DNA of 64,000 bases, taken from positions 76,095 to 140,094 of the forward strand of contig JAZRHI010000015.1 of NCBI GenBank assembly GCA_045644685.1, read 5' to 3'. The notes below the pieces were generated by a model. It was not told where the DNA came from and ran no database searches. It was given only the letters and a program-made list of their open reading frames with translations. The translations under genes and the position numbers were made by a program. This document shows positions 1-64,000 of this stretch, one piece after another; positions within the stretch are counted from its first letter, which is position 1; every line of letters begins with the position of its first letter. Origin of the DNA: Candidatus Onthomorpha sp. (GTDB lineage: Bacteria > Bacteroidota > Bacteroidia > Bacteroidales > P3).

Positions 1-932
1 GATTATTGCAAGAACTAATCAACACGAACTTTGAAGAAAAAATACTATATTGCACAGATGGAAACAAGGATTTAATAGCCGAAATTCTAAAACAAGGAGT
101 TGATCACTTGTTCTTTACAGGTGGATTTAAAACAGCACAATATCTCCATACCCTTTGCAGTGAAAAACTAATACCTTGCACGTTTGAATTAGGAGGTAAA
201 TCACCCCTTATTATAGACCAAGACTCTAATATTGCCTTAGCCGCAAAAAGAGTGTGTTTAGGTAAATTTATAAACTGCGGACAAACATGTATTGCACCAG
301 ATTACCTCTTTGTGCATAAGAAAGTTAAAACACAATTTCTTGAACTATTAAAACAAAACATTCAAACCTTCTTTGGCAAGGAAGCCTCAAAGAGCGAGAA
401 CTACGGACGCATGGTAAATCAAAAACAATACCAACGTTTGCAAGCCCTATTAACACAAGGCGAAATTCTCTTCGGAGGCGAATATGATGAAGCAAAGAAA
501 TATATCTCGCCAACACTGATAAAACCACACTCATTCACATCTTCACTAATGCAAGACGAAATATTCGGACCGATATTGCCTGTTTTAGAATTTGAAGACA
601 TAGAAAACGTAATAGAATTCATAAACCAACGCCCACGTCCATTAGCCTTATATTATTTTGGGACTAAAAACGCAAAACTTCTCAAAAGAACGACCAGCGG
701 AGGCGCTTGCATAAACGATGCAATTATGCACATAATTCCACACAAACTACCATTTGGAGGCATAGGTCAAAGTGGCATGGGAGCATATCATGGAAGAAAA
801 AGTTTCGACACCTTTTCCCATTACAAATCCGTGCTAAAAACCAATAAGAATTTCGAATTTACGATAAAATATCCCCCTTATACCATATTAAAACAAAGGA
901 TTATAAAACTCTTTTTTAGCAAAAAATTATAA
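1..932 (+). CDS. Aldehyde dehydrogenase (class-3-like), N-terminus cut by window edge
   Basis: Frame open from base 1 (track start at 6 is an internal TTG). Active-site motifs FELGGKSP and NCGQTCIAPDY. TAA at 930-932. Confidence 0.85.
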   Translation, partial: LLQELINTNFEEKILYCTDGNKDLIAEILKQGVDHLFFTGGFKTAQYLHTLCSEKLIPCTFELGGKSPLIIDQDSNIALAAKRVCLGKFINCGQTCIAPDYLFVHKKVKTQFLELLKQNIQTFFGKEASKSENYGRMVNQKQYQRLQALLTQGEILFGGEYDEAKKYISPTLIKPHSFTSSLMQDEIFGPILPVLEFEDIENVIEFINQRPRPLALYYFGTKNAKLLKRTTSGGACINDAIMHIIPHKLPFGGIGQSGMGAYHGRKSFDTFSHYKSVLKTNKNFEFTIKYPPYTILKQRIIKLFFSKKL

Positions 933-1011
933 ACTCTTTAATACTCGTTTAAATCCTTATGATTTTATTGCTTGCTTTGCTGAGAGATGGCTTTTATGCT
1001 AAAAGTCAAGA

Positions 1012-1116
1012 AAAATTCTCTTAGCTTTTTTGGATTTTTCCTAAGAAAAAAAATATTTTCTCTAAGAGATAATTTTCTAAACCTTAGGTTTAAAAAGATA
1101 AATCTAAGACATAAAA
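1012..1116. repeat. 21-nt-phased CTWAG mini-array A (5 units)
   Basis: Cores CTTAG 1020-1024, CTAAG 1041-1045, CTAAG 1062-1066, CTTAG 1083-1087, CTAAG 1104-1108, spaced exactly 21 nt. A/T-tract flanks. Lies between the convergent ALDH and M16 genes and abuts hairpin 1117-1145. Confidence 0.9.
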
Positions 1117-1145
1117 AAAGGGAACGGCTAATTGCCATTCCCTTT
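1111..1145 (-). terminator. Intrinsic terminator of the M16 peptidase gene
   Basis: Stem GGGAA(C)GGC 1120-1128 pairs with GCC(A)TTCCC 1134-1142, loop TAATT. On the minus strand it is followed by a T-run (plus-strand A-run 1111-1119). Confidence 0.7.
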
Positions 1146-1164
1146 CAATCTATTAGTTTTCCAA

Positions 1165-4002
1165 TTATTTGCTTGGTTGCATTGCTGCTGGTTTCATAGA
1201 AACTCTTACATAGCCATCGTGTTTCAAATACTTAGTTGCAACGGCTTTAATGTCTTCTATTGTTAAAGCATTTACTGCTGCTGTGTATTCTTCCAATGTT
1301 TGCATTTCGTATCCGTAGAATTTAGAACCTACTATTTGTCCTAACCAGTAGCCATTCTTTTCCATTCTTCCTTTTCTCTCTAAGATAAGTTGTTCTTTTA
1401 CCTTATTAAGATCTGTTTCTGTTGGACCTTCTGCTATAATCTTGTCAAACACTTCAAATGTTGCGTTTGTAAGTTTATCAACTGTTGTTGGGTCGCAAGT
1501 ATAGTAACACATTGCAGTTGTTTTTGCTTGTGGGTATTTTTCATAGCTTAAAGAGAATGAAGGAGAGTATGTTCCACCTAATTCTTCGCGTATTGTTTCA
1601 GTTAATTTGATAGAACAAATGTTGTCTAATGCGTTTGTAGCAAGACGATCGTTCCAATCGAAATCGTTTACGAAAGTAAGAGTCATCAATCCCTTGTTTG
1701 CTTCTCCTGCATATACAGTTTCATCAACGATTCCTTTTGCAAATGCAGTTGAACGGTCTTTCCAATTTTCTGCTTTCTTTCCTTTTAATGAAGGAAGTCC
1801 ACCAATGTATTTTTCAATCAAAGGAAGCATTGTTTTTTCGTCAATGTTTCCAACGAAAGTGAATGTAAAGTCAGAAGCATCTGAGAATCTTTCTTTGAAT
1901 ATCTTTAACATTTTGTCAGCATTCAATTGTTTTAATTGAGCTTCTGTTGGAATCATGATTTGACGTTTGTCATTAGGATACATTGATTTGATCCATTTTT
2001 CTTGGAATGCAAATTCTGGCATATTTTTCACCATATTGATTTGAGTTTTCATCTTATCAATTTCGCTAGCCAAAACTTCTTTATCCATTCTTGGTGCAGT
2101 GAAGAATAAATAGATGTATTGTAATTGTGTTTCAAAGTCTTTTGGAGAACAACTTCCTTCAAGTACATCTTGTAATTCGCCTATTGAAGGTGTTACTCCA
2201 AACGATTTACCTTTCATAAACTTCATTAATTGGCTGTGATCATAGTTTCCTATACCGCTTCCATCAACTATGCTTGCTGCGAAAGAAACATTCATAATGT
2301 CTTTATCGTCATACATAGATGAACCACCGTTTGATTCTGCGTAAGTAAGGATTTCATCGTTTTTGTAGTTAGTTTTCTTAACGATTACTTTCGCTCCGTT
2401 TGATAAAACGTATTCTGTGTAGTCGAATTTTTCGTTCTTAGTTGTTGATTCTACTTTTCCGCCTTTTGGTTCTTGTGCTAAGAATGGTTCTGTTTTAACA
2501 TTATCAACCCAAGCTTTTGTTTTTGCAGTTTTACACTTTTCTATTAGTTTTAAAACTTTGTCTTCTGTTGGTACTTTAATACCTTTCTTTTCTGGCATAG
2601 AGATTGTGCAAACAAAGTTTTCTTCTGTTATCCATTTTCCTATCAAAGCGTTTACTTCTTCTAAGGTAATGTCTTCCATCATTGCTTTTGCCCATTTGTT
2701 TTCAATGATTGCACCTGGCATTGGAGTTTCTTCTAAGAAGTAATCAACTAATTCAGCTGCTATACGGCTACTTTCTGTTTTTGATTCTTCTTTTGCAGCT
2801 CTTTCATATCGTTCTAATAAAGATTCTTTCGCTCTATCTAATTCTGTTTGTAAGAATCCGTGTTGTTGTAGTCTTCTATTTTCAAGCATCATTGCTTCTA
2901 ATGCTTCTAATACTTTACCTTCTTTTGCAACAACGTACATTTGGTATGCTGCAACAGGACGTGCAAGGAATCCACCATAGCCTGCTCCTGCTTGCATATA
3001 AGGACAAGATTTCTTTTCACCAAGTTCTGATAAACGTTCATCGAACATAATTTCAAATAGTGAGTTTACTAAGTATTGTTCGCGATAATCTCCCCATGTT
3101 TTAACGGCTTTTGCTGGGTGTTTGTAGAACATTTGAATTTGAGTAGAGGTTGCTTCTTTGTCTGTCGCAACACATACAAGTGGTTCTTTGTTATTGTCAA
3201 TTGTGTAAACAGGTCTTTCCAATGGAGTGCAGTGTTTTGGAGTCATTGTAAAGTAATCAATTACTTTTTGTTCCATTTCGTCTGCGTCAAAGTCTCCTAC
3301 AACAATTATTGCCATGTTATCTGGTCTGTACCACTTTTGATAGAATCCTCTAATGTCTTCATATTTGAAGTTTTCAAGGTTTTCTAATGTTCCGATAGGA
3401 AGTCTTTCTGCGTATTTAGAACCTTTTAACATTGTTCCCCAAGTTTTAGCTCTTAATCTTTCGCTTCCTCCTTGGCTCATACGCCATTCTTCAATGATAA
3501 CGCCTCTTTCTTTGTCGATTTCTTCACCTGTCATCAACATTCCAGAAGCCCAACCATCAAGAATCTTTAATCCTATATCAAATAATCTTGAATTGTCTGT
3601 TGGAAGTGTTACCATGTAAACTGTTTGGTCGAATCCTGTGTAAGCATTTATTTCTCTACCGAATACGATTCCCTCTTTTTCAAGGTCATCAATCATTGTG
3701 TTTCCTGGGAAATGCTTTGTTCCATTGAATCCCATGTGTTCAGAGAAGTGTGCTAATCCAACTTCATTTGCTTCTTCTAAAACAGATCCAGCATTTACTG
3801 CAATTTGAAATTCTGCTCTGTTTGCAGGTTTGTTGTTAGCTCTTACGTAATAAGTAAGTCCGTTTGCTAATTTTCCTGTACGAACTTTACCATTTAATTT
3901 AATTTGCTCGTCAAGATTAACTTTTGCTTTCTTGTTTTGAGCAACGCCTGTGGTGCTAATTAACAAACACAAGGCCAAAATTGAAAAAATTCTACTTTTC
4001 AT
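1165..4002 (-). CDS. Secreted M16-family zinc metallopeptidase (insulinase/PqqL-like)
   Basis: 945 aa. Signal peptide MKSRIFSILALCLLISTTGVAQ. HxxEH zinc motif in LAHFSEHMGFNGT. ATG at 4002. Confidence 0.85.
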   Translation of the reverse strand: MKSRIFSILALCLLISTTGVAQNKKAKVNLDEQIKLNGKVRTGKLANGLTYYVRANNKPANRAEFQIAVNAGSVLEEANEVGLAHFSEHMGFNGTKHFPGNTMIDDLEKEGIVFGREINAYTGFDQTVYMVTLPTDNSRLFDIGLKILDGWASGMLMTGEEIDKERGVIIEEWRMSQGGSERLRAKTWGTMLKGSKYAERLPIGTLENLENFKYEDIRGFYQKWYRPDNMAIIVVGDFDADEMEQKVIDYFTMTPKHCTPLERPVYTIDNNKEPLVCVATDKEATSTQIQMFYKHPAKAVKTWGDYREQYLVNSLFEIMFDERLSELGEKKSCPYMQAGAGYGGFLARPVAAYQMYVVAKEGKVLEALEAMMLENRRLQQHGFLQTELDRAKESLLERYERAAKEESKTESSRIAAELVDYFLEETPMPGAIIENKWAKAMMEDITLEEVNALIGKWITEENFVCTISMPEKKGIKVPTEDKVLKLIEKCKTAKTKAWVDNVKTEPFLAQEPKGGKVESTTKNEKFDYTEYVLSNGAKVIVKKTNYKNDEILTYAESNGGSSMYDDKDIMNVSFAASIVDGSGIGNYDHSQLMKFMKGKSFGVTPSIGELQDVLEGSCSPKDFETQLQYIYLFFTAPRMDKEVLASEIDKMKTQINMVKNMPEFAFQEKWIKSMYPNDKRQIMIPTEAQLKQLNADKMLKIFKERFSDASDFTFTFVGNIDEKTMLPLIEKYIGGLPSLKGKKAENWKDRSTAFAKGIVDETVYAGEANKGLMTLTFVNDFDWNDRLATNALDNICSIKLTETIREELGGTYSPSFSLSYEKYPQAKTTAMCYYTCDPTTVDKLTNATFEVFDKIIAEGPTETDLNKVKEQLILERKGRMEKNGYWLGQIVGSKFYGYEMQTLEEYTAAVNALTIEDIKAVATKYLKHDGYVRVSMKPAAMQPSK

Positions 4003-4024
4003 ACTCTTTGTTATTTAGTTTTTA

Positions 4025-4240
4025 TTATTCATTTAATTCATCTGTATATTCTAAAATATCTCCTGGTTGGCAGTCTAAAACTTTGCAAATGGCTTCTAAG
4101 GTTGAGAATCTTATGGCTTTGGCTTTCCCTGTTTTGAGATTAGACATGTTTGCAGGCGTTATGTTTACCTTGGCAGATAATTCGCCCAAGGTAATCTTCC
4201 TTTTTGCCATCATCATATCTAAATTTACTATTATTCCCAT
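4025..4240 (-). CDS. Small XRE-type HTH transcriptional regulator (YozG-like)
   Basis: 71 aa. KRKITLGELSAKVNITPANMSNLKTGKAKAIRFSTLEAICKVLDCQPGDILEY is the typical short HTH regulator that pairs with DUF2975 membrane proteins. Confidence 0.8.
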   Translation of the reverse strand: MGIIVNLDMMMAKRKITLGELSAKVNITPANMSNLKTGKAKAIRFSTLEAICKVLDCQPGDILEYTDELNE

Positions 4241-4246
4241 ACAACC

Positions 4247-4942
4247 TTAAATTGTTAAGTCGTTTTCTTGTTGTAGGCTTATGCCTTTTTTAAAGATATC
4301 TACCATAACGTAGAATAACATACCTATTAGTATATATTCCCATGAAATTTGAGAAAGCCCAAATTCAGGAACAATGTTTAATTCTTGTATTTGTAGGTAT
4401 GTTTTCAAAAATATCTTGTCTGAAATATATACTAAGAGTTCTAAAATAGGTAACACTATAAAACTAAACGATATATATTTCATGCGTTTTATGTTTTTGT
4501 CGGTAAAGACACAGTGTCCTAATGAAACTTCTCCTGATTTGAATCCTTTATAAACCGAGTTTACAATATTCCTTATTTGTATTATTTGGAATAAAAGAAA
4601 CAATATGCTTATGTTAAGTGTAATTACATAAAATAATTTTAAGAGAATGGCAGAGAAACTATTGCTATGAATATCTATATCGTAGGCTACTTTTATTCCT
4701 TCTGGTTTTAGATGAATTGTAACGTCTTTTAGATTAGAAGGAATCTCGCCTTGAAGTTCAATAGATGTGTTTTCGTTTTGTTCAATTATGGCATAGCCCT
4801 TGGAAAATATCTCATTATCGTTTGCAATGCCTAAAACAAAAGCAAGTAGCAAAATAATCAGTGATAAAGATATAAGAATTATAGCTGCATCGAATAGTAT
4901 TTTGATACTTTTTATTGTTAATATTTTCTTTTTTATATTCAT
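4247..4942 (-). CDS. DUF2975-like multi-pass membrane protein
   Basis: Track start 4963 is a TTG overlapping a TAnnTTTG box. First ATG is at 4942 (MNIKKKILTIK...). Several hydrophobic helices. 6-nt gap to the downstream HTH gene (the usual DUF2975-YozG pair). Confidence 0.6.
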   Translation of the reverse strand: MNIKKKILTIKSIKILFDAAIILISLSLIILLLAFVLGIANDNEIFSKGYAIIEQNENTSIELQGEIPSNLKDVTIHLKPEGIKVAYDIDIHSNSFSAILLKLFYVITLNISILFLLFQIIQIRNIVNSVYKGFKSGEVSLGHCVFTDKNIKRMKYISFSFIVLPILELLVYISDKIFLKTYLQIQELNIVPEFGLSQISWEYILIGMLFYVMVDIFKKGISLQQENDLTI

Positions 4943-4960
4943 TGATTCTTTAATTTGATG

Positions 4961-4968
4961 CAAAAATA
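4961..4968 (-). promoter_or_regulatory. Bacteroidota -7 box (TATTTTTG) for the DUF2975-HTH operon
   Basis: Reverse complement of caaaaata matches TAnnTTTG. About 19 nt upstream of ATG 4942. Confidence 0.45.
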
Positions 4969-4998
4969 TAATGATTTTTAATAACTGCCAAATTTTTT

Positions 4999-5016
4999 AC
5001 GATAAATTTTTATCGT
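4999..5016. promoter_or_regulatory. Palindrome ACGATAAA-TT-TTTATCGT, candidate operator
   Basis: Perfect 8+8 inverted repeat about 30-50 nt upstream of the -7 box of the operon that encodes the XRE-type regulator. No adjacent U-run, so it is not a typical terminator. Confidence 0.3.
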
Positions 5017-5050
5017 TTATCAATAAATATTTGTCTTTTTTCGGTAAAAT

Positions 5051-5572
5051 CTATTGTAAATAAAGGTCTATTAAACCTTCCGGCGATTTCACTTCCATTA
5101 TTCTTTCTTCTCTATTAACGTTTGTTATGATTTGGTCAATTATCGGAAGAAGTATTTCTTTGCCTTCGTAGTCTATTGATAGTAATGGCTGAGGTGCATT
5201 TTCATAAACGGCAGTTATTGTTCCAATATTGCCTTTTTCTTCATCAATAACGGTAAAGCCTATAATTTCATGGAAATAGAATTTGTTGCCTTCTAATGGC
5301 GGAAGAAGTTCTAACGGCAAATATAATTCTCTTCCGAGTAATCTTTCTAAGTCTTCATATTCTACTCCGTCAAATCTTACGATTGCTTTATTATTGTTAA
5401 TCCTTATACTATTTATTGTATATAATACTAATTTCTTGTTAATAGATACATAAACTCCGTCTAACTGAGAGTAATCTTGTGGCTCATCTACGTCAAGAAA
5501 TAACACAACTTCACCTTTGTAACTAAAAGGTTTAGAAATTTTTCCTAAATAAAAACAATCTTCAATTTTCAT
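5051..5572 (-). CDS. rimM: 16S rRNA processing protein RimM
   Basis: 173 aa. N-terminal LGKISKPFSYKGEVVLFLDVDEP-type RimM domain plus a PRC-barrel-like C-terminus. Directly downstream of rpsP. Confidence 0.85.
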   Translation of the reverse strand: MKIEDCFYLGKISKPFSYKGEVVLFLDVDEPQDYSQLDGVYVSINKKLVLYTINSIRINNNKAIVRFDGVEYEDLERLLGRELYLPLELLPPLEGNKFYFHEIIGFTVIDEEKGNIGTITAVYENAPQPLLSIDYEGKEILLPIIDQIITNVNREERIMEVKSPEGLIDLYLQ

Positions 5573-5590
5573 ATAATTGCTGTTTTTGTG

Positions 5591-5627
5591 TTAAAAAATA
5601 AGGCTACCTTAAATATAAGATAGCCTA
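5591..5627 (-). terminator. Weak hairpin / possible attenuator between rpsP and rimM
   Basis: AGGCTA 5601-5606 pairs with TAGCCT 5621-5626, plus 3 inner pairs. The minus strand continues TTATTTTTT. Confidence 0.4.
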
Positions 5628-5653
5628 TTGTTTATTTGTTCAATAAATATTGA

Positions 5654-6202
5654 TTATTCAGCTGGTGTTTCAGTTGCTTCTGCTGCTACTTCTTCGGTTG
5701 CAGGAGCTTCTTCTGCTGTTTCTGCAGCTACTGCCGCTGCTGCTTCTTCTCTTTTCTTAGCTATAGCTGCTGCTTTTGCTGCATTAACTTCTGCTTCTTT
5801 TGCTAAACGTTGTTTAGCGTCTTCTTTTTGTGCGTTTCTGCAAGATTCTTGTTTAGCAGATATTTTGTTGTTCTTTTCAAGTAACCAAGCTTCAAATTTT
5901 TTGTCTGCTACATCTTGTGTAATTGCGCCTTTTTCAACTCCAATTTGTAAGTGTCTTTTTAATAACACCCCTTTGTATGACAAAATGTTTCTTGCTGTTT
6001 CTGTTGGTTGAGCTCCGTTTTTCAACCATGTGCAAGCGCTATCTACATTCAAGTCAATAGTTGCAGGGTTTGTCATTGGGTCGTATGTTCCCAACTTTTC
6101 AATAAATTTTCCATCACGTGCTGCACGAGCATCCGCAACAACGATATGATAAAAAGGTGCTCCTTTTTTACCGTGACGTTGTAATCTAATTTTTACTGCC
6201 AT
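5654..6202 (-). CDS. rpsP: 30S ribosomal protein S16 with long Ala/Glu/Lys-rich C-terminal tail
   Basis: [42 protein letters not shown] is canonical bS16. A roughly 90-aa charged tail follows. Confidence 0.95.
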
Positions 6203-6233
6203 TTTATTTCTTTGTTTTTTAAATTTAGGTTTG

Positions 6234-6241
6234 CAAAATTA
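6234..6241 (-). promoter_or_regulatory. -7 box (TAATTTTG) for rpsP-rimM
   Basis: Reverse complement of caaaatta matches TAnnTTTG. About 32 nt upstream of ATG 6202. Confidence 0.5.
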
Positions 6242-6266
6242 GTCATTTTATTTCGTTTACACAAAT

Positions 6267-7661
6267 TTATTTTGAAATAATCCAATCTTCTTCTGTTGTC
6301 CACGTTTTTTTGATGACTATGTTTTTGTTGTAAATAAATACTTTTTCGCTTTCTTCCAGTGTGTTAAAGTTTGCTTTGTCCCATTGTTTGTTACAATTTT
6401 GGTCTATTGCAATTTTCGCTTTGTAAGTGCCTTCTTTGAGATATTTAAAGGTGATTGTGTTGGTGTTTTTCGGCATTTGTTCTTCTAAAACTATCTTTCC
6501 TGCCATGTTATATAAGTAACAAATATAGCAAGCATTGTTTGAAATTGAGTCTTTTATGTTTAGGGTTAGGCTTCCGTAATATTCTGGTGAAGAGTTATAG
6601 AATTTGTGTTTGTATTCTTTGTTTTTTTGATTGTAAATGTTGCTTATGCTATTTGCTTTTATGATTATTTCATGTTGTTTCGCTACATCTAAATTGCTAA
6701 TGAAAGAATAGATTGTGTCATTCGTTTTTGTGAAATTTACTTCCGTAGTGTCGCTGTCTTTTATCAAAAGGGCAGGGAAGGAGTCTGTGGAAAGGGTGTC
6801 TTTAAATACTAAATCGTAACGTCCTTTGAAAAAGTCGAGGGTGTCTTTTTCGTATTTATTGATATGAAATAAAGTATCCCTTTTTTCTTGCTTAGAAGGG
6901 TTTTGTAAATTCTCTGTTTTTTCTTCAACAAAGGCGGTGTAATAGAATTTTTGTTTTTGAAGTCTTGTTTTTGCTGTGGAGTCTGGAAGATAGGGTTTAA
7001 GGATTTCGTTAGAAAATCCAATACCTTCGTTCGCTAAGTCGTATATTTTGTTTTGGTTTTTATCGTCTAATATAAAGAGTTTATATTCTCCGTTTGCAAG
7101 GTTATGAAATCTGAAAACGCCATTGCTATCTGTCTTTGTCAAATAGTCAGATGGGTTTTTCTTTATGTAAGTTGTGTCGAAATTTGAATACAATAGGACA
7201 TATTTGTTTGGAATTGCTGTTAGCTCAAAGGCATCTAAAATTTTTCCTTCGTACCATAGCGTGTCAATATGGTCGCCTGTGGAAAAGGCAAAGGAGAATC
7301 CGTTTAGGCGATTGCCTTCATTGTTATCTTTTATGGCATTTGCAAAGTCTATTATATAGGTTGTGTTTTCTTTTAGCGAGTCTAAGCCTTTTATGTGTAT
7401 GCTTTTGAGGTTTGAGGTTATCTCCGGATTTGGTTTTATTTGAGGAGAAATCAATACATTCGTATTAGGATTTTCTAAAACAATGTATTCGTTAAACTTT
7501 ATTTCGATTTCGTTTCCTTTAAAGTTTATACTGTTCTGATAAGGCTTGCTATCAACAAACACAGGTGGCTGATTGTCTTTTGGACCTCCGCTTGGAGTTA
7601 CAATCTTTGCGCAAGAAAATATCAGAAAACTTGTAAAAAATATCGCAACTAATCTATTCAT
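6267..7661 (-). CDS. Lipoprotein with bacterial Ig-like (Big_5/SbsA-type) domain
   Basis: 464 aa. Lipoprotein signal MNRLVAIFFTSFLIFSC. The SGGPKDNQPPVFVDSKP... segment is typical of Big_5 lipoproteins. Confidence 0.6.
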   Translation of the reverse strand: MNRLVAIFFTSFLIFSCAKIVTPSGGPKDNQPPVFVDSKPYQNSINFKGNEIEIKFNEYIVLENPNTNVLISPQIKPNPEITSNLKSIHIKGLDSLKENTTYIIDFANAIKDNNEGNRLNGFSFAFSTGDHIDTLWYEGKILDAFELTAIPNKYVLLYSNFDTTYIKKNPSDYLTKTDSNGVFRFHNLANGEYKLFILDDKNQNKIYDLANEGIGFSNEILKPYLPDSTAKTRLQKQKFYYTAFVEEKTENLQNPSKQEKRDTLFHINKYEKDTLDFFKGRYDLVFKDTLSTDSFPALLIKDSDTTEVNFTKTNDTIYSFISNLDVAKQHEIIIKANSISNIYNQKNKEYKHKFYNSSPEYYGSLTLNIKDSISNNACYICYLYNMAGKIVLEEQMPKNTNTITFKYLKEGTYKAKIAIDQNCNKQWDKANFNTLEESEKVFIYNKNIVIKKTWTTEEDWIISK

Positions 7662-7666
7662 ATTTG

Positions 7667-7674
7667 CAAAGGTA
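7667..7674 (-). promoter_or_regulatory. -7 box (TACCTTTG) only 5 nt from the ATG of the Ig-like lipoprotein gene
   Basis: The minus strand reads TACCTTTGcaaatATG, which implies a leaderless or near-leaderless mRNA if the box is used. Confidence 0.35.
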
Positions 7675-7684
7675 AGAAATAAAT

Positions 7685-7768
7685 TTCGTTTTCTTAGGTT
7701 TAGAAAAATATTTCTTAGGTTTAGAAAATTATTCCTAAGGATTAAAAAAATAACTCTTAGCTTTATTT
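7685..7768. repeat. 21-nt-phased CTWAG mini-array B (4 units)
   Basis: Cores 7693-7697, 7714-7718, 7735-7739, 7756-7760 (21-nt spacing). The fourth unit is the left arm of the 18-bp hairpin, whose right arm carries CTAAG 7782-7786. Confidence 0.92.
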
Positions 7769-7793
7769 GAGCAATATAAAGCTAAGAGTTATT
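7741..7793 (-). terminator. Strong intrinsic terminator of nhaD built from two inverted repeat units
   Basis: Perfect 18-bp stem, 7749-7766 with 7776-7793, 9-nt loop. T-run follows on the minus strand (plus-strand A-run 7744-7750). Confidence 0.8.
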
Positions 7794-7816
7794 GTAATTA
7801 TAATATAGTTTTTAAA

Positions 7817-9106
7817 CTATGCTGCGTGGAAAAATAATGTGCTCATTAAATAGAATGTTCCTGCACCTGCAAGGTATCCTATCAAAGCCCAAAGTGTGAT
7901 TTTCTTCAAATACCAAATGAAGTCTATTTTTTCCATTCCCATAACTGCAACACCTGCTGCAGAACCAATGATTAACAAACTTCCTCCTGTACCTGCGCAG
8001 TATGCAAGGCCTTCCCAGAATGCTCCATCAACTGCAAAATTTCCTATTGCTTCAATTGGATACATTCCCATAGCGGCTGCAACCAATGGAACGTTGTCTA
8101 TGATAGATGAAAGCACACCTATAACTACGTTAATCACATAAACGTTTCCTAATTTATCAAGAGCTCCTGCTAATTGACCAAGATGACCTGCTTCATTCAA
8201 GCAACTAACTGCCATAAGAATACCTAAGAAGAATAAAACAGAAGGAACATCAACTTTTTGTATGATTGCAGTAACGTTTAATCTTGAATAATTTGTTGGA
8301 TTGTTCTTGTGCATAATTTCAGTCGTTATCCAAAGAATTCCTAATCCGAATAAAATTCCAAGATATGGAGGAAGGTGAGTTATAGTCTTAAAGAAAGGAA
8401 CGAATAACAATAATCCGACACCCATAATTAAGATTATCAAACTTTGTTTTCTTGTAACGCTTGAAGTACCTTCCGATTCTACTTTTTCAGGTCTTTCAAG
8501 TTTTCCTTTCATTGTCGTACCTATAATTGCAACTGGCACAAGTAATGAAACCAATGAAGGAATGAATGTTTCTAATATAATGTTTCCTGCTGTGATGTTA
8601 CCTTTTATCCAAAGCATAATAGTAGTTACGTCTCCGATTGGCGACCATGCACCACCGGCATTCGCAGCAAGAATTACCATACCTGCAAAAAACCAACGTG
8701 TGTTTTTGTCTCCAACAAGTTTTCTAAGCAATGCACACATAACAATCGAAGTTGTTAGATTGTCAAGCACAGCTGACATGAAGAATGTAAGGATAGAAAT
8801 AATCCACAACAACTTTCTTTTGCTTGTTGTTGTGATTTTGTCTGTGATAATTGAGAAACCGTCGTGTTTATCTACGATTTCAACAATTGTCATCGCACCT
8901 AAGAGGAAGAAAAGTATTTCTGCTGTTTCCCCAAGGTGATGAATCAAAGCGCCGTCTTTGATTCCTGGTCCGAATAGAGCAAATACTGCCCATATTACTG
9001 CTGCTAATAATACTGCTGTTGCAGATTTGTTAATTTTTAACGGGTGTTCCAACGCTATCATGGCATATCCTATGACAAAGATAGCAATCATCAGTCCGAA
9101 ATACAT
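7817..9106 (-). CDS. nhaD: NhaD/ArsB-superfamily Na+/H+ antiporter
   Basis: 429 aa, about 11-12 TM helices. Contains the FFLLGAMTIVEIVDKHDGF segment characteristic of NhaD-type antiporters. Confidence 0.7.
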   Translation of the reverse strand: MYFGLMIAIFVIGYAMIALEHPLKINKSATAVLLAAVIWAVFALFGPGIKDGALIHHLGETAEILFFLLGAMTIVEIVDKHDGFSIITDKITTTSKRKLLWIISILTFFMSAVLDNLTTSIVMCALLRKLVGDKNTRWFFAGMVILAANAGGAWSPIGDVTTIMLWIKGNITAGNIILETFIPSLVSLLVPVAIIGTTMKGKLERPEKVESEGTSSVTRKQSLIILIMGVGLLLFVPFFKTITHLPPYLGILFGLGILWITTEIMHKNNPTNYSRLNVTAIIQKVDVPSVLFFLGILMAVSCLNEAGHLGQLAGALDKLGNVYVINVVIGVLSSIIDNVPLVAAAMGMYPIEAIGNFAVDGAFWEGLAYCAGTGGSLLIIGSAAGVAVMGMEKIDFIWYLKKITLWALIGYLAGAGTFYLMSTLFFHAA

Positions 9107-9149
9107 GATACTTGTTTTTTAGTTAATAATTTATTTATTTTTTGGTTTA

Positions 9150-11123
9150 TTATTTTCTTCTTTGTTGTTGCTTTTGTCTTTCTGCAAGTATGGCTTGATT
9201 TTGTTTTTCTAAGGCTTCTATTCTTTGTTGCCATTTTGATTTCTTTAATGGCTTCTTTGCGTTTGCTTCTAAACGTTGCAACACTTTTTTCTCGTCAATT
9301 GTTTTTCTGATTATAAACATTTGCAAGAATGTAAAGCACAATGAAATGAAGTAATAGTAGTTTAAGGCTGCCGAGAAGCTGTTAAAGATAAACAACATCA
9401 TAATTGGCATAAAGTACATCATAAATTTCATTCCAGGCATCGTTTGTGTTTGCGCTTGTTGTTTCATTGAAATGTGTGTGTACACAAGTTGTGCTACTGT
9501 CATAAGTAAACAGAACAAAGAAATATGGTTTCCATAGAACGGAATATTGAATGGTAAATTCAAAATCGAATCGTAAGTTGATAAGTCATCAGCCCAAAGG
9601 AACGATTGTTGTCTTAACTCAATTGAAGCTGGGAAGAAACGGAACATAGCAACCAAAATAGGGAATTGAATCAACATTGGCAAACATCCAGCCATAGGTT
9701 TAATTCCCGCTCTCTTGTAAAGATTCATCACAGCCTGTTGTTTTTGCATTGCTTGTTCTTGTTTAGGATATTTTTCGTTGATTTTTTGAACCTCAGGTGC
9801 GATAACTTTCATTTTAGCCGTAGAGGCAAATTGTTTATATGCTAATGGGAATAACACAATCTTTACAAGAATTGTAAGAATCAAGATAATCAATCCCATA
9901 CTCCAACCAAAACTTTGTAAAAAGTCAAAGACAGGAATAATTACGAAACGATTTATCCATTGAAGTAAGAAAAATCCCCAGCCAAGTGGTATTATTTCTT
10001 CCATTTGCATGTTGTAGTCGCTAATAATTGCGTATTTGTTAGGTCCAAAGAAGAATTCCATATCGTATTCGTAGTGATTTTTTTCTTTGTTGTAAGGAAT
10101 GCTAATGTTAGAAGACATTGTACGAAGGTAATTGTCCTTTTCGCCTTTTTCTGTCTGAGTTTGCATTGTAGAAGATATGAATCCCTCACCTGTTGTTGCG
10201 ATTAGGGCTGTTGAAAAGAATTGTTGCTTATAAGAAATCCATTTAATAGGAACTCCATTCTCTTCTTTCTTGTCATCAACTCCGTTTTCCTTCAAATATT
10301 CTACTTCATCTTTTAGTAGATAGTAAAGAGATGTGCTTTTGTTTTCAACACTTCCGTCTTTTTCTTTCATTCTTAATTTAGATTCCCATACGAATTCTAA
10401 ATTGCTATCGTCATTTATTACTTCATTTAGGTTGTGTGATATGATATCAAAGCCAACTCTATAATCGTTTCCTTTGATTGTGTAACGATATTCAAGGAAT
10501 GAGGCGTCTTTTGAAACAGAATCTAATTGGTTTGCATAAATACGCATGCTAACTACGACAGAGTCGTTAGTGTTTACTTTGATTGGTGTGCTCTTGTCGT
10601 AGATTTGATTATTAACTAATAGCTCGAAGTTAATTTCTCTTGTTTGTAATAGTTTTGAACCTAAGGAAAGATTTAATCCGTAATTGTTTCCGCCTTTTGT
10701 AAAGAACCTTACGCTATCTTGATAGTAGGTTTTGTATTCTGAAAGATAGACTTGTTCAATTTTTCCTCCTAATGTGTTGAACTCAATGCGGAATAGGTCG
10801 TTTTCTACAAATAAATGTTTTTCGGGATTTAAAGCTGCTTGTGAGAATGCTCCAAAATAATATTCTAATTCTTTTTGTGCGTTAGCTGCTAAGGAGTCTT
10901 CTCCTTTTGCTGCTTTGATAATTTGTTTTAGTTCTTGTTCTTTTGTGATAGGATTGGCAGTTGCTTTTAGGGCTTCTTTACTTTCTTTTTTTTGTACAGC
11001 TAATACTGAATCTTGTTTTCGTTTTATTTCTGCTCTTTCTTCTTCTGAGGGTTGTACCATATACATCCACGCAGTCATAACAGCAAAAATCAAAACTAAT
11101 CCAATAATCGTCTTTTTGTCCAT
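9150..11123 (-). CDS. yidC: Membrane protein insertase YidC (long Bacteroidota form)
   Basis: 657 aa. N-terminal TM helix, large periplasmic domain, and a C-terminal YidC/Oxa1 core (LFPLAYKQFASTAKMKVIAPEVQKINEKY..., MAGCLPMLIQFPILVAMF). Confidence 0.9.
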   Translation of the reverse strand: MDKKTIIGLVLIFAVMTAWMYMVQPSEEERAEIKRKQDSVLAVQKKESKEALKATANPITKEQELKQIIKAAKGEDSLAANAQKELEYYFGAFSQAALNPEKHLFVENDLFRIEFNTLGGKIEQVYLSEYKTYYQDSVRFFTKGGNNYGLNLSLGSKLLQTREINFELLVNNQIYDKSTPIKVNTNDSVVVSMRIYANQLDSVSKDASFLEYRYTIKGNDYRVGFDIISHNLNEVINDDSNLEFVWESKLRMKEKDGSVENKSTSLYYLLKDEVEYLKENGVDDKKEENGVPIKWISYKQQFFSTALIATTGEGFISSTMQTQTEKGEKDNYLRTMSSNISIPYNKEKNHYEYDMEFFFGPNKYAIISDYNMQMEEIIPLGWGFFLLQWINRFVIIPVFDFLQSFGWSMGLIILILTILVKIVLFPLAYKQFASTAKMKVIAPEVQKINEKYPKQEQAMQKQQAVMNLYKRAGIKPMAGCLPMLIQFPILVAMFRFFPASIELRQQSFLWADDLSTYDSILNLPFNIPFYGNHISLFCLLMTVAQLVYTHISMKQQAQTQTMPGMKFMMYFMPIMMLFIFNSFSAALNYYYFISLCFTFLQMFIIRKTIDEKKVLQRLEANAKKPLKKSKWQQRIEALEKQNQAILAERQKQQQRRK

Positions 11124-11177
11124 GTTGATTTATTATTTTTATGTATTATTCTAATTTTTTTATCGCAAACAAAGTCG

Positions 11178-11185
11178 CAAAGGTA
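11178..11185 (-). promoter_or_regulatory. -7 box (TACCTTTG) for yidC
   Basis: Reverse complement of caaaggta. About 55 nt upstream of ATG 11123. Confidence 0.45.
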
Positions 11186-11230
11186 CTAAAAAAAGAATTT
11201 ACACCGCAATTTTTTACGGTTTTTATTTTT

Positions 11231-12535
11231 TTATTTCTTAATAAAGATTTTAGATTTGCTCATCCACATCATTAACAAACTTCTTCCTGATAAGTAAATT
11301 AGAAAGGCTAACCATAGGGCGTTGTTGCCAATTAAAGGGGTGAGAGTGAAATATATAAGAAAAAAAAGTAGGGTTGAAATAAAGATTGCATTTCTCATTA
11401 TAACAGATTCTGTTAATCCGATAAGAATTCCGTCATATAGGAAAGCGATAAAGCCGGTTATAGGAATTAGTAAAATCCAGTAAAGGAATTTTGTAGAATA
11501 TTCAAGAACGTCTTTATTATCTGTAAATATCATTAAGATGTTTTCGCCAAAAATGGCATATATAATAATGAATAGAATTGATATTGCACTACCCCACAAA
11601 AGGAAGCGTTTGACATAGTTCTTTAATAGGTTGTAATTGTTTTCGCCTTTGGCTTTTCCGCAGAGAGATTCGGCAGCGTAGGCAAATCCGTCCATGAAAT
11701 AGGAGAATAGGGTAAAGAATTGCATTAAAAGGGTGTTCATTGCTAAGGTCGGATATGGCATTTTGGTAGATGCTATGGTGAAATAGCTTGTTACTATTAT
11801 CAAACAGAGTGTTCTTAGAAAGATATCGGAATTTACTTTGAAGAATAGTTTCATCTTTTCTAAGGAAAGGGCTTTTTTTAGGTTGAAATATTTTGTTATG
11901 TTTCCGTATTTCTTTCTCCATATTATGAGTGTGGTAATCAATCCTCCGTATTGTGCTATCACTGTGCCTAAGGCTACTCCTTTTATCGACATATTGCAAT
12001 AGAATACAAGGATGAAGCTGAATGCTATGTTGAGTATGTTGATTATTATCGAAATCCACATCGGGTTTTTCGAGTCTTGCATTCCTATGAACCAGCCTTT
12101 GAGTGCGTACATGCCGAGTGTGGCTGGCGCTGCCCAGATTCTGATTGAGAAATAGCTGAGTGCTAATGCTCCGACTGAGTTTTTGTCTTCTATTAGCATG
12201 AGAGAGAGTTTGCCGATGGGCTTTTGGAAGACTATTAGTAAGAATGCGGCTGCGATTGCAATGAAGCTTGCTCTTAAAAGTATGTTTGCTTGTTCTTGAA
12301 CGTCTTTTGAGCCGTATGCTTGTGCGGTAAATCCGCTTGTTCCCATTCTTAGAAATCCGAAGTTCCAATAAATGATATTGAAAATCATGGTTCCAACGGC
12401 TATTGCTCCAATATAGTCTATGCCGTCGCCATTATTTAGGTGTCCAACAATGGCTGTATCGACCATTCCTAAAAGAGGAACGGTTATGTTGGTGATAATG
12501 TTTGGTATTGCTAATCTTAGGATTTGCTTGTTCAT
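11231..12535 (-). CDS. MATE-family efflux transporter
   Basis: 434 aa, 12 predicted TM helices. N-terminus ILRLAIPNIITNITVPLLGMVDTAIVGHL is typical MATE. The start shares one nt (TAATG) with the upstream gene's stop. Confidence 0.85.
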   Translation of the reverse strand: MNKQILRLAIPNIITNITVPLLGMVDTAIVGHLNNGDGIDYIGAIAVGTMIFNIIYWNFGFLRMGTSGFTAQAYGSKDVQEQANILLRASFIAIAAAFLLIVFQKPIGKLSLMLIEDKNSVGALALSYFSIRIWAAPATLGMYALKGWFIGMQDSKNPMWISIIINILNIAFSFILVFYCNMSIKGVALGTVIAQYGGLITTLIIWRKKYGNITKYFNLKKALSLEKMKLFFKVNSDIFLRTLCLIIVTSYFTIASTKMPYPTLAMNTLLMQFFTLFSYFMDGFAYAAESLCGKAKGENNYNLLKNYVKRFLLWGSAISILFIIIYAIFGENILMIFTDNKDVLEYSTKFLYWILLIPITGFIAFLYDGILIGLTESVIMRNAIFISTLLFFLIYFTLTPLIGNNALWLAFLIYLSGRSLLMMWMSKSKIFIKK

Positions 12536-13248
12536 TATTTCTTTTTTGAAAATAATGAGGTGTAGTATTTATAGTGCCATATAATATGTATAAGGGCGAT
12601 AATCGTCATGGCAATTCCAAATTCAACGTGCCATTTCAAAAAGTCTCTATACCAATCCATGCAGAAACCATAGTTTATCTGTAATGCCAAAATAAATCCC
12701 AATAGACAAGAAACTAAGAATGTTAAAAGAAGAATTACATTCCATAGTTTTCTGTGAGTAAGCTTTTTTATCTTGTTTGTTTTGACTAAGATATAGGTTG
12801 TAAGGTAAGCAATCAAAACGGCAATCGTTATGGCAATTATGCGATATGGCTTCTTTGATTTTTTTTCCTTAGGTTTAGAAAAATTTTCCTTAGGAATATT
12901 TTTTTCTTCCTTAGGAATAATTTTTTCTTCCTTAGAGATATTTTTTTCTGTCTTTACAACGTCTTTTTCTTGTGTAGAAATTGTTGTTTTCTTTGGTGTG
13001 ATTTCTATTTCTTTTTTTGTTTCAATCGGTGCAACCTCTGTTTGAGTTTCTGTTGTTGGCTCTTGGCTTTGGGTTAATCCGTTGTCGCAAAATGAATCTT
13101 CGTTTTCATCAATAAATCTGCCACACTCGCCTAAACAATTATACTTTTCGCCAAATGGACATTGTGCTTCAAGCGATAGAAATGCGAAAGAAAATAACGC
13201 AAAGCATAAAAGCGATAATAATCTCTTTGATTTAGTATTGGTTTTCAT
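12535..13248 (-). CDS. Hypothetical membrane protein (signal peptide, Cys-rich module, K/E-rich heptad linker, C-terminal TM helices)
   Basis: 237 aa. MKTNTKSKRLLSLLCFALFSFAFLSLEA signal and a CPFGEKYNCLGECGRFIDENEDSFCDNG module. The linker ISKEEKIIPKEEKNIPKENFSKPKEKK is encoded by mini-array C. Three hydrophobic helices at the C-terminus. Confidence 0.6.
   Translation of the reverse strand: MKTNTKSKRLLSLLCFALFSFAFLSLEAQCPFGEKYNCLGECGRFIDENEDSFCDNGLTQSQEPTTETQTEVAPIETKKEIEITPKKTTISTQEKDVVKTEKNISKEEKIIPKEEKNIPKENFSKPKEKKSKKPYRIIAITIAVLIAYLTTYILVKTNKIKKLTHRKLWNVILLLTFLVSCLLGFILALQINYGFCMDWYRDFLKWHVEFGIAMTIIALIHIIWHYKYYTSLFSKKK
12860..12943. repeat. 21-nt-phased CTWAG mini-array C (4 units) inside a CDS
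   Basis: CTTAG at 12868-12872, 12889-12893, 12910-12914 and 12931-12935. Read in frame on the minus strand (CCT AAG = Pro-Lys) as heptads of the 237-aa membrane protein. Confidence 0.9.
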
Positions 13249-13270
13249 TATATCAATTTTTATTTTTTTG

Positions 13271-13278
13271 CAAAGATA
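13271..13278 (-). promoter_or_regulatory. -7 box (TATCTTTG) for the 237-aa protein/MATE operon
   Basis: Reverse complement of caaagata. About 23 nt upstream of ATG 13248. Confidence 0.5.
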
Positions 13279-13440
13279 AAGTTAAAACTAATATTTTGAT
13301 GTATTTATCCCGTATTTGAAAGAATTATTTTAAGGTTAAAAGGTTGATTATTTGTGTTGTAAAAAAATATGTTTATAAAAAAATCTAAGAAAACACGATT
13401 TTATTCAATTAAAAAGTGTATATTCGCAAACTGAATTTAA

Positions 13441-14970
<1,530 letters not shown>

Positions 14971-14981
14971 AAAGCAATAAT

Positions 14982-15218
14982 ATGAAATTAAGTATAGTAA
15001 GTCCAGAAGAAACTCTTTACGAAGGGGAAGTGAAATCGGTAAAGATGCAGGGAATTGATGGGAAATTCCAAGTGTTAAACAATCATGCTCCTTTGATTTC
15101 GGCTTTAAGCAAAGGCGAAATCAAGATAGAGGAAGAGTCTGGCGAGCAAAAAACTTTTGAAATTAACAGCGGATTGGTAGAACTTTCTAAGAACGAGATT
15201 CAGATTTTAGCTCAATAG
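14982..15218 (+). CDS. atpC: F1 ATP synthase subunit epsilon (short form, beta-sandwich only)
   Basis: 78 aa directly after atpD. MKLSIVSPEETLYEGEVKSVKMQGIDGKFQVLNNHAPLIS is the epsilon N-domain. Confidence 0.85.
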   Translation: MKLSIVSPEETLYEGEVKSVKMQGIDGKFQVLNNHAPLISALSKGEIKIEEESGEQKTFEINSGLVELSKNEIQILAQ

Positions 15219-15381
15219 GTTGAGCATATAGAGATAGACAATCTTCACAAAGACATTCAGTCCATTTTGATTGGATGTCTTTTTTACTTTCTATACTTAA
15301 ATGATATTTTGTGCAAAAACAATTTTCATCATGCGAACATACAAAGTGTTTTCCGCATCTTGGACAAATAACTTCTCTCAT
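15187..15381 (-). CDS. Cysteine-rich CWC-family small protein
   Basis: 64 aa with CPRCG...C...CFC...C.C..C cysteine spacing. 6 nt downstream of the sigma-54 activator gene. Overlaps the atpC 3' end by 32 nt in convergent orientation. Confidence 0.55.
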   Translation of the reverse strand: MREVICPRCGKHFVCSHDENCFCTKYHLSIESKKDIQSKWTECLCEDCLSLYAQPIELKSESRS

Positions 15382-15387
15382 AATATT

Positions 15388-16725
15388 TTACAATCTTTCG
15401 TCTTGAATCATGGAATAAATCTTCGTTTTGCTGATTCTTAGTTTGTCTGCAACTAATCTTACTTTATTGTTATATTTATTTAAAAAGTGCTTTATGATAA
15501 TCGCTTCATAAGCTTCTAAGGTGCGTTCTACGTCTAATAAATCGCGTTTTTTATCAATGCTAACCTTTAATGAAAGGTCTTCTTTGTTTATTATATTATT
15601 GTTGCATAACACAACAGCTAGTTCCATTATAGATTTTAATTCTCTAATGTTACCAGGGAAGTGATAGTTCATTAAAGCGTCTTCTGCAAACTCGGAAAGA
15701 TGACAGATTGCCATTTTATTCTTTGCACAAAAGTCTGTGATAAACATATTAGCTAATGATAAAATGTCTTCGCCTCTTTGGCTAAGTTTTGGAACGTTAA
15801 TAGTCAATCCCATTAAACGGTAATATAAATCTTCTCTGAATAGATTTTTTTCAATCAAACTATTCATGTCTATATGGGTTGCGATAATTATTCTGACATT
15901 TACGGCAATCTCTCCATTACCTCCAAGCCTTGTGATACGCCCTTCTTGCACTGCTCTGAGTAACTTAACTTGCATTTTTAAATCCATATCACCTATTTCA
16001 TCCAAGAAAAGAGTTCCGTTATTGGCTTCTTCAAAAAAACCTATACGTTTTGATGTCGCTCCTGTAAATGCGCCCTTCTCGTGTCCAAAGAATAGACTTT
16101 CTGCTAAATCATTAGGGATTGCGGCAACATTTACGGCAACAAAAGGGTAGGTTGCCCTATTTGAAAGTTTATGTATTTGTTTTGCTATAACATCTTTACC
16201 TGTTCCTGTTTCTCCGTAAATACATACATTTATATCTGACGATGCTGCTTTTTCAATTAAACGATTTACTTCCTGCATAACATGAGAATTAGCAATAAAG
16301 GAAGTTTTGTCTTCAATAGAGGCAAGCTTCTTTTTTAGTTTGCTTTCATTGTATATATTAACTAAATGATTCCACACCATATCTAATAGGATAGGAGATG
16401 TCCTTATTATATCTACTACATTAGGCTCTAATAAAATATCCTTTGAACGTAAGATAAAATCTTCTGGAACTATACATAAAATCTTTGAGTCTTTGTAATT
16501 TTTTCTCAATAATTCAATTAACTCAGAAGAAGATATGGTATTGCTAAAATTATAATAAAGGATTAGACTATCAATAGAAGAAGAATTCTTAGGAGTCTTT
16601 AATTCCTTTATTACATCCTTGCTCCAAGAACAAGTCCAAGAAGAGTTACAATCTAATTTGTGGGCAATGCTACCCCCAATTTTAAAGTCTTCTATAAGAA
16701 TCTTAACGGTAAACTTTTGATTCAT
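15388..16725 (-). CDS. Sigma-54-dependent transcriptional activator (bEBP) with atypical N-terminal domain
   Basis: 445 aa. AAA+ core with Walker A GETGTGKD and the GAFTGA motif (FGHEKGAFTGA). C-terminal Fis-type HTH (RLVADKLRISKTKIYSMI). Confidence 0.85.
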   Translation of the reverse strand: MNQKFTVKILIEDFKIGGSIAHKLDCNSSWTCSWSKDVIKELKTPKNSSSIDSLILYYNFSNTISSSELIELLRKNYKDSKILCIVPEDFILRSKDILLEPNVVDIIRTSPILLDMVWNHLVNIYNESKLKKKLASIEDKTSFIANSHVMQEVNRLIEKAASSDINVCIYGETGTGKDVIAKQIHKLSNRATYPFVAVNVAAIPNDLAESLFFGHEKGAFTGATSKRIGFFEEANNGTLFLDEIGDMDLKMQVKLLRAVQEGRITRLGGNGEIAVNVRIIIATHIDMNSLIEKNLFREDLYYRLMGLTINVPKLSQRGEDILSLANMFITDFCAKNKMAICHLSEFAEDALMNYHFPGNIRELKSIMELAVVLCNNNIINKEDLSLKVSIDKKRDLLDVERTLEAYEAIIIKHFLNKYNNKVRLVADKLRISKTKIYSMIQDERL

Positions 16726-16839
16726 AAAAATGCTAATGAATTATCAATAATGGCTGGCAAAAATATATAAATGCTTGTGAAAAAACAAACAATTCTTAGA
16801 AAAAGCGTCAATTTTATTGGTAAGTTCAAAATAAACAAG

Positions 16840-16847
16840 TAACTTTG
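16840..16847 (+). promoter_or_regulatory. -7 box (TAACTTTG) with upstream TTG for the mutase gene
   Basis: TAACTTTG at 16840-16847. TTG at 16817-16819 gives the ~20-nt spacer expected for TTG-N19-21-TAnnTTTG. ATG at 16891. Confidence 0.55.
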
Positions 16848-16890
16848 CACGCTAAATAGTGTTTGAAGTAAAAATAAAAAATAAGTATAG

Positions 16891-19041
16891 ATGAGACCAA
16901 ATTTTACAAACATCGATTTCAAATCATTTGCACCAGCAACTGATTTTGGAGCATGGGAAAAAGAAGTTGGTAATGCAAAGAATTGGATTACAACAGAACA
17001 AATTGGAGTAAAGCCTGTCTATGGAAAAGCAGACTTAGAAGGTATGGAACACCTAAATTACGCAGCAGGTATAGCGCCAAACTTACGTGGGCCATATTCA
17101 ACTATGTATGTGATGAGACCTTGGACAGTTCGTCAATATGCAGGCTTCTCAACAGCAGAAGAATCTAACGCATTCTATCGTCGTAACATAGCAGCAGGAC
17201 AAAAAGGTTTGTCTTGTGCGTTTGACCTTGCTACACACCGTGGATATGACGCGGATCACGAAAGAGTAGTTGGAGACGTAGGGAAAGCAGGTGTTAGTAT
17301 TTGTTCAATAGAAGACATGAAAATTCTATTTGATCAAATTCCATTGGATAAAATGTCTGTTTCAATGACTATGAACGGAGCAGTATTGCCTATTCTTTCG
17401 TTCTACATTATTGCAGCCGAAGAACAAGGAGTTTCAATGGATAAATTATCAGGTACAATCCAAAACGATATTTTAAAAGAGTTTATGGTGCGTAACACAT
17501 ACATTTATCCACCAAAACCATCTATGAAAATCATAGCAGACATCTTTGAATTCACTTCAAAGAATATGCCAAAATTCAACTCTATTTCTATTTCAGGTTA
17601 CCACATGCAAGAAGCAGGTGCAACATGCGATATAGAAATGGCATATACTCTTGCAGACGGATTGGAATACCTAAGAGCAGGTATCAATGCAGGTATGAGC
17701 GTTGACCAATTCGCACCAAGACTATCATTCTTCTGGGCAATCGGAATGAATCACTTTATGGAAATTGCGAAAATGCGTGCAGCAAGAATGTTATGGGCTA
17801 AATTAGTAAAACAATTCAACCCACAAAATCCAAAATCACTTGCTTTACGTACACACAGCCAAACATCAGGTTGGTCATTAACAGAACAAGATCCATTCAA
17901 CAACGTAGGAAGAACATGTATCGAAGCCTTAGGAGCAGCACTTGGACACACACAATCACTTCACACTAACGCACTTGACGAAGCGATTGCACTTCCAACA
18001 GACTTCTCAGCTCGTATTGCACGTAACACACAAATCTACTTGCAAGAAGAAACAAATATTTGTAGAAGCGTTGACCCATGGGCAGGAAGCTACTATGTAG
18101 AAAGTTTAACTCACGAAATAGCACACAAAGCTTGGGGACATATTCAAGAAGTTGAAAAGCTTGGTGGTATGGCAGCTGCAATTGAAAGCGGTATTCCTAA
18201 GATGAGAATTGAAGAAGCTTCTGCAAGAAAACAAGCAAGAATAGACTCACAAAAAGATACTATACTTGGAGTAAACAAATATCGTCTTGCAAAAGAAGAT
18301 CAAATTGATACATTAGAAATTGATAACACAGCAGTAAGAGAACAACAAATTAAACGTTTAGCAGAGTTAAGAGCAAACAGAAATGAAGCAGATGTACAAT
18401 CAGCATTAGAAGCTTTATCAAATGTAGCTGCTACAGGAAAAGGTAATTTGTTAGAATACTCAGTAGATGCAGCAAGAAAACGTGCATCATTAGGAGAAAT
18501 CTCTTACGCATTAGAAAAACATTTTGGACGTTATAAAGCAAAAATAAATCTTATATCAGGAGTGTATAGCGCAGACGCAAAAGACAACGCAAGCTTCAAA
18601 AAAGCACAAGAGCTTTGTGAAGAATTTGCAAAATTAGAAGGTAGACAACCTCGTATTATGATAGCAAAAATGGGACAAGATGGCCACGACAGAGGTGCAA
18701 AAGTAGTAGCAACAGGATATGCTGACTTAGGCTTCGACGTAGATATGGGACCATTGTTCCAAACTCCTGCAGAAAGTGCAAAACAAGCCGTAGAAAATGA
18801 CGTACACATAGTTGGAGTATCTTCATTAGCAGCAGGACACAAAACATTAGTGCCACAAATCATAGAAGAGTTAAAGAAACTTGGCAGAGAAGATATAATG
18901 GTTGTAGTAGGTGGTGTAATCCCTCCACAAGATTATGACTTCTTATACAAAGCAGGAGCTGCTGCAATCTTCGGACCAGGTTCTATTATCTCTGAAAGCG
19001 CAAGCAAAATGTTAGAACTTCTTTTAGAAGCAAGAAAATAA
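16891..19041 (+). CDS. Methylmalonyl-CoA mutase, single-chain (catalytic barrel plus B12-binding domain)
   Basis: 716 aa. N-terminus is typical MCM large subunit. C-terminal cobalamin-binding DxHxxG motif ([11 protein letters not shown]). Confidence 0.9.
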
Positions 19042-19076
19042 GAAGAAGAAAAATAAAACATTCTTTTCAGAAATCA

Positions 19077-19118
19077 AAAGCCCAAAAGAATTTTGTCTTT
19101 TGGGCTTTTATTTTTTTT
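19077..19118 (+). terminator. Intrinsic terminator of the methylmalonyl-CoA mutase gene
   Basis: 13-bp stem AAAGCCCAAAAGA 19077-19089 with TCTTTTGGGCTTT 19096-19108, 6-nt loop, then TATTTTTTTT. Confidence 0.85.
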
Positions 19119-19134
19119 ACTCTTTGTTTCCGTA

Positions 19135-19197
19135 AAATAATCCTAAGAAATAAAAAATTAAACCTAAGGAAGAAAAAAATATTCCTTAGGAAAAAAA
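19135..19197. repeat. 21-nt-phased CTWAG mini-array D (3 units)
   Basis: CTAAG 19143-19147, CTAAG 19164-19168, CTTAG 19185-19189. Starts about 17 nt after the mutase terminator. A degenerate CTTTG sits in register at 19122-19126. Confidence 0.85.
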
Positions 19198-19353
19198 ACT
19201 TCAAAAAAGTATGTGCATATATAAACAATAGACAATCTAATAATTTCCTTTGAAATGATAGCGAAAGGTTGGGCTAACGCACGCGGTCATAAACACCCCG
19301 AAACAGTAAATATTGTTATGAAATAACCAACCATTCCATAAACGAAATAAAAA

Positions 19354-19395
19354 AGAGGATGTGTTTTCAAAACAACGCATTCTCTTTTTCGTTTT
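19354..19395 (+). terminator. Orphan intrinsic terminator upstream of the mgl promoter
   Basis: 12-bp stem (2 G-U pairs) AGAGGATGTGTT 19354-19365 with AACGCATTCTCT 19374-19385, 8-nt loop, then TTTTTCGTTTT. No CDS ends here. Confidence 0.6.
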
Positions 19396-19402
19396 ATTAT
19401 CG

Positions 19403-19410
19403 TATCTTTG
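19403..19410 (+). promoter_or_regulatory. -7 box (TATCTTTG) for mgl
   Basis: Exact TAnnTTTG match 30 nt upstream of ATG 19440. Confidence 0.5.
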
Positions 19411-19439
19411 CAGAAGTAAATAATTAAAAAATAAATACG

Positions 19440-20627
19440 ATGGAAAATCCAAAAGATTATGGGTTTAATTCCCAATTAATTCATTATAGCGGTCATCATG
19501 ACCACTATGGTTCGGCCACTGTGCCAATTTATCAAACATCTACTTTCGCTTTTGAATCTGCACAAGACGGTGCTGATTGTTTTGCGGGAGTAAAACCGGG
19601 CTATATGTACACTCGTATTGGTAATCCTACGGTTAAGGCATTGGAAAGACAAATTGCATTGTTAGAACACGCTTGTGATTCTGTTGCAGTAGCATCTGGA
19701 ATGGCAGCAGTAAGCACTGTATATTTAGGATTATTGAATGCGGGCGACCATGTAGTATCTTCATCAGCAGTTTACGGAGCATCGCGAGTTTTAATGGAAC
19801 AACATATGTCTCGTTTTGGAGTAGAATCAACGTATGTAAACACAGCAAACATTGAAGAAGTGAAAGCAGCAATGCGTCCTAACACAAAAATGCTTTATAT
19901 AGAAACACCAGCTAACCCTACAATGGAAATAAGCGACATATCAGCTTGTGCAGAAATTGCACACAAGGTAGGAGCATTACTTGTTGTGGATAACACATTC
20001 TGTTCACCATATCTATCAAACCCAATCGACTTAGGAGCAGATGTTGTTTTACACTCAATTACTAAATTCATAAACGGACATGCCGACATAGTAGGAGGAG
20101 TTGTTGCAGCAAAAGAACCAGAAGTCTATGCAAAATTGCGTAATGCAATGGTAAACTTTGGTGGCAATATGGACCCACACCAAGCATATCTTGTAATAAG
20201 AGGATTAAAGACATTAGGCATTCGAATAGACAGAGCGCAAGAAAACGCAATAAAAGTAGCAGAATTCCTTTCTACATGCGAACAAGTAGAATGGGTTAAG
20301 TACCCTGGCTTAGCAAATCACCCACAATACGAATTAGCACAAAAGCAAATGAAAGGTCCTGGCACGATGATAAGTTTTTCTTTAAAGGGAGGATTAGAAG
20401 CAGGACGTACTTTGATGGATAATGTAAAGATGGCGATTTTGGCAGTAAGCCTTGGAGGCGTTGAAACATTGATTCAACACCCTGCCTCAATGACACACTC
20501 AAAAGTACCTAAGGAATCAAGAGAATCTGCTGGCATTACAGACGGTTTAGTAAGATTTTCTGTTGGTATAGAAAACGTTGAAGATATTATAAACGATTTA
20601 AAACAGGCTATGGCTAAAATCAAATAA
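19440..20627 (+). CDS. mgl: Methionine gamma-lyase-like Cys/Met-metabolism PLP enzyme
   Basis: 395 aa. YTRIGNPT motif and PLP-lysine context SITKFINGH. Exact specificity (MGL versus related gamma-family enzymes) is not decidable by eye. Confidence 0.65.
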   Translation: MENPKDYGFNSQLIHYSGHHDHYGSATVPIYQTSTFAFESAQDGADCFAGVKPGYMYTRIGNPTVKALERQIALLEHACDSVAVASGMAAVSTVYLGLLNAGDHVVSSSAVYGASRVLMEQHMSRFGVESTYVNTANIEEVKAAMRPNTKMLYIETPANPTMEISDISACAEIAHKVGALLVVDNTFCSPYLSNPIDLGADVVLHSITKFINGHADIVGGVVAAKEPEVYAKLRNAMVNFGGNMDPHQAYLVIRGLKTLGIRIDRAQENAIKVAEFLSTCEQVEWVKYPGLANHPQYELAQKQMKGPGTMISFSLKGGLEAGRTLMDNVKMAILAVSLGGVETLIQHPASMTHSKVPKESRESAGITDGLVRFSVGIENVEDIINDLKQAMAKIK

Positions 20628-20634
20628 ATGATTG

Positions 20635-22959
20635 ATGCGTAAAAGACTGTATATTTTAATGATGCTTTTTCTCTTGCTCTGTAATATTGTTTCAGGGCAA
20701 GAGGAAAGACGTCAAACAGTGGGAGTTGTTCTTGGTGGTGGCGGAGCGAGAGGATTAGCTCACCTTGGCGTGTTGCGAGCTTTAGAAGAAGCGAAAATAC
20801 CTATCGATTATATTTGTGGCACTTCTATGGGTGCAATTATTGGAGGCTTATATGCTTCCGGTTATAGCTTAGATCAGATTTCTGAATTATTCTATTCGGA
20901 TGAGTTTCAGTACTGGGTGAGCGGTAAAATTGAAGATGAATACACTTATTATTACAAAATAAAAAAGCCTTCCGCAAAAATATTAGGGTTCTCATTGGAT
21001 GTGGAAGACAATTTCAAGCTACAAATACCTACAAGCGTAGTAGATCCTGTGCAAATGGACTATGCTTTTATGGAAATCTTTTCTGGTGCAACAAAGGTTG
21101 CAGAAGGAGATTTTGATAGCTTGATGATACCATTTTTTTGTATAACAGCAGACATTGAATCTTCAAAAGCGAGTATTCGTCGCGAAGGAGATTTAGGATT
21201 AGCTATAAGAGCATCTATGAGTTTCCCATTTATGTTTGAGCCAATCAAGATAGATGGAAAAATTATGTTCGATGGAGGAATGTACAACAACTTTCCCGCA
21301 AAGGAAATGTTAGAAAACTACAATCCCGACATAATAATAGGAGTGAAAGTAGCAGGAAATTTTGCTCCCCCAAAAGAAGGAGATATGCGTTCTTACTTAG
21401 AAAACATGCTTACACAGGATTCCGATTATAAAATCGAATGTCAAAGTGCAGTTTTGATAGAACCAAACCTTACAGGCATAAGTATAATGGAATTTGACAA
21501 GATGAAAGAATGCGAAAGACTTGGTTACGAAGCAGGAGAAGCAAAGATAAAAGAAATAAGAACGTTTTTAGTAGATTCCATTGATAGCATTAGTTTAGCA
21601 AACAAAAGAAAAGCCTTTAACGATAAGAAACCTAATTTAAATGTTAAGGCAATCAGTGTACAAGGAGTAGAAGGTAGCAAAAAGACTTATGTATCTAATT
21701 CCATATTACAAGGACTTGATCAAACGAATCTAAACACGCGAAACCTAAAAAAGAACTATATCGCATTATATGCCGATAGAAATATAAAAGATATACAACC
21801 CAGCTTATATTTTAATAACTTTTTCAACGCCTATGTATTAAATCTGAATGTGAAAACAAAGCGTCATATAAATGTAGACTTAGGAGGACATATTTCTACT
21901 TCGCCTACGAGTTTTGCTTATTTGGGATTGAATTATAATTTTTTAAATCGCCATGCCTATTCTTTACATTTGAATACCTATTTAGGAAGATATTACAATT
22001 CTTTGGCGTTTAAAGGAAAAATAGACATATCAACAAAAAATCCATTCTATATAGAAGCAGAAGGGAACTATAATAATTGGAAATATTATAGACTAAAAAA
22101 AGGACTTATGTCCTATTCCCCAATCAATTACATAGAACAATTAGAAAAAAACGTACAAGTATCCATAGGAATGCCGATAGAAATAAAAGATGCCTTGTAT
22201 ATGAAATTTGGATTTGGCAAAGTAGAAGACAAATACTTTAACAAAGAATACATAACCTCATTAGATACGAACGACAAAACGAAATTTCAAAATTTTGCCT
22301 TTTCACTTAATCACGAATACAATAGCTTAGACGCATGGCAATACCCAACCAAAGGATATTATCAAAAGATAAGCATACAATATGTTAATGGTAAAGAACG
22401 ATTTTATTCAGGTAATACATCAGAGCATAAGGATGATTTTCAAAAACACCATTGGGTGCAAATGAGTGCAAGAACTCGAATGCACATTCCAATAAATAAC
22501 TATTATACATTAGGATTACGAGGAGATGTTTTTTACTCTTTTCAAAATTTATTCTTAACATACAAATCAAGTCTTTTAAATGCAGGGAGCTATACTCCGA
22601 CAATAGAAACCTTTACTAACTATATGCCAGAATATAGAGCCAATCAATATGCAGCAATAGGTGTAGAAAATATCTTTTTCATAGACAATGCCTTTGGAAT
22701 AAACCTTTCGGCACGCGTTGGCACCTATTTATTCTTACCATTTATGCAGATAGAAACACGAGGTAATGAAAACCCTTTTTATGGCGCACCATTCCAAAAA
22801 TTATACTTTATAGCAAATACTTCTTTTGTGGCAAGAACACCAATAGGACCGTTTAATCTTACATTTGCTTACCATCAGAGAGATGGCAAGCAAAGCCCTT
22901 GGAGTGTATCTTTGGGATTTGGATTTGTGATATTTAATAATAGAAACATAGATAAGTAA
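20635..22959 (+). CDS. Patatin-like phospholipase fused to a C-terminal outer-membrane beta-barrel-like domain
   Basis: Track start 20632 is TTG; ATG at 20635 gives MRKRLYILMMLFLLLCNIVSGQ. Patatin motifs GGGARG, GTSMG (GxSxG) and DGG. A roughly 450-aa aromatic-rich beta-strand C-terminal region. Confidence 0.8.
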   Translation: MRKRLYILMMLFLLLCNIVSGQEERRQTVGVVLGGGGARGLAHLGVLRALEEAKIPIDYICGTSMGAIIGGLYASGYSLDQISELFYSDEFQYWVSGKIEDEYTYYYKIKKPSAKILGFSLDVEDNFKLQIPTSVVDPVQMDYAFMEIFSGATKVAEGDFDSLMIPFFCITADIESSKASIRREGDLGLAIRASMSFPFMFEPIKIDGKIMFDGGMYNNFPAKEMLENYNPDIIIGVKVAGNFAPPKEGDMRSYLENMLTQDSDYKIECQSAVLIEPNLTGISIMEFDKMKECERLGYEAGEAKIKEIRTFLVDSIDSISLANKRKAFNDKKPNLNVKAISVQGVEGSKKTYVSNSILQGLDQTNLNTRNLKKNYIALYADRNIKDIQPSLYFNNFFNAYVLNLNVKTKRHINVDLGGHISTSPTSFAYLGLNYNFLNRHAYSLHLNTYLGRYYNSLAFKGKIDISTKNPFYIEAEGNYNNWKYYRLKKGLMSYSPINYIEQLEKNVQVSIGMPIEIKDALYMKFGFGKVEDKYFNKEYITSLDTNDKTKFQNFAFSLNHEYNSLDAWQYPTKGYYQKISIQYVNGKERFYSGNTSEHKDDFQKHHWVQMSARTRMHIPINNYYTLGLRGDVFYSFQNLFLTYKSSLLNAGSYTPTIETFTNYMPEYRANQYAAIGVENIFFIDNAFGINLSARVGTYLFLPFMQIETRGNENPFYGAPFQKLYFIANTSFVARTPIGPFNLTFAYHQRDGKQSPWSVSLGFGFVIFNNRNIDK

Positions 22960-22960
22960 T

Positions 22961-23611
22961 ATGATAAAAACAAGTCAGTTAAATAAATATTATGGAAGCC
23001 TACATGTTTTGAAAGATGTGGAACTTAATATTGCACCCCAAGAAATCGTTAGTCTATTAGGCGCTTCTGGTGCAGGGAAAACCACATTACTAAACATAAT
23101 TGGCACATTAGATAGAGCAGATAGCGGAATTGTTGAAATCAACGGCAGAAATATCAGTAATTTTACCGAAAAGCAACTATCCGAATTTCGCAATAAAGAA
23201 ATAGGATTCGTATATCAATTTCACTATCTTTTGAATGAATTTACTGCCTTAGAGAATATAATAATGCCTGCTTTGATTGCAAAAGAAAAGAAGTCAGTTG
23301 CGATTGAAAAAGCAAAGGAATTGTTGGATATATTAAAGATTTACGATAGGGCGGAGCATAAACCATCGGAATTATCTGGCGGAGAACAGCAGAGAGTTGC
23401 GATTGCAAGAGCTTTAATCAATCGTCCGTCAATCGTTTTAGCCGATGAGCCGTCTGGAAACTTAGACACAAATAACGCAAAACAATTACACGAATTATTT
23501 TTTCAATTAAGAGAAACATACAAGCAAACATTTTTAATAGTAACCCATAACCAAGAACTTGCAGGAATGTCAGATAGAAGGCTGATTATGCAAGATGGTA
23601 AAATAATTTAA
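22961..23611 (+). CDS. lolD: ABC transporter ATP-binding protein, LolD/MacB-type
   Basis: 216 aa. Walker A GASGAGKTT, signature LSGGEQQR, Walker B VLADEP. Confidence 0.75.
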   Translation: MIKTSQLNKYYGSLHVLKDVELNIAPQEIVSLLGASGAGKTTLLNIIGTLDRADSGIVEINGRNISNFTEKQLSEFRNKEIGFVYQFHYLLNEFTALENIIMPALIAKEKKSVAIEKAKELLDILKIYDRAEHKPSELSGGEQQRVAIARALINRPSIVLADEPSGNLDTNNAKQLHELFFQLRETYKQTFLIVTHNQELAGMSDRRLIMQDGKII

Positions 23612-23617
23612 AACAAT

Positions 23618-24367
23618 ATGGAAAAAAATCAAATAATCTACGGCTTACGTCCCGTAATGGAAGCAATAAAAGCGGGAAAACAAATAGACAAGATATATTT
23701 ACAAAGCAATTTGCAAGGAAAACTTTTCACAGAATTAAAAGCCTTGATAAAACAAAGCGGAAAGAATATTCAACAACAATATGTTCCTCTTGAAAAGCTT
23801 GACTATCTTTCAAGAAAACAAAATCATCAAGGAGTGGTAGCACAACTTTCTCAAATAGTTTATTGGGAACTTGAAGATATGCTTGAACATGCGGAAAGAA
23901 AAAGCACAAAGCCTTTCTTAATCTACCTTGATAATGTAACAGATGTTAGAAATCTTGGAGCAATAGCAAGAAGTGCCGAATGCGCAGGCGTAGATGGTTT
24001 GATAATTCCGCAACAAGGCTCAGCGCCTATAAATCAAGACGCAATAAAAACGTCAGCTGGTGCTTTATTAAGGCTACCTGTTTGCAGAATTAGCAACCTT
24101 AAAACATTTATCAATACAATCAAGGCACACGATATTAAAATCTATTCTGCAAGTGAAAAGGCTAACAGTTTATACACACAAGTTAATGCAGAAGAACCGC
24201 TAATGATAGTAATGGGTAGCGAAGAAAGCGGAGTAAGTCAAACAATGATAAAAATGTCTGACGAATTGATAAAAATACCTATGAATGGCGAAATAGAAAG
24301 TCTTAATGTTTCGGCAGCCGCTTCCGTATTGCTTTTCGAGGTTGTTAGACAGAGATTAGGAATTTAA
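23618..24367 (+). CDS. rlmB: 23S rRNA 2'-O-ribose methyltransferase, SpoU/TrmH family (RlmB-like)
   Basis: 249 aa. N-terminal substrate-binding domain (IYGLRPVMEAI) and the SpoU knot region (GSEESGVS...IPMNGEIESLNVSAAASVLLFE). Confidence 0.8.
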   Translation: MEKNQIIYGLRPVMEAIKAGKQIDKIYLQSNLQGKLFTELKALIKQSGKNIQQQYVPLEKLDYLSRKQNHQGVVAQLSQIVYWELEDMLEHAERKSTKPFLIYLDNVTDVRNLGAIARSAECAGVDGLIIPQQGSAPINQDAIKTSAGALLRLPVCRISNLKTFINTIKAHDIKIYSASEKANSLYTQVNAEEPLMIVMGSEESGVSQTMIKMSDELIKIPMNGEIESLNVSAAASVLLFEVVRQRLGI

Positions 24368-25257
24368 GCATTGCAAAAAACGCCTAACTTATATAAATTA
24401 AAAATAAAAAGACTTGGATTTTTTTTGGCAAGAAGGCTTAACATAAGTCTTCTTGTCATTTTAAAGAATAGGGCATATAATCCCACTAAATGTAGCCTTT
24501 CAAGACGGTTGTAAACACTTACAATTTTAATCCTTAGGATTATTTTTTTATTTCTTAGGTTTAATTTTTTATTTCTTAGGTTTAGAAAAATATTTCTTAG
24601 GTTTATTACAGCGTTTTCATTAGAAGAAATAAAATCCTCAAACTTCTTTAAACCTAAGTGTTCAACAGGATTGTCTATATTTAAGAAAGAAAATCCAATT
24701 TCTTCAAAATCACACTTAAATAAGGTGTCTTCGTGTCCGTAACCTTTGATGTCTTCACGAAAACGTATGGAAGAAAAAACCGATTTACGAATACAAAAGT
24801 TATTAGTTGTAAACATATCTTTGTTTTTCAAACCTTTGTTTGCTTCAATCAATGTTCCATACTTCCAATGTAGTTCATAGCCTTTTGGACATTTAGATTT
24901 TTCGCAATAAACCGTACCTCCTCTTACCAAATCCTTAGTTTCTATTTCGTTTAAATAACGTTTCAAGAAATCATCTCTTACAATCTTGCTGTCGCCGTCA
25001 AGAAATATTAAAATATCTCCCTTAGCCTCGTCAGCCAAAAGGTTTCTTATTCGTGAGCGACCAAGGTTTTCTTTCAGCTCTCTATAATCCACCTTGTCAA
25101 ATTGTGCAATAGCTTTGTTGTCTTCGCATTTTATTGGAGAACAATCGTCAAAGACTAAAATTTCATAATCACAACTTAATTCCTTTGCTTGCTTTACTAA
25201 GTCGTTTACTAAATTTACGCAATTTTCTTGATAGATAGGAATGAGTATAGAAAGCAT
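24364..25257 (-). CDS. Family-2 glycosyltransferase; the 3' quarter runs through mini-array E
   Basis: MLSILIPIYQENCVN... with FDD and a DxD-like FLDGDS motif. C-terminal NLRNIFLNLRNKKLNLRNKKIILRIKIV is array-encoded, so the true C-terminus is uncertain. Confidence 0.7.
   Translation of the reverse strand: MLSILIPIYQENCVNLVNDLVKQAKELSCDYEILVFDDCSPIKCEDNKAIAQFDKVDYRELKENLGRSRIRNLLADEAKGDILIFLDGDSKIVRDDFLKRYLNEIETKDLVRGGTVYCEKSKCPKGYELHWKYGTLIEANKGLKNKDMFTTNNFCIRKSVFSSIRFREDIKGYGHEDTLFKCDFEEIGFSFLNIDNPVEHLGLKKFEDFISSNENAVINLRNIFLNLRNKKLNLRNKKIILRIKIVSVYNRLERLHLVGLYALFFKMTRRLMLSLLAKKNPSLFIFNLYKLGVFCNA
24525..24608. repeat. 21-nt-phased CTWAG mini-array E (4 units) inside the GT2 ORF
   Basis: CTTAG at 24533-24537, 24554-24558, 24575-24579 and 24596-24600. 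Positions 24572-24605 are identical to 7690-7723. Confidence 0.92.
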
Positions 25258-26373
25258 TTATTTTTTCTTTTTTAGGTTTGTTAATACTTCAAACAGCTTT
25301 GCTTCTTCCTTTTCCCAAGAAAATTCCTTAGTAGCCTTTCTGCAATTTTCTGCTATTAGGTCTAATTTTTCTGAGTCTAACAATAGTTCTTCGATTTGTT
25401 TAGCTAATTTCTTGGGCTCGTAGGATTGTATGTATATTCCTGTGTGATAATTATCTACAATATGTTTTATTTCTTGTAAAGGCGAGACTAAAACGGGTGT
25501 TGCTGAGGCTATGTATTCAAATATTTTGTTTGGCAGACTTATTGCATAGTTTCCGTTTGTTGGTTTGTCTATCGAGATTGCTAATTTGGCTTTTCGCGTA
25601 TTGCTCATCATGTTTTCAAACTCCAATCTGCCAAGAAACATAACCTTGTCTTTAATTTCCCATTCTTTAACCTTGTTTTCCAAATAAGATTTAATATCTC
25701 CATTTCCCATTATCAAGAGTTTGGCGTCTATGTATTTCATCGCCTCGCACAATTCTTCCAATCCTCTCTCTATGTTTACAGCTCCTTGCCAAACTACTAT
25801 GTTTTCTTTTTCGGTAGCAGCTACTTTGTTTTCCGAAACGTGTATTTGAGAAGGTATGTTTCGCATTACATAGCTTTCTACATTATACTCTTTTTTGAAA
25901 TAGTCTTTAATTGGATTGCAAACAGTGAAAACGGCATCGCATCCTTTGATACAATGTTTTTCTACTGCTTTCCATACTTTACGAGCAAAGGGATTGTCTT
26001 TCAATTCAGGAACTTGTGTGAAGTGTTCGTGAGAATCGAAAATTAAAGGTTTGCATTTGATTTTTGAAACTAAGTAATTGGGTAATAAGGTGTCTAAATC
26101 GTTAGCCCAAAGCATGTCTTGCTTGGTGAAAAGCAAGCGAAAGAATAATTTAATGTTTAGTTCGGCATAATAAATTGCATTCTTACGAAAGTAAATGCGT
26201 AATCTATTACACTTATAATTAGTTTTGTTTATGGCAGGAGCGTGCTTAAATCTTCTGCCTATTAACTTTACAGACATGCCATAGTCAAATAAACTATTAC
26301 ATGTTTTGTTTACTCTGTTATCACAAACTAAATCGTTACTGACGCTTACACATATAGTTTTCTTATTGTGCAT
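25258..26373 (-). CDS. GT-B fold glycosyltransferase (family 4/1-like)
   Basis: 371 aa. C-terminal half has the GT4-type nucleotide-sugar-binding region (VVWQGAVNIERGLEEL..., NKIFEYIASATPVLVS). Abuts the GT2 gene with no gap. Confidence 0.7.
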   Translation of the reverse strand: MHNKKTICVSVSNDLVCDNRVNKTCNSLFDYGMSVKLIGRRFKHAPAINKTNYKCNRLRIYFRKNAIYYAELNIKLFFRLLFTKQDMLWANDLDTLLPNYLVSKIKCKPLIFDSHEHFTQVPELKDNPFARKVWKAVEKHCIKGCDAVFTVCNPIKDYFKKEYNVESYVMRNIPSQIHVSENKVAATEKENIVVWQGAVNIERGLEELCEAMKYIDAKLLIMGNGDIKSYLENKVKEWEIKDKVMFLGRLEFENMMSNTRKAKLAISIDKPTNGNYAISLPNKIFEYIASATPVLVSPLQEIKHIVDNYHTGIYIQSYEPKKLAKQIEELLLDSEKLDLIAENCRKATKEFSWEKEEAKLFEVLTNLKKKK

Positions 26374-26386
26374 GCTTGTTGTTTAG

Positions 26387-27058
26387 TTAAGAAATAATCT
26401 TTCCGTCTTCGCAAGCAAGAATTCTTGCACGGTATTTCTCTAACACAATGTAATCATGGGTAGCCATAAGCACGGTTGTGCCATGTTTTTTGTTTATTTC
26501 CATTAACAATTGCACGATTTCCTCACTTGTAATTGGGTCAAGATTTCCTGTAGGTTCGTCAGCTAAAATTAGTTCTGGCTGATTTACTATTGCTCTTGCT
26601 ATGGAAACTCTTTGCATTTCGCCTTCGCTTAAATCGCATGCTTGCTCATTTGCTTTCATTAGCAAGCCTACATCGTCTAAGGCTTGAAGAATTCTTTCTC
26701 TTATCGCTTTTTTGTCTTTCCAACCTGTGGCTTTTAATACAAAGGCTAAGTTGTCGTAAACTGAACGGTCTTTTAGTAATTGGAAGTCTTGAAAAACAAT
26801 TCCTAATTTGCGTCTTAACATAGGTACTTTGGACTTTTTTAATCCGTTAAGGGTAAATCCGCAAACGTAAGCTGAGCCTTCTTTTATTGAAATGTCGGCA
26901 TAGATTGAGCGTAGTAAGGAACTTTTTCCTGAGCCTGTTTTCCCAATTAGGTAAACAAACTCTCCTTTTGCTATTTCAAGGTTTACGTTGTTTAATATAG
27001 TTTTTTCTAAGATTATATTTACACCGCTGTATTTTATTACTAACTCTTGATTTTCCAT
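26387..27058 (-). CDS. ftsE: FtsE-like cell-division ABC ATPase
   Basis: 223 aa. Walker A GKTGSGKSS, variant signature LSEGEMQR, Walker B ILADEP. No adjacent ftsX. Confidence 0.7.
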   Translation of the reverse strand: MENQELVIKYSGVNIILEKTILNNVNLEIAKGEFVYLIGKTGSGKSSLLRSIYADISIKEGSAYVCGFTLNGLKKSKVPMLRRKLGIVFQDFQLLKDRSVYDNLAFVLKATGWKDKKAIRERILQALDDVGLLMKANEQACDLSEGEMQRVSIARAIVNQPELILADEPTGNLDPITSEEIVQLLMEINKKHGTTVLMATHDYIVLEKYRARILACEDGKIIS

Positions 27059-27062
27059 GTCT

Positions 27063-28178
27063 TTAATTGTTTTTTATGTTTACGATTTTTCTTTGAACAG
27101 TAAACCTAAGTATGGATACATAAGCGAACCATGCTACAATAATGTAAAGGATGTAGAATAAATCGCTTATTAAAAAGGCTATAAATGTCGATATTATTGC
27201 AACGATTATTTGAGTTGTAAATGTGGTAAGCGTTGTGCGTTGATGAGAGTAACCTGTGCGAAGTAGGAAATGGTGAATATGTGTTTTGTCTGCGGAAAAT
27301 GGTGATTTTCCTCTTTTCATTCTTGCAAGGAATACACGCAATGTGTCTGCCATTGGTAGGAAGAAAAACATAGGGAATAGTAAAATCTTAGTTTTTACTT
27401 CATATTCTCCTATTGAAAACGGCGTTGCACCATTGTAATTCATGGTCATGATTATTGAAAGCGCAATTAGTGTTCCGATAAACAAGCTTCCTGTATCTCC
27501 CATAAAGATTCGTGCTGGTTGCCAATTAAATATTAAAAATCCTATTATGCTTCCAATTATCGCAATAAAGACTATGAGCCAGAATGTTGAGTTTGCAAAA
27601 AATGTATCATGGTTTGCGATGTCTTCATTTAAGCCCATATTAGCCATAGATAAAGCAAGGAAAATGAAAACTGCCAATCCTTGTGTTCCTGCTTGTCCAT
27701 CGATTCCGTCAATTAAGTTATAAGCATTACAAACTACTATTATGAATGCAATAGTTAATATGTATGAAATCCAAATAGGTAATTCGTAAACTCCAAATAG
27801 TCCATAAAAACTATAAAGTCTTATATCCATACAACAAAATAGAAGTCCGATAGCGATTTCACAGCCTAATTTTGTCCAAGGTGAAAGAGAATTCATGTCA
27901 TCTCTAACGCCCAGCAATACAACTATCGATAATAATATTATGAATGCAAATAATTGAAACATATCTATTTCGCTTATGAGTTGTAATGCAGAAGCAAATA
28001 AGGCTATTACAAAGGCTACGAAAATTACTACGCCACCCATGTGTGCGGTATAGCCTTTGTGTATTTTTCTTCCTCCTGAACTGTCTAATATTTTATACTT
28101 TTCCATTAGTCTTATAAAGACTGGCATCAATAAATACACTAAAATGAATGCTGCTACAAAGCATGTAATCCAAATCAT
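27063..28178 (-). CDS. Polyprenyl-phosphate sugar-1-phosphate transferase (MraY/WecA superfamily, GT4 membrane family)
   Basis: Track start 28205 is a TTG lying inside a TACCTTTG -7 box. First ATG at 28178 gives MIWITCF.... Conserved NAYNLIDGIDG motif and about 10-11 TM helices. Confidence 0.8.
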   Translation of the reverse strand: MIWITCFVAAFILVYLLMPVFIRLMEKYKILDSSGGRKIHKGYTAHMGGVVIFVAFVIALFASALQLISEIDMFQLFAFIILLSIVVLLGVRDDMNSLSPWTKLGCEIAIGLLFCCMDIRLYSFYGLFGVYELPIWISYILTIAFIIVVCNAYNLIDGIDGQAGTQGLAVFIFLALSMANMGLNEDIANHDTFFANSTFWLIVFIAIIGSIIGFLIFNWQPARIFMGDTGSLFIGTLIALSIIMTMNYNGATPFSIGEYEVKTKILLFPMFFFLPMADTLRVFLARMKRGKSPFSADKTHIHHFLLRTGYSHQRTTLTTFTTQIIVAIISTFIAFLISDLFYILYIIVAWFAYVSILRFTVQRKIVNIKNN

Positions 28179-28202
28179 ATACGTTAAATTTATTAGTTTT
28201 TG

Positions 28203-28210
28203 CAAAGGTA
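28203..28210 (-). promoter_or_regulatory. -7 box (TACCTTTG) for the WecA/MraY-like gene cluster
   Basis: Reverse complement of caaaggta. 25 nt upstream of ATG 28178. Confidence 0.5.
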
Positions 28211-28211
28211 G

Positions 28212-28295
28212 TATTTTTCCTTAGAAAAAAAGCATATTTTCTAAGAATTAAGTTTTTTTATTTAAGGTTTGTGATTTTTTTTCTTAGGATTAAAT
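28212..28295. repeat. 21-nt-phased CTWAG mini-array F (3 canonical units plus 1 degenerate)
   Basis: CTTAG 28220-28224, CTAAG 28241-28245, degenerate TTAAG 28262-28266, CTTAG 28283-28287. Fills the space between divergent -7 boxes at 28203-28210 (minus) and 28305-28312 (plus). Confidence 0.85.
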
Positions 28296-28304
28296 TTTTT
28301 TTTG

Positions 28305-28312
28305 TAATTTTG
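28305..28312 (+). promoter_or_regulatory. -7 box (TAATTTTG) for guaA
   Basis: Exact TAnnTTTG match about 52 nt upstream of ATG 28364. Confidence 0.5.
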
Positions 28313-28363
28313 AAAATTGATTAGTACAATGGGAATATTTTATAATAAAAACAAATTTTAATA

Positions 28364-29887
28364 ATGCAAACTATAATAATATTAGATCACGGCTCTCAAT
28401 ATACACAATTGATAGCTCGCAAAGTTAGAGAACTGAATATTTATTGCGAAATCCACCCTTTTAATAATCCTCCTAAGTTTGGTGATGATGTAAAGGGAGT
28501 AATTCTTAGCGGAAGCCCATGTAGCGTTAGAGATGAAAACGCTCCAAATCCTGATTTATGGTTTAAGGGTAAAATGCCTGTATTGGGTGTTTGTTATGGC
28601 GCGCAATATATGGCGCAAGCATTCGGTGGAAATGTTGTTGCAAGTAAAATAAGAGAGTATGGACGTGCTCATCTTAATTATATAGATAAAGAATCTAAGT
28701 TGTTTAAGGGTGTTAGCGATAATACTCAGGTTTGGATGAGTCATGGCGACACAATAGAAAGCCTTCCTGAAAATTATAAGGTTATTTGTTCGACTGAAAG
28801 TGTTAAAAACGCAGGATATAAAATTGAAGGCGAAGAAACTTATGCTATTCAATTCCATCCAGAAGTTTATCACTCAACAGAGGGATTGACTATATTGAAA
28901 AATTTCGTTGTGGACGTGTGTGGTTGTGAGCAATCTTGGACTGAGGATTCTTTTATTGATACTACGATAAGGGATTTAAAGGAAAAGTTACAGGATGATA
29001 AAGTTGTTTTAGGTTTGAGTGGCGGTGTGGATTCGTCAGTTGCAGCATTGTTGTTGCATAAGGCCATAGGAAAAAACTTAAATTGTATTTTCGTGGATAA
29101 TGGCTTGTTGAGAAAGAATGAATTTGAAGATGTGTTGGCTTCTTATCAAGGAATGGGATTGAATGTCATAGGTGTAGATGCGAAAAAAGAGTTCTATTCT
29201 GCATTGGAAGGCTTAACCGATCCTGAAAAGAAGCGTAAAGCAATTGGTAAAACGTTCATTGATGTTTTTGACGCTGAGGCTGCAAAAATTAAAGACGTAA
29301 AATGGTTGGCGCAAGGTACAATTTATCCTGATGTGATTGAAAGTTGTAGCGTTAAAGGACCAAGTGTTACTATTAAATCTCACCATAATGTAGGCGGTTT
29401 GCCAGATTATATGAAATTAAAGATAGTTGAGCCTTTGCGTTCTTTATTTAAAGATGAGGTTAGACGTGTTGGTAGAGCGTTAGGCTTAAAGGACGAATTA
29501 TTAAATCGTCATCCGTTCCCAGGACCTGGCTTGGCAATAAGAATTTTAGGTGATATAACTGCTGAAAAAGTAGCAATCCTTCAAGAAGTTGATGCTATAT
29601 TTATTGATAATTTGAAAAAAGACGGATTATATAATAAGGTATGGCAAGCAGGTGCAGTATTGCTTCCAATACAATCGGTAGGCGTTATGGGCGATGAAAG
29701 AACTTATGAAAGGGTTGTGGCATTGAGAGCAGTAGAATCGGTAGATGGAATGACAGCTGATTGGTGTTATTTACCATATGAGTTCTTGGCAAAAGTATCT
29801 AACGAAATTATAAATAAGGTTAGGGGCGTTAATAGAGTATGTTACGATATTAGTTCTAAACCACCTGCAACTATTGAATGGGAATAA
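28364..29887 (+). CDS. guaA: GMP synthase (glutamine-hydrolysing)
   Basis: 507 aa. GATase domain, ATP-PPase SGGVDSS motif, and canonical C-terminus ...[11 protein letters not shown]. Confidence 0.97.
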
Positions 29888-29914
29888 AGATTTAATTTTT
29901 AAAACAATATTGAT

Positions 29915-31363
29915 ATGAAAAATTTTCTTCGAATAATTTGTAGTTTGTTTCTTTTAGTAAGTTTCAATTTAACATTTGCTCAGTCGAATGACGCAAATGA
30001 TGATGATATGCTTGGACTTCATAAGGTTGAAAAGGGAGAAACTTTGTATAGAATATCAAGAAATTATTTTTTGACAGAGAACGATATTATAGAAGTTAAT
30101 CCTGGCTTGACTGCAAGCACATTAAAGGCCGACCAAGTTATAAAAATTCCAATCACAGTAAGGAATAAACATGTATTTGAAGAAAAAAAGGAGGATATTG
30201 TAAAGGCTCAGCCAAATGCTTTATACCCTAAGTCTGATAATAAAAAGAAATTGGACAAGGCAAGAAAGGTAAATATGGCAATTCTTATGCCTTTGAATTA
30301 TGAATATATAGATCAACTTACGTTTACTAAGTTTAATATAGATGAAAAGAAAAGACAAAGATATAAATGCTTTGATTATATTCATTTTTATGAAGGGATA
30401 AGAATTGCTCTTGATAATTTAGAAAAATCGGGCTATAAGGTGGATTGTTATGTCTATGATATAGGAGATAATAATTTACAAAAAGTGCAAGAAGCTTTAG
30501 ATTCAAAGGAAATGAAGGACATGGATATAATCGTTCCCTTAGTATTTAAGCAACCTTTTGCGCTGATAGCTAATTATGCTAAACAACAAAAAATCCCAGT
30601 GGTTAATCCAATGAGCAATGACTTGTCTATATTGGATAATAACTATGTTTTCAAAATTCAACCTTCGCCAGCGGCAGAAGTAGAAACGATAATAAGACAT
30701 GTAAGAAAGAATTATGAAGATGCAAATATTGTTGTAGTGCATGATGGTAAAGCTGAAATAAAATCTGTCTTAGATTACTATCAACAATTGCTTGTAAAAG
30801 GAAATAATACTTGGTCTGTATTAGATTATGATAAACACGCATCGAAACTTTCTTCTAAATTGAAAGATGGAAAAACTAACGTTGTGATAAATTTAGTTGA
30901 TAAAGGTAGCAGTAAAGATAACGAAAATTATTCTAAACGTTTGCTTTCAAGTCTTGGTCTTAAAAAAGATATTGATATAGTTTTGTTTGCGGATTATTCT
31001 TGGATAGAATTTCCTCATTTAGACTATACTTTATTAGAAAAATTCAAATATCACTTTACGTTAAGTCATTTTAACGATTACACAAATTTGAATTTTGTGA
31101 ATTTTGTGAAAGATTATAGAGAAAATTTCAAAACAGAGCCAGACAGAATTTATGCTGCGTTGGGTTATGATATAGCAATGTTTTTCGTAAATAGCTTAAT
31201 GAAAAACGGAGAAGACTTTATTCATAATCCAAACCTAAGCAGGGTAGATAATATAATCGGCAATTTCTATTTTGAAAGAAAGGATGAAAATTTTGGATAC
31301 CAAAATAAGAAAACTACTATTTACAAAATGGAAGACTATAAAATAAGAGCAGTAATAGAATAG
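29915..31363 (+). CDS. Secreted LysM domain protein fused to a periplasmic-binding-protein (type 1)-like domain
   Basis: Signal peptide. LysM: HKVEKGETLYRISRNYFLTENDIIEVNPGLTASTLKADQVIKIP. The remainder resembles a LivK/PBP1 fold. Confidence 0.65.
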   Translation: MKNFLRIICSLFLLVSFNLTFAQSNDANDDDMLGLHKVEKGETLYRISRNYFLTENDIIEVNPGLTASTLKADQVIKIPITVRNKHVFEEKKEDIVKAQPNALYPKSDNKKKLDKARKVNMAILMPLNYEYIDQLTFTKFNIDEKKRQRYKCFDYIHFYEGIRIALDNLEKSGYKVDCYVYDIGDNNLQKVQEALDSKEMKDMDIIVPLVFKQPFALIANYAKQQKIPVVNPMSNDLSILDNNYVFKIQPSPAAEVETIIRHVRKNYEDANIVVVHDGKAEIKSVLDYYQQLLVKGNNTWSVLDYDKHASKLSSKLKDGKTNVVINLVDKGSSKDNENYSKRLLSSLGLKKDIDIVLFADYSWIEFPHLDYTLLEKFKYHFTLSHFNDYTNLNFVNFVKDYRENFKTEPDRIYAALGYDIAMFFVNSLMKNGEDFIHNPNLSRVDNIIGNFYFERKDENFGYQNKKTTIYKMEDYKIRAVIE

Positions 31364-31367
31364 GTGT

Positions 31368-34085
31368 ATGAATTTAAGGAAACTAACGATATTAGGTTTA
31401 TTTTTAATATTTGCAAATTTTAATCTTTACTCTCAAAATGATGAAGCAAAGAAAGGACAAATTCATTCTTTGGCAGAATCTTCTTTTATTTTGACAAATT
31501 TTGATAAAAACAAGCATTTAAAAAATGAATCGCCAATATATTTTGATGTAGATAACAAAAAACTTCAATCGGGTAGAATAATATTAAATCTATCTACGGT
31601 AAGCCAAGAAAATATCACCTTATCGTGGAAAGCATATACGTTAAAATCATCTAAGGCTTATTGGACTGCTACTTTACAATATAGACTTTCTGAGGAGGAT
31701 GTTTGGAAGGATGTGGTAGATGATAATAAAAAAACATATACTTTTTACACTGGGAAACGCCCTTCTACTAAAAATTTTCACGATGTAGTGTTACCACAAG
31801 ATTGTGAAAACAAAAAACATATTCAATTATCGTGGAAATTATCTAAATCAAGAGGTCGTGGTGCTAACCCTGCAATACAAATTAAGGATATTTTAATAGA
31901 ATCTCAGAATGACCCATATAATGGAATTGCTTCTGAGATATCTGTTGCTATCTCTAATAAAGGCAAAACATATTCTGTGAAAGAGTTATGTTTTAATCAT
32001 ATTCCAGTACCATATCTCTATCCAGAAACTATGCGAATGGTGCTTTCAGGAAAATATATTAGAAATAAAGTAACATTTGAATTAAGAGGTAAGGATAAAG
32101 ATTGCTTCAAAATTTCTTCAAAATCGTTAGATATAAAAGAATCTTCACAATCTTTCTCAGTATCTTATATTCCTAAAAAAGCAGGCGAACATTATGCGGA
32201 ATTAGTTCTAAATACTAATAAACTACAAAAGCCATTAGTTATCCCATTAACGGCATCTTGTTCAAATACTACACCAACAGATTTTATAGAAAATAAGATC
32301 AAGAACTTGCATTACCCATTAACAGATGGAGAACTTGAATTTAGTTTTCCAGTCTTTTCAAATAGAGATTACCAATTTAACTTAAAATTAACTAACTCTG
32401 AATTATCTTTAACCGAATACAACGAAAAGCAATATACAGGTGTGCATGTTGCATATAAATGGTATAGAAAAAATGAGCTTTTATGTGAAATGGAAGACGA
32501 AGTAAACAATTTGGATTATTGTGTTCCATTAGAATCTCCTTTAACTGCGGATAGACTTGAAATAACAATATATAATACTGACAATATAGCAATTAACGAT
32601 TTGTATTTTGGATTTCCAAAAATCAAACGTTTAATTCAATCTGGCGAATGGAGCAATCCTAATATTTGGGAGCCAAGTGGCGAACCTACAATGGAGGACT
32701 TCGTTTATATTAACAACGGTTGTAATGTTATAGTAGACAATGATGCTATGTGTTCTATGCTATTTTTAGGAGATAGTGTTAATGTAGAAATAGAAGCGGG
32801 CAAAATGTTTTACGTTTCTGGCGATATAATATATGGAAACATGTCTTATTTCACTGTTCACCAGAATTTACTTGGCGATAAATGGAATTACTTAACTAGT
32901 CCTATAAATAAAACTATGGCAGCTTTGTTTTCTATGGAAAGAAACAACAATGACACTTGGATGATGCAGTATAACACTGGCGAAAAGAGCAAACACGGAG
33001 ATTATTGGAGCGAATATTTAACCGATCCTAACTTTTTGCTATTGCCAGGTAAAGGATATGCAGTTTATACTAAATCTCCCTTAGACATAAAGTATGAAGG
33101 AGTTTTGTGTAATAGTAATACAGTATTCACACTTATAGAAAACAATTCAGATAAGAAAAACTTAGTAGGGAATCCCTTTACAGCGCCGTTAAGTTCTAAT
33201 AAATTATTTGAAGATATTGACGGAAAAATTCAAGGAAATGCCATATTCCTAATGGATAAAGAAAACAAAGTATATAATCCAATCATAGTTGATCCAAACG
33301 AAAACGTGTTAATACCTTCTCTTGAAGCGTTTTTTGTTGAGACAATTATGGATAAAAGCGAGATAACATTCAAACGCCAACATCAATATGTGCCTAAATC
33401 TGGTGAACAAACATTTGTCAATAATAATTACTTAACTCTTTCTGCTGTTGTAAACGGAAAAAGTCAGTATGCTTTAATCGGAATGATGGATGATTCAAAA
33501 TACGGATTTGATAAGCACGATGCACATAAAATATTCGGAACAAGCGAAGAACTTGCAGAAGTTTACTTTATTATTGACGAAGAAGAATTATCTGTAAACA
33601 CATTTCCGGATTATCCGGCTTCGTTTGACATCGGACTTTTCATAGCACAAGGAAATAATGTAGAGCTTCAATTAAATAATGTATCGGTTTTGCCTAAGAA
33701 TGTCTTAGTTCTATTAGAAAATAAAGACGAAAATATTTTCTATAATCTATGTGAATCGGCAACGATAAAGACATATATAGAAAGCGGTACTACAAATAGT
33801 AAATACAGGCTACATTTTGTGAAAGCAAAAGGGATAGATGATTTACATCCTGACTATTCTGGGATTTACATTTGGGAAGATAACGAAAGAATATTAGTAC
33901 ATGGCGATGGCATTCATAAATTGCAACAAATAAGAGTATGGGATAAAGAACACATACATGTAGATGAGCAAGAATATGAATCAGAAATTATCATTTTTGA
34001 TGAAAATATTACAAAAGGTCGTTATAGTGTAGATTTAAAAGTGGAAGATCAATGGATAGAACACTATCCTATTGAAGTAAAATAA
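31368..34085 (+). CDS. Large secreted hypothetical protein, possible T9SS cargo
   Basis: 905 aa. Signal peptide MNLRKLTILGLFLIFANFNLYSQ. The C-terminal ~70 aa (...IRVWDKEHIHV...ITKGRYSVDLKVEDQWIEHYPIEVK) resembles a T9SS C-terminal sorting domain. Confidence 0.45.
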   Translation: MNLRKLTILGLFLIFANFNLYSQNDEAKKGQIHSLAESSFILTNFDKNKHLKNESPIYFDVDNKKLQSGRIILNLSTVSQENITLSWKAYTLKSSKAYWTATLQYRLSEEDVWKDVVDDNKKTYTFYTGKRPSTKNFHDVVLPQDCENKKHIQLSWKLSKSRGRGANPAIQIKDILIESQNDPYNGIASEISVAISNKGKTYSVKELCFNHIPVPYLYPETMRMVLSGKYIRNKVTFELRGKDKDCFKISSKSLDIKESSQSFSVSYIPKKAGEHYAELVLNTNKLQKPLVIPLTASCSNTTPTDFIENKIKNLHYPLTDGELEFSFPVFSNRDYQFNLKLTNSELSLTEYNEKQYTGVHVAYKWYRKNELLCEMEDEVNNLDYCVPLESPLTADRLEITIYNTDNIAINDLYFGFPKIKRLIQSGEWSNPNIWEPSGEPTMEDFVYINNGCNVIVDNDAMCSMLFLGDSVNVEIEAGKMFYVSGDIIYGNMSYFTVHQNLLGDKWNYLTSPINKTMAALFSMERNNNDTWMMQYNTGEKSKHGDYWSEYLTDPNFLLLPGKGYAVYTKSPLDIKYEGVLCNSNTVFTLIENNSDKKNLVGNPFTAPLSSNKLFEDIDGKIQGNAIFLMDKENKVYNPIIVDPNENVLIPSLEAFFVETIMDKSEITFKRQHQYVPKSGEQTFVNNNYLTLSAVVNGKSQYALIGMMDDSKYGFDKHDAHKIFGTSEELAEVYFIIDEEELSVNTFPDYPASFDIGLFIAQGNNVELQLNNVSVLPKNVLVLLENKDENIFYNLCESATIKTYIESGTTNSKYRLHFVKAKGIDDLHPDYSGIYIWEDNERILVHGDGIHKLQQIRVWDKEHIHVDEQEYESEIIIFDENITKGRYSVDLKVEDQWIEHYPIEVK

Positions 34086-34097
34086 AAAAAGAATTTG

Positions 34098-36374
34098 ATG
34101 ATGAACTGTAAAAAATTAGTTTTATTATTGATTATAATAATAACTGCTCCAACTGCTGTTTTTTCTCAAAAAAACTCTATAATAAAATTATTGAATAAAG
34201 GAGAGTATCAACAAGTTTACGAAAAAATACAAACATCTTACCAGGATACAACTAACATAGAAAGGCTTGAATTATTGAGTTTGTATTATCAAGACGCAAA
34301 TAACCCAGAAAAAAATGCGTGTTTAGCATACTATTATGCCAATAAATTAAATCAAACACAAGAAAAAGAAATAATTTCCACAGAAGAGATTTGCCGACAA
34401 GAGCTTTCCGTAGTTTATAAAACGAAAGAAATAGAATCATTAGAGAATTTCATACATTGTTTCCAAGAAGAAACAAAATATGCCAAAGAAGCAGAGCGTC
34501 TGTTAGAACAAATATCATTTGAAAAAGTGCAAATGATAAATACGATAGACGAATACGAAAGATACATAGAAAGACACCCTAACGCAATTCAAGCATCTAT
34601 TGCAAAACAAGCAATAGATGAAATTGTCTCTCTTCAAATTCTCGAAAGCGAAGACTTAGAAAAATTAGAGAAATTCGTAAAAGAAACGACGAATGAAAGA
34701 TATAGACAACAGGCTAACCAAGAAATAGAAAGAATAGTGTTTCAAACGACATTAGAAGAAAACACTGCTGAAAAATATGAAGAATATATCAAAAGATTTC
34801 CAAACGGTGTTTATATAATGTTAGCAAAGGAAAAACTAAATGACGTATTATATAATGATGTAATAGCAAATTCTACAATTACATCAATGATTAGCTTTAT
34901 AAAAAACAACCCTTCACATCCCAAAACCTCACAAATATTAAGCAATCTTAAAGAAAAATCACTAAAACACCTATCAGTTGAAGGAATAAAAACCGTATTG
35001 GAGATAGAATATGACAGTTTAGCGGTAAATAAATTCATAAAAGACTATCTTGCCGACCCAACAAAAGCAAATATAAGCCTAATTGAAGAAGCCTTTCCAG
35101 AGAATAAGACTTCCAAAACAGTGCAAACGGCAAAGGTATTAAACGAAGATTATAATTTCTTAATAAGAAAATCTACAATAAACAACAATGACTTAAAGAA
35201 TCATAGAGGATTATTTTTCAAAAAGAATAACTCGCTAACCTTTATGTTGCTAAAAAAATATCTTGCTCAACAAAAAAATGTTAAAAAGAAAGACAAGAGA
35301 TTTGAAAGCGAAATAACACATAATTATTTACAAGCAAACAAAATTCCATTCTCAGTTATAGACAAAGAATTTGAAGAAGGAGATATCTTGCCTCATTCAA
35401 ATAACATATTTTCTGCCCACACAAGAAATGGTTATCTACCAGAAAGTGTAGCAAAGAATGAAGATATATACATAATCCACACAAATGAAGTAGGAAAACA
35501 AGACACTATTTTATTGCCTTCATCGGTTAATACACGTTTTAACGAAAAGGCTCCAATGCTTTCAAAAGACGGAAAAACTCTCTTTTTTAGTTCTGATGCA
35601 GGATTAAACTTTGGAGGCTTGGATATTTACATTTCTCACAGAGAAGACACAACTTCAACAGATAATTGGAGCATTCCAATTCTTTTAGGCGACAATATAA
35701 ATACCAATCAAAACGATTATGTAATTTCTTTAAACAATTATAAAATTGTTGTGGCGAATGAGAATGAGACAAACAAACGTTCATTTTTGATAAATGAAGA
35801 TTTAATATTTGAAAACGCATATGTATTAGACCAAAAAGGTAAATTCCTAAGTGAAGAAGTGATAGTAATAGATTCAAGTACGCTTGACACAATTTATATC
35901 TTAAAAAGCAATGAAAATGGCTATGTTTCATTCTTAAAACCCAATAAACCTTATTACTTGTGTGCTCAAAAATATGCACATATAGGTTTTTTCTCACAAG
36001 ATAACTCGCAAATCGTACTACAAAACATAGAAGATTTATTTGAAACTAAGCAATTCTATCTTTTAGACTCGCCTTTCAATGAAAAGAAGCTTACAGAAAT
36101 CACCCCAAAAGGTAAAAGAGAATTAGAATACTTAGCAAAAAGCCTTAAAGAGACTAAATATGTAACCACAATTTCGGTACATGTACATTCTGTCAATAAA
36201 GCAGAAAAAGCACAAGAAATTTCAGAAAAGCAAGTTCAAGTAATAACAGATATATTGCTTAAAAACGGAGTAAATAAAGATAATTTAATAGTAGTATCCT
36301 ATGCTAACACTTCTCCACTCATAGGATGGGAAGGAAAAGACCGTATAGAAATAGGATTTTTATTAGAAAAATAA
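34098..36374 (+). CDS. OmpA-family protein with TPR-like N-region and PD40 (TolB-like) repeat
   Basis: Track start 34095 is TTG; ATGs at 34098 and 34101. PD40-type segment SSVNTRFNEKAPMLSKDGKTLFFSSD...GGLDIYISH. C-terminal OmpA-like domain ending ...GKDRIEIGFL. Confidence 0.6.
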   Translation: MMNCKKLVLLLIIIITAPTAVFSQKNSIIKLLNKGEYQQVYEKIQTSYQDTTNIERLELLSLYYQDANNPEKNACLAYYYANKLNQTQEKEIISTEEICRQELSVVYKTKEIESLENFIHCFQEETKYAKEAERLLEQISFEKVQMINTIDEYERYIERHPNAIQASIAKQAIDEIVSLQILESEDLEKLEKFVKETTNERYRQQANQEIERIVFQTTLEENTAEKYEEYIKRFPNGVYIMLAKEKLNDVLYNDVIANSTITSMISFIKNNPSHPKTSQILSNLKEKSLKHLSVEGIKTVLEIEYDSLAVNKFIKDYLADPTKANISLIEEAFPENKTSKTVQTAKVLNEDYNFLIRKSTINNNDLKNHRGLFFKKNNSLTFMLLKKYLAQQKNVKKKDKRFESEITHNYLQANKIPFSVIDKEFEEGDILPHSNNIFSAHTRNGYLPESVAKNEDIYIIHTNEVGKQDTILLPSSVNTRFNEKAPMLSKDGKTLFFSSDAGLNFGGLDIYISHREDTTSTDNWSIPILLGDNINTNQNDYVISLNNYKIVVANENETNKRSFLINEDLIFENAYVLDQKGKFLSEEVIVIDSSTLDTIYILKSNENGYVSFLKPNKPYYLCAQKYAHIGFFSQDNSQIVLQNIEDLFETKQFYLLDSPFNEKKLTEITPKGKRELEYLAKSLKETKYVTTISVHVHSVNKAEKAQEISEKQVQVITDILLKNGVNKDNLIVVSYANTSPLIGWEGKDRIEIGFLLEK

Positions 36375-36384
36375 AAATAAAACA

Positions 36385-37113
36385 ATGAATAGTGCGGATA
36401 GTGTAGTAATTATACCTACTTATAATGAGAAAGAAAATATTGAAAACATTATAAGGTATGTATTTTCATTAGAAAAGGTATTTCATATCTTGATTGTGGA
36501 AGATAATTCTCCTGATGGAACTGCCGATATCGTTAAAAGGCTTATGCAAGAGTTTCCAGAAAGATTATTTATCGAAGAAAGAAAAGGTAAATTAGGCTTA
36601 GGAACAGCCTATTTGCATGGCTTCAAATGGGCAATCGCAAGAAAATATGACTATATCTATGAAATGGATGCCGATTTTTCGCATCCACCAAAAGATTTGC
36701 TTAATTTGTACAAAGCATGTCTTGAAGGCGCCGATATGGCAATAGGCTCTCGTTATGTAGATGGTAAGATTTCGGTTGTGAATTGGCCAATGGGAAGATT
36801 GATGATGTCATATTATGCTTCTAAATACGTGCAATTAATTACGGGAATGAAGATTGGCGATACTACGGCTGGCTTTGCGTGTTATAAACGTGCGCTTTTA
36901 GAACGCATAAACTTTGAAAAAGTAAAATTTGTTGGCTATGCTTTCCAAATAGAAATGAAATATACTGCATTTAAATTAGGATTTAAACTAAAAGAAGTGC
37001 CAATTATATTTACGGATAGGGTACTTGGAACAAGCAAAATGAACATGAAAATCTTTAAAGAAGCCTTTTTCGGTGTCTTTTCTTTAAGGTTTAGAAACTG
37101 GTCTAAATATTAG
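36385..37113 (+). CDS. Polyprenol-phosphate mannosyltransferase-like GT2 (Dpm1/Ppm1 type)
   Basis: 242 aa. VIIPTYNEKENI..., VEDNSPDGT, MDADFSHPP. The last codons (SLRFRN) lie in degenerate mini-array J. Confidence 0.75.
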   Translation: MNSADSVVIIPTYNEKENIENIIRYVFSLEKVFHILIVEDNSPDGTADIVKRLMQEFPERLFIEERKGKLGLGTAYLHGFKWAIARKYDYIYEMDADFSHPPKDLLNLYKACLEGADMAIGSRYVDGKISVVNWPMGRLMMSYYASKYVQLITGMKIGDTTAGFACYKRALLERINFEKVKFVGYAFQIEMKYTAFKLGFKLKEVPIIFTDRVLGTSKMNMKIFKEAFFGVFSLRFRNWSKY

Positions 37114-37199
37114 AAAAATAAGTCAAAGAAAAAATAAAATAAATCAAAGGAATAAAAAAATAAAACAAAGAAAAAATGAAAAAAAGCTTAGGAATATTT
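37076..37199. repeat. Degenerate 21-nt-phased array J (about 6 units) bridging two CDSs
   Basis: In-register pentamers CTAAA 37103-37107, CAAAG 37124-37128, 37145-37149 and 37166-37170, CTTAG 37187-37191. A TCTTTAAGGTTTAGAAA unit at 37081-37097 is about 2 nt off register. Confidence 0.55.
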
Positions 37200-39308
37200 T
37201 TTGCTCTCTTTATAGTGCTATCAAGCATTGGAGCATTCGCACAAAAAGGTCTAATAGACATAAAAAAACTTCAAGATAGAGAATACTATCCTTCGGGAAT
37301 TTATGGACTACAATTCGTAGGCGAAAAAGGAAAGTATGCTTACACAAAAACAGGTCAAGAGTTAATCATAGGAGATGCCAAGTCTGAAAAAACAGTTCTT
37401 ACATCAGCTGATTTAAACGAAAGCCTAAAACGTTTCATTGGCTTAGAATTTATTTCAGAAACCGAATTTGCATTTTTGAGTGCAGACAATAAAACAATCT
37501 ATCACTATAATATAGAAACAAAGCAAATGACTCCTATCTGCAACATTAAAGAAGGAGCAGAAAATCTTGAATTAGATTTAAAGAATGGAAGTGCAGCATA
37601 CACAATAAACGGAAACGTTTGGTTTTCTACAAGAGGTAAAGAACCAAAACAATTAACCACTGACGGAGGTAACGGAATTACTTACGGCGTTGCGGTACAT
37701 AGAAATGAATTTGGTATAGAAAAAGGATTTTTCCTTTCAAACGATGCAAGCAAATTAGCATTCTATAGAATGGATGAAAGCATGGTTGAAGAATATCCAT
37801 TAGTTAATACAGCCGTTCGCGAAGCCGTTCCTACGCCAATACGTTATCCTATGGCGGGAATGAAGTCTCACGAAGTTAAAGTATTGGTTTACGATTCAAA
37901 AACCGACAAAACAGTTGAATTAAACACAAGAAAAGATAATTCCCTTGAAGAAAGAGAAGCATATCTTACTAATTTGACTTGGAATCCAGAAGGAACAATG
38001 CTTTATATCCAAAAATTAAATCGCAAACAAAACAATGTAGAATTGATAGCCTATGATGTAGAAAATGGAAATCCAGCAAAAACACTATTCTCTCAAAGCA
38101 ATGAAAAATACGTTGAGCCGGAATCTCCAATTTTCTTTTTACCTAACAACAGCCAACAATTCATTTATTTAAGCGAAGCAGACGGATTTAATCACGCTTA
38201 CTTATATAATACAGACGGAACTTTAATTTCTCAACTTACATCTGGTAATTGGATGATTAACTCAATAGAAGGATTTAACAAAAAAGCAACAGAATTTTAC
38301 TTCTACGCAACAAAAGATTCTCCATTGGAGCAAAACTTATACGCATACAACTTTAAATCAAAGAAAATACGTCGTTGCTCTCCTGAAAAGGGAACACACA
38401 GTGTCGCATTTAACACTAACGGAACACTTTTCTTAGATACATATACAAGCTCTACTGAACCAAGAAGAGTTGCTTTGTATGACAATAAAGGAAAGCAAGT
38501 AAAAGAAATCTATAAGTCAGAAAACCCATGGGCAAACTTAGACAAACCAGAAATAGACGTGTTTACAATCAAAGCAAAAGACGGTACAGATTTATATGCT
38601 CGTATGATAAAACCATTGAACTTTGACCCAAATAAAAAATACCCTGTTATCGTTTACGTTTATGGCGGACCACACGCGCAACTTATTACAGAAAGTTGGC
38701 TTTTTGGTGCAAACAATTTCTTTCTTTTCCTTGCCCAACAAGGATACATAGTTTGGACAGTTGATAGTAGAGGATCAGCAAACAGAGGCTTTGAATTTGA
38801 AAGTGCAATATGGAGAAATTGTGGAAGCATTGAAGTAAGCGACCAAATGGATGGCGTAAATTATTTAAAATCTCTTCCATATGTAGATTCAGAACGCATA
38901 GGCGTTGATGGTTGGTCTTACGGTGGATTTATGACTATTTCATTAAAATTGAAGAATCCAGGAGTATTTAAAACTGCAACCGCAGGAGGACCTGTTATTG
39001 ATTGGAAATGGTACGAGATTATGTACGGAGAAAGATATATGTCTTCACCTGCGGATAATAAAGAGGGATATGAAAAGTCATCTTTGTTAAATTACGCAGA
39101 CCAATTAGAAGGAAAACTACTTGTAATACATGGAGCGCAAGACCCAACCGTAGTAATGCAACACTCATTGGAGTTTATCAATAAATGTATCAAAGCAGGA
39201 AAACAAGTAGATTACTTTATCTATCCAGATCACGAACACAACGTAAGAGGAAAAGATAGAATACATTTATATGAGAAGATTTACCAATACCATAAAGAAA
39301 ACTTATAA
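37176..39308 (+). CDS. Dipeptidyl-peptidase IV-type S9B serine peptidase
   Basis: 710 aa. Signal peptide, beta-propeller N-half, and catalytic GWSYGG nucleophile elbow with a downstream Asp/His region. Confidence 0.85.
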   Translation: MKKSLGIFFALFIVLSSIGAFAQKGLIDIKKLQDREYYPSGIYGLQFVGEKGKYAYTKTGQELIIGDAKSEKTVLTSADLNESLKRFIGLEFISETEFAFLSADNKTIYHYNIETKQMTPICNIKEGAENLELDLKNGSAAYTINGNVWFSTRGKEPKQLTTDGGNGITYGVAVHRNEFGIEKGFFLSNDASKLAFYRMDESMVEEYPLVNTAVREAVPTPIRYPMAGMKSHEVKVLVYDSKTDKTVELNTRKDNSLEEREAYLTNLTWNPEGTMLYIQKLNRKQNNVELIAYDVENGNPAKTLFSQSNEKYVEPESPIFFLPNNSQQFIYLSEADGFNHAYLYNTDGTLISQLTSGNWMINSIEGFNKKATEFYFYATKDSPLEQNLYAYNFKSKKIRRCSPEKGTHSVAFNTNGTLFLDTYTSSTEPRRVALYDNKGKQVKEIYKSENPWANLDKPEIDVFTIKAKDGTDLYARMIKPLNFDPNKKYPVIVYVYGGPHAQLITESWLFGANNFFLFLAQQGYIVWTVDSRGSANRGFEFESAIWRNCGSIEVSDQMDGVNYLKSLPYVDSERIGVDGWSYGGFMTISLKLKNPGVFKTATAGGPVIDWKWYEIMYGERYMSSPADNKEGYEKSSLLNYADQLEGKLLVIHGAQDPTVVMQHSLEFINKCIKAGKQVDYFIYPDHEHNVRGKDRIHLYEKIYQYHKENL

Positions 39309-39311
39309 GAT

Positions 39312-39914
39312 ATGTTTACAGGAATAATAGAAAATATGGCTCATGTGGTGAACATTGAGCAAGAAGGAACAAATTTTCATTTTACTTTGGAATGTGAAAT
39401 TGCAGACCAATTAAAGATAGATCAAAGTTTTGCTCACGACGGTTGTTGCTTGACAGTTGTAAAACTTGACAAAGAAAAAAAACAATATACTGTTACTGCG
39501 ATGAAAGAAACAATGGACAAAACAAATCTTGGACAATGGGAAATAGGAACGAAGATAAATGTAGAACGTTCCATGCTTATGGACGGAAGATTTGATGGTC
39601 ATATTGTACAAGGCCATGTTGATCAAACAGCTCAATGCTTTAAAGTTGTAGATGAAAATGGCTCTTGGAGATATTACTTTAAATATGATGTGAAAGACGG
39701 AAATATTACAGTACCTAAGGGTTCTATTTCTGTAAACGGCGTAAGCCTTACTGTGGTTGATAGCAAGGAAGGAGAATTTTCCGTATCCATCATACCATAT
39801 ACATACTCCCACACAAATTTCCATACATTCAAGGTAGGAACTGTCGTAAATATAGAATTTGATGTCTTTGGTAAATACGTACAAAGGCTATTAGAACAAT
39901 ATATGCAAAGATAG
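39312..39914 (+). CDS. ribE: Riboflavin synthase (alpha chain)
   Basis: 200 aa. Canonical MFTGIIE start and duplicated lumazine-binding barrels. Confidence 0.9.
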   Translation: MFTGIIENMAHVVNIEQEGTNFHFTLECEIADQLKIDQSFAHDGCCLTVVKLDKEKKQYTVTAMKETMDKTNLGQWEIGTKINVERSMLMDGRFDGHIVQGHVDQTAQCFKVVDENGSWRYYFKYDVKDGNITVPKGSISVNGVSLTVVDSKEGEFSVSIIPYTYSHTNFHTFKVGTVVNIEFDVFGKYVQRLLEQYMQR

Positions 39915-39919
39915 CATAA

Positions 39920-41110
39920 ATGATAGATTACAAAATAGAACCTGATAGATGTGTTGTAGTTGGTATTACTACGCCTGAGGTTAGTGTTGAGCAGACAGAA
40001 GAATATCTTGACGAACTAATATTTCTTATTGACACGGCTGGTGCTGTTGTAGAAAAGAGATTTACTCAGAAATTACCATATAAAGATCCGCGAACATTCG
40101 TTGGAAGTGGTAAATTAGAGGAAATAAAAGAGTATATCAAAGCAGCAGATATAAATTGGGTGGTTTTCGATGATGAGCTCTCGCCTTCACAAGCAAGAAA
40201 TATAGAAAAAGCATTGGATTGTCATGTTTTAGACAGAACGGGCTTAATTTTAAATATTTTTGCTCAAAGAGCGAGAACATCACACTCGAAAACACAGGTT
40301 GCACTCGCACAATACCAATATTTATTACCACGATTGACTAGAATGTGGACACACTTGGACCGTCAAAGAGGTGGAGCAGGACTTACAATGCGTGGAGTAG
40401 GGGAAACTCAGATAGAAACCGACCGCAGAATCATTCTTTCCAAAATTTCTTTGTTAAAAGAAAAGCTCAAAGACATAGACAAGCAAAAGACAGTACAAAG
40501 AAAAAATAGAGAAAGCTTAGTAAGAGTTGCCTTAGTAGGCTACACAAATGTCGGAAAGAGTACTTTGATGAATTTACTCTCAAAAAGCGATGTATTTGCT
40601 GAGAATAAACTTTTCGCAACCTTAGACACAACAGTTAGAAAAGTAGTAATAGAAAATCTGCCCTTTCTTTTGACAGACACAGTAGGCTTTATACGCAAAT
40701 TACCACATGGATTAGTAGAAAGTTTCAAATCAACCTTGGACGAATTGCGTGAAGCAGACTTGTTAGTTCATGTTGTAGATATATCACATCCTAATTTTGA
40801 AGAGCAAATCAAAGTTGTAAATAACACACTTGCAGAAATAAAAGCAAATGATAAACCAACACTATTGCTTTTTAATAAAATAGATGCTTATACCTACATT
40901 CCACAAGACGAAGACGACCTTACACCAAAGCAAAAAGAGAATTGGAGTTTAGAAGATTTAAAACAAACATATCTTTCTAACGAAAACCAAGACACAGTCT
41001 TTATTTCAGCAAAAAATAAAGAAAACATAGACGAATTAAGACAAATAATTTACGACAAAGTTAAAACGATACACGCAATACGTTATCCTTATAATAATTT
41101 TTTATATTAA
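39920..41110 (+). CDS. hflX: GTPase HflX
   Basis: 396 aa. HflX N-domain, then G-domain G1 motif GYTNVGKST and DTVGF. Confidence 0.9.
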   Translation: MIDYKIEPDRCVVVGITTPEVSVEQTEEYLDELIFLIDTAGAVVEKRFTQKLPYKDPRTFVGSGKLEEIKEYIKAADINWVVFDDELSPSQARNIEKALDCHVLDRTGLILNIFAQRARTSHSKTQVALAQYQYLLPRLTRMWTHLDRQRGGAGLTMRGVGETQIETDRRIILSKISLLKEKLKDIDKQKTVQRKNRESLVRVALVGYTNVGKSTLMNLLSKSDVFAENKLFATLDTTVRKVVIENLPFLLTDTVGFIRKLPHGLVESFKSTLDELREADLLVHVVDISHPNFEEQIKVVNNTLAEIKANDKPTLLLFNKIDAYTYIPQDEDDLTPKQKENWSLEDLKQTYLSNENQDTVFISAKNKENIDELRQIIYDKVKTIHAIRYPYNNFLY

Positions 41111-41126
41111 TTAAAAACTTAAAATT

Positions 41127-41951
41127 ATGTTATTATTAAACGCAGACACCTTTACATGGGCCGATATCATTACATTCTTGAAAGATGTAGTTTTTAAATT
41201 TGGACCAAAGTTAATTATCGCAAGTTTAATCCTTTGGATAGGATTTAAACTCATAAGATTTCTTGTTAAAAAGATAAAGTTAGCATTTGAAAAGAAAGAG
41301 TTAGACTTATCATTACGTCCCTTCTTGATTTCAACCATATCAATATTGCTAAAAGTCTTACTAATACTAACAGTAATAGGCTATTTAGGAGTTGAAATGA
41401 CACAATTCACAGCCATTCTTGCATCTTGCGGAGTAGCAATAGGCTTAGCATTAAGCGGAACCTTACAAAACGTAGCAGGAGGAGTAGTAATCTTAGTTTT
41501 ACGTCCCTTTAAAGTAGGAGATTACATAGAAGCACAAGGATATGAAGGCACTGTAAAAGAAATAATGATATTTACAACAACTTTAGTTACGGTGGACAAT
41601 AAAGTAATCACCATTCCAAACGGAGGACTCTCAGCTTCAAGTGTCATAAACTACTCAAAAATGGAAGATAGACGAATAGACGTAAAATTTAAGTTAGCAC
41701 ACGGAGCCGATATCTCTCAAATCAATCCACGATTGATAGAAATAGCAAAACAAGACAAAAGAATATTTACCACACCTGAACCAACAGTAATCGTAAGCAT
41801 AACAGACTTGGCAATAGACGTAGATTTAAGATTTTGGTGTAAAAATTCAGATTATTGGAATATAATGGGAGATATTCATACCGAAGTTTACAACTACTTA
41901 GTCAAAGAAAACATTCCATTACCACATCAAAAGATAGACCTAATCAAATAA
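41127..41951 (+). CDS. Small-conductance mechanosensitive channel (MscS family)
   Basis: 274 aa. Three TM helices followed by the MscS beta-domain (FKVGDYIEAQGYEGTVKEIMIFTTTLVTVDNKVITIPNG). Confidence 0.8.
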   Translation: MLLLNADTFTWADIITFLKDVVFKFGPKLIIASLILWIGFKLIRFLVKKIKLAFEKKELDLSLRPFLISTISILLKVLLILTVIGYLGVEMTQFTAILASCGVAIGLALSGTLQNVAGGVVILVLRPFKVGDYIEAQGYEGTVKEIMIFTTTLVTVDNKVITIPNGGLSASSVINYSKMEDRRIDVKFKLAHGADISQINPRLIEIAKQDKRIFTTPEPTVIVSITDLAIDVDLRFWCKNSDYWNIMGDIHTEVYNYLVKENIPLPHQKIDLIK

Positions 41952-41954
41952 ATA

Positions 41955-43013
41955 ATGTCTTCAAACAATCCATTATCTATTTTTAGCTTCAAAAAAATAA
42001 TGCTACCCTTGTTAATAGGAATAGGGGTAGCATTATTATTGATGCTAAAAGACATAAAAGAAGACGCAAACGTACTTACAAATATTTTAATCAATTGGAC
42101 ATGGGCATCAACCTTTTTTTTATTCCTTGCATTGTGCTTTGGAGTAATGCGAGATTTGATGTACATGTACAGAATACGCCTTTTGTCCGACAAAAAGATA
42201 AGTTGGAAACAAGCCTTTCAAGTTATAATGCTATGGGAGTTTGGTTCAGCAATCACGCCCTCAGTAGTAGGAGGCTCAGCCTTAGCATTCTTTATAGTAG
42301 CCAAAGAAGGAATATCAGTAGGACGTAGTACAGCAATCGTAATGATAACAGCACTCTTAGATGAGTTGTTTTACATAATCATAACACCGATAGTAATACT
42401 CTTAGTTGGCACATCACTTGCTTTCAATACAGACTTCCGTTTTTCATTCTTCGGAAACACATTTGGAGAGTTGCAAATCTTTTTCATAGGCTATGGATTT
42501 ATGTGCCTATTGACCATTATAATACTCGTAGCCATATTTTTCTTTCCACAAGGCTTTAAAAAACTACTTTACATCCTTGCAGAAAAAAAACTATTCCGCA
42601 AGCTAAAAGACAAAATGCATAAAATGGGAGATGATATAGTAACATCCTCGCAAGAATTTAAAGGAAAAGGATTTGTTTTTTGGGCAAAAGCCTATCTATG
42701 CACAGTCTTTTCGTGGTCATCGCGCTTTTTAGTCGTTAATTGCATACTCCTCGCATTCTCACCCGTAGGAGAACATCTTTTAATCTTTGCAAGACAATTA
42801 GTAATGTGGATAATCCTTTGCATTTCTCCAACACCGGGAAGTAGTGGCATAGCAGAATTTGCCTTTCCTTTGTTTATAGGAGAATTTATGCCACAAGGAA
42901 CACACGCAACCATAGCCCTAATTTGGCGATTGTTTACTTACTATCCATATCTCATCTTAGGCTCATTAGTATTGCCTTACTGGACAAAAAGAGTCTTTAA
43001 AAAGAAAAAATAA
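41955..43013 (+). CDS. UPF0104 / lysylphosphatidylglycerol-synthase-TM-region-like (flippase-like) membrane protein
   Basis: 352 aa, about 8 TM helices. Family assignment is by overall architecture only. Confidence 0.5.
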   Translation: MSSNNPLSIFSFKKIMLPLLIGIGVALLLMLKDIKEDANVLTNILINWTWASTFFLFLALCFGVMRDLMYMYRIRLLSDKKISWKQAFQVIMLWEFGSAITPSVVGGSALAFFIVAKEGISVGRSTAIVMITALLDELFYIIITPIVILLVGTSLAFNTDFRFSFFGNTFGELQIFFIGYGFMCLLTIIILVAIFFFPQGFKKLLYILAEKKLFRKLKDKMHKMGDDIVTSSQEFKGKGFVFWAKAYLCTVFSWSSRFLVVNCILLAFSPVGEHLLIFARQLVMWIILCISPTPGSSGIAEFAFPLFIGEFMPQGTHATIALIWRLFTYYPYLILGSLVLPYWTKRVFKKKK

Positions 43014-43022
43014 AATAGAGAT

Positions 43023-43889
43023 ATGTCAAAGGTATCCATTAGATTTTATAATGATTGTGAAGTAAGAGCAATTTGGGACGAAGAAAAATCCAAATGGTGG
43101 TTTTCAGCTGTAGATATTATTGCGGCAATAACGGAAAGTTCTAACCCAAGGAAATATTGGAGTGTTATGAAAACCAGATTAAAGAAAACAAATTCCGAGT
43201 TGACTACACGTTGTAGTCAGCTGAAACTCGTATCTGCTGACGGAAAGAGATATGCCACAGATTGTTTTCTTCAAGATGATATTACAATATTAGTAAAACT
43301 GATACCAAATAAAAAAGCTACTGATTTTCTTGATTGGTTTACATATAGCGATAATACAATTGACGGACAAAGTCGTAAAAAAGCATATTCCTTATTTGAA
43401 AGCGGATTATTAAACTCATTAGAACCAGGAACAATTAAATGCTTGCAACAAATACATGCGTATTTGTTTGGAGGATTATATGAATTTGCAGGACAAATAC
43501 GCAGTAAAAATATCAGCAAAGGTGGTTTTAACTTCGCAAATGCACTACATTTTTCAATAATCCTGCCAAATATTGAAAAAATGCCTGAAACAACCTTTGA
43601 TGAAATAGTAGATAAATACGTTGAAATGAACGTAGCTCATCCTTTTATGGAAGGAAATGGACGTAGTACAAGGATTTGGCTCGATTTAATGTTTAGACGC
43701 TCAATGAAAATGTGCATTGATTGGAGTAAAATAGACAAAAACGATTACCTTAACGCAATGCGAAAAAGCGTTGTAGAGTCTTCGGAAATAAAATCCTTGC
43801 TACAATCTGCTTTAACAAACAAAATCAACGACAGAGAAACGTTTATGAAAGGCATTGACTACTCTTATTATTACGAACAAGAGGAATAA
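43023..43889 (+). CDS. Bro-N DNA-binding domain fused to a Fic (AMPylation-type) domain
   Basis: N-terminus IRFYNDCEVRAIWDEEKSKWWFSAVDIIAAI...KATDFLDWF fits Bro-N. The C-terminal half carries a canonical Fic motif HPFMEGNGRSTR (HxFx[D/E]GNGRxxR). Confidence 0.8.
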   Translation: MSKVSIRFYNDCEVRAIWDEEKSKWWFSAVDIIAAITESSNPRKYWSVMKTRLKKTNSELTTRCSQLKLVSADGKRYATDCFLQDDITILVKLIPNKKATDFLDWFTYSDNTIDGQSRKKAYSLFESGLLNSLEPGTIKCLQQIHAYLFGGLYEFAGQIRSKNISKGGFNFANALHFSIILPNIEKMPETTFDEIVDKYVEMNVAHPFMEGNGRSTRIWLDLMFRRSMKMCIDWSKIDKNDYLNAMRKSVVESSEIKSLLQSALTNKINDRETFMKGIDYSYYYEQEE

Positions 43890-43942
43890 GAAATTATATT
43901 AAAGACTTGACAAAACAAGCTAAGAAAACAATAAATTTTTCT

Positions 43943-45205
43943 TTATTCCGCAGCCTTAAAATTAAAGATAGGCTTAACTATATTTATAATATCAACTGTT
44001 TCAGCAGTGTTTTTAATAATTTCATCCATTGGTTTATAAACCATTGGTGCCTCATCCTTAGTTTCTTCCGTAATAGTTTCACTATATATTCCGTTCATAG
44101 ACGATTTAAAGTCGCTCATATTTATTTCCTTGAAAGCTTGGCTTCTGCTCATTATGCGTCCGGCACCGTGAGGAGCAGAAAAATTCCATTCTTCGTTACC
44201 TTTACCAATACAAATCAAAGAGCCGTCGCGCATATTCATAGGTATGATACATTTTTCTCCTTGATTGGCCGATATAGCTCCTTTGCGTATAATATTATCA
44301 TCGCCAATGTAATTGTGAATACTTTCAAAAGAATTTTCTAATACTTTGGCATACCCTTCCTTTACAAGAAAATCCATTAACAAATCAATGATTAACCTAC
44401 GGTTTATTACAGCCCATTGTTGGCAAAGGCGCATATCGTGGAGATAATCCTCGCGAAACCCTCCTTCAAGGTAAGATAAATCTGCTGGAATTAACGGTTT
44501 CTGCATCTTAAATGACGCATGTAATTTTGCAACTACCCCTTTAATCTCTTTTCTTTCCATGCCTTGCTCTTTACACTCGGCTATAATGCGTTGTTGTTCT
44601 TTCAATAAATCTTCCCAACCCGAATGATACTTTACCGCTAACTTTTGATAAATTTCTGCAACTTGCTTTCCTAAATTGCGACTGCCGGTATGGACTAACA
44701 AATAGTAGCCTTCGCTTTCGTCTTTTCCCACTTCAATAAAATGATTGCCACCTCCGAGAGAGCCAATCGAAGCATTGAGTCTTTTAGCGTATTTTAAATC
44801 TCTATAACAACGCAGTTGAGTAATCAAGCTCTTTGCTTCGCTATATCGTTCCATGTATTTTTGAGGCAAAGGTAAATACTCCTCGCTACGATTGTTTCTT
44901 CCAGAAGGTATTGCCTTTAATATGAATTCGTGAAACTTGTGAAAATCTATCTCTTTCAAACATTGAAACGGCTGTACCAATATTCCACATCCAATATCTA
45001 CGCCTACAATATTAGGAATGACCTTATCGCCTAAATTTCCTGTAAACCCAATAACACAACCTGCACCAGCGTGAACATCAGGCATAATACGCACTTTGCA
45101 ATTCTTAAATACATCAATAGACAACAGCTGTTTGATTTGCTCAATTGCGTTTTCGCCAACATTATCAGTAAAAATCTTTACATCGTATCCCTCTATTGTT
45201 TTCAT
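43943..45205 (-). CDS. rtcB: RNA 3'-phosphate/5'-OH ligase RtcB
   Basis: 420 aa. Conserved RtcB motifs MPDVHAGAG, GGGNHFIE, HTGSRNLG and APHGAGR. No rtcA, rtcR or archease nearby. Confidence 0.9.
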   Translation of the reverse strand: MKTIEGYDVKIFTDNVGENAIEQIKQLLSIDVFKNCKVRIMPDVHAGAGCVIGFTGNLGDKVIPNIVGVDIGCGILVQPFQCLKEIDFHKFHEFILKAIPSGRNNRSEEYLPLPQKYMERYSEAKSLITQLRCYRDLKYAKRLNASIGSLGGGNHFIEVGKDESEGYYLLVHTGSRNLGKQVAEIYQKLAVKYHSGWEDLLKEQQRIIAECKEQGMERKEIKGVVAKLHASFKMQKPLIPADLSYLEGGFREDYLHDMRLCQQWAVINRRLIIDLLMDFLVKEGYAKVLENSFESIHNYIGDDNIIRKGAISANQGEKCIIPMNMRDGSLICIGKGNEEWNFSAPHGAGRIMSRSQAFKEINMSDFKSSMNGIYSETITEETKDEAPMVYKPMDEIIKNTAETVDIINIVKPIFNFKAAE

Positions 45206-45221
45206 TATCTTTTTATTTAAA

Positions 45222-45305
45222 ATTTTTCTCTTAGGTTTATTAAAATAAAGCTAAGGAATAATTTTCTAAACCTAAGAAATAATTTTCTATCTCTTAGGTT
45301 TAAAA
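45222..45305. repeat. 21-nt-phased CTWAG mini-array G (4 units, mixed orientation)
   Basis: CTTAG 45230-45234, CTAAG 45251-45255, CTAAG 45272-45276, CTTAG 45293-45297. Units 2-3 are reverse complements of the canonical unit. The nearest core is about 25 nt upstream of the rtcB ATG. Confidence 0.92.
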
Positions 45306-45419
45306 AATAGAATAGGCTTTCTGTATTTTTAGCACCGATAAACGTGTCTTGATCGTAATAAGGGCTAAATATTAACTTCATGTTTTGTATATTAAATAAA
45401 TGTTTTAGGTTTTGTTTTG

Positions 45420-45427
45420 CAAAGTTA
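45420..45427 (-). promoter_or_regulatory. -7 box (TAACTTTG) about 215 nt upstream of rtcB
   Basis: Reverse complement of caaagtta. It would give a long leader covering a 54-codon sORF (45381-45217) and mini-array G. Confidence 0.4.
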
Positions 45428-45499
45428 AGATTATTTAAATAATAAATAAAAAAATGGAACTTTTATTTTAGAAAACTAATTCATGTAAAAAATTTGTTA

Positions 45500-45507
45500 T
45501 ATCTTTG
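45500..45507 (+). promoter_or_regulatory. -7 box (TATCTTTG) for the abrB-acyltransferase pair
   Basis: Exact TAnnTTTG match about 27 nt upstream of ATG 45534. Confidence 0.5.
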
Positions 45508-45533
45508 TGGGAAATTTCTAACTTTTCAAACTT

Positions 45534-45743
45534 ATGGAACAAAAAGAAGAAAAATTTATCTTTGGCGTAGTAAAGGTCGGAGATAAGGGACAGATAGTAA
45601 TCCCAAAGGAAGCAAGAAAGGTTTATGACATTAAATCGGGAGATGCACTCTTGCTATTAGGAGATAAAAATGGAATGGCGTTGGTGAAAACTCAAATATT
45701 TCAAAGTGCAGTTGATGATATAATGGAAGGACTTACGAAATGA
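45534..45743 (+). CDS. AbrB/MazE/SpoVT-type DNA-binding protein
   Basis: 69 aa. GVVKVGDKGQIVIPKEARKVYDIKSGDALLLL is a SpoVT-AbrB swapped-hairpin domain. ATGA overlap with the next gene. Confidence 0.7.
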   Translation: MEQKEEKFIFGVVKVGDKGQIVIPKEARKVYDIKSGDALLLLGDKNGMALVKTQIFQSAVDDIMEGLTK

Positions 45744-46858
45744 GAAAGCATTGGTTAGATAATTTGCGTTGGATAATCGTGCTTTCGGTTTTGTTTTATC
45801 ACGTTATATATTTCTATAATAATAAAGGAGTATTCGGAGGCATAGGAGGATTTGGAGGAAATCAATATCAGGATATTGTAATGTATGTTTTGTATCCTTG
45901 GTTTATGATGTTGATGTTTCTAATTGCAGGAATTAGTTCGCGATATAGTTTAGAAAAACTTTCTTCTAAACAATTCTTTAATTCAAGGACAAGAAAACTT
46001 TTAGTGCCTGCAACGTTGGGCTTGTTTTTCTTTCAATGGGTTACAGGATATTTTAACTCTCAGGTAACAGAATACGCAATGGGTTCTTCGCTTTTGCCAG
46101 AAGAAATGCCTGTTTTTATAAAATATTTCATTTGGTCTATATCTGGCATTGGCCCTCTTTGGTTTATTCAGGATCTTTGGTTGTTTTCAATTATTCTTAT
46201 TTTGATTCGCAAGATTGATAAAAAGGATAGATTATGGCAAGTGTGTGAAAAAACTTCATTTCTTATTGTTTTGCTTTTAGGTGTCTTGATTTACATAGGT
46301 TCTTTTACTCTTATTTCAAATCCAAGAGCGGAATCAATGGATGGTCTTTTGAATTTGTATAAGCCACTTAGCTATTTAATTCCTTTCTTAATGGGTTATT
46401 TTGTTTTCTCTCACGAAAAGGTGCAAGCGATGTTGGGTAAATATTCTATTTATCTAATGTCTGTCGCGATTGTTTTGGGAATTTTGCTCTCTATACTTAC
46501 ATTTGGACAAGATAATACTTCGCCTCAATATCTTCAAAGCCCATTAAATATTGCTTATGCTTGGTTTATGATTTTGGGACTTTTGGGTGGGTTTTATCGT
46601 TACTTTAATTACACAAATCCTTTTGCGACTTATATGACTAAATCAAGCTTTGGGTTATATGTTGTTCATTATGTAGTGATTGCATCTTTTGGTTATATGA
46701 TGAAAGTACATACTTCGCTTCCTGTTTTTGCGATGTATGCAATACTGACTCTTGCAGTTTTTGTTTTATCTCCGCTTTTAAACGAAGTTTTACGCCGTAT
46801 TCCAATAGTAAGATATTGCGTTTTAGGAATAAAGCAAAGACCTACTCCAAGAAAGTAG
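45740..46858 (+). CDS. Acyltransferase family 3 membrane protein
   Basis: 372 aa, about 10 TM helices. N-terminus WLDNLRWIIVLSVLFYH is typical of acyltransferase_3. Confidence 0.75.
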   Translation: MRKHWLDNLRWIIVLSVLFYHVIYFYNNKGVFGGIGGFGGNQYQDIVMYVLYPWFMMLMFLIAGISSRYSLEKLSSKQFFNSRTRKLLVPATLGLFFFQWVTGYFNSQVTEYAMGSSLLPEEMPVFIKYFIWSISGIGPLWFIQDLWLFSIILILIRKIDKKDRLWQVCEKTSFLIVLLLGVLIYIGSFTLISNPRAESMDGLLNLYKPLSYLIPFLMGYFVFSHEKVQAMLGKYSIYLMSVAIVLGILLSILTFGQDNTSPQYLQSPLNIAYAWFMILGLLGGFYRYFNYTNPFATYMTKSSFGLYVVHYVVIASFGYMMKVHTSLPVFAMYAILTLAVFVLSPLLNEVLRRIPIVRYCVLGIKQRPTPRK

Positions 46859-47837
46859 AGCTATCGGTTAAGTTATTCTGTTTTAAGATTTTTGAATAGG
46901 AGAGATTTTCTGGTTTTATTATCTTAAAAGTGTACTGATGTTTGTTTGGGTTGGTTAATTTATCGGCTCTTAGACATGGATTAAGTGTTTTGAAATATTT
47001 GTAAGGACAATTAAGTTTTTTTGCAAAGGCTGGCATGTCTGTTACTGTGGAATCAATGGTTATTGTGTCGTATTCTAATGGCTGATAGCAGTCTTTTAAT
47101 CTTATATAAAAGCCATATTGTTGTGGGTTTTCTAATAGGATTTTGTATGCTAAGATTCTGTAAAAATAACGTGAGGTTTCTGTGTTTATGTGCAAGCCCC
47201 AATAGTCTTCACAGCCTTGTTTGTTCATTTGTTTCTTAACTCCTGCTTCTCCACAGTTGTATGCAGCACAGGTTAATGCCCAATTTCCTAAGCGACCATA
47301 AGAGGATTTTAAATATTTTACCGCTGCTTGTGTTGCTTTTCTTAAATCGTATCTTTCATCCCATTCATCTGTTACTTTTAATCCATAAGAAATTGCTGTT
47401 TTTGGTATGAATTGCCAAAATCCTGCGGCTTTTGCGGGAGACACTACGTTGGATAATGCGCTTTCTGCTACGGCTAAATATTTTAAGTCGTCATGTCCGC
47501 CAAATTCTTTTAAGTATTCTTCGATTTCTGGAAAGAATCTTGAACTTCTTTTAATGATTTGAAAGGTTGTTCCGTGTTGATACATTATTGAAGTTAGTTC
47601 TCTGTCTAATGCTTCTCTAACAAAAATGTTGTCTAACGGTACTTTTTCTTCGCAAAATGTTAATTCTTGTGGGAGAGGTGCTGAAAAATTGTGCAAATGC
47701 TCCATTATGGTGTTTTTATATACTTCTTCTTCGTCTGGTTTGTGCGTTGCCATTATGAAAAAGTTAAGGCTTATTGCGCATGTACTAAGTATTATTGCAC
47801 AAATACTTAATATTAGAGTGTAATTATTTTTCTTCAT
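46842..47837 (-). CDS. Lytic transglycosylase (SLT domain, MltD-like)
   Basis: 331 aa. Catalytic-Glu region LAVAESALSNVVSPAKAAGFWQF and AYNCGEAGV. 17-nt convergent overlap with the acyltransferase gene. Confidence 0.75.
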   Translation of the reverse strand: MKKNNYTLILSICAIILSTCAISLNFFIMATHKPDEEEVYKNTIMEHLHNFSAPLPQELTFCEEKVPLDNIFVREALDRELTSIMYQHGTTFQIIKRSSRFFPEIEEYLKEFGGHDDLKYLAVAESALSNVVSPAKAAGFWQFIPKTAISYGLKVTDEWDERYDLRKATQAAVKYLKSSYGRLGNWALTCAAYNCGEAGVKKQMNKQGCEDYWGLHINTETSRYFYRILAYKILLENPQQYGFYIRLKDCYQPLEYDTITIDSTVTDMPAFAKKLNCPYKYFKTLNPCLRADKLTNPNKHQYTFKIIKPENLSYSKILKQNNLTDSSTFLE

Positions 47838-47857
47838 TTTCGTTATTATTTGAATGG

Positions 47858-47865
47858 CAAAGATA
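47858..47865 (-). promoter_or_regulatory. -7 box (TATCTTTG) for the lytic transglycosylase gene
   Basis: Reverse complement of caaagata. About 21 nt upstream of ATG 47837. Confidence 0.5.
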
Positions 47866-47897
47866 CGATAAAATTTAAGTAGAACTATTTTTTTTCT

Positions 47898-47905
47898 TAC
47901 CTTTG
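47898..47905 (+). promoter_or_regulatory. -7 box (TACCTTTG) for the 702-aa/NdpA-like pair
   Basis: Exact TAnnTTTG match about 20 nt upstream of ATG 47925. Confidence 0.5.
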
Positions 47906-47924
47906 CGAACTAAAATGATATGTT

Positions 47925-50033
47925 ATGAGAGTTAAGAAATTATTCGTTTTTCTATTTTTTACGCTTTTTGTTTGCGGATTATACGCGCAAGTTTTGTCGC
48001 CTTCTGTGAAGAAAGACATTATTAGTCAATACAATAAGCATATTAAAACTATTTCTTCTATAAGTAGTGAAAATTTTGACTTGATGTCTGTTTACAAATA
48101 TCAGTTAGAGCAGGCTTCTGACTTCTTAAAAAAGCAGCAAGTCAATAATTTTGATAACGATATTTATGCTAAGAGCTTAGAACTTAAAACTTTGGTTTCT
48201 CAAAATAGTGAAATAGTAGAATTTATGATGCCAAGAATGAGTGATTGGTATTATAAAAAAGCAGTTTTCGCTAATGTAAATAATAAAAAACAGGAAGCTT
48301 ATAACTTTTTGTTAAAGAGTGTTGAAGCTGATCCGTTAAATGTTATGGCTAATTATGAATTGGCAAAGATAAGTCTTGATTCTTTTCAGGTAAGTCAAAC
48401 AACTGAAAGATTGATTAGGCTTATTAGTGATACTTCTATTTCAGAGGAAGAAAGCATGCTTTGTAAGAATTTGTTGGCTTTTTCTTATGATAAAAGTCTT
48501 ATTACATCTCTTGTTTTCGTTAAGGAAGGTAAATATTCGGATGCGGAAGAAATTTTACTACAACTACAATCTTATTGCAAAAAGGACCCTTTGAGTATTT
48601 GTAAGCCTAATATTATAAATAAGAATATTAGTTTGTGTAAAAACGGTATTTATCAGGATCATATAAAGGTGTCAAAACTTGCAGTAGATAAGCAAAAAAC
48701 AAAGGTGGCTGGTGATTTCTTGATTAACACTTATGATTATTTCCAAAGAAATAGGGAAGATATATCGGATACTTCGGACTTTGATGATATGGTTAAGGTA
48801 GTTGTTGATAATTATCTTTCTGTTGCAAAAGGATTGCTTAATGCGAAAAACAACGAAGCAAGGATTGATTTGATACATAAGGCAAAGGAATTAGCATCTA
48901 TGCTTGGTGGAGATTATGAAAGCAGAGTTTTGAAACAGATTGCGATGATGCAAGGAACAATCAATACAACTGATCCTGTGTTAGATTCGTTGGAAAAAGC
49001 GGCTCCAAATACTGGCTATGCAGATAAGTATCCTGAATTTGTAAAGGACACAACAGTTAATGTAGAAAAGGATATTAAGGAAATAGAGGATAAGTATGTT
49101 TATGTAAAGGTTAATAATTACGAAAAGGCTGTTGAGTTTTTGGAAAAAACTAATGAGTTGCCAAATATAAAATCAACGAAGAAATTAGACGAGTCAAGTG
49201 TGTCAGCGATAAGAGAGGTAACTGCGAAGAGAATGAATAAGGCTGAGTATGCAATATTCCAAGATGATGTTTTGACTGCTGATAGTTTAGTTGCAATTAC
49301 GGAAACTATGCTTGCTAAGTATAAGATGAAAGAAGATAGTGTCGTGGTTAAAATTATGAATAGTTATTTGCGCGCAATAGACCAAAGAGTTTGTCAAAAG
49401 AAACAAGAAGAGGTGGATGTAATGGTGCATAATATATTAGATTGTATTAGAAAGAACGATTTCTATTTGGCAGAGGAGTATATAAATATAGGTATGCAAA
49501 TAAAAGGTAGCAGTGAATGTCGATTAAATAAACAAAGGATACGAGCCTTAAAGCGTCAAATAGAACAGCCTTTGGAATATGTAAAGCAGAAAGAAATAGT
49601 TGGTGAATTGTTAGCACAAGGTGATACTGTAAGGTATTTAAAAGAATATGCAGCTTTGGAGAATTTTTATGTTCTTCATGGTTTGAGAGAAATGAGCGTG
49701 CAACATAAGCCAATTAGAGAGATAATTTATGAATTTGGAAGCGACCAATTAGCTATCAATACCATTGAAAATTTAATGAAATATCGTCAATATGAACAAG
49801 GAGTTGAAGCATTAGCTGCTTTAAAAGACTTTGGGTATAAGGCTCGTCATACAAAGAAAATTCAAAAGCAATTAGGTAAAATGATGTCTTTGGAGGAAAG
49901 CAAACGAAATGATAAGATTGCTCAATCAAATAGGTTGATGGATAAATATGGAGAGGATAAATGGTTTAAGCAATTCATAAAAAGCTATAATAAGAATTTG
50001 ATTAAATGGAATAAATATCACAGAGGAGAATAG
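47925..50033 (+). CDS. Hypothetical secreted all-helical (TPR-like) protein
   Basis: 702 aa. Signal peptide MRVKKLFVFLFFTLFVCGLYAQ. I recognise no catalytic motif. Confidence 0.5.
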   Translation: MRVKKLFVFLFFTLFVCGLYAQVLSPSVKKDIISQYNKHIKTISSISSENFDLMSVYKYQLEQASDFLKKQQVNNFDNDIYAKSLELKTLVSQNSEIVEFMMPRMSDWYYKKAVFANVNNKKQEAYNFLLKSVEADPLNVMANYELAKISLDSFQVSQTTERLIRLISDTSISEEESMLCKNLLAFSYDKSLITSLVFVKEGKYSDAEEILLQLQSYCKKDPLSICKPNIINKNISLCKNGIYQDHIKVSKLAVDKQKTKVAGDFLINTYDYFQRNREDISDTSDFDDMVKVVVDNYLSVAKGLLNAKNNEARIDLIHKAKELASMLGGDYESRVLKQIAMMQGTINTTDPVLDSLEKAAPNTGYADKYPEFVKDTTVNVEKDIKEIEDKYVYVKVNNYEKAVEFLEKTNELPNIKSTKKLDESSVSAIREVTAKRMNKAEYAIFQDDVLTADSLVAITETMLAKYKMKEDSVVVKIMNSYLRAIDQRVCQKKQEEVDVMVHNILDCIRKNDFYLAEEYINIGMQIKGSSECRLNKQRIRALKRQIEQPLEYVKQKEIVGELLAQGDTVRYLKEYAALENFYVLHGLREMSVQHKPIREIIYEFGSDQLAINTIENLMKYRQYEQGVEALAALKDFGYKARHTKKIQKQLGKMMSLEESKRNDKIAQSNRLMDKYGEDKWFKQFIKSYNKNLIKWNKYHRGE

Positions 50034-50035
50034 AT

Positions 50036-51079
50036 ATGATTACTTGCGATGATGCTATAATAGAAAAAATGGTGGTGCATAGGGTAGGGAATAAAACAAA
50101 TAATGAACCCTTGAAAGTTTCTCCCGCACCTTTTATGATACATGGAGAGATTGGCTCTGTGTTGTTAAAATATTTTACTTCAAATTTTAAATCCCCTCAA
50201 ACATATCATCTTTTCTCTGATGCAGGAGTAGAACATAATTTGGTGTTTCAATGCGTGAAAGAAATTTTTAATGATATTAACGAATTGTATGCGCAAAGTG
50301 TTAAATTGGCTCAATATCTTTACGAGGTAAGTGAACATCCTAATATTAAATCTGGCGAATTGTATGTTACATATCTTAGTCAGTGTTTTATAGATGGGGA
50401 TGTGGTGGATGCGGTTGGTATCTTTAAATCAGAAAATAAAGAGACCTATTTAAAAGTCTTTCCAAAGGGGGATGGATTTGAAATAGAAAGCGAAAATGGT
50501 ATTAACATAAATAAATTAGATAAAGGTTGTATTATCTTTAACAAGGAAGCCGAAGAGGGTTATGTTGCAACTATTGTGGATGTTTCAAATAAGGGTGGAG
50601 AAGCGGCGTATTGGACAGACGGCTTTTTAAGTTTGAGAGCAAGACATGATGCTTATTTTAATACGGAGCATGCAATAAATCTTTGCAGAGGTTTTGTAAC
50701 AGAATTTTTGCCTTCGGAATATGAAATGAATAAGGCTGATCAAGCAGAGTTGTTAAGTAAAACGGCTGATTATATGAAAGAGTATAAGCAGTTCGACGTA
50801 AATAAATATGCTGAAAGCGTAATAGGCAATAGCGAACTTCAAGAAAGGTTTGATGATTATAAAAATATGTATGAAAAAGACTTTGAAATGGATTTTTCTG
50901 ATAACTTTACAATTTCGGAACAAGCTTTAAGAAAAGGGCAAAGAGGTTTTCGTAGTATTTTAAAGTTAGATAAAAATTTTACAGTCTATATTCATGGTTC
51001 ACGAAATAGGATAGAGCAAGGGGAAGATGAAGATACTGGACTAAAATATTACAAGTTTTTATACGATATTGAAAATTAA
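50036..51079 (+). CDS. Nucleoid-associated protein, NdpA/YejK (NA37)-like
   Basis: 347 aa. N-terminus IIEKMVVHRVGNK... and overall layout resemble the NA37 family. 2 nt after the preceding gene. Confidence 0.55.
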   Translation: MITCDDAIIEKMVVHRVGNKTNNEPLKVSPAPFMIHGEIGSVLLKYFTSNFKSPQTYHLFSDAGVEHNLVFQCVKEIFNDINELYAQSVKLAQYLYEVSEHPNIKSGELYVTYLSQCFIDGDVVDAVGIFKSENKETYLKVFPKGDGFEIESENGININKLDKGCIIFNKEAEEGYVATIVDVSNKGGEAAYWTDGFLSLRARHDAYFNTEHAINLCRGFVTEFLPSEYEMNKADQAELLSKTADYMKEYKQFDVNKYAESVIGNSELQERFDDYKNMYEKDFEMDFSDNFTISEQALRKGQRGFRSILKLDKNFTVYIHGSRNRIEQGEDEDTGLKYYKFLYDIEN

Positions 51080-51083
51080 TAAT

Positions 51084-51091
51084 TATATTTG
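51084..51091 (+). promoter_or_regulatory. -7 box (TATATTTG) for eno
   Basis: Exact TAnnTTTG match about 60 nt upstream of ATG 51151. Confidence 0.5.
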
Positions 51092-51126
51092 CAAAGAAAA
51101 TTTTTAAGAAGATATATTAGATTTAA

Positions 51127-52440
<1,314 letters not shown>

Positions 52441-52450
52441 AAAATAATTA

Positions 52451-52500
52451 AAAAACAAGGTGTCTTATAAGGGAAAATAGGCACCTTGTTTTTTCTTTTT
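52451..52500 (+). terminator. Intrinsic terminator of eno
   Basis: ACAAGGTGTC 52455-52464 pairs with GGCACCTTGT 52480-52489 (one G-U), followed by TTTTTTCTTTTTTT. Confidence 0.75.
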
Positions 52501-52606
52501 TTAGGAAGACAAAAATAAATTTTAAAAAAAGTTTTGTCAATTCAAGAAAAATTGCGAAATTTGCAACTCGTTTTGAAATAAGAATAAAAAATAAAACAAT
52601 ATAGAG

Positions 52607-52846
52607 ATGGCAAAGATTTGTGAAATAACAGGAAAGAAAGTGTTGACAGGAAATAGAGTTTCTCACTCTAACGTTAAAACAAAAAGAAGATTTTATCCAA
52701 ATCTTCAAATGAAGAAATTCTATATCCCAGAAGAAGATGTATGGGTTACATTAAAAGTAACACCTGCAGGAATGCGTACAATAAACAAAAAAGGTTTATT
52801 AGCATGTTTGAATAACTCAATTGAAAAGGGTATTATAAAATTATAA
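52607..52846 (+). CDS. rpmB: 50S ribosomal protein L28
   Basis: 79 aa. [34 protein letters not shown]. Confidence 0.95.
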
Positions 52847-52865
52847 TATAGAGACAAGTAAGAAT

Positions 52866-52909
52866 AAAGGGAGAGTTTTACAATTTGTGAATCTTTCCCT
52901 TTATTTTTT
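52866..52909 (+). terminator. Intrinsic terminator of rpmB
   Basis: AAAGGGAGAG 52866-52875 pairs with CTTTCCCTTT 52893-52902 (one G-U), 17-nt loop, then ATTTTTT. Confidence 0.6.
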
Positions 52910-52912
52910 ATG

Positions 52913-52975
52913 TCTATTTCCTTAGAGATAATGGAAAAATCCTTAGGAATAATAAAATAATCCTTAGAAAAAATG
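52913..52975. repeat. 21-nt-phased CTWAG mini-array H (3 units)
   Basis: CTTAG at 52921-52925, 52942-52946 and 52963-52967. Lies between the rpmB terminator and the thioesterase ATG (52973). Confidence 0.85.
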
Positions 52976-53389
52976 GCAGTTTCTTTTGATTATAAATTTA
53001 GAGTCAGCTATGTCGATACAGATAAAATGGGCGTAGTTCATAATAGCAATTACTTCCGCTTTTTTGAGAGGGGAAGAATTGAACTTATGAGATATATAGG
53101 TGTTAGTTATAAAGACATGGAAGACAATGGTATTATGATGCCTTTGATTGAGCAATATGCAAAATATTTAAAGCCAGCATACTTTGATGAAGAGTTGATA
53201 ATCAGAACTTCTATAAGTAAAATGCCTACTGCAAAAATAAGATTTGATTATAAAGTGTTAAGAAAGCAGGAAGGAGAATCAGAAGTGTTGTGTGAAGGCT
53301 ATAATTTATTAGCGTTTATTGACGATAAAACAAGAAGGCCACATCCTTGTCCGTTGTGGATTGTAGAAAAATTGAGCAAAATTTTGTAG
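52973..53389 (+). CDS. Acyl-CoA thioesterase, 4HBT/YbgC family
   Basis: 138 aa. VSYVDTDKMGVVHNSNYFRFFERGRIELM hot-dog fold motif. Confidence 0.8.
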   Translation: MAVSFDYKFRVSYVDTDKMGVVHNSNYFRFFERGRIELMRYIGVSYKDMEDNGIMMPLIEQYAKYLKPAYFDEELIIRTSISKMPTAKIRFDYKVLRKQEGESEVLCEGYNLLAFIDDKTRRPHPCPLWIVEKLSKIL

Positions 53390-53405
53390 ATATATCGGAA
53401 TTTAC

Positions 53406-53413
53406 TAACTTTG
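53406..53413 (+). promoter_or_regulatory. -7 box (TAACTTTG) for rpsU
   Basis: Exact TAnnTTTG match about 56 nt upstream of ATG 53469. Confidence 0.5.
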
Positions 53414-53455
53414 CAGTGTAAATTATAAATTTATTTATTAACAATTAAAAAAGAA

Positions 53456-53461
53456 AGAGGT
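53456..53461 (+). promoter_or_regulatory. Shine-Dalgarno-like AGAGGT of rpsU
   Basis: GAAAGAGGT with a 7-nt spacer to the ATG. Most other genes here have only A/T upstream of the start. Confidence 0.55.
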
Positions 53462-53468
53462 ATTAATT

Positions 53469-53666
53469 ATGATTATTGTTCCTATTAAAGAAGGCGAAAA
53501 CATTGAAAGAGCTTTAAAAAAATTAAAAAGAAAGTTTGAAAAAACTGGTGTTGTGAAAGAGTTGAGAAACAGACAAAAATTCACTAAGCCTTCCGTAGTG
53601 GCAAGAGATCGTAAATTGAAAGCTATTTATATTCAAAAGTTGCAAAGAGAAGCAATGGATAAATAG
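53469..53666 (+). CDS. rpsU: 30S ribosomal protein S21
   Basis: 65 aa. Canonical bS21 (ENIERALKKLKRKFEKTGVVKELRNRQKFTKPS). Preceded by the SD-like AGAGGT, 7 nt upstream. Confidence 0.95.
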   Translation: MIIVPIKEGENIERALKKLKRKFEKTGVVKELRNRQKFTKPSVVARDRKLKAIYIQKLQREAMDK

Positions 53667-53677
53667 TTTGAAAAATT

Positions 53678-53710
53678 AAAAAGCTTGCAACTTGTGTGTA
53701 AGCTTTTTTT
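53678..53710 (+). terminator. Intrinsic terminator of rpsU
   Basis: AGCTTGCA 53682-53689 pairs with TGTAAGCT 53697-53704 (one G-U), followed by a T7 run. Confidence 0.65.
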
Positions 53711-53724
53711 TAAATATGTTAATT

Positions 53725-54618
53725 ATGAATTTTGACGGTTTTGTAGAGTATTTGAAAAAGGAAAAAGGTTATTCAGGTAATACAGTGATAGCTTACCTTA
53801 ATGATTTAACCCAATTTGCTAAGATTATAGAAGAAAGCTGTGGTGTATTAAGCGAAAAAGAGGTTTCTTCTTCTATGATTAGAATTTGGATGGTTAGCCT
53901 TAAAGATAAAGGAGTTTCTAATCGCAGTATAGGAAGAAAAGTCGCTTGCATACGATTATACTTCAATTATCTTACAAGAGAAGGTATAATAGAAACGAAT
54001 CCTATGTTAAAAATTACTGCACCAAAAGTACAAAATAATACAAGAGATTATGTTTTGGGGCGTGAATTAGAAAGACTGTTAATAGAAAAAGCATCAGATA
54101 AATCTTTCGGAGGAGTAAGAGACCGTTTGATTTTGGAAATGCTTTACTCAACAGGAATACGTCAATCAGAATTATTAGATTTGTGTGAAGAAGATATTGA
54201 CTTTGTAGGAATGGAAATCAGAATTCTTGGTAAGAGAAGAAAAGAAAGGTTAATTCCTATTCACCCAGATATAATGGAAAGAATAAAATATTATATTGAT
54301 AGAAAAAAAGAACTAAATATAACTACTAATTGTTTCCTTGTAAACAATAAACTACAACCAATGTCTAAGAAGCAACTATATTCATTTGTGTGTAAAGAAA
54401 TTTCTATTTTGCAATCTGCCAATAGATCATCTCCACATACGTTAAGACATAGCTTTGCGACTAATACACTTGCCGAAGGAGCCGATTTAATGGCCATAAA
54501 AGAACTAATGGGGCACTCAACTATAGCATCAACACAATGTTACACCCATACCACTATTGATGATTTAAAAAAAGCCTATAAACTTGCACATCCAAATGCA
54601 GAATTAGGCAAAAAATAA
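53725..54618 (+). CDS. Tyrosine recombinase XerC/XerD family
   Basis: Track start 53692 is a TTG inside the rpsU terminator. ATG at 53725 gives MNFDGFVEYLKKEKGYSGNTVIAYLNDL (SAM-like N-domain). Catalytic region HTLRHSFAT...GH....T..YTH. Conserved rpsU-xer-hpf synteny. Confidence 0.8.
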   Translation: MNFDGFVEYLKKEKGYSGNTVIAYLNDLTQFAKIIEESCGVLSEKEVSSSMIRIWMVSLKDKGVSNRSIGRKVACIRLYFNYLTREGIIETNPMLKITAPKVQNNTRDYVLGRELERLLIEKASDKSFGGVRDRLILEMLYSTGIRQSELLDLCEEDIDFVGMEIRILGKRRKERLIPIHPDIMERIKYYIDRKKELNITTNCFLVNNKLQPMSKKQLYSFVCKEISILQSANRSSPHTLRHSFATNTLAEGADLMAIKELMGHSTIASTQCYTHTTIDDLKKAYKLAHPNAELGKK

Positions 54619-54634
54619 ATATCAACTATAAAAA

Positions 54635-54641
54635 AAGGAGG
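54635..54641 (+). promoter_or_regulatory. Strong Shine-Dalgarno AAGGAGG of hpf
   Basis: AAGGAGG, then 4 nt, then ATG 54646. Confidence 0.55.
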
Positions 54642-54645
54642 GTTT

Positions 54646-54936
54646 ATGAAAATTACAGTTAAAGCGGTTAAGTTTAGAATGGATCAAAAATTAGAAGAAT
54701 TTGTCAATGACAAAGTTTCAAAACTTGAAAGACAAGCCGCAGGATTGCTTGGAGCAGAAGTAACTTTGAAAGTGGACAAACCTGAATCCGAAAACAACAA
54801 AATTGCGGACATAAAGATAGAAATATCAGGCAAAGATTTGTTCGCATCAAAACAAGCAGACACATTTGAAGAAGCAGTTATGTTAGCGATAGATGCTTTG
54901 AAAACACAGATTAGTAAATTTAAAGAGAAAAAATAA
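54646..54936 (+). CDS. hpf: Ribosome hibernation promoting factor (HPF/RaiA, short form)
   Basis: 96 aa. MKITVKAVKFRMDQKLEEFVNDKVSKLER is a sigma-54-modulation/RaiA fold. Strong AAGGAGG upstream. Confidence 0.85.
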   Translation: MKITVKAVKFRMDQKLEEFVNDKVSKLERQAAGLLGAEVTLKVDKPESENNKIADIKIEISGKDLFASKQADTFEEAVMLAIDALKTQISKFKEKK

Positions 54937-54954
54937 TTAAAAACTAAAAAATTA

Positions 54955-54992
54955 AAAGGTTGTTTAATAAAGAATTAAACAACCTTTTTTTT
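54955..54992 (+). terminator. Intrinsic terminator of hpf
   Basis: 14-bp stem AAAGGTTGTTTAAT 54955-54968 with ATTAAACAACCTTT 54974-54987, 5-nt loop, T-run to 54992. Confidence 0.85.
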
Positions 54993-55066
54993 GTAAAATA
55001 CATCTAAAATTTAGCAAAATCAAACTTTTTTTTGTTACTTTGCAAGTTAAATAAATTTTTACTAAA

Positions 55067-58000
55067 ATGGAAGACTTAAAAGAAATATTAAAAGATACAT
55101 TAGGAGTTATTTCGGAAGACAAACTTAAATCTACAAGAGAGTATGTTCAACAATATATTAGCTTGCGTTTAGCGGCTATGGGAGTAGAGATGAGCGCAGA
55201 CAACGTAGATGAAACAGACAAAAATTTCATGCGAATCCTAAAAGGTTTATTGTCTAACTATAAAGAAAGAGAAGCACTTTTTGATAACTATTTATGTCCT
55301 GCCGATGCAAGAATACAAGACTTTTTGAATAGATATTTTGCTTCTGTGAAAAGCGTTCCGGATATAAAGGTCCCTTTAAGAACATTCACATTAGACACCT
55401 ATGGAATCGCAAGAGAACTATCTTTACCACAAGGAGCGACCGAATATAAATCAACATACGTTACCTCTTATAGGGTAAAACAAGGAGTATTGCATAATCC
55501 TAAAAACGATAGAAGAACAACAAAAGGCGTATTCCACGTTGCAGAAGGAGGATTACCTATTCCAAACGACAAAAAAGCAGTTCCAATAGAAGTGGCAAAA
55601 TACATATTCTATAGAGCCTTTGCAGAAACAGGAGATGTTATGGAATTACCATACACAGCACAAACAGATACTCCAATAAAATGTATGGTTTCTTTATTGT
55701 TAAAGCCAACAATTTCTCCGGAAGTAGAAGGCGTTAGCAAAAGAAAGAATATGGAGATACGATTCTTTACACCGGGCTCATTAGTAAGCAACTTAGACTT
55801 TGTTGAAAGTATATTTGGAAACGGCGGAAGCCCATATCACATTAGTAATGACTCAGCATTAGATGTCGATCACTGGACAGGACATACAGGATGTATAATA
55901 TTAGCACCACAACTTACACAATTAACTAAAAAAGAATGTGGATTACTACACATCTCACAAGCAACAGAACGTCAGAAGAAAGACGGAATGTGTTGGGAAA
56001 ATGAAAATGAACTATACAACGACGGTCAATCATTTAAACTTTGCGTAAGAACAGACGAAGGCGTAATAGCAACAGTTATAGCAGACAACTACTTCGGATA
56101 TTCCAAAAAAGAAGTAAAGACAATGATGAGTTACTCCTCTAATATCTTTGGAAACACAGAAGAAGAGCATGCAGGAGGAGCCTTAGTCTTTCCAGGGTAT
56201 AACCAAGGCGACACTTACTTTGCAAATCCTATAAAAGTGCGCAACACGTTTGAACACGTAAAGAAGAATTGTCAATCATTCATAGACTTTAAACCAGAAG
56301 GATACGGAATAGATAAAAATTATCCATACATATATTACCTACCAGAAAACACAAACTTTTACGTTCCTACACAGGAAATAAAATGGAAGAACGACAAAGG
56401 CGAACACAAATTAAAATTACTACCAAATAGAATATACATATTGCCAAACGGAAGTAAATTCCGCATGGAAAGTTATTCAGGAGCCTTAAATTACAGATTG
56501 ATTGAAATACTTGGAGACGGAATGTTCTGTCATAAACCATGCACTGTATCAGGTGGAGGAAAATCAGAAATATCCAAATCAATATCTGACGCAATACTTG
56601 GTGGACCATTCTTTGTTAGCGACTTTGAAAGCGACTTTGCAAAAGTAGAAGAAATAATTAACTACGACTATTCAAAACGTTATGAAAACCATGACGCAAT
56701 ACCATATAGCCGTAGCTTCTTATGCAACCTGCGCTCAATGGGTTCAGTTATCAAACTTTTAACCCCAAGTCCAGAATACACAGAAAGCTATAACGAATGG
56801 TTAAGAAGCTTACCACAATACATAAAAGGTATAGCCTTCATCATAAAACGATTCTACAAAGAAGAGTGGGGTGAAGATTGGAAACGACACTTTAATGTTG
56901 ATATCTTAAACGGAACACCAGGAAACGAATTAAAATTTGAAGACAAAAAGATATTTGCACGTTATCTAAGAGTTGGATTTGAAGAAAACGGAACATGGAG
57001 AACATTTAAGTTAAGACAAGACTTCGTACACTCAGATAAAATACAAATGGAGGACGATATCAGTGCATCAACCGTAGTTCCAACAAAACTACTTAGCAAC
57101 TTAGGAAAAGCAGAAAAACAATTAAGTGTTAAAATAGTAGAAAACTGTGAATATCGTTTCTTCCAACGTCCAGATGATGCAATAATAAGAGGATACGATA
57201 AAAAAGCAGAAGCAGACCTTGCAACACCAAATACCTTTATCTCTAACTTTGAACCACTAACCCAAGAAGACGCAGTAGAAATGGTAGAAGACGTAATCAA
57301 CTTCGACCAATTCACACAACCAATGCGTAACCTGATAGAAGAAATGGTAGATGATAAAGAATCAAAATACTTTGTATCATCAGCAAATCCAAGAATAGTA
57401 AATGGAAAGCCTTCAAAGAACGTAAGATACTTGCAAACAAGAAACGACTTGATAATGCCAGCAGAAAAATACATAGCAGAAGTCGGAATGAGATTAGCAA
57501 GACGCATACCAGAAAGCGAACCATTATATGTACCAGTAAATGCAGTATTACCAGGTAGAAGAAACAACAGAGCAGAAGAAGGAATACCACCATTAGCTGT
57601 TTACAACCCAATTCACTATCAAGAATTACCAGAACTATTTATGGATTTCGTTTGCTCACTTACTGGAAAGAGCCCTTCTACAACAGGAGCAGGCTCAGAA
57701 GGTGCATTAACAAAAGGGCCATTCAATGCTTTATGCGCAGTAACAGACTTAAATAACGCTCTAATCTCGTTTATCTTAACAGGATACGACGGATTCACAA
57801 CCCCAGCGGGCTACATAGGAAGCAAATACCGTGTAGACCACGATATAAGCTTGTTGATACCAGAAATTTGGTCAAGATTAACACCAGAAGAAAGAGATCC
57901 AAAATTCTTAATAACCAACAACTTCTTTGAAAAAATAGAAAACTTCTCTTACGAAGGCGAAGAAATAAAAGCATCAGTCTTAGGATATAGAGTAACCGAA

Positions 58001-58531
58001 AAATTCATCCATAATTACTTTGGAAGAGTATTCGAAAATCCTAATGTGGTATTCACAAACGAAATGTTGAAGCCAGAACTTCAAAGTATGCAAGAATATG
58101 TTGATGGAATAAAGAATATAACAGAAAACCAATCAAGAGTAGCTAAGATGTACTTTGAAGATGGTAGCGTAGAAGGAGCAATACCTCCACTAAAAGCAAT
58201 TCTACACATAATGGCGTACGGAGAATACGAAGGAAAGACATTGTCTTCTCCTGAAATAAGAGAAATGTTCACACAAGAATACTTATTAAAGAGTAATTGG
58301 TATGCAGAACGTTTAAGAAACAAACATGTAAGCGATATAGCACTATGGCAATCACACCAAAAATATATCAGTGACTTGTTAAACGTAGCCATAAACTTAC
58401 CAGAAGAAAAGAAACAAGAAATAAAACAAATTCTTGTCAAAACAAAAGAAAACTTAAAACATATCAAATCCCAAGATTACTACGATAAATTAGTCGGAAC
58501 ATTAGGGAAAGACGATTTGTATAAAGGTTAA
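55067..58531 (+). CDS. Large conserved cytosolic protein, candidate PPi-dependent phosphoenolpyruvate carboxykinase (EC 4.1.1.38-like)
   Basis: Clean 1154-aa ORF with its own -7-like box and terminator. Size matches the ~130 kDa PPi-PEPCK family. P-loop-like CTVSGGGKSE. The functional call rests on memory of the family, not an alignment. Confidence 0.45.
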   Translation: MEDLKEILKDTLGVISEDKLKSTREYVQQYISLRLAAMGVEMSADNVDETDKNFMRILKGLLSNYKEREALFDNYLCPADARIQDFLNRYFASVKSVPDIKVPLRTFTLDTYGIARELSLPQGATEYKSTYVTSYRVKQGVLHNPKNDRRTTKGVFHVAEGGLPIPNDKKAVPIEVAKYIFYRAFAETGDVMELPYTAQTDTPIKCMVSLLLKPTISPEVEGVSKRKNMEIRFFTPGSLVSNLDFVESIFGNGGSPYHISNDSALDVDHWTGHTGCIILAPQLTQLTKKECGLLHISQATERQKKDGMCWENENELYNDGQSFKLCVRTDEGVIATVIADNYFGYSKKEVKTMMSYSSNIFGNTEEEHAGGALVFPGYNQGDTYFANPIKVRNTFEHVKKNCQSFIDFKPEGYGIDKNYPYIYYLPENTNFYVPTQEIKWKNDKGEHKLKLLPNRIYILPNGSKFRMESYSGALNYRLIEILGDGMFCHKPCTVSGGGKSEISKSISDAILGGPFFVSDFESDFAKVEEIINYDYSKRYENHDAIPYSRSFLCNLRSMGSVIKLLTPSPEYTESYNEWLRSLPQYIKGIAFIIKRFYKEEWGEDWKRHFNVDILNGTPGNELKFEDKKIFARYLRVGFEENGTWRTFKLRQDFVHSDKIQMEDDISASTVVPTKLLSNLGKAEKQLSVKIVENCEYRFFQRPDDAIIRGYDKKAEADLATPNTFISNFEPLTQEDAVEMVEDVINFDQFTQPMRNLIEEMVDDKESKYFVSSANPRIVNGKPSKNVRYLQTRNDLIMPAEKYIAEVGMRLARRIPESEPLYVPVNAVLPGRRNNRAEEGIPPLAVYNPIHYQELPELFMDFVCSLTGKSPSTTGAGSEGALTKGPFNALCAVTDLNNALISFILTGYDGFTTPAGYIGSKYRVDHDISLLIPEIWSRLTPEERDPKFLITNNFFEKIENFSYEGEEIKASVLGYRVTEKFIHNYFGRVFENPNVVFTNEMLKPELQSMQEYVDGIKNITENQSRVAKMYFEDGSVEGAIPPLKAILHIMAYGEYEGKTLSSPEIREMFTQEYLLKSNWYAERLRNKHVSDIALWQSHQKYISDLLNVAINLPEEKKQEIKQILVKTKENLKHIKSQDYYDKLVGTLGKDDLYKG

Positions 58532-58537
58532 AAACAG

Positions 58538-58567
58538 AAAAGCGGTTGATTTCAACCGCTTTTTTTA
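58538..58567 (+). terminator. Intrinsic terminator of the 1154-aa gene
   Basis: AGCGGTTG 58541-58548 pairs with CAACCGCT 58553-58560, 4-nt loop, then TTTTTTT. Confidence 0.85.
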
Positions 58568-58576
58568 TTTGTGTTA

Positions 58577-58660
58577 ATTTTTCTCTAAGAAATAATCCAT
58601 TTTCTCTTAGGAATATTTTTCTAATCCTTAGCTTTATTAAATTATTCCTTAGACTTATTT
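58577..58660. repeat. 21-nt-phased CTWAG mini-array I (4 units)
   Basis: CTAAG 58585-58589, then CTTAG at 58606-58610, 58627-58631 and 58648-58652. Starts 10 nt after terminator 58538-58567 and ends at the stop codon of the convergent arginase-fold gene. Confidence 0.9.
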
Positions 58661-59826
58661 TATATATTCAATTTATTATAAGCTATAAGCCATCTATCGG
58701 GAATGTGGTTCTCCATTGTGGCTTTGTAATCGTCGTAAGTGCATGGTACAAGGTAGTGTCTAATGTATTTTTGTTGCATTTCCATATTGCATTGCACCTG
58801 CATCCACCAGCGTTCGCTTTTCTTGCTTTTGTAAAATACTATTGTGTCTTCGTTTTCTAATATTACGTTGAAGCGATAGTAGTTGTTTATGTCTTTATAT
58901 GGGAAGTCATTTTTTCTCCATAGGTATCCGTCAATAAAATACCAAAGGGCATGAGATATTATCTTTGCAGTGCGATTGTCAATGTCCTTTCCAGCGTCGT
59001 AATTGAATATTCCAATAGAGGAGAGTTTGTCGCTCATTCCAGCAAAGTTTAGAAGCTTACAGAATTCTTCCCCATATAATCCGTGAGGAGAGTTACTGCA
59101 TGGAGCATCACTTGCTCTTATTGAGTTTATATCGGCAATAAGCATATCGCAATTTCGGATTAGTGGTTCTGCATTTTCAATATGTTTTTGAATTTCACCT
59201 AATCGATATGCTTCAAATCGTATATCTTGCAATAGTTTTAAGACTTTGCTTTCTACAAAATAGGACTGATATGCTATATGTGTGTAATTGAATAGGTAAT
59301 TAGGGTCGCTACAAAATATATGAGGTAAGAAATTGTCGTTTTTAGCATCTTTATCTAAGTCTTTTATGTCTATTCGAGAGTCTATATTGAGTATATTTAT
59401 TATTTGTCCTATTGATTCATAGCCTTTGTAGATTCCTATTGCATTATCATTGCTTCCGCCTATTACAATAGGGATTATTTGGTTTTGAAGCAAGAAAGAA
59501 CAAACTTCTCCTAAGGCAAAGTAAGTGTCTTTAAGAGTTTGTCCTGATTTTAAGTTACCTAAGTCTATTATTTTTAAAGTATTGTTATGTTGTTTTAACT
59601 GATAGAATTCTTGTCTTATATTGTCTGCTGCAATAGTGCAAGTTTTTTGATTATCTCCTCTGCATTCACTAAGTCCTATTATAGCCATATTTGCTTTAAG
59701 GTCAGCACTGCTGATATTATTCATAGTGCTATTGCAAAGAATGTTATCGCTCAAAGTTCCTTCCTCGTTATTGAGAAGTTTTAACTTTTCTATATCTACT
59801 TTTTCGAATAAATCTAATATTTCCAT
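58660..59826 (-). CDS. Arginase/formiminoglutamase-fold protein with C-terminal extension (metal ligands apparently substituted)
   Basis: 388 aa. Ureohydrolase-like motif order is VIGGSNDNAIG / NIDSRIDI / ADINSIRASDAP, against the canonical GGDH / DxHxD / DxDxxDP. TAATG overlap with murA. Confidence 0.6.
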   Translation of the reverse strand: MEILDLFEKVDIEKLKLLNNEEGTLSDNILCNSTMNNISSADLKANMAIIGLSECRGDNQKTCTIAADNIRQEFYQLKQHNNTLKIIDLGNLKSGQTLKDTYFALGEVCSFLLQNQIIPIVIGGSNDNAIGIYKGYESIGQIINILNIDSRIDIKDLDKDAKNDNFLPHIFCSDPNYLFNYTHIAYQSYFVESKVLKLLQDIRFEAYRLGEIQKHIENAEPLIRNCDMLIADINSIRASDAPCSNSPHGLYGEEFCKLLNFAGMSDKLSSIGIFNYDAGKDIDNRTAKIISHALWYFIDGYLWRKNDFPYKDINNYYRFNVILENEDTIVFYKSKKSERWWMQVQCNMEMQQKYIRHYLVPCTYDDYKATMENHIPDRWLIAYNKLNI

Positions 59827-61130
59827 TATAATCTTCTTATTCTTGCTCCTAAGTTATTTAATCTTATGTCTATGTCTTGGTATCCTCTGTCTATTTGTTC
59901 AATATTGTCAATTATGCTTGTTCCTTCTGCTGATAAGGCTGCTATCAATAAAGCTACGCCTGCTCTAATGTCAGGGCTTGCCATTCTAACTCCTTTTAAA
60001 GGATATTTTCGTTCAGAACCGATAACTGTGGCACGATGTGGGTCGCAAAGAATGATTTGCGCACCCATGTCTATTAGTTTGTCTACAAAGAATAGGCGAC
60101 TTTCAAACATTTTTTGATGTATCAAAACACTACCCTTTGCTTGTGTTGCAACTACTAATGCAATACTTATAAGGTCAGGAGTAAATCCAGGCCAAGGGGC
60201 ATCGGATATTGTCATAATTGAGCCATCCATGAATTTATCTACTTCATATATCTCTTGCTTAGGAATAAATATGTCGTCGCCTTTTTTTTCTAATTGAATA
60301 CCTAATCGTTTGAATACTTCTGGTATTAAACCCAAGTGTTGATATTCAACATCCTTTATTGTAATAGAAGATTGTGTCATTGCTGCCATTCCAATGAAGC
60401 TTCCTACTTCTATCATGTCAGGAAGTAATTTGTGAGTACAGCCTTTTAGAGAATCAACTCCTTCAATGGTTAATAGATTAGAGCCTAATCCTTGAATTTT
60501 TGCTCCCATTGCATTCAGCATTTTACATAGTTGCAACAAGTAAGGCTCGCATGCAGCATTGAAAATAGTGGTTGTTCCTTTCGCCATGCAGGCCGCCATA
60601 ACTATATTTGCAGTTCCTGTTACCGATGCTTCATCCAACAACATATAACAGCCTGTTAGTTTATCGCCTTTTACATGATAGGCTTTTGTTGTTGAGTCAT
60701 AGTGAAAGTCTGCTCCTAATTTCTCAAATCCGGTGAAGTGAGTGTCTAATCTTCTTCGTCCTATTTTATCTCCACCTGGGGTAGGGATATAAGCTTCTTT
60801 AAATCGAGCTAAAAGGGGGCCCACAAGCATTATAGAACCTCTTAGAGATGACGCTATTTGTGAGTATCTCTCTGTGTAAATACGGCTTATATCTACTCTG
60901 TTTGCTTGAAAACTATAAGATTCTTTGCCTAATTTATTTACCTTTACACCAAGATATTCTAATAATTCTATAAGTTTGTTTACATCTCTAATGTTTGGAA
61001 CATTGTTTATAGTGATTTCTTCATCGCTTAATAAGGTCGCACAAATTACTTGTAAGGCTTCATTCTTTGCACCTTGTGGAACAATTTCTCCGCTTAAAGG
61101 TTGTCCACCTATTATTTCAAAAGAGCTCAT
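59826..61130 (-). CDS. murA: UDP-N-acetylglucosamine 1-carboxyvinyltransferase (Asp in place of the fosfomycin-target Cys)
   Basis: 434 aa, canonical MurA. The active-site loop reads PGGDKIGRRRLDTH where E. coli has [14 protein letters not shown]. Confidence 0.95.
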   Translation of the reverse strand: MSSFEIIGGQPLSGEIVPQGAKNEALQVICATLLSDEEITINNVPNIRDVNKLIELLEYLGVKVNKLGKESYSFQANRVDISRIYTERYSQIASSLRGSIMLVGPLLARFKEAYIPTPGGDKIGRRRLDTHFTGFEKLGADFHYDSTTKAYHVKGDKLTGCYMLLDEASVTGTANIVMAACMAKGTTTIFNAACEPYLLQLCKMLNAMGAKIQGLGSNLLTIEGVDSLKGCTHKLLPDMIEVGSFIGMAAMTQSSITIKDVEYQHLGLIPEVFKRLGIQLEKKGDDIFIPKQEIYEVDKFMDGSIMTISDAPWPGFTPDLISIALVVATQAKGSVLIHQKMFESRLFFVDKLIDMGAQIILCDPHRATVIGSERKYPLKGVRMASPDIRAGVALLIAALSAEGTSIIDNIEQIDRGYQDIDIRLNNLGARIRRL

Positions 61131-61142
61131 ATTATATTGGGT

Positions 61143-61781
61143 TTAATTTTTCTTTTGGTGTTTGTTTTTATGATTGTTGTTTTGTTTTTGTTTCTGATTG
61201 TTTTTCTTTTTCTGATTATTTAAGTTGTTTGCAAGTAGTTTTTTAGTGCTGTGTAGCTTAAAGTCTTCTTGTAGTTTTAATTGTCCATGAGAGAGATCTT
61301 CAAAGTGTTGTAATATCATTGCATCATCACAACTATTGATATTCCATTGTAGGTAAGATTTTTTTAATTGCTGAGCAATCATTTCTATCAACACTTGTTT
61401 TTCTTCTCCGTCTTCCATTTCTATGACCTTGTCTATCATATTTTCTATATTTTTGCCGTATGGACGAAATCTTATTTTAGAATTTTTATATTCTACTTTA
61501 TCTGGTTTCGCAATTTGGTCCTCTGGCTTTGGAATTGGATAAGGACAATCTACGTCTAACTTATATCCCGCCATTATATGTAAGTGGTCCCATAGTTTGT
61601 GTTTGTAATCTGCAATTTCTTTGCTGTTAGGGTTTATTTGAGACATGGTTGTAATTATGATTTGTGCAAAGGCTGTTCGTTTTTCTCTGTCTTCTATTTC
61701 CAAAGCATAATCTACCATTTTTTGAATGTTACGACCATATTCAGGTATCTCTAATTTCTTGCGGTCAATGTTATATTCCAT
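61143..61781 (-). CDS. DUF4290-family protein
   Basis: 212 aa. N-terminus LEIPEYGRNIQKMVDYALEIEDREKR... and its position upstream of murA are typical of Bacteroidota DUF4290. K/N/Q-rich tail. Confidence 0.7.
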   Translation of the reverse strand: MEYNIDRKKLEIPEYGRNIQKMVDYALEIEDREKRTAFAQIIITTMSQINPNSKEIADYKHKLWDHLHIMAGYKLDVDCPYPIPKPEDQIAKPDKVEYKNSKIRFRPYGKNIENMIDKVIEMEDGEEKQVLIEMIAQQLKKSYLQWNINSCDDAMILQHFEDLSHGQLKLQEDFKLHSTKKLLANNLNNQKKKNNQKQKQNNNHKNKHQKKN

Positions 61782-64000
61782 TATTTTTCTATTTGTTTCA
61801 ATTTAGCAAACTTCAAAACGAGCACTTTGGTTCCTTCACTTACAAAATCCACAGTGGCTCTTTTATCATCATGTTCGTTGTCAATGTTTATCACAATGCC
61901 TTTTCCAAATTTGTCATGAAAGACTTCCATTCCTGTTTGTAAGTCTGCTGGATTTATTAGTTTAGCATTGCTTGCTATTTCGCTCGTTTGTCTTGTTATT
62001 ACGTTGTTTTTTAAACTTGTTATAGGTAATTTCTTCTTTTCTTTTTTTACAAAACTTGGATAAGAAGAAGAGGTCTCTTTCGGAGGGTATAGATTAGAGA
62101 ATGATTTCTTAGGAGCAAGTCCACAATCAATGTATTTAGAATCTATTTCGTTTATAAAACGACTTTTTTCTGAGAATATAATTTGTCCATATTTATATCT
62201 CATCGCTGCGGCTGTAAGGGTTAGAGTCTTTTTAGCACGAGTCATCGCGACATAGAATAGACGGCGTTCTTCCTCTGTTTCTTTTTTAGATGTTAATGAT
62301 AGGGTGGAAGGGAAAAGGTTTTCTTCCATTCCAACTATAAACACATTATCGAATTCCAATCCTTTGGAAGAGTGAATTGTCATTAAGCTTACACAATTTT
62401 TTTCATCTTCTAAATTGTCCGTGTCGCTGAATAGACTGATTTGTTGTAAGAAAATATCTAATGTCTTTTCGTTTGTAGAAATTTCTTCTCCTGTTGTTTC
62501 GTTTAAAATGCTTTCTTCTTCGTTTTCTATAAAGGATTGAAGACTATTTACTAACTCATCTATATTGTTAATGCGGTCAATATTTTCAGCAGTGTTTTCT
62601 TCTTTTAAAGTTTCTTTAATTCTGCAAGTGCGAACTATTTCTTCTCCTAATTCAAATGCGTTTTTATTGTAAATATTTGCTGTAAAGGCTTTGATGTAAT
62701 CACAAAAGGCTAATAGTTTACTTTGAGTTGCGGAATTGATATTATAGTTCTTTAAATCAACTCTATAAATTGTGTCGAAAAGTGATAAGTTGTTTTCAGC
62801 AGATGCTATTTTTAATCGACTAATAGTAGTTTGTCCAATTCCTCTTGCAGGGTAATTAACTATTCTTTCAAAAGCTTCGTTGTCTTGATTATTGACTACT
62901 AATTTGAAATAAGCTAATACATTTTTTATTTCTTGTCTTGAATAGAACGACATACCTGATACAACTATATAAGGTATGTTTTTTAGTCTTAAAGCATCTT
63001 CAAAGGCTCTTGATTGTGAGTTTGTACGATATAGAATAGCGAATTTATTATAGTTCTTTTCTCCTTCTAATGATATTCTTTCTCTTATTTTATTGCAAAC
63101 ATATTCTGCTTCCTCTCTGTCGCTATTTAATGATTTGAAAACTATCTTTTCCCCTTCTGGATTTTCGGTCCAAATAGTTTTTTTAATCTGTTCTACATTT
63201 TTATCTATAACAGAGTTTGCTGCATTTACAATATTTGCTGCTGAACGATAATTTTGTTCTAATTTAAAGGTATATGTATCGGTGTAGTCTTTCTTGAAAT
63301 TTAATATGTTTTGAATATTAGCTCCTCGAAAGGCATAAATGCTTTGTGCATCATCGCCTACTACACATATATTTTTGTGTTTTTTTGCTAAAATTTTAAT
63401 TACAGTGTATTGAGCATGATTTGTGTCTTGGTACTCATCAACCATAATATATTTAAAGCGATTTTGATATTTTTCTGCTATGTCAGGAAATAAGGATAGT
63501 AAGGTGTAGGTATTGAAAATTAAGTCATCAAAATCCATTGCCATATTTTTTCTTAGTCGGCAAGTGTATTCATGATATATTCTACCAATTTCTGGTTTTC
63601 CAGCAACGGTATCTTCTGTGAGAAGTATGTTGTCTTCTATGTATTCTTGTGAAGAAATAAGGTTGTTCTTTGATTTAGATATTCTGTCTAATACATAGGA
63701 AGTGTTATATACCTTGTCGTCTAATCCAAATTCCTTTACAATGTTTTTTATCAATGATTTGCTATCAGAAGTGTCGTAAATAGAGAAATTCTTTATATAA
63801 CCTAATCTTTCGCATTCTGTTCTTAGTATCTTTAAAAACACAGAATGGAAAGTGCCTATCATCATTCCTTTTGAGATATTCCCAATAAGGCTTGTGATCC
63901 GTTCTTCCATTTCTTTTGCGGCTTTATTTGTGAAGGTTAAAGCCATAATAGAATATGGTGAGGCTCCTTGTGATAATAGGTTTGCTAATCTATAAGTTAG
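61781..64000 (-). CDS. uvrD: UvrD/PcrA/Rep-type ATP-dependent DNA helicase, N-terminus beyond window edge
   Basis: The reading frame continues upstream of the track Met to base 64000 (...LTYRLANLLSQGASPYSIMALTFTNKAAKEM = helicase motif Ia region). DEYQDT (motif II) and later UvrD motifs are present. Confidence 0.9.
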   Translation of the reverse strand, partial: LTYRLANLLSQGASPYSIMALTFTNKAAKEMEERITSLIGNISKGMMIGTFHSVFLKILRTECERLGYIKNFSIYDTSDSKSLIKNIVKEFGLDDKVYNTSYVLDRISKSKNNLISSQEYIEDNILLTEDTVAGKPEIGRIYHEYTCRLRKNMAMDFDDLIFNTYTLLSLFPDIAEKYQNRFKYIMVDEYQDTNHAQYTVIKILAKKHKNICVVGDDAQSIYAFRGANIQNILNFKKDYTDTYTFKLEQNYRSAANIVNAANSVIDKNVEQIKKTIWTENPEGEKIVFKSLNSDREEAEYVCNKIRERISLEGEKNYNKFAILYRTNSQSRAFEDALRLKNIPYIVVSGMSFYSRQEIKNVLAYFKLVVNNQDNEAFERIVNYPARGIGQTTISRLKIASAENNLSLFDTIYRVDLKNYNINSATQSKLLAFCDYIKAFTANIYNKNAFELGEEIVRTCRIKETLKEENTAENIDRINNIDELVNSLQSFIENEEESILNETTGEEISTNEKTLDIFLQQISLFSDTDNLEDEKNCVSLMTIHSSKGLEFDNVFIVGMEENLFPSTLSLTSKKETEEERRLFYVAMTRAKKTLTLTAAAMRYKYGQIIFSEKSRFINEIDSKYIDCGLAPKKSFSNLYPPKETSSSYPSFVKKEKKKLPITSLKNNVITRQTSEIASNAKLINPADLQTGMEVFHDKFGKGIVINIDNEHDDKRATVDFVSEGTKVLVLKFAKLKQIEK

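Follow-up and report, generated by a model that had tools for sequence, protein, structure and literature searches.

Ten short arrays of a palindromic DNA site, each comprising three to seven units whose cores lie exactly 21 nt apart, are dispersed through a 64-kb window at about one array per 6 kb. In related genomes, arrays stand at orthologous positions, where their cores have been exchanged in place, one unit at a time, for those of another dialect. The reading we prefer, at roughly even odds (a probability of about 0.5), is that these are cooperative binding-site arrays for a dimeric protein that co-evolves with them, making up perhaps a nucleoid-structuring, insulating, or silencing layer.

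The window (the whole stretch of DNA that was analyzed, 64,000 nucleotides) comes from an uncultured gut Bacteroidales of the Candidatus Onthomorpha clade.

Phasing, anatomy, and placement of the arrays

An initial annotation of this DNA had listed nine loci, A through I, where the pentamer CTWAG recurs at an exact spacing of 21 nt, along with a degenerate tenth locus, J. All nine were found where it had placed them, and J turned out to have seven units in phase, spanning 37082 to 37208. The spacing is as strict as had been claimed: distances between CTWAG cores peak only at 21 (24 pairs), 42 (16), and 63 nt (8), no adjacent pairs in the window lie 17-20 or 22-24 nt apart (as against 24 at 21 nt), and other periods from 14 to 30 nt give no signal in the window. 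Such runs had been judged far beyond chance, and they are. The window contains eight chains of at least three CTWAG units, while none appeared in any of 200 dinucleotide shuffles (a kind of control that the annotation had proposed), and a four-core pattern with 21-nt spacing matched seven times in the window but not once in 100 shuffles. An unbiased scan, for any GC-containing 5-mer recurring at least three times, gave 19 at period 21 and none at the other periods from 14 to 24.

CTWAG occurs 164 times in the window, compared with a mean of 126.6 in the 200 shuffles. Outside the arrays there are 129 copies where about 127 are expected, a background level for which the annotation's estimate of one per about 500 nt was right. 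A scan of the window with a position weight matrix (PWM) found no additional arrays and almost no isolated units, the high scorers being at background level. The density of arrays genome-wide is an extrapolation: apart from six short metagenome contigs, every related locus belongs to a single genomic neighborhood.

The array unit consists of a 15-bp site with dyad symmetry, TAWWYCT-W-AGRWWTA, and an A/T linker of about 6 bp behind it, a description (palindrome plus linker) that suits it better than does an oriented 21-mer. The PWM correlates with its own reverse complement at r = 0.93, and the symmetry reaches far past the core used for searching: position -7 is T in 29 of 34 units and position +7 is A in 33 of 34. 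The annotation's YCTWAGG consensus was a fair one, with a pyrimidine at position -3 in 33 of the 34 and, at position +3, G in 19 and A in 12. The conserved blocks are centered at about +/-2 and +/-6.5, a predicted footprint of a dimer in two successive major grooves. The linker is filled by A/T tracts of at least 4 nt in about 70% of units, in helical phase, and the flanks of different units are only about 58% identical. That the 21-nt spacing should be invariant despite such divergence (0.58) and despite A/T spacers that are prone to indels argues for selection on helical register. Also, the occurrence of units almost solely in runs of at least three fits cooperative occupancy.

Convergent, divergent, and tandem spacers have arrays at similar frequency, and some arrays lie inside genes; about half of the spacers of at least 100 nt carry one. 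Two lie in convergent intergenic regions. Array A (1012..1116) has five units (CTTAG, CTAAG, CTAAG, CTTAG, and CTAAG, with cores at 1020, 1041, 1062, 1083, and 1104) and begins in the T-tail of a minus-strand terminator at 1146-1116. Array I (58577..58660; four units, cores 58585 to 58648) has its first core 20 nt after a plus-strand terminator at 58536-58565. Array D (19114..19197) occupies a tandem intergenic region immediately 3' of the plus-strand terminator at 19076-19109 and has three CTWAG units (cores 19143 to 19185) preceded by an in-phase CTTTG at 19122, which is the older dialect. Placement at terminators, or as a transcription roadblock, holds for A, D, and I within the window but not clade-wide, where strict terminators abut only 6 of 42 arrays.

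Other arrays are close to promoters or start codons. Array B (7685..7768; four units, cores 7693 to 7756) has a terminator hairpin on one side and, on the other, the promoter of the minus-strand gene at 6267-7661. A hairpin at 7745-7795 has a stem made of the array's fourth unit and one more, inverted copy at 7784, and a Bacteroidetes-type -7 box, TACCTTTG, follows on the minus strand 18 nt past the last core. Array F (28212..28295) lies in the divergent region between a family-4 glycosyltransferase gene (minus strand) and guaA (plus strand). It has four units, with cores at 28220, 28241, and 28283 and a decayed TTAAG at 28262, and its last core is 9 nt upstream of a TACCTTTG box. Array G (45222..45305; four units, cores 45230 to 45293), also in a divergent region, precedes the rtcB start codon (45205, minus strand) by 25 nt, and its third and fourth units are able to pair as a 20-bp hairpin. 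Some 230 nt downstream of G is a small gene of the AbrB/MazE type (45534-45743), the only DNA binder nearby, whose possible link to the arrays is one of proximity. Array H (52913..52975; three units, cores 52921 to 52963) separates the L28 gene (52607-52846, absent from the list of 80-aa ORFs) from a thioesterase gene whose ATG comes 5 nt past the last core.

The remaining three are translated in frame, entirely or in part. Array C (12860..12943; four units, cores 12868 to 12931), within the minus-strand ORF 12535-13248, encodes ISKEEKIIPKEEKNIPKENFSKPKEKK, within a low-complexity linker preceding a membrane segment. Array E (24525..24608; four units, cores 24533 to 24596) lies within a family-2 glycosyltransferase gene (24364-25257, minus strand) and is read as NLRNIFL NLRNKKL NLRNKKI ILRIKIV. 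Array J (37074..37220) spans the last codons of the gene at 36385-37113, a 62-nt spacer, and the first codons of the gene at 37176-39308. Its seven units (CTTTA, CTAAA, three of CAAAG, CTTAG, and CTTTA) mark it as a relic or an unconverted array in the CAAAG dialect. The translation of C, E, and part of J had not been part of the initial annotation, nor had the palindromic nature of the unit or the clade-wide family with its species-specific dialects.

Dialects and orthology across the clade

Arrays with a 21-bp period are found throughout the Candidatus Onthomorpha clade and are essentially confined to it. In relatives with at least 55% glycosyltransferase identity, period 21 is enriched relative to periods 20 and 22; some 60 other Bacteroidota loci have essentially none of these arrays. 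Six more arrays were found on short, unrelated metagenome contigs.

The core differs from lineage to lineage. CTWAG is the core in 34 of about 47 units in the lineage of the window, while sister lineages use CAAAG and others CGAAG, CGSCG, or TTCWGAA. The commonest dialect, CAAAG, is not palindromic. Array F illustrates how one dialect gives way to another: its position, four units, and phase are kept across the clade, and its register relative to the -7 box is conserved between species, but the cores have switched. They are CTAAG/CTTAG in the window and CAAAG/CTTTG in the related loci L002 and L124-L128, while loci L123 and L131 mix the two.

In array E, the switch of core has changed NQR to NLR (Q becomes L) in two or three of the repeats in the glycosyltransferase. 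A switch that alters the protein encoded by the array implies a pressure that acts on the DNA rather than on the protein. Relatives have three units at this site, and those farther removed have either CAAAG cores or no array at all. The array overlies coding sequence of similar length that existed beforehand, and it is not an insertion. Orthologous arrays were found in all close relatives compared, which yielded no clean pair of a filled and an empty site for target-site duplications, and, more generally, at sites down to about 70% protein identity. Comparison of unit number between relatives, proposed in the initial annotation, showed that units are gained or lost whole, in steps of exactly 21 bp (e.g., proteins of 297 versus 290 aa).

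In-place change of a core normally marks a protein and a DNA site that co-evolve, and it points to a DNA-binding partner rather than to a known repeat or mobile element.

A proposed bound protein and its alternatives

The initial annotation had proposed that an oligomeric protein binds cooperatively along one face of the helix, and this is the best fit to the dyad symmetry of the units, their invariant 21-bp spacing at about 58% flank identity, and the in-place switching of cores. An array would then be a row of three to seven degenerate, operator-like palindromes with centers two helical turns apart. A sequence-specific dimeric protein, encoded elsewhere in the genome (the window has no obvious binder gene), would occupy each unit as one dimer. 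Neighboring dimers would touch on one face of the helix, so that occupancy might be stable only where there are at least three units. The result may be short nucleoprotein filaments, spaced some 6 kb apart and for the most part lying between transcription units, that serve as a structuring, insulating, or silencing layer. Its functional counterparts would be REP/BIME elements together with IHF or gyrase, or a nucleoid protein that is sequence-specific. As protein and sites co-evolved, each lineage would acquire its own dialect, and old sites would be converted in place.

Several observations weigh against this reading. All classes of spacers and also genes are hit, with no evident function specific to a locus, a pattern that fits non-adaptive drive too. 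The distance from array to promoter differs (9 nt for F and 18 nt for B), and adjacency to strict terminators is rare (the 6 in 42 noted above). The birth of array E over coding sequence is hard to account for by selection for a chromosomal function.

Alternatively, the arrays could be a neutral or self-propagating dispersed minisatellite, arising by replication slippage from chance proto-sites and homogenized between loci by short-patch gene conversion, with no partner in trans and no function. This would account for arrays wherever they are tolerated (half of the longer spacers, every class of them, and tolerant parts of genes), for the gain and loss of whole units, and for the birth of an array within a coding region. 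Units so divergent are, however, a poor substrate for slippage or conversion, and yet their phase is perfect. Nor would a minisatellite explain the dyad symmetry or the stability of orthologous arrays over deep divergence, and a genome-wide change of one base in the core would demand massive ectopic conversion between 21-bp units. Moreover, the 150-nt flanks of the ten arrays, compared all against all, proved not to be conserved and to lack terminal inverted repeats; they shared only 10-15 nt matches at chance level and two imperfect ones of 20-22 nt, the sole common motif being the promoter box, and there is no mobilizing gene in the window. We regard such an origin as unlikely.

The dialects invite a second comparison. 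By analogy with the DNA uptake sequences DUS and USS, the arrays could be self-recognition tags under molecular drive: a DNA receptor at the surface or in the periplasm would favor array-bearing DNA, biased uptake and recombination would carry arrays to every tolerated position, and the dialect would follow the receptor. Their high density in all types of spacers and their presence in tolerated coding frames would need no function at each locus, and the birth of an array by substitution within a gene and the replacement of dialects at orthologous positions would be expected. Known uptake sequences, though, are single motifs of 9-12 nt in thousands of unphased copies, and isolated units are nearly absent here; to our knowledge, no uptake sequences have been described in Bacteroidota. 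We consider this possibility quite improbable, even though the behavior of the dialects parallels that in the Neisseriaceae (PMC3630211).

It is a little less probable still that the arrays are operators of a global transcription regulator or silencer that, like Fur, CodY, or H-NS, polymerizes from the arrays across neighboring promoters. The stretch immediately 5' of a Bacteroidetes-type -7 box is overlapped by arrays B and F, with the register of F conserved across species, and G, H, and J end within 25 nt of start codons or overlap them. But the convergent genes around A and around I leave no promoter there, and C and E are intragenic; the neighboring genes share no common function, and the distances to promoters vary.

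Protein-free alternatives fare badly, and their failure (with respect to curvature, hairpins, and the flanks of mobile elements) counts for protein-bound arrays. A purely structural element, either bent DNA or a REP-type hairpin or cruciform, is very improbable. The helically phased A/T tracts favor intrinsic bending, which the initial annotation had raised, but the bend predicted by a wedge model (which bent a positive control by 141 degrees) is 34 degrees for the arrays, within the 32-39 degrees of composition-matched shuffles and near the 31 degrees of the window background, and bent DNA gains no support. The hairpin of array G folds with a z-score of -4.6, but the other nine of ten arrays lie between -2.05 and +0.2. 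With no consistent hairpin, with C and E in frame, and with J overlapping two gene ends, REP/BIME elements were rejected also. Structure alone cannot, in any case, explain genome-wide dialects of the core.

Least credible of all are targets of restriction-modification or of an orphan methyltransferase (CTNAG or CCTNAGG class), a link that the initial annotation had thought conceivable. The core in the lineage of the window is a palindrome of suitable type and varies by lineage as such specificities do, but CTWAG shows neither avoidance nor enrichment beyond the arrays, the CAAAG dialect is not palindromic, conservation to +/-7 exceeds any such site, and the window has no methyltransferase or endonuclease gene.

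Relation to known systems and significance

The annotation had set CRISPR, MITEs, and REPs aside, and rightly. The contiguous units, linkers of 6-bp A/T runs, runs of three to seven units, and lack of a cas gene in the window led us to reject CRISPR; MITEs, including BrickBuilt, were rejected since the arrays have no terminal inverted repeats and no conserved leader or tail. Across the 64-kb window, Rfam gave no match at its gathering threshold, searches against plasmids and phages gave no meaningful match, and there is, as had been stated, no transposase or RAYT (nor cas) among its genes.

The REP/BIME elements of enterobacteria and pseudomonads (REPINs mobilized by RAYT, and bound by IHF, gyrase, and Pol I) resemble the arrays in being short, species-specific, extragenic repeats (hundreds of them, for REPs) in small clusters, often after gene ends, with palindromic units in either orientation and a proposed role in the nucleoid or its topology. 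REPs, however, are GC-rich hairpin palindromes of 20-40 nt with alternating orientation and variable linkers, while the arrays are AT-rich, mostly non-folding, strictly phased at 21 bp, found also in frame within genes, and in the window accompanied by no RAYT.

A center-to-center spacing of about 21 bp is known from plasmid iterons (P1, R6K, pPS10), paired 18-bp ARG boxes 3 bp apart, LytTR sites (a 9-bp repeat plus a 12-bp spacer), and pSK41 parC, whose four 20-bp repeats are bound by ParR. These share with the arrays sites two turns apart, in sets of two to seven units, that align proteins cooperatively on one face. Unlike the arrays, they are confined to one or a few loci beside the gene or replicon controlled, and the iterons and LytTR sites are direct repeats without dyad symmetry. 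Iterons were rejected despite the matching phase, the units here being dyad-symmetric and lying at ten loci among housekeeping genes, with no rep gene. Rickettsia palindromic elements (RPE) are single insertions of 100-150 bp that may be in frame in genes, and mycobacterial MIRUs have units of 46-101 bp that vary as wholes between strains, but neither is a phased array of palindromes or shows core dialects.

BrickBuilt of Porphyromonas gingivalis, a 23-nt minisatellite inside a MITE, is likewise a spacer-free tandem repeat of about two turns, in the Bacteroidales, at many intergenic loci and with variable unit number. Its repeats show 0-11% mismatches within an element and number 1-23, at 19 loci per genome that are all intergenic, and it has "leader" and "tail" segments with small inverted-repeat ends (PMC4596501). 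The arrays are instead divergent palindromes in runs of three to seven, without common flanks and in some cases coding. Finally, the Neisseriaceae DUS and Pasteurellaceae USS, with their dialects (PMC3630211), are dispersed, over-represented motifs that are uniform within a species, differ between relatives around a conserved sub-core, and are tolerated in coding regions. Receptor and motif co-evolve, and the function is tied to natural transformation. The arrays share the in-place replacement of dialects at orthologous positions but not the isolated copies.

Few parts of bacterial genomes are as poorly understood as their dispersed repeat families. The rules of these arrays are unusually clean (a 15-bp palindrome, an exact register of two turns, three to seven units, one array in some 6 kb), and the stepwise exchange of cores between sister lineages, one unit after another and even where amino acids change with them, is an unusually clear evolutionary signature. 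Tentatively, they may represent a clade-specific, chromatin-like system in which hundreds of phased arrays are served by a fast-evolving, sequence-specific reader protein, a bacterial counterpart to a sequence-specific nucleoid organizer or to a genomic "self barcode". Such a system would possibly be a previously undescribed one, separate from uptake sequences, iterons, CRISPR, MITEs, and REP/RAYT. For binning and strain tracking, the dialects would be of practical use as markers of lineage. Discovery of the partner protein would provide a tractable natural experiment in which a protein and several hundred to at least 1000 sites change specificity together, and would reveal a new sequence-specific layer of chromosome organization or self-recognition in an abundant group of uncultured Bacteroidales of the animal gut.

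Phased arrays and the anatomy of their unit

The window has a G+C content of 33.5%, and the pentamer CTWAG occurs in it 164 times, against a mean of 126.6 expected from 200 dinucleotide-preserving shuffles. Thirty-four of these copies lie in eight chains of three to five cores at a spacing of exactly 21 nt. There is also a chain of two at locus F (one of the ten arrays, A through J), where a third exact core stands in the same register, with a decayed TTAAG between. In the 200 shuffles, chains of two averaged 0.28, and longer chains never occurred. Distances between cores peak only at 21, 42, and 63 nt (24, 16, and 8 pairs, respectively), with no pairs at 20 or 22 nt, and a four-core pattern that matches seven times in the window found nothing in 100 shuffles. 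By both kinds of control, shuffles and distance histogram, the initial annotation was right to consider the phased runs beyond chance.

The arrays can also be found without reference to the core. A scan of the window for any GC-containing 5-mer, in either orientation, recurring at least three times gave 19 matches at period 21 and none at the other periods from 14 to 24. A scan with a position-weight matrix built from the units found no extra array and almost no isolated units. Since neither the unbiased scan nor the matrix scan adds an array, the ten loci first proposed are the complete list for the window. They include locus J, a real array in which seven units keep the phase; CAAAG is the core of three of these and CTTAG that of one. 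At locus D, an extra CTTTG stands in phase.

When the units were aligned on the core and left unoriented (n = 34), conservation was seen to extend past CTWAG: T at position -7 in 29 units and at +6 in 29, A at +7 in 33, Y at -3 in 33, and G or A at +3 in 31. Between the matrix of the unit and its reverse complement, the correlation is r = 0.93, and the most frequent half-sites are TAAACCT, TATTCCT, TATTTCT, and TAATCCT. This makes the unit a degenerate 15-bp palindrome, TAWWYCT-W-AGRWWTA, with a linker of about 6 bp after it; in about 70% of the units, the linker lies within a run of at least four A or T. What might appear to be mixed orientations of units within one array is dyad symmetry, with A/T choices that differ between the halves. 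If the core is excluded, the units of one array are only about 58% identical; the register is never one base off, despite indel-prone homopolymer spacers.

Arrays among the genes of the window

The genes of the window are those of ordinary chromosomal housekeeping, including ribosomal proteins S16 and L28, RimM, YidC, the ATP synthase beta subunit, methylmalonyl-CoA mutase, GuaA, enolase, a MurA-like enzyme, UvrD, glycosyltransferases, and peptidases. None of them is a transposase, RAYT, cas, or rep gene, consistent with the initial annotation as to the first three, and Rfam and tRNA scans of the window found nothing. Only about 7% of the window is intergenic. Arrays occupy about half of the spacers of at least 100 nt: two of three convergent spacers, two of four divergent, and three of seven tandem, proportions on which a preference for any class of spacer was rejected. 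Array C lies in frame within a membrane-protein linker (...ISKEEKIIPKEEKNIPKENFSKPKEKK...), while array E lies in another frame within the gene for a family-2 glycosyltransferase (NLRNIFL-NLRNKKL-NLRNKKI-ILRIKIV). Array J spans the end of one gene and the beginning of the following one.

Strong intrinsic terminators are found within about 20 nt or less of the starts of arrays A, D, and I, and an association with terminators looked convincing by eye at A, B, D, H, and I. It does not generalize: a strictly defined terminator adjoins only 6 of 42 arrays in the clade, and because of this we do not treat the adjacency as a rule. The sequence TACCTTTG, which matches the Bacteroidetes -7 promoter consensus TAnnTTTG, lies 18 nt downstream of the end of array B and 9 nt downstream of the end of array F. 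The units themselves were rejected as promoters by inspection, as they have at least one mismatch from this box and the core differs among lineages. At 7745-7795, a terminator-like hairpin following the gene at 7817-9106 (minus strand) is made of an array unit and an inverted extra copy (AATAACTCTTAGCTTTAT ... ATAAAGCTAAGAGTTATT); the copies are separated by 28 nt and do not keep the 21-nt phase. The repeat seems to have been recruited here as the stem of a terminator.

Several other features of the window deserve mention. Two small genes fell under the 80-aa ORF cut-off: that of ribosomal protein L28 (52607-52846, plus strand; PF00830) and that of a 69-aa AbrB/MazE/SpoVT-type DNA-binding protein (45534-45743, plus strand; PF04014), whose stop overlaps the start of an acyltransferase gene. 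The latter lies about 230 nt from array G and was considered as a candidate binder, but it was set aside, the link being one of proximity only. At 47925-51079, a homologue of the 37-kDa nucleoid-associated protein (NA37/YejK family, PF04245) comes only 2 nt after a 702-aa protein for which Pfam has no match. A BRO-N DNA-binding-type N-terminus is found in a Fic/DOC-domain protein (43023-43889) that is encoded convergently to an RtcB RNA ligase gene (43943-45205). Proteins of 1154 aa (55067-58531) and 905 aa (31368-34085) have no significant Pfam domain, and the position of the second is conserved across the clade (relatives' loci L001, L002, and L203). A 250-nt leader (19190-19439) upstream of a gene for a PLP enzyme of Cys/Met metabolism (19440-20627) contains a strong terminator-like hairpin (19350-19389, plus strand) and could be an attenuator or riboswitch; it matches no Rfam family at the gathering threshold. 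Finally, the convergent spacer from atpD to a sigma-54 activator gene (14971-15387), at 417 nt unusually long for so compact a genome, carries no array. It has a terminator-like hairpin (15249-15282, plus strand) and could hold a small RNA or small gene.

Distribution and dialects of the arrays

The proteins closest to those of the window come from uncultured Bacteroidales MAGs, homologues at about 60% identity carry the name Candidatus Onthomorpha, and metagenome-assembly contigs were recovered at 92.6-98.6% identity to the window. Relatives were gathered through homologues, and one genome per species was scanned with an alignment of the glycosyltransferase hosting array E, giving 80 loci of about 20 kb each (identities of relatives refer to this protein). 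Among these, the loci of relatives of at least 55% identity, namely Onthomorpha and MAGs from ruminant, yak, and chicken gut, show a strong enrichment of the 21-nt period over 20 and 22 nt; about 60 other Bacteroidota loci essentially lack it. When metagenome contigs were scanned for the phased-core pattern, 113 of 120 matches were unrelated perfect tandem repeats. Seven were true family members, six of them on contigs without similarity to the window (four intergenic, one over a gene end, and one within a gene). The arrays are therefore not confined to this neighborhood. In viral contigs, the generic pattern gave unrelated perfect tandem repeats and a more specific one no family member, and BLAST with the arrays as queries returned, for plasmids and phages, either no match or AT-rich ones due to chance.

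Few or no exact phased chains are found in 16-20 kb of L129 (78% identity), L131, and L132 (both 70-71%). L129 has a CATAG core variant, and in L131, array F is present in a mixed and decayed form. The density or conservation of arrays may therefore differ between sublineages. Two repeats in the relatives' loci lie outside the 21-nt family: three 22-nt units of AAAATCCGGTG (L132, 15960-16030) and a long 7-nt tandem repeat, GGTCTAC (L164, 7845-8025).

The core is specific to the lineage, so to speak a dialect. The window and its close relatives L001, L203, and L206 use CTWAG; L123 mixes CTWAG, CAAAG, and CATAG; L002 and L124-L130 use CAAAG/CTTTG (AAAACAAAGAAATA); and L133 uses CAAAG and CGAAG. 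Other lineages have GAAACAAAGAAAC (L135, L136, L140), AAACGSCGTTT (L137-L139, with 42-45% G+C, and L154, with 35%), or TTCWGAA (L141, L142). Common to all are the A/T-rich half-site WAAAC and the 21-bp period.

Orthologous arrays change dialect in place. Array F occupies the same divergent spacer, between a family-4 glycosyltransferase gene and guaA, from the window to relatives at 71% identity, with four units in most and three in L125, and its last core is separated from the same -7 box by 9 nt (8 nt in L131). Unit by unit, it reads CTAAG/CTTAA/CTTAG/CTAAG in the window, CAAAG/CTTAG/CTTAG/CTAAA in L123, and CAAAG/CAAAG/CTTTG/CAAAG in L124. In both the window and L124, unit 3 lies on the other strand, so that the change of one base follows each unit's orientation. 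Similarly, array D has CAAAG as its terminal unit in the window, against CTAAG in L203. CAAAG is probably the ancestral dialect, because it is more widely distributed; four or five units of the old dialect are left in the window, in J and D.

The history of array E can be followed within a protein. Homologues of up to 64% identity have ordinary non-repetitive sequence at its position (NLKKLYANEEFKHQLENLKMIKA). Two CAAAG units are present at 70-71% identity, and at 78-84%, CTAAG plus two or three CAAAG units (NLRNIFL-NQRNKKI-IQRIKI). L123 has CTAAG, CAAAG, CAAAG, and CTTAG, L203 three CTAAG units, and the window four. The length of the glycosyltransferase differs by exactly 7 residues (290 vs 297). 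Judging from this series, coding sequence of similar length was already present where array E arose, and the array was not a clean insertion. Through the switch of dialect, which ran parallel to that of the intergenic arrays, codons for Q became codons for L; this argues that the force acting on the arrays operates on DNA and can override conservation at the level of protein. The glycosyltransferase gene (24364-25257, minus strand) is convergent with a gene for a SpoU-type methyltransferase (23618-24367, plus strand), and their 3' ends overlap by 4 nt, so that no spacer is left; in the relatives that bear array E, too, the two genes overlap without a spacer. In L135 and L137, a spacer is present after the glycosyltransferase gene, and an array is located there. 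This may reflect a positional requirement or, since arrays are common, a coincidence.

What the arrays may be

For every named repeat class against which the arrays were tested, one or more of the defining features is lacking. Apart from one promoter box, the flanks of the ten arrays have in common only short chance matches of 10-15 nt, whether exact or nearly so, and as the initial annotation held, the arrays are not MITEs: they have no terminal inverted repeats, leader, or tail. In this they differ from BrickBuilt of P. gingivalis, a 23-nt minisatellite inside a MITE (PMC4596501). The architecture does not suit CRISPR, nor the context iterons, again in line with what had been claimed. Likeness of the units to IHF, Fis, or Hin-hix sites is limited to one dialect, for which reason these sites were set aside. 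In the searchable literature on Bacteroidetes 21-bp repeats, CCTAAGG, Onthomorpha, and Bacteroidales minisatellites, the family was not found described.

From the anatomy, distribution, and evolution of the arrays, all of which are shown here, we infer that they are protein-binding sites, with a probability of roughly 0.6. Most likely they would be cooperative sites for a putative dimeric, sequence-specific DNA-binding protein that co-evolves with them. We favor this reading because of five traits taken together: the dyad symmetry covers 15 bp, the exact two-turn register survives sequence drift, single sites are nearly absent, arrays persist long at orthologous positions, and lineages differ genome-wide, unit by unit, at one to a few base pairs of the core. 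Each dimer would contact two successive major grooves (the conserved blocks lie at about +/-2 and +/-6.5), and successive dimers would touch one another on the same face of the helix.

That arrays are found anywhere they are tolerated and gain or lose whole units is what one might expect of a neutral or selfish minisatellite. We consider this rather unlikely, however, for it leaves unexplained the symmetry, the perfect phase at 58% identity, and the uniform dialects. Less likely still is a molecular drive like that of uptake sequences, which would cover the coding occurrences, the birth of arrays by substitution, and the replacement of dialects in place (DUS dialects offer a parallel; PMC3630211) and would require no function at any one locus; known uptake signals, however, are single motifs. 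A global regulator acting through the arrays is a slightly poorer prospect, for it conflicts with the presence of arrays within genes and in convergent spacers.

Curvature or hairpins are very improbable. In a dinucleotide wedge model in which a phased A6 control bends 141 degrees, the arrays are predicted to bend 34 degrees on average, against 32-39 for composition-matched shuffles and 31 for the background of the window, so the intrinsic bend suggested at first is not borne out. Single-stranded folding is significant only for array G (z = -4.6; the other nine range from -2.05 to +0.2). These scores agree with the earlier view that the arrays are not REP-like and, with the Rfam null, led us to reject a hairpin or RNA structure. 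The proposed link to restriction and methylation fares worst, since outside the arrays CTWAG occurs at exactly the expected frequency.

It is doubtful that the arrays represent a genuinely new kind of system. They fit the broad category of dispersed bacterial intergenic repeats, with the known geometry of 21-bp operators. What is new is the combination: phased palindrome arrays, about one per 6 kb and clade-wide, that switch dialect in place and are tolerated in coding frames. As to their specific role, the chances seem even that the bound arrays would form a layer, lying between transcription units, that structures the nucleoid, insulates, or silences, and that would be functionally like BIMEs with IHF or gyrase.

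Follow-up and report, generated by a model that had tools for sequence, protein, structure and literature searches.

The region downstream of the nhaD-like gene

We analysed a window of 64,000 nucleotides (G000:C15:76095-140094), the whole stretch considered here, from a genome of 2.10 Mb in 37 contigs (G000; 33.5% G+C; completeness of 100% by marker genes). Its source, Candidatus Onthomorpha, is an uncultured gut Bacteroidales genus known from metagenome assemblies only. The minus strand of the window carries an nhaD-like transporter gene (7817-9091) that matches Pfam CitMHS, a transporter superfamily including NhaD, and 23 nt separate its stop codon from the start of a hairpin (7749-7793, minus strand) that should end its transcript. 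In this intrinsic-terminator hairpin, positions 7776-7793 pair with 7749-7766 to form a perfect 18-bp stem closed by a 9-nt loop (7767-7775). The plus strand over the region reads AATAACTCTTAGCTTTAT-TTGAGCAAT-ATAAAGCTAAGAGTTATT; on the minus strand, the 18-bp stem and the 9-nt loop are followed by UUUUUAAUC, and in the sense orientation of nhaD the U-tract UUUUU (7744-7748) adjoins the 3' side of the stem. RNA folding gave a minimum free energy of -22.1 kcal/mol for the whole 92-nt stretch and about -20.6 kcal/mol for the hairpin alone, with a z score of -5.2 and none of 200 shuffled sequences as stable. A second terminator scan overlooks the hairpin, its limit for the loop being 8 nt and the actual loop 9 nt.

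Both arms of the hairpin are copies of a 21-bp unit, with the cores CTTAG (7756-7760) and CTAAG (7782-7786). The proximal arm (7749-7766) is the fourth unit of array B (7685-7768), whose four 21-bp units have their core centres at 7695, 7716, 7737, and 7758, so that this arm stands in register, 21 nt from the third unit; a weak fifth unit is centred at 7674. The two cores of the hairpin are 26 nt apart, which is outside the 21-nt register. Array B occupies the stretch between the hairpin and a candidate Bacteroidota -7 promoter box, TACCTTTG (7667-7674, minus strand), for a downstream secreted-protein gene (6267-7661); the TAnnTTTG motif is common 20-35 nt upstream of start codons in this genome. 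The first-pass annotation had described the fourth unit of array B and an inverted CTAAG partner as a perfect 18-bp stem with a T-run that terminates nhaD, and this structure was confirmed base for base. A stable stem-loop, a U-tract on the sense strand, and placement after the stop codon and before the next promoter are the features of an intrinsic terminator, and the hairpin is most likely the working Rho-independent terminator of the nhaD-like gene, where we infer that RNA polymerase stops.

Four further arrays in the window had been noted as adjoining strong hairpins, and two terminator scans found all four hairpins to be real. Array A (1012-1116, five units) is located in a convergent gap, 1 nt from an ordinary terminator on the minus strand (1118-1144). 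The ordinary plus-strand terminator of the methylmalonyl-CoA mutase gene (19076-19109) is followed 25 nt further on by array D (19135-19197), and that after the ribosomal protein L28 gene (52863-52905, plus strand) is followed 7 nt further on by array H (52913-52975). Array I (58577-58660), which extends to the stop codon of an arginase-family gene, begins 11 nt beyond an ordinary terminator that is bidirectional and lies between convergent genes (58536-58565, both strands). In total, 5 of the about 9-10 arrays of the window lie beside a terminator, a richer share than in the G000 genome overall.

Three other features of the window were observed. Array H overruns the called start codon of a thioesterase gene (52973) and leaves no room for a promoter; either this start codon is wrongly called or the gene is transcribed by read-through from the L28 gene. 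The segment after array D (19198-19395) contains about 150 nt of unique non-coding DNA and closes, ahead of the next gene, with another strong terminator on the plus strand (19350-19389, -17.3 kcal/mol), making it a candidate small RNA or leader; Rfam gave nothing in 19198-19395 and no family match in the whole window. Array G (45261-45308), between divergent genes, forms a long hairpin of inverted units that scores as terminator-like though no gene ends there; few other hairpin-forming arrays occupy gaps that lack a gene 3' end.

A family of 21-bp-phased arrays

Tandem Repeats Finder and a pattern search revealed arrays of 21-bp period with a CTTAG core in many places of the window. Across the genome, copies of CTTAGG are spaced by 21, 42, and 63 nt, and where CTTAGG is paired with the reverse-complement core, the core centres are again exactly 21 nt apart. 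The consensus of the repeat, a 21-bp CTWAG unit, is tTaTTyCTTAGgwTTAgaaaa. Searching the G000 genome with a position weight matrix and chaining the matches gave 225 arrays with at least 2 units and 164 with at least 3 units, counts that are lower bounds because the repeats probably break the assembly, arrays being found at contig ends. The size of the arrays is narrowly bounded (among the 164, 83 have 3 units, 76 have 4, and 5 have 5), a typical array comprising 3-4 units or 63-84 bp, and the orientation of the units is mixed in 100 of the 164. By location, 73 arrays of at least 3 units lie in same-direction gaps, 30 in convergent gaps, 27 in divergent gaps, 24 in called genes, and 10 at contig ends, where 6 of the 10 have an internal hairpin. 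No terminal repeats or target duplications are visible in the arrays beyond the units themselves.

A triple-phased CWWWG pattern occurs in 205-433 copies in 11 species of the genus, compared with at most 10 copies of a control pattern, and is rare in the remaining species. In several species without CWWWG arrays, the reversed pattern GWWWC is present instead in many triple-phased copies, again spaced by 21 bp (102 in G007, 98 in G011, 97 in G032, and 71 in G002), and appears to be a further 'dialect' of this type of array. Comparison of orthologous loci revealed that the same array sites are occupied in many species of the genus. A literature search for a 21-bp Bacteroidales repeat found nothing relevant, and the papers in the searched library that name the genus appear to be metagenome surveys or name lists, none apparently about such repeats.

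Three paralogous two-gene cassettes (G000:C3:68857-74462 and G000:C24:24347-27178) are each bracketed by near-identical arrays, and the arrays have therefore been copied together with segmental duplications. The cassette genes encode secreted proteins that bear a T9SS sorting tail and are about 430 and 380 aa long. In a brief look at the array-flanked genes, we found these paralogous secreted proteins and one AlbA_2-like protein, and no nuclease. The array core CTNAG corresponds to a DdeI-type site and CCTNAGG to a Bsu36I-type site. CTTAAG is present in only 15 copies in 2.1 Mb, where base composition would give several hundred by our own estimate, and this scarcity points to a restriction-modification system with an AflII-like target.

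Arrays and ordinary terminators across the genome

Arrays had been proposed to be preferentially welded to intrinsic terminators, with a genome-wide comparison of distances set beforehand as the refuting test. Our own simple scripts called 1715 genes (90.7% coding) and listed terminators as a hairpin plus a T-run, of which those with a dG of -12 or lower were taken as strong, giving 351 strong intergenic sites. Ordinary terminators were defined as those that are not part of the repeat, and adjacency as a distance of at most 25 nt. An ordinary terminator is adjacent to 24 of the 130 intergenic arrays, compared with 18.5 ± 4.1 under random intergenic placement; arrays are no nearer to ordinary terminators than random intergenic positions are. 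In same-direction gaps, with the promoter boundary placed at -33 and the 3' boundary at the stop codon or the terminator tail, arrays lie a median of 7 nt away from the 3' boundary and 12 nt away from that of the promoter, the arrays splitting 36 versus 37 between the two, and the next promoter is thus equally near. When gaps were matched for free length, ordinary terminators were equally frequent with and without an array (for instance, 9 of 17 versus 27 of 66 at 200-400 nt). On the scale of the genome, the proposed preference is not borne out by these comparisons.

The simplest reading is that the closeness of arrays to terminators mostly reflects the very short intergenic gaps of a compact genome. 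Arrays fill nearly all of the free DNA between transcription units and therefore touch both neighbours. A special attraction of arrays to ordinary terminators beyond this geometry is not supported, and the case is a caution that, in a compact genome, a repeat next to a terminator can be a matter of pure geometry.

Several observations bear on an alternative in which arrays have a functional link to terminators, acting as a boundary device such as a roadblock, an insulator, or a 3'-end processing site, and are adjacent to them for that reason. When each array was placed at random inside its own gap, 12.6 ± 2.0 adjacencies were expected (maximum 17 in 300 trials) against the 24 observed, which leaves room for some local coupling of array and terminator inside the gap beyond geometry. 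Arrays in same-direction gaps follow a terminator in 20 cases and precede one in 8. Per base, arrays are 2.2-fold enriched in convergent gaps (30 observed versus 15.6 expected, p = 3.6e-4), and part of this enrichment may come from hairpin-containing arrays retained there. Against these three points stand the random-placement, promoter-distance, and length-matched results above, as well as the 27 arrays in divergent gaps, where there is no terminator, and the 24 in coding sequence. Moreover, whole arrays show no polarity with respect to transcription (AT skew of 0.015; 95 CTTAG versus 83 CTAAG on the sense strand). On balance, a boundary device is unlikely to be the reason for the adjacency. 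A fixed register between the arrays and the -7 box was also considered and rejected: the distances are broad, and duplicated regions account for part of the small peaks at 12 and 32-33 nt.

Hairpins built from two inverted units

A unit-pair hairpin with a T-run, formed by neighbouring inverted units, is present inside 46 of the 164 arrays, and 46 of the 351 strong intergenic terminator-like sites (about 13%) lie inside arrays. The claim that a terminator stem can be made of two inverted units, raised for array B, is supported for that array and describes a common arrangement in G000. The unit-pair hairpins are about 40 nt long with a dG of -14 to -21, their AT-rich stems of 16-24 bp flanked by an A-run on one side and a T-run on the other, and the core spacing is exactly 21 nt in 52 of the 54 unit-built hairpins of G000, a rule from which the nhaD hairpin, at 26 nt, departs. 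A-U base pairs at the bottom of the stems, drawn from the flanking runs, could weaken termination.

The distribution of these hairpins depends on the gene context. Internal hairpins are found in 18 of the 30 arrays in convergent gaps (15 of them on both strands), 19 of the 73 in same-direction gaps, 3 of the 27 in divergent gaps, and none of the 24 in coding sequence, the frequencies in convergent and divergent gaps being 60% and 11% (p = 2.5e-4). Among the 30 convergent gaps that bear an array, 15 have a unit-built terminator only, 7 an ordinary terminator only, 3 both, and 5 none, and some terminator is present in 83% of convergent gaps with an array versus 80% of those without. Internal and ordinary terminators are seldom found together (odds ratio 0.26, p = 0.008). 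Over the 8 nt that follow unit-built hairpins in same-direction gaps, the sense strand has 6.1 T versus 3.3 T on the antisense strand (p = 4e-4). A 399-kb sample of the sister species G010, whose arrays have CTTTG and CTATG cores, gave a similar picture, with hairpins in 8 of 22 arrays of gaps containing a 3' end and in 0 of 5 in divergent gaps, and with unit-built and ordinary terminators never together.

It is also conceivable that a palindromic repeat family, selfish or neutral, REP- or MITE-like, and maintained by template switching between the arms, gives rise to the hairpins as a structural by-product with no role in termination. The mixed orientation of most arrays, from which inverted neighbours easily arise, and the ten arrays at contig ends, a position typical of repeats, are both in keeping with such an origin. 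It leaves unexplained, however, the 5-fold excess of hairpins in convergent over divergent gaps, the T-run on the sense strand, and the rarity of hairpins beside ordinary terminators; it is further weakened by the absence of visible terminal repeats and target duplications and of any match to a Y1 (RAYT) transposase.

Conservation in sister species

Comparison of the nhaD gap across the genus revealed that an array is present in most species and that its sequence changes in concert, more quickly than the flanking DNA, which favours the by-product reading. The array cores are CTTAG in G000 and G001, while G014, G015, G017, and G018 have CTTTG arrays and yet keep the CTTAG/CTAAG hairpin. In all, 6 species keep the hairpin; 97% of the cells are paired and there are 2 compensatory pairs, a weak signal. 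In G008, G010, G013, and G016, a CTTTG array adjoins a GC-rich hairpin of the ordinary type, which has a T7 run and occupies the same place on the sense strand of nhaD, and in G011 and G012 there is an ordinary terminator and no array. Here, the position of the array is kept across the genus even where the type of terminator differs, an observation favourable to a boundary device.

Two convergent gaps gave stronger signals, although the sister species are related, and the following counts hence come from non-independent samples. At C26:34954, the unit-built hairpin is kept in 11 species and the paired cores co-vary (CTTTG/CAAAG, CTTAG/CTAAG, CTTTC/GAAAG, and CTTGA/TCAAG); in 8 pairs both partners have been substituted, no shuffle among 500 scores as high as the real alignment, and the paired share of cells is 91%, versus at most 65% with the partner slid. 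At C29:9411, the hairpin is kept in 8 species; both partners differ in 9 pairs, the score is again beyond all 500 shuffles, and pairing extends to 92% of cells versus at most 63% with the partner slid; ordinary hairpins stand in its place in four more distant species. An ordinary GC-rich terminator thus replaces the unit-built hairpin in the species without it at both the nhaD locus and C29:9411, which a by-product of the repeat family leaves unaccounted for, and the one distant species recovered at C26:34954 apparently has an ordinary terminator in place of the hairpin. In two species, the core motif is lost and the pairing retained. To judge from these alignments, what is conserved at the hairpin positions is the structure and not the motif. 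Nevertheless, template switching or gene conversion from one arm of a DNA palindrome to the other can also yield paired changes when RNA is not under selection, so that palindrome-templated repair is able to mimic compensatory change. Taking all of this evidence together, we regard a mere by-product as distinctly unlikely.

In G011 and G012, the nhaD-like gene is 92-93% identical, and other loci of these species are only about 74% identical to G000. The homology of the gene in these two species begins exactly at the stop codon, which suggests that the nhaD-like gene was recently exchanged between species with a breakpoint at the terminator.

Interpretation

We favour a joint reading, to which we give a probability of roughly 70%: the hairpin after the nhaD-like gene is a Rho-independent terminator made from two inverted units and is one instance of a genome-wide rule, by which arrays are otherwise non-polar gap fillers and unit pairs are selected at gene 3' ends. 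As whole objects, the arrays would be non-polar elements that take up the scarce free DNA separating the end of a transcription unit from the promoter or end that comes next, and gap filling alone would put them within a few bases of whatever terminator exists. Where neighbouring units face each other, they would form a 16-24-bp AT-rich stem between an A-run and a T-run, often the layout of a bidirectional terminator. Selection would then keep such unit-pair hairpins at gene 3' ends in place of ordinary terminators. The unit-pair hairpins probably act as gene-end stop signals, as indicated by their structure, context, strand, substitution for ordinary terminators, and covariation, and the building of terminators by repeat units is supported as a general feature of G000.

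As for the arrays themselves, we offer tentatively the possibility that they are docking rows for a genus-specific factor. Such a factor would recognise the near-palindromic core from one side of the helix, with its specificity shifted between species (CTTAG, CTTTG/CTATG, GWWWC), and the arrays would delimit transcription units. One stretch of DNA would then do double duty, offering protein sites while double-stranded and, wherever two units are inverted, giving RNA hairpins in place of conventional terminators.

Terminators derived from a genome-wide repeat are already known in Proteobacteria, from uptake sequences and REP-like elements. The same outcome is seen here in an uncultured gut Bacteroidales and from a different, apparently undescribed repeat that forms strictly 21-bp-phased mini-arrays. 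About one in eight of the strong terminator-like sites of G000 is a repeat copy, which matters for the prediction of terminators and operons in such genomes. The arrays also provide a clean natural case of selection on the orientation of repeat units according to gene context.

Comparison with known systems

Searches for the components of known systems gave the following. Secretin (PF00263) has no match in the G000 genome, which is 100% complete by marker genes, and pilus ATPase (PF00437) gives only P-loop matches of 40-49 residues and no genuine PilB/PilT-type ATPase. ComEC was found in G000 and likewise in the B. thetaiotaomicron control. The transposase Y1_Tnp/RAYT (PF01797) has no match in G000, while control genomes do match. 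Solitary strong units number only 12-44 in G000, and 89-95% of the strong units are inside arrays. USS/DUS membership was rejected on the scarcity of solitary copies and on the pilus and secretin searches, and REP/RAYT membership on the cognate transposase, even though mixed-orientation extragenic clusters near gene 3' ends are present.

Uptake sequences occur as inverted pairs in Rho-independent terminators of Pasteurellaceae and Neisseria (Kingsford et al. 2007, PMC1852404), such pairs form terminators (PMC5217627), and DUS dialects differ between species (PMC3630211). The first-pass annotation had likened the repeat to these signals: the part of the likeness that concerns inverted repeats forming terminators stands as a functional parallel (PMC1852404), and the identity of the repeat as an uptake sequence is not supported. 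That the repeat is a USS/DUS-like uptake signal whose inverted pairs in terminators are a by-product of uptake-driven spread is very improbable, for although its inverted pairs form terminators, its core varies among sister species in a way that recalls DUS dialects, and ComEC is present, the units sit in phased arrays of 3-4 and not as dispersed singles, the strict 21-bp register is foreign to uptake sequences, the secretin and pilus ATPase are not found in a complete genome, and ComEC does not discriminate, a Bacteroides control having one too. Like USS/DUS, then, the Onthomorpha repeat is a genome-wide short repeat that gives both arms of many terminator stems and has 'dialects' in related species. 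It differs in that nearly all of its units are in strict 21-bp-phased arrays of 3-4, mostly intergenic, that its core is only 5 nt and near-palindromic, that only about a quarter of its arrays form hairpins, and that type IV pilus uptake machinery was not found in the genome.

The arrays resemble the REP/BIME elements of enterobacteria and pseudomonads as short extragenic repeats in clusters of mixed orientation, enriched past gene ends and forming hairpins that affect mRNA 3' ends. Unlike in REP/BIME systems, the genome has no RAYT (Y1_Tnp), the unit is AT-rich where REP is GC-rich, the register is exactly 21 bp in any orientation of the units, and arrays do not grow beyond 3-5 units. Correia (CREE/NEMIS) and ERIC-type elements are intergenic repeats of about 100 bp with dyad symmetry that are able to end or process transcripts. 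The Onthomorpha arrays are likewise repeated, intergenic, and dyad-symmetric, but they are phased tandems inside, lack visible terminal inverted repeats and target-site duplications beyond the units themselves, and appear to occupy positions that are conserved between species rather than polymorphic, the same sites being filled in many of them. With ordinary bidirectional intrinsic terminators, finally, the unit-pair hairpins share the layout of A-run, hairpin, and T-run and the placement between convergent genes, whereas their stems, which at 16-24 bp are longer and also richer in AT, are all copies from a single repeat family and not unique sequences.

Follow-up and report, generated by a model that had tools for sequence, protein, structure and literature searches.

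The membrane-protein gene and its in-frame array

The window considered in this study, a stretch of 64,000 nucleotides analyzed over its whole length, comes from Candidatus Onthomorpha sp. and carries on its minus strand a gene for a membrane protein of 237 amino acids (12535..13248). The next gene downstream, also on the minus strand, is matE (11231..12535), encoding a MATE efflux protein. The stop codon of the first gene shares one nucleotide with the start codon of the second (TAATG), and the two are translationally coupled. The protein begins with a signal peptide (amino acids 1-28, 13165..13248; MKTNTKSKRLLSLLCFALFSFAFLSLEA, with a predicted helix at 5-27), presumably cleaved before the Q that follows, to judge from the sequence and from what is generally known of signal peptides in Bacteroidota. 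There follow, all on the minus strand, a four-cysteine module (amino acids 30-55, 13084..13161; CPFGEKYNCLGECGRFIDENEDSFCD), a hypervariable tether predicted to be disordered (amino acids 56-133, 12850..13083), and a membrane domain of three helices (amino acids 134-237, 12538..12849). C30, C38, C42, and C54 are invariant in the alignment of homologues, and H207, H221, and H225 are invariant in the membrane domain.

The gene is syntenic in L001, L002, L004, L005, and L007, and all 153 homologues of the protein have the N-terminal cysteine module, the linker, and the transmembrane domain, a shared architecture indicating that the open reading frame is a single genuine gene, as the earlier note had taken it to be. 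Nothing in local Pfam and NCBIfam scans of the protein passed the cut-off, which for the top candidate, Cytochrom_B561 (E 0.0074), was 23 bits against a score of 17. Foldseek found no significant match to the model in PDB, and precomputed matches to PF27309 are faint. One member of the protein's cluster, P0273, is named 'DUF4405 domain-containing protein' by NCBI. The protein would seem to be of an inner-membrane or periplasmic type rather than a surface antigen.

The membrane-proximal third of the tether is encoded by an array of four 21-nt units (12860..12945, minus strand), centered at 12870, 12891, 12912, and 12933. The earlier note had reported this in-frame array, placing its end at 12943, 2 nt short; its location and period agree with the results of TRF on the window (12886-12949, period 21, 3.0 copies, 90% matches) and with the layout of cores in a 21-nt register: CCTAAG on the minus strand at 12868-12873, 12889-12894, and 12910-12915, and TCTAAG at 12931-12936. 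The frame reads ACA GAA AAA AAT ATC TCT AAG / GAA GAA AAA ATT ATT CCT AAG / GAA GAA AAA AAT ATT CCT AAG / GAA AAT TTT TCT AAA CCT AAG. It yields, on re-reading as before, Pro-Lys from CCT AAG and the heptads x5-(S/P)-K at about amino acids 102-130: TEKNISK EEKIIPK EEKNIPK ENFSKPK EK. On each strand the core closes one frame, by TAG or TAA, and leaves two open, of which one is used here, again as first described.

The alignment and the AlphaFold2 model both put the array where the note had it, between the cysteine-rich module and the transmembrane helices. In the model, pLDDT is below 50 across residues 53-127 and falls to 26-33 in the array segment, which has no secondary structure, while confident helices occupy residues 138-156, 162-193, and 197-224. 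Linkers are of low complexity throughout the protein family. A weak heptad pattern (QEKDVVK, KKTTIST) carries on upstream of the array.

A dispersed family of phased 21-nt arrays

The array in the linker is one of at least ten phased mini-arrays in the window, each composed of three to five 21-nt units that are polar and have the consensus AATTAAACCTAAGAAATAATA. Eight of them lie in intergenic DNA, in 8 of the 22 intergenic regions, and two within open reading frames, that is, 8 arrays per 4.6 kb of intergenic sequence as compared to 2 per about 59 kb of coding sequence, or roughly 50-fold denser in the former. The window contains 54 copies of CCTAAG; shuffled sequences contain 21.65 +/- 4.96, and none of them (0 of 100) reached 54. 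Neighboring cores are exactly 21 nt apart ten times, 42 nt seven times, and 63 nt twice, whereas randomly placed sites would give 0.15 neighbors at 20-22 nt.

Two of the intergenic arrays are found in convergent gaps, one of five units in mixed orientation (1012..1118) and one of four units that fills its gap (58577..58662). An array of three units plus a terminator stem (7685..7770) lies between the terminator of CitMHS and the -7 box of a Big_5 gene, and another (28212..28297) fills the gap between the divergent -7 boxes of guaA and a GT4 gene. Three units make up the array at 19135..19199 and also the one at 52913..52977, which ends on the ATG at 52973. The array at 37116..37196, with three CAAAG-core units and one CTTAGG, runs into the ATG at 37176. 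Upstream of rtcB are four units in mixed orientation (45222..45307), an array missing in L180 and L178. In alignments of syntenic gaps, some arrays directly adjoin conserved terminators and -7 boxes, and no terminal inverted repeats, leader or tail subunits, or target-site duplications are visible at the borders.

A general role as promoter elements was considered and rejected: only two arrays adjoin perfect TAnnTTTG boxes, two of the four convergent gaps carry arrays too, and the array cores are out of register with the -33 and -7 boxes. A role at the level of RNA was rejected as well, there being no Rfam matches in the window and no consistency in folding. Folding depends on the orientation of the units: the z-score is -3.2 in the linker array and -0.8 in the second coding array, as compared to -6.0 where orientation is mixed and long hairpins can form.

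The second coding array (24525..24610, minus strand) has four units and encodes amino acids 216-245 of a 297-aa GT2 glycosyltransferase (24364..25257, minus strand; Pfam PF00535, E 2.2e-15), homologues of which are 290 and 297 amino acids long. It is read in a frame other than that of the linker, AAC CTA AGA AAT giving N-L-R-N, and the two arrays encode unrelated peptides, NLRNKK-type in the one case and IPKEEK-type heptads in the other (the segments across the two are EEKIIPKEEKNIPKENFSKPK and NLRNKKLNLRNKK). The GT2 array covers the end of a helix (206-230), a break (231-233), and a second helix (234-241). The segment is the least conserved stretch of the C-terminal half of the protein and coincides with a dip in confidence (pLDDT 68-82).

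That the linker array and the intergenic arrays are one and the same repeat is borne out by a scoring matrix trained solely on 26 intergenic units. The matrix gives the eight coding units 17.3-22.9 bits and ranks them among the family, those of GT2 at 1, 5, 7, and 8 and those of the linker at 13, 14, 15, and 25. The borders of the linker array are sharp by the same matrix: its units score 20.6, 19.9, 20.3, and 17.3 bits, and the adjoining register positions -1.8 to -37. Positions 12869-12895 are identical at 25 of 27 sites to the units at 7693 and 24596. Outside the arrays, no high-scoring single unit was found in the window, the best site (15.4 bits) being close to the best of 10 shuffles (15.1 bits).

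A scan of contigs for CTTAGG cores, three in a row and 21 nt apart, listed mostly unrelated 7-mer/21-mer satellites from many phyla; only two of the matches listed were family-like loci, both in one MAG of 'Candidatus Onthomorpha sp.' With a family-specific 21-base pattern, scans of metagenome and viral sequences found 8 loci of the family type (2 of them the GT2 reading frame) and, respectively, 41 and 5 unrelated coding repeats of K-P-K-K, which served as a negative control. BLAST of the arrays against plasmid and phage records gave no match, with a low-complexity filter that may hide weak ones.

Codon use, lineage-specific cores, and copy number

The codons of the coding arrays are distinctive. 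In the linker array, lysine at the core is AAG in 4 of 4 instances, as compared to a usage of 24%, and lysine elsewhere in the array is AAA in 5 of 5; proline at the core is CCT in 3 of 3 (37% usage). In the GT2 array, the core leucine is CTA in 4 of 4 (11% usage).

Related genomes differ in the core. The window, L001, L006, L127, and L128 are of the CTAAG type, and L126, L002, L007, L004, L005, and L180 of the CAAAG type. The difference is seen at identical intergenic units in identical orientations: the arrays syntenic to 7685..7770 have CAAAG cores in L002, L004, and L005, and so do the units of L126 that are orthologous to those at 28212..28297, their orientations unchanged. The non-core part of the unit is conserved between the two types (AAACCTAAGAAATAATTTTCT vs AAAACAAAGAAATAATTTTCT). 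The arrays within reading frames follow the motif of their own genome, the cores being xCT AAG (four times) in one lineage type and TCA/ACA AAG (four times) in the other for the linker gene, and CTA AGA and CAA AGA for units 2-3 of GT2. They do so by way of Ser/Thr to Pro and Gln to Leu replacements and even at synonymous sites, the third position of the S/P/T codon tracking the intergenic core in both lineages. This comparison of cores is based on a handful of loci and essentially one switch event, all of the sequences compared with the window are metagenome assemblies, and units within an array may be homogenized locally, reducing the number of independent observations. The switch is incomplete, in that the array at 37116-37196 of the window retains CAAAG.

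Whole-unit insertions and deletions are found in both coding arrays and in intergenic arrays. The linker genes of L003 and L007 differ by one SNP and a clean deletion of 42 nt, and one 7-aa unit separates GT2 alleles of 290 and 297 amino acids that are 98% identical (94-98% across comparisons). L127 has three GT2 units to the four of the window. The earlier note had suggested that unit number could change without a frameshift, and these alleles agree with it, but they do not extend to rapid variation in the window's own lineage. In the 90% cluster of the window protein, the linker is unchanged in 11 of 11 full-length members listed, ten of which have 237 amino acids, as do 15 of 15 listed members of the P0004 cluster. 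The remaining member of the former cluster, 244 amino acids long, was considered as an allele with one additional unit, and it proved to be a C-terminal read-through with the linker unchanged.

Orthologues without the array or with other numbers of units, envisaged in the same note, do exist; however, linkers without the array are not shorter. Array-free orthologues (P0014) have 238 amino acids, so that the array adds no length to the 237 found here, and the three-unit GT2 forms (290 aa) are as long as distant homologues that are not repetitive. Arrays occupy syntenic sites, with unit-by-unit orthology, in species with 81-90% gene identity. L004 and L005 possess intergenic arrays together with a linker that is not repetitive, and the family therefore predates the copy in the reading frame.

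Origin and meaning of the coding copies

The family has features in common with several known repeats. Rickettsia palindromic elements (RPE) are scattered over intergenic DNA and also occur in frame within unrelated genes, at places compatible with function (PMC10969869), and the present family is also dispersed in both ways. An RPE, however, is a palindromic block of about 150 bp that adds residues and encodes a conserved peptide, whereas the arrays are made of direct 21-nt units and add no length. The likeness to RPE drawn in the earlier note must be abandoned: there is no gain in length, no consistent palindrome, and no terminal repeat, the two peptides differ, and the copies are syntenic rather than recent insertions.

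The uptake motifs of Pasteurellaceae (USS) and Neisseriaceae (DUS) resemble the family in some respects, being short, in genome-wide excess on both strands, flanked by AT-rich sequence, and divided into lineage dialects, with few core positions differing between sister clades (PMC1626085, PMC3630211). In coding DNA they favor poorly conserved residues and skew peptide content (PMC2817400), and here too the coding copies lie at poorly conserved positions, the hypervariable tether and the variable GT2 segment. But each USS or DUS stands alone or in an inverted pair, and 35-65% of them lie in reading frames, in contrast to phased arrays of three to five units that are some 50-fold denser between genes, and the dispersal of single copies across genes, characteristic of uptake sequences, is not a feature of this family. 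BrickBuilt, a minisatellite/MITE of Porphyromonas gingivalis, forms dispersed, spacerless tandem arrays that are species-restricted and adjacent to promoters (PMC4596501). It shares with the present family the order Bacteroidales, units of about 21-23 nt in dispersed spacerless arrays, restriction to species, and a position beside promoters. It differs in having 23-nt units, leader and tail subunits, inverted-repeat ends, and a strictly intergenic location (49-591 nt from genes), while the arrays described here have 21-nt units, no leader or tail, and 2 of 10 members within conserved reading frames.

In-frame coding minisatellites or VNTRs, such as the mycobacterial MIRU, consist of units joined head to tail, each with a length divisible by three, and close strains differ in copy number with the frame kept. 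The coding arrays resemble them in their head-to-tail period of 21 and in their differences between close relatives. Ordinary coding VNTRs are specific to a locus, however, whereas this unit is common to many intergenic loci and two unrelated genes, with a core that changes in concert. The family appears to be undescribed so far.

The array at 12860-12945 is probably a coding copy, carried as a tolerated passenger, of this genome-wide, mainly intergenic, and concertedly evolving family. Its heptads seem to owe their sequence to the DNA motif more than to what the protein requires, as judged from four lines of evidence at the level of DNA: the matrix ranking, the rare codons, the lineage-matched core, and the exact 21-nt steps in copy number. 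One might suppose instead that local tandem duplication produced a heptad spacer rich in Lys, Glu, and Pro, which was kept because the tether needs it, its likeness to the intergenic units a coincidence and CCT-AAG the way Pro-Lys is spelled in an AT-rich genome. Such mimicry can occur: K-P-K(-K) heptads with AAACCTAAGAAA at 21 nt are found in unrelated marine and phage proteins (L131, L154, L168; phage contigs L181-L185), and unrelated K-P-K heptad repeats, chosen from 241 million records by a pattern fixing part of the unit, reach 19.6 bits on the intergenic matrix. The weak heptads upstream and the low-complexity linkers everywhere in the family also suit this account. I nonetheless consider it unlikely, because lysine at the core is always the minor codon AAG next to lysines written AAA, the peptide least typical of a linker (ENFSKPK) comes from the unit that matches the intergenic consensus best, the S/P/T codon follows the intergenic core of both lineages at its synonymous third base, the same DNA unit recurs in GT2 in another frame with rare CTA codons, and the borders are sharp at the level of DNA.

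Dispersal and restriction to species would also befit a selfish element, akin to RPE or a MITE, whose in-frame insertion gave the protein an extra peptide. The rtcB-upstream array, present here and not in L180 or L178, indicates that arrays can come and go at a locus, and those of mixed orientation can fold into long hairpins (z -6.0). The unchanged length of both proteins, the unit-by-unit orthology at syntenic sites, the lack of terminal inverted repeats, leader, tail, or target duplications around the arrays, the nonpalindromic nature of the same-orientation coding arrays (GT2 z -0.8), and the lack of matches in plasmid, phage, or viral collections make such an insertion quite improbable. 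The 42 nt lost by L003 relative to L007, with one other SNP, and the 21 nt gained or lost in GT2 at 98% identity might recall a contingency locus, in which the array serves rapid variation in the tether length of a surface-exposed protein. This I regard as very improbable, given the constancy of the linker in both clusters and a host protein that is more plausibly of the inner membrane or periplasm. Furthermore, a cytoplasmic GT2 enzyme and non-coding arrays behave alike, so the gain and loss of units would seem to be general to the repeat.

If the linker array is a passenger copy of a DNA repeat, then a process acting on the DNA of all arrays would set their sequence, candidates being a sequence-specific binding factor whose sites co-evolve with it, gene conversion between arrays, and a drive process. 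The heptads would be a by-product that the protein tolerates, and copies within reading frames would survive only if read in one of the two frames without stops and if located in permissive segments, such as a disordered periplasmic tether or the tip of a helical hairpin in GT2. Arrays gain and lose whole units with the frame kept, since 21 nt is seven codons, and the effect on the protein would be a change in the length and charge of the tether, probably nearly neutral.

A more speculative possibility, put forward tentatively, is that a putative lineage-specific factor that reads the sequence, either a DNA-binding protein or a machinery of uptake or conversion, lands on the phased arrays, and that its preference shifted from CAAAG to CTAAG in the ancestor of the lineage. 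If so, dozens to hundreds of units throughout the genome would have been driven to parallel substitutions by the shift, residues would have been rewritten in array-bearing proteins (Gln to Leu in GT2, Ser/Thr to Pro in the tether), and the proteome of an uncultured member of the gut Bacteroidales would bear the mark of cis-trans co-evolution. The CTAAG/CAAAG dialect provides a handle on the putative factor through phylogenetic profiling.

In practical terms, proteins predicted from genes with arrays will vary in length by 7 residues and contain unusual stretches of low complexity, and the arrays are a natural source of 21-nt VNTR markers with which strains can be typed. In uncultured Bacteroidales of the ruminant gut, no comparable dispersed repeat system appears to have been reported. 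The repeat occupies about a third of intergenic regions, adjoins core promoter boxes and terminators, and keeps a phase of two helical turns, and it therefore probably matters for the architecture of the chromosome or its promoters. Where it enters genes, it offers a natural case of overlapping codes, in which a non-coding DNA motif, and not the function of the protein, has apparently shaped the protein sequence.

The array in the linker gene and its relatives

The array considered here occupies positions 12860-12945 of an AT-rich window (GC about 0.33), within a minus-strand ORF of 237 amino acids (12535..13248; the linker gene). By gene order and protein similarity the window belongs to uncultured Bacteroidales. 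It consists of four 21-nt units, head-to-tail, whose plus-strand cores, in 21-nt register, are CCTTAGG, CCTTAGG, CCTTAGG, and CCTTAGA. TRF reports 12886-12949 (period 21, 3.0 copies, 90% matches). On each strand one frame through the core is closed by TAG or TAA and two are open, and the ORF reads TEKNISK EEKIIPK EEKNIPK ENFSKPK. The earlier note had described in-frame units translated as heptads, and was accurate in both respects, save that the last base of the array is 12945, not 12943.

The motif CCTAAG occurs 54 times in the window, as compared to 21.65 +/- 4.96 in shuffles, and neighboring cores lie exactly 21 nt apart ten times, 42 nt seven times, and 63 nt twice (0.15 neighbors are expected at 20-22 nt). 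Chaining of the 5-mer CTAAG/CTTAG at 21 or 42 nt gave nine arrays: 1012-1118, 7685-7770, 12860-12945, 19135-19199, 24525-24610, 28212-28297, 45222-45307, 52913-52977, and 58577-58662. A tenth, at 37116-37196, has the core CAAAG. Eight of the ten are intergenic; they occupy 8 of the 22 gaps that exceed 40 nt (together 4.6 kb), two of the four convergent gaps among them. Two lie in ORFs, the second within a GT2 glycosyltransferase gene (24364..25257, minus strand).

A matrix built from 26 intergenic units, with polar consensus AATTAAACCTAAGAAATAATA, gave the eight ORF units, on which it had not been trained, scores of 17.3-22.9 bits; sites outside arrays reached at most 15.4 bits and ten shuffles at most 15.1. 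The GT2 units rank 1, 5, 7, and 8 and the linker units 13, 14, 15, and 25. The borders of the linker array are sharp, and the stretch 12869-12895, encoding the least linker-like heptad (ENFSKPK), is identical to intergenic units at 7693 and 24596 at 25 of 27 bases. By these three measures the linker array is the same element as the intergenic arrays, as previously claimed.

Another Bacteroidales MAG, Candidatus Onthomorpha sp. (JAZLDH01), carries intergenic AT-rich CTTAGG arrays with 21-nt spacing on contigs L072 (5454-5518) and L123 (2754-2839), the only family-like arrays among the matches listed from a scan of species-representative genomes. Plasmid, phage, and viral collections gave no array matches, and a search of the literature on 21-bp intergenic repeats in Bacteroidales found nothing.

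The two host proteins

The linker gene is a real gene. It has 153 homologues (E <= 1e-3). In all that were aligned a signal peptide is followed by a module of four invariant Cys (C30, C38, C42, and C54), and a hypervariable linker, about 80-95 residues long, leads to a three-helix membrane domain (His207, His221, and His225 invariant). In six other assemblies its neighbors are likewise atpD to one side and matE, yidC, and citMHS to the other. One base is shared by its stop codon and the ATG of matE (TAATG, 12533-12537), which suggests that the two are translationally coupled. AlphaFold2 predicts helices 138-156, 162-193, and 197-224 with confidence (pLDDT 79-89) and no structure for the array-encoded residues (pLDDT 26-33), which occupy the membrane-proximal third of a tether predicted to be disordered. 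Assignment of the protein to a family is weak. Pfam and NCBIfam scans gave nothing above cut-off, Foldseek found no match to the model, a precomputed match to PF27309 is "faint", and NCBI gives one cluster member the name DUF4405.

Translation of the GT2 array (24525-24610) uses a different frame, AAC CTA AGA AAT (N-L-R-N), giving AVINLRN IFLNLRN KKLNLRN KKIILRI, so that one DNA unit encodes two unrelated peptides. In the model of the enzyme (pLDDT 91) the array covers the last part of helix 206-230, helix 234-241, and the break between them (231-233), the segment of lowest conservation and confidence within the C-terminal half. Distant GT2 homologues have at this position a segment of equal length that is not repetitive. 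The tether and the GT2 segment are both permissive sites.

Change of core and of unit number between lineages

Codon choice within the arrays follows the core. In the linker array core Lys is AAG in four of four cases (across the other 43 ORFs AAG makes up 24% of Lys codons), non-core Lys is AAA in five of five, and Pro is CCT in three of three (37% usage); core Leu in the GT2 array is CTA in four of four (11% usage). Among the comparison contigs, all from metagenome assemblies, the CTAAG core of the window is found in L001 (atpD 96% nt), L006, and L127/L128 (guaA 94.5% nt), and CAAAG in L002/L007 (atpD 90%), L180 (rtcB 88.8%), L004/L005 (atpD 86%), and L126 (guaA 81%). The four units of the guaA-GT4 gap align one to one across genomes, as do those of the citMHS-Big_5 gap, with orientations kept and the core alone differing; outside the core the unit is unchanged (AAACCTAAGAAATAATTTTCT vs AAAACAAAGAAATAATTTTCT). 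The linker heptads show the same switch, TCT/CCT/CCT/CCT-AAG in the window vs TCA/TCA/ACA/TCA-AAG in L002/L007, at a four-fold degenerate third position. GT2 units 2 and 3 have CTA AGA in the window vs CAA AGA in L126 (Leu vs Gln), while unit 1 is CTA in both because its Asn-Leu is conserved across the whole enzyme family. The more distant L004/L005 possess intergenic arrays together with a non-repetitive linker of equal length, from which it follows that the family is older than the ORF copy and that this copy added no length to the protein.

The resemblance of the linker array to the DNA family might conceivably be fortuitous, a coincidence at the protein level. Pattern scanning of 241 million metagenome records, and of viral contigs, turned up unrelated heptad proteins rich in Lys and Pro, the DNA of which scores up to 19.6 bits with the intergenic-unit matrix, so matrix similarity by itself is insufficient to dispose of this explanation. 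K-P-K-K heptad or near-heptad repeats spelled AAACCTAAGAAA occur in unrelated proteins of L131, L154, and L168 (marine metagenomes) and L181-L185 (viral contigs). These make a useful negative control, for they show CCT-AAG repeats to be capable of originating at the protein level. With the two reading frames, the core codons, and the change of core in genes and gaps alike on the other side, I consider coincidence improbable and think it likely that DNA, not protein, sets the array sequence. Both judgments allow for the source of the comparison sequences, for a core switch that in essence happened once and is visible at four or five loci, for units within one array that may be locally homogenized, and for the incompleteness of the switch (37116-37196 is still CAAAG).

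The proposal that units could be gained or lost without frameshift is borne out by the linker genes of L003 and L007, which differ by one SNP and the clean loss of two units (42 nt) between direct repeats, and by GT2 homologues of 290 or 297 aa, alleles one unit apart. Protein records P0138/P0318 have one more 7-aa unit than P0321 (98% identity), at a site different from that of the window's additional unit; the window has four GT2 units vs three in L127 (94% identity); and the citMHS-Big_5 array has 3, 2, 5, and 4 units in four genomes. Length variants in multiples of 21 nt thus exist between relatives but not in the window's own 90% cluster, where the linker is unchanged in 11 of 11 full-length members listed. 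Changes in unit number are occasional slippage, not fast phase variation.

Intergenic settings and known repeat systems

Two arrays directly adjoin perfect Bacteroidetes -7 boxes, and one array takes up precisely the interval separating two divergent boxes. The boxes, TACCTTTG and TAATTTTG, lie at 7661-7675 and 28203-28210 / 28305-28312; that of the Big_5 gene stands a mere 8 nt or so from the ATG, which implies that the leader is very short or the start codon mis-set. Array cores are out of register with the boxes, and other arrays lie in convergent gaps. Rfam gave no matches, and hairpin potential varies with the orientation of the units (z from -6.0 to -0.6). L180 (1-108) and L178 (9905-10000), whose rtcB genes are 88.8% and 78.5% identical (nt), lack the array that lies upstream of rtcB in the window (45222-45307), so single loci gain or lose arrays.

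Several loci have peculiarities of their own. A terminator-like hairpin with T-run at 7745-7795 (AACTCTTAGCTTTAT...ATAAAGCTAAGAGTT), downstream of the CitMHS gene, is kept in four genomes; its stems contain CTTAG/CTAAG, and hence it accounts for the apparent fourth unit of array 7685-7770. Array 37116-37196 keeps the ancestral CAAAG core in three units despite its CTAAG genome, and its last unit runs into the ATG at 37176, the N-terminus MKKSLGIF containing CTTAGG. Array 52913-52977 ends on the start codon at 52973. The rimM / DUF2975 gap bears a 21-nt phased array with another core (TTTCGATAAA / TATCGAAAA; window 4994-5048, L002 15622-15668, L004 18231-18286), conserved across lineages that differ in CTAAG/CAAAG, and 21-nt phasing therefore seems a general habit of these intergenic regions. 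The gene for ribosomal protein S16 (5654..6202) has an Ala-rich C-terminal repeat (5678-5774) with periods of 21 and 33 nt, where in L002 the periods are 27 and 30 nt; L002 also begins with a coding 126-nt tandem repeat (1-482, contig end; 3.8 copies, 86-90% identity).

A period of 21 bp, equal to two helical turns, may together with the polarity of the core and its concerted change point to a sequence-specific reader, or to a conversion or drive process. Rickettsia palindromic elements, to which the earlier note likened the linker array, are also placed in frame compatibly with function (PMC10969869), but the likeness ends there: block insertion, palindrome, and common peptide, every defining feature that could be tested, are lacking. 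Nearest in taxonomy and in the size of its unit is BrickBuilt of P. gingivalis, which is bounded by leader and tail ends and is strictly intergenic (PMC4596501), unlike this family, found also in ORFs. By analogy, the closest in behavior would be DNA uptake sequences, over-represented motifs with clade-specific dialects, whose coding copies fall where residues are poorly conserved and which bias peptide content (PMC2817400, PMC1626085, PMC3630211), though they are not phased arrays. The linker array fits the definition of a coding minisatellite and is unusual in that its unit is common to many non-coding loci. It is a dispersed DNA repeat that genes tolerate in frame, and the core peculiar to its lineage appears to have altered both codons and residues of two proteins, a proposition open to test.

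Follow-up and report, generated by a model that had tools for sequence, protein, structure and literature searches.

Arrays built as mosaics of palindromic units that alternate in orientation, joined by fixed linkers, are known from enterobacteria as REP/BIME elements, which are bound by general DNA proteins such as IHF and gyrase. Cooperative, orientation-tolerant binding at a fixed register is known for the heptads of the omega repressor (pSM19035), the hexamer arrays of Fur and the metboxes of MetJ. LytTR sites are pairs of direct 9-bp repeats (consensus [TA][AC][CA]GTTN[AG][TG]), spaced 21 bp apart upstream of a promoter, and Rickettsia palindromic elements (RPE) are palindromes of 100-150 bp that occur in-frame in protein genes and in intergenic DNA. 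To our knowledge, the Bacteroidales have neither the well-studied nucleoid proteins nor the repeat families known from enterobacteria, and the marking of transcription-unit boundaries on their chromosomes is poorly understood. The BrickBuilt minisatellite of Porphyromonas gingivalis reportedly has a period of about 23 bp. BrickBuilt is a minisatellite carried within a MITE in this Bacteroidales genome (PMC4596501).

A literature search returned no description of the arrays presented here, BrickBuilt being the nearest match. From sequence comparison, these may be phased recognition arrays that serve a putative DNA-binding factor of roughly symmetric form and that have spread in part by copying, a reading to which we assign a probability of about 0.45.

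The array family in the window

The window (the whole 64-kb stretch that was analysed, from Candidatus Onthomorpha, an uncultured gut member of the Bacteroidales) contained ten arrays, A to J, array G included. They belong to a dispersed, lineage-specific family whose arrays are short (3-6 units), with a period of exactly 21 bp, which corresponds to two helical turns. Distances between CTWAG cores in the window were concentrated at 21 nt (24 pairs), 42 nt (16 pairs) and 63 nt (8 pairs), with each of the other distances represented 0-2 times. The three-unit and four-unit patterns were matched 15 and 7 times, respectively, in the window and not at all in 100 dinucleotide-preserving shuffles. The arrays other than G, and one associated terminator, are listed here, with F denoting a forward unit (CTTAG) and R a reverse unit (CTAAG).

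1012-1116, unstranded: array A, five units (F R R F R) at convergent gene ends, directly following a terminator hairpin at 1116-1146 (minus strand)
7685-7768, unstranded: array B, four units (F F R F), 105/105 identical in a relative at 92% identity
7750-7792, minus strand: terminator hairpin of the CitMHS gene, its arms being the unit centred at 7758 and an inverted copy at 7784
12860-12943, minus strand: array C, four units inside a real gene at 12535-13248 (minus strand)
19135-19197, unstranded: array D, three units (R R F), 26 nt past a terminator at 19076-19109 (plus strand)
24525-24608, minus strand: array E, four units (INLRNIFLNLRNKKLNLRNKKIILRIK) within a GT2 glycosyltransferase gene
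28212-28295, unstranded: array F, four units filling the gap between divergent -7 boxes at 28203-28210 (minus strand) and 28305-28312 (plus strand)
37116-37199, unstranded: array J, with CAAAG three times and CTTAG once, between two operon genes
52913-52975, unstranded: array H, three units (F F F), its end 8 nt ahead of the ATG at 52973
58577-58660, unstranded: array I, four units (R F F F) at convergent gene ends, 12 nt past a terminator at 58536-58565 (plus strand)

The mixture of CTTAG and CTAAG cores that the earlier note had reported for arrays A, B, D and I was confirmed over 1022-1106, 7695-7758, 19145-19187 and 58587-58650, respectively. Arrays A, D and I began 10-26 nt after scanned terminators, and the -7 box of array B (7667-7674, minus strand) overlapped a pseudo-core, GTAAG (centre 7674), which extended the 21-nt register. 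A role for the arrays as promoter -33 elements was rejected: the distance from the first core to the -7 box was about 21 nt in B, 12 nt in F and 11 nt in L138, and a promoter was absent near many arrays. A sigma-70 promoter scan detected no enrichment. Arrays are also present at convergent gene ends, within coding sequence (C, E, L128 and L077) and in a 5' leader, an unusual distribution for the sites of a regulator. Searches of the window gave no Rfam match at the curated threshold and no tRNA, and no transposase was detected among the 20 of about 48 window proteins that were scanned against Pfam. One window protein was looked up by exact sequence and had no record.

In a genome collection, a pattern of four CTWAG cores placed 21 nt apart matched at least 118 loci; among the matches listed, 116 were ordinary period-7 or period-21 repeats from unrelated phyla, and the only look-alike arrays were those of a Candidatus Onthomorpha MAG (L030 and L077). 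A metagenome scan with a specific three-core pattern returned nine loci, four of which were orthologues of window arrays. The 13 matches from a scan of viral contigs all represented one unrelated phage coding sequence and included no arrays.

Array G and unit polarity

Array G (45222-45305) consisted of four 21-nt units ordered F R R F, and their cores were centred on 45232, 45253, 45274 and 45295. The four 21-mers previously quoted for it (atttttctCTTAGgtttatta, aaataaagCTAAGgaataatt, ttctaaacCTAAGaaataatt and ttctatctCTTAGgtttaaaa) were found there letter for letter. The locus comprised the following features.

43943-45205, minus strand: rtcB, the gene of an RNA ligase, with 17 nt separating its ATG from the array G boundary
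45222-45242, plus strand: unit 1, F, CTTAG, centre 45232, a direct copy of unit 4 (89%)
45243-45263, minus strand: unit 2, R, CTAAG, centre 45253, a direct copy of unit 3 (90%)
45264-45284, minus strand: unit 3, R, CTAAG, centre 45274, inside a 28-nt exact inverted match with array B
45285-45305, plus strand: unit 4, F, CTTAG, centre 45295, a direct copy of unit 1 (89%)
45226-45259, minus strand: second predicted hairpin (from folding), in which units 1 and 2 pair as inverted copies
45261-45308, minus strand: inverted pair of units 3 and 4, a long predicted hairpin with 21-nt arms, 6 nt apart, in the rtcB-sense transcript
45420-45427, minus strand: Bacteroidetes-type -7 promoter box, TAACTTTG (minus strand), kept in relatives

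The position of the -7 box suggests that array G lies within the rtcB 5' leader. Units 3 and 4 were 90% complementary across their 21-nt arms, and the two hairpins together were predicted at -29.6 kcal/mol (z=-6.4). For unit 2, the flank log-likelihood ratio was +9.8 in favour of R polarity. Unit 3 had been described as the exact complement of a canonical unit, aattatttCTTAGgtttagaa. A verbatim copy of that sequence was absent from the plus strand, where the nearest units agreed with it at 20/21 (centre 7716) and 19/21 (centre 24577) positions, but the reverse complement of unit 3 did carry the canonical CTTAGGTTTAGAA. The inversion of unit 3 is demonstrated more strongly by the 28 nt that arrays B and G share exactly in inverted orientation than by aattatttCTTAGgtttagaa. 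Array G was missing in L119-121, relatives at about 92% identity. A 54-aa small ORF running through it (within 45217-45462, minus strand) was rejected as a gene, as the region is replaced in these 92%-identity relatives; this ORF is open because a stop-free frame is built into the 21-nt units.

The units were about 80% AT, with nearly all G/C in the core or immediately adjoining it, and shared a two-fold skeleton, TA-N3-(Y)CTWAG(R)-N3-TA. T(-7) and A(+7) were complementary in 86% of the units, and TA steps were confined to positions 0 and +/-6.5. Over this skeleton lay a polar layer of single-strand T-runs on both sides of the core, the flanks of F units being T-rich and those of R units A-rich. 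The sample as a whole was small (about 64 non-redundant units, part of them retrieved with a seeded pattern). Polarity was evaluated both from the T-minus-A skew of the flanks and with a leave-one-out matrix of flank bases, and it was not noise: the flanks predicted the centre base when only the window was considered (24/34 units; Fisher p=0.016, Mann-Whitney p=0.0027), and also in the unseeded set (35/45; p=0.0008).

The register was kept on flipping, the spacing being exactly 21 nt in 17 of 21 flipped neighbour pairs compared with 33 of 36 unflipped pairs, and plain slippage was ruled out as the source of the inverted units, both as the earlier note had proposed. Flips were of two kinds, namely whole-unit inverted copies, which form long hairpins, and simple T/A exchanges at the core's centre of symmetry with unaltered flanks (array F). 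The orientations of neighbours were mixed and not alternating (FF 19, RR 12, RF 9, FR 8), and no consistent relation between unit orientation and transcription was observed, as expected of a symmetric DNA-level reader.

Unit anatomy, polarity, the kept register, orthology, the core change between lineages and copying between loci are observations; that a protein reads the core, perhaps as a dimer, and what such a protein would do are inferred. This putative, roughly two-fold-symmetric factor would recognise the core from one helix face, binding cooperatively along the array and regardless of unit direction; nucleoid-associated proteins, insulator-like proteins and global regulators are conceivable candidates. 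The register would survive flipping for geometric reasons: because the skeleton is symmetric about the core centre, an inverted unit pairs in phase with a direct copy. Every core would then stay in place through an inverted duplication, a template switch or a conversion with another array as donor, and a simple exchange of T and A at the centre would also mimic a flip.

Related genomes and competing explanations

Arrays occupied the same loci in related metagenome contigs. Array F was orthologous in five genomes, with four units and the same divergent -7 boxes, at neighbour-protein identities down to 72%. Its spacing was 21 nt (16-nt spacers) throughout in four of these genomes despite widely differing spacers, and the cores across those four read CAAAG, CTTTG, CTTAG, CTAAG or TAAAG; in the fifth genome, L132, one spacer was 17 nt. 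Within the core, its terminal C and G were the best-kept positions. In L138 the entire array was shifted by 1 nt relative to the -7 box, with unchanged internal spacing.

Cores at orthologous sites were CAAAG/CTTTG in sister lineages (L135, L141, L142, L122 and partly L137/L138) and CTWAG in the window lineage; the array E sites, for instance, were CAAAG (Gln-Arg) in the sister lineages. The change from CAAAG to CTAAG occurred in place in at least seven units, often together with a W to C change just 5' of the core, and the flanks were clearly unaltered at F1, F4 and E4. Two of these changes were located within the GT2 gene, where Gln was replaced by Leu and a synonymous change from AAT to AAC was present. 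Replacement in place, which extended to the GT2 gene, is better explained by a factor that reads the core than by block copying alone.

At about 92% nucleotide identity, the retained arrays in addition to B were identical at 84/84 (E), 82/84 (F) and 81/84 (J) positions. The overall mismatch in retained arrays was 4.0%, compared with 6.9% in other intergenic DNA and 8.1% in coding DNA; indels within arrays were not rarer (10 vs 7.5 per kb in other intergenic DNA). Whole arrays were gained or lost between species at this level of identity, and L119 contained an 84-bp array that was absent from the window. The number of units also varied, from three to four in H, among five, three and two in A, and in the GT2 protein, with 297 vs 290 aa. 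In L119, array H had one additional R unit (spacings 21, 22 and 21) and the first unit of array J was CTAAG.

The earlier note had concluded that constraint acts on core position rather than on unit sequence, and this interpretation was partly supported. Core positions were held while core and spacer sequences varied across species, but sequence could not be set aside: units and multi-unit blocks were copied between loci, with exact matches of 34 nt (B-E), 28 nt (B-G, inverted), 27 nt (D-E, inverted) and 24 nt (C-D, inverted), and the retained arrays showed the reduced divergence given above.

The main rival to recognition arrays is a selfish or neutral dispersed minisatellite evolving concertedly through 21-bp slippage, hairpin-mediated template-switch flips and cross-locus homogenisation by conversion or insertion; any function, as terminator arms, spacers or Lys-rich linkers, would be incidental reuse. 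We regard this as possible, albeit doubtful. Multi-unit blocks identical between loci are explained by copying without any selection, the L129 array was 85% identical to B although its locus is otherwise unrelated, and, relative to L142, the B spacer had become identical to the E spacer. Size changes of whole units (21, 42 or 84 bp), variable presence among close species, occupation of all contexts including in-frame genic sites, and a general excess in all relatives of 21-22-bp tandem repeats with other cores are concordant with the same account. It fits less well with the core changes at F1, F4 and E4, which left lineage-specific flanks intact and so were not copied in, or with the maintenance of position, and for F also of unit number, down to 72% neighbour-protein identity. 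The 16-nt spacers survived heavy spacer divergence in DNA rich in indel-prone A/T runs, and array size remained small. The one clear insertion/deletion junction was without transposase, and the MITE hallmarks (terminal inverted repeats and target-site duplication) were absent at the junctions of array G and of the L119 84-bp array. If the arrays are only selfish DNA, they still represent a clear case of cross-locus concerted minisatellite evolution, including in-frame growth within genes.

The hairpins might instead act at the RNA level, with inverted pairs serving as intrinsic terminators, 5'-leader attenuators or 3'-end stabilisers and direct units being mere companions. The form of an intrinsic terminator, a GC-containing hairpin and U-run after a gene, was found in the B hairpin (7750-7792), directly past the CitMHS stop codon and with a compensatory C-G to T-A change in L142, and in the L119 array downstream of rtcB, a two-way hairpin between convergent genes flanked by A/T runs. 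The predicted G hairpins in the rtcB leader and the positions of A, D and I just past terminators also agree with this explanation. However, half of the arrays are single-orientation and non-folding (z=-0.8 for E), orientation is inconsistent with respect to transcription, B and F are upstream of promoters and probably untranscribed, the G hairpins lack a good U-tract and are in a 5' leader, and a strict 21-nt phase would serve no evident purpose in RNA; we consider an RNA-level role improbable. A sequence-biased process, by analogy with DNA uptake sequences (DUS/USS), a repair or recombination motif, or paired sites for a methylation-dependent CTNAG binder, would let the motif accumulate by molecular drive, the core of each lineage tracking a change in the specificity of the machinery. 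It would account for point changes in place toward the motif at many orthologous sites, amino-acid-altering or silent in a gene, for terminators formed by inverted pairs, for copies in coding regions and for lineage cores that are variants of one another. Known uptake signals are single dispersed copies and not 21-bp phased arrays, and CTWAG outside the arrays in the window numbered about 127 against about 132 expected (an estimate from base composition); we consider this process very improbable. Neither avoidance nor enrichment of CTNAG, as would reflect restriction, was detected outside the arrays. We give equally little credence to a purely structural role without a reader, in which 21-bp repeats add unit bends in phase to form curved or flexible spacers between transcription units. 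The period of two helical turns, the favoured blocks of an A-run then a T-run, the fixed TA steps and the adjoining promoters and terminators are compatible with it, but it leaves unexplained the best-kept C/G at the core ends and the parallel replacement of CAAAG by CTAAG.

Coding constraint, under which the arrays would be translated heptad repeats or descend from such repeats, with the CTW|AGR frame encoding Leu-Arg in either orientation, draws on the openness of that frame. It was without stops in 10/10 arrays on the plus strand and 7/10 on the minus strand, and stops made up 1/440 spacer codons vs 87/792 in other frames (nulls of 42+/-6.6 stops with shuffled spacers and 13+/-3.1 with columns permuted). 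Four arrays are translated (C, E, L128 and L077); array C, which the sister lineage lacks, encodes a Lys/Glu-rich linker (KEEKIIPKEEKNIPKENFSKPKEKK), and the coding arrays grew in place and were not inserted. Against this, most arrays have no start codon or are out of frame with neighbouring genes, openness on both strands is not a coding requirement, the translated arrays use two frames, Pro-Lys (C, L128) and Leu-Arg (E), the small ORF through array G is missing in relatives, and the open frame reduces to the limitation of TA steps to three positions per unit. We consider this explanation highly improbable.

Recognition arrays might also be part of a genome-wide code in a clade of uncultured gut Bacteroidales, in which two-turn-phased arrays, about one per transcription-unit boundary, have a putative symmetric DNA-binding or nucleoid reader whose preference changed in one lineage, CAAAG giving way to CTWAG, hundreds of sites following, some of them genic. 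We consider this larger proposal tentative and rather unlikely; if true, co-evolution of a reader and its dispersed sites would have been caught in progress. In a rarer version of it, the signal would drive DNA uptake, recombination or another process with a sequence bias.

Comparison with described systems

Dispersed, phased, orientation-tolerant arrays with a clean core switch between sister species provide a direct handle on boundary marking, and the putative reader might be identified by comparing the DNA-binding proteins of the CAAAG lineage with those of the CTWAG lineage. Core swaps, single-unit gains and losses, flipped units and the presence or absence of whole arrays constitute a natural mutational series.

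Two systems were rejected as counterparts. Plasmid or origin iterons form one cluster of 17-22-bp direct repeats by rep or the origin, in contrast to ten arrays scattered over 64 kb of chromosome among housekeeping genes. For LytTR response-regulator sites, CTWAG/CAAAG does not fit the consensus, and the present arrays have both orientations, 3-6 units and many non-promoter contexts. RPE have the combination of in-frame genic and intergenic placement in common with the arrays, but are 100-150-bp palindromes and not 21-bp units. BrickBuilt is likewise an AT-rich, dispersed tandem minisatellite in a Bacteroidales genome; it is carried in a MITE with terminal inverted repeats, whereas the present arrays show neither terminal repeats nor target duplications.

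The DNA uptake sequences of Neisseria (DUS) and Pasteurellaceae (USS) resemble the arrays in that lineage variants differ by 1-2 bases at orthologous sites and have arisen in place, inverted pairs double as terminators, and coding copies are tolerated. They differ in being single copies and not phased arrays, and the bare core in the window is without an excess of the genome-wide type. REP/BIME elements are similar in being dispersed and mostly intergenic, often just past terminators or between operon genes, with both unit orientations in one array at fixed spacing, species-specific variants, and gain and loss among close relatives. The present unit, in contrast, is AT-rich with a 21-bp period and lacks a GC-rich hairpin of its own, the arrays are not strictly alternating, and some copies are translated in-frame. 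The 20 scanned window proteins included no transposase of the RAYT (IS200/IS605-like) type associated with REP/BIME. Nor is there a self-folding unit of the REP type: single-orientation arrays folded no better than shuffles, hairpins requiring inverted pairs.

The operator arrays of omega, Fur and MetJ are the closest match to the proposed mechanism. Their repeats are contiguous and 6-8 bp apart, whereas the present cores are separated by 16-nt AT spacers, and their sites are found at few operators, neither genic nor between convergent ends, whereas the present arrays occur about once per 6-7 kb. The short core, in direct or inverted orientation at a constant register, is common to both.

Phased arrays and their units

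At about 33% GC, the window is a piece of Bacteroidota chromosome with housekeeping genes and a T9SS sorting domain among its contents; the nearest relatives are uncultured Bacteroidales known from metagenomes of animal guts. The four 21-mers that the earlier note had described at 45222-45305 (array G) were found verbatim, with cores CTTAG, CTAAG, CTAAG and CTTAG centred at 45232, 45253, 45274 and 45295, and the mixed cores reported for arrays A, B, D and I were also present. The phased arrangement is real: distances between CTWAG cores (W = A or T) fell at 21 nt (24 pairs), 42 nt (16) and 63 nt (8), with 0-2 pairs elsewhere, and the three-unit and four-unit patterns occurred 15 and 7 times in the window compared with none in 100 shuffles. 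Ten arrays of this type were present, and look-alike arrays were present in at least one Candidatus Onthomorpha MAG.

Arrays in the window: core centres and core order (F, CTTAG; R, CTAAG; x, degenerate core)
A: 1022-1106; F R R F R
B: 7695-7758; F F R F
C: 12870-12933; F F F F
D: 19145-19187; R R F
E: 24535-24598; F F F F
F: 28222-28285; F R x F
G: 45232-45295; F R R F
H: 52923-52965; F F F
I: 58587-58650; R F F F
J: 37126-37189; three CAAAG cores and one CTTAG

The consensus of 64 non-redundant units oriented by the centre base (from about 250 kb, some loci having been found by a seeded pattern) was wwTTwTTY-CTTAG-GttTAwww. The GC content of the arrays was 15-24%, with nearly every G or C within the core or directly adjoining it. 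Two-fold symmetry holds for one part of the unit: a Y stands 5' and an R 3' of the core, a T at -7 is paired with an A at +7 in 86% of units, and TA steps are restricted to +/-6.5 and the core centre. The polar part consists of three bases on either side of the core that are T-rich on one strand, so that an F unit is T-rich in both flanks and an R unit A-rich.

Polarity, register and exchange between arrays

The polarity was not noise in the AT-rich flanks, an outcome for which the earlier note had allowed. The centre base was predictable from flank composition in the window (Fisher p 0.016; Mann-Whitney p 0.0027; leave-one-out flank matrix 24/34), in the window plus unseeded relatives (p 0.0008; p 0.00014; 35/45) and in all 64 units (leave-one-out flank matrix 54/64). 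Nor did flips bring register shifts, since 17 of 21 neighbouring cores of opposite orientation, and 33 of 36 of the same orientation, were exactly 21 nt apart. The order of orientations was near random, with a slight surplus of runs (FF 19, RR 12, RF 9, FR 8). Two types of flip were observed. Whole-unit inverted copies are exemplified by units 3 and 4 of array G (90% complementary, 21-nt arms); in the same array, unit 1 and unit 4 form one pair of direct copies and unit 2 and unit 3 another. Flips by centre-base change only are seen in array F, where one flank polarity is kept throughout and the cores are CTAAG, CTTAA, CTTAG and CTAAG.

Exact blocks longer than one unit were common to different arrays: B and E (34 nt, same strand), B and G (28 nt, inverted), D and E (27 nt, inverted) and C and D (24 nt, inverted). 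The minus strand of G aligned in register with the plus strand of B across a central block of 49 nt, in which two positions differed; an array in L129, a related contig, was 85% identical to B at an otherwise unrelated locus; and a B spacer had become identical to an E spacer (reference L142). Sequence has therefore been exchanged or pasted among arrays in either orientation. The inverted alignment is in register because the core centre is the symmetry point of the unit skeleton, which offers a simple mechanical reason for the survival of the 21-nt phase through flips.

Conservation, core changes and turnover in related genomes

Contigs L126 and L134 were syntenic with the window at 98% nucleotide identity, and L119-121, L127, L132, L139 and L140 at about 92%. 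Retained arrays were unusually conserved in close relatives (identical positions: B 105/105, E 84/84, F 82/84, J 81/84, H 53/63), with a total mismatch of 4.0% compared with 6.9% in other intergenic sequence and 8.1% in coding sequence; the indel rate of arrays was no lower. Unit number differed from relatives by one in H and two in A, and the single unit that the window carries past rtcB corresponds in L119 to an 84-bp array of four units. Array G was retained in L134 with two point changes and was missing in L119-121, where the stretch is replaced and a different 22-bp repeat occurs. At about 9770-9850 in L119, on the upstream side of the rtcB -7 box, and likewise in L120 and L121, another repeat, of 22-bp period, occurs three times in place of the window sequence. 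Its copies are small palindromes of the TCCAAGCGCGTTGGA type, and it is apparently a second family, similar to REP.

In more distant syntenic contigs (L135, L137, L138, L141, L142; neighbouring proteins 72-89% identical), arrays with CAAAG/CTTTG cores occupied the A, B, E and F sites, and an array with CTTTG cores is present at another site in L122, which lacks synteny here. Array F had four units between the guaA and GT4 -7 boxes in 5/5 genomes, with all spacers of 16 nt in 4/5 despite wide divergence of spacer sequence; one spacer was 17 nt in L132, and in L138 the distance of the entire array from the -7 box differed by 1 nt, with its internal spacing intact. The most conserved unit positions among these orthologues included the first C of the core, the A beside the final G, and -7 to -5; conservation was lowest at core position 2 and at the junctions between units.

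CAAAG changed to CTAAG in at least seven units of the window lineage or L119 (units F1, F4, E2/3 and E4, two in B, and J1 in L119). The preceding W also became C in several of these, and the flanks of F1, F4 and E4 were clearly unaltered despite the core change. Within the GT2 gene, array E went from AAT-CAA-AGA to AAC-CTA-AGA and from ATT-CAA-AGA to ATC-CTA-AGG, so that Leu replaces Gln and the other substitutions are silent. Protein-level pressure does not account for these changes, and DNA-level pressure over about 7 bp does.

Array E encodes INLRNIFLNLRNKKLNLRNKKIILRIK in this GT2 glycosyltransferase (24364-25257, minus strand), which has 297 aa compared with 290 aa in close relatives (homologues P0126, P0130); the difference is exactly 7 aa, or one 21-bp unit (LNLRNKK), internal to the protein. 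Array C, which codes for a Lys/Glu-rich linker in a real membrane protein, originated in the lineage of the window together with a gain of 21 bp. The CTW|AGR frame was without stops on the plus strand of all ten arrays and the minus strand of seven, and spacer codons contained 1/440 stops in this frame compared with 87/792 in other frames (null expectations 42 +/- 6.6 and 13 +/- 3.1). The frame is open because TA steps are restricted to three positions per unit, which miss its codon positions 1-2 on both strands. We read it as a by-product of the DNA pattern; it would make units harmless on landing or growing in genes.

Other repeats and insertions were observed alongside:
L128 2351-2434: array inside an ORF, forming the Lys-rich C-terminal tail of a 581-aa protein with KPKEKN repeats
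L077 4172-4255: array inside an ORF whose product is probably orthologous, in Onthomorpha, to the array C protein
Window 4994-5048 (TTTTTTCGATAAATATTTATC, including small palindromes cgataaatttttatcg) and 47771-47815 (TTATTGCACAAATACTAAATA): intergenic 21-bp-period repeats without CTWAG
Window 5678-5774: period-21/33 repeat of the GCAGCTACTTCTGCGGT type in the ribosomal protein S16 ORF (5654..6202), indicating a putative repetitive Ala-rich C-terminal extension
L125 9112-9205, L122 4853-4950, L135 18515-18564: intergenic 21-22-bp tandem repeats of more distant relatives, whose cores are CTTTG or unrelated
L141 13498-14575: RhuM-family gene inserted between the array B orthologue and a Big_5 gene, the promoter-proximal segment cttaactttgcaaattatgaatagaat being duplicated with one copy on each side

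A seven-mer self-match peak at 21 or 22 nt was present in every related locus examined, and a period of about two turns seems to be a clade-wide habit beyond the CTWAG arrays.

Genomic setting and possible function

All promoter assignments were based on the consensus TAnnTTTG.

Setting of arrays in the window and related loci
Between divergent promoters: F, L131, L133, L030
Between convergent gene ends: A, I, L130, L119 array
Between tandem genes: B, D, H, J, L129
Inside genes: C, E, L128, L077
In a 5' leader: G

Array G probably lies within the rtcB leader, since the -7 box (TAACTTTG, 45420-45427, minus strand) is kept in relatives. About 240 nt from array G is a gene for a 69-aa AbrB/MazE-type DNA-binding protein (45546-45755, plus strand), the end of which overlaps an acyltransferase gene start (45740); there is no evidence tying it to the arrays. 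In a terminator scan, A, D and I started 10-26 nt past intrinsic terminators. Unit orientation had no consistent relation to transcription. Where flanking genes share a direction, the A-rich strand was mostly the sense strand in C, E, D and J, and mostly in B, with H opposite, in a small sample; A-rich leaders are favoured for translation start in Bacteroidetes, which this may reflect.

Several explanations were weighed. The parallel in-place core changes point to a trans-acting factor that reads the core, as do the maintained phase and the symmetric skeleton; tolerance of orientation and a conservation above average agree with this. On this sequence evidence, the arrays may be recognition arrays for a trans-acting, cooperative, roughly symmetric DNA-binding factor (probability about 0.45), which would read the core on one helix face. 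Block copying, unit gain and loss, presence/absence differences and coding copies show in addition a spread and turnover of the family like those of selfish repeat DNA; a purely selfish or neutral minisatellite is the main rival reading, at a lower probability. Recognition and selfish-style spread are not exclusive, and REP/BIME elements and uptake sequences show both.

The remaining probability is shared by four readings: hairpins that function in RNA, a drive signal, curvature alone, and coding. Predicted folding was strong for array G (minus strand, -29.6 kcal/mol, z=-6.4), array B (z about -6) and array I (minus strand, z=-5.3). Strong folding was a property of inverted unit pairs, and single-orientation arrays folded no better than shuffles (E, z=-0.8). 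Array B starts with a hairpin in which a unit pairs with an inverted copy of itself; this hairpin, which shows a compensatory change in L142, is a credible terminator.

No published description of these arrays was found in the searchable literature. Unlike REP elements, they are without a self-folding unit; unlike MITEs, they lack terminal repeats and target duplication; unlike uptake sequences, they have no excess of the single core; and the defining features of iterons and of LytTR sites are absent. The arrays are closest in mechanism to orientation-tolerant operator arrays (omega, Fur, MetJ), and in genomic behaviour to REP/BIME.
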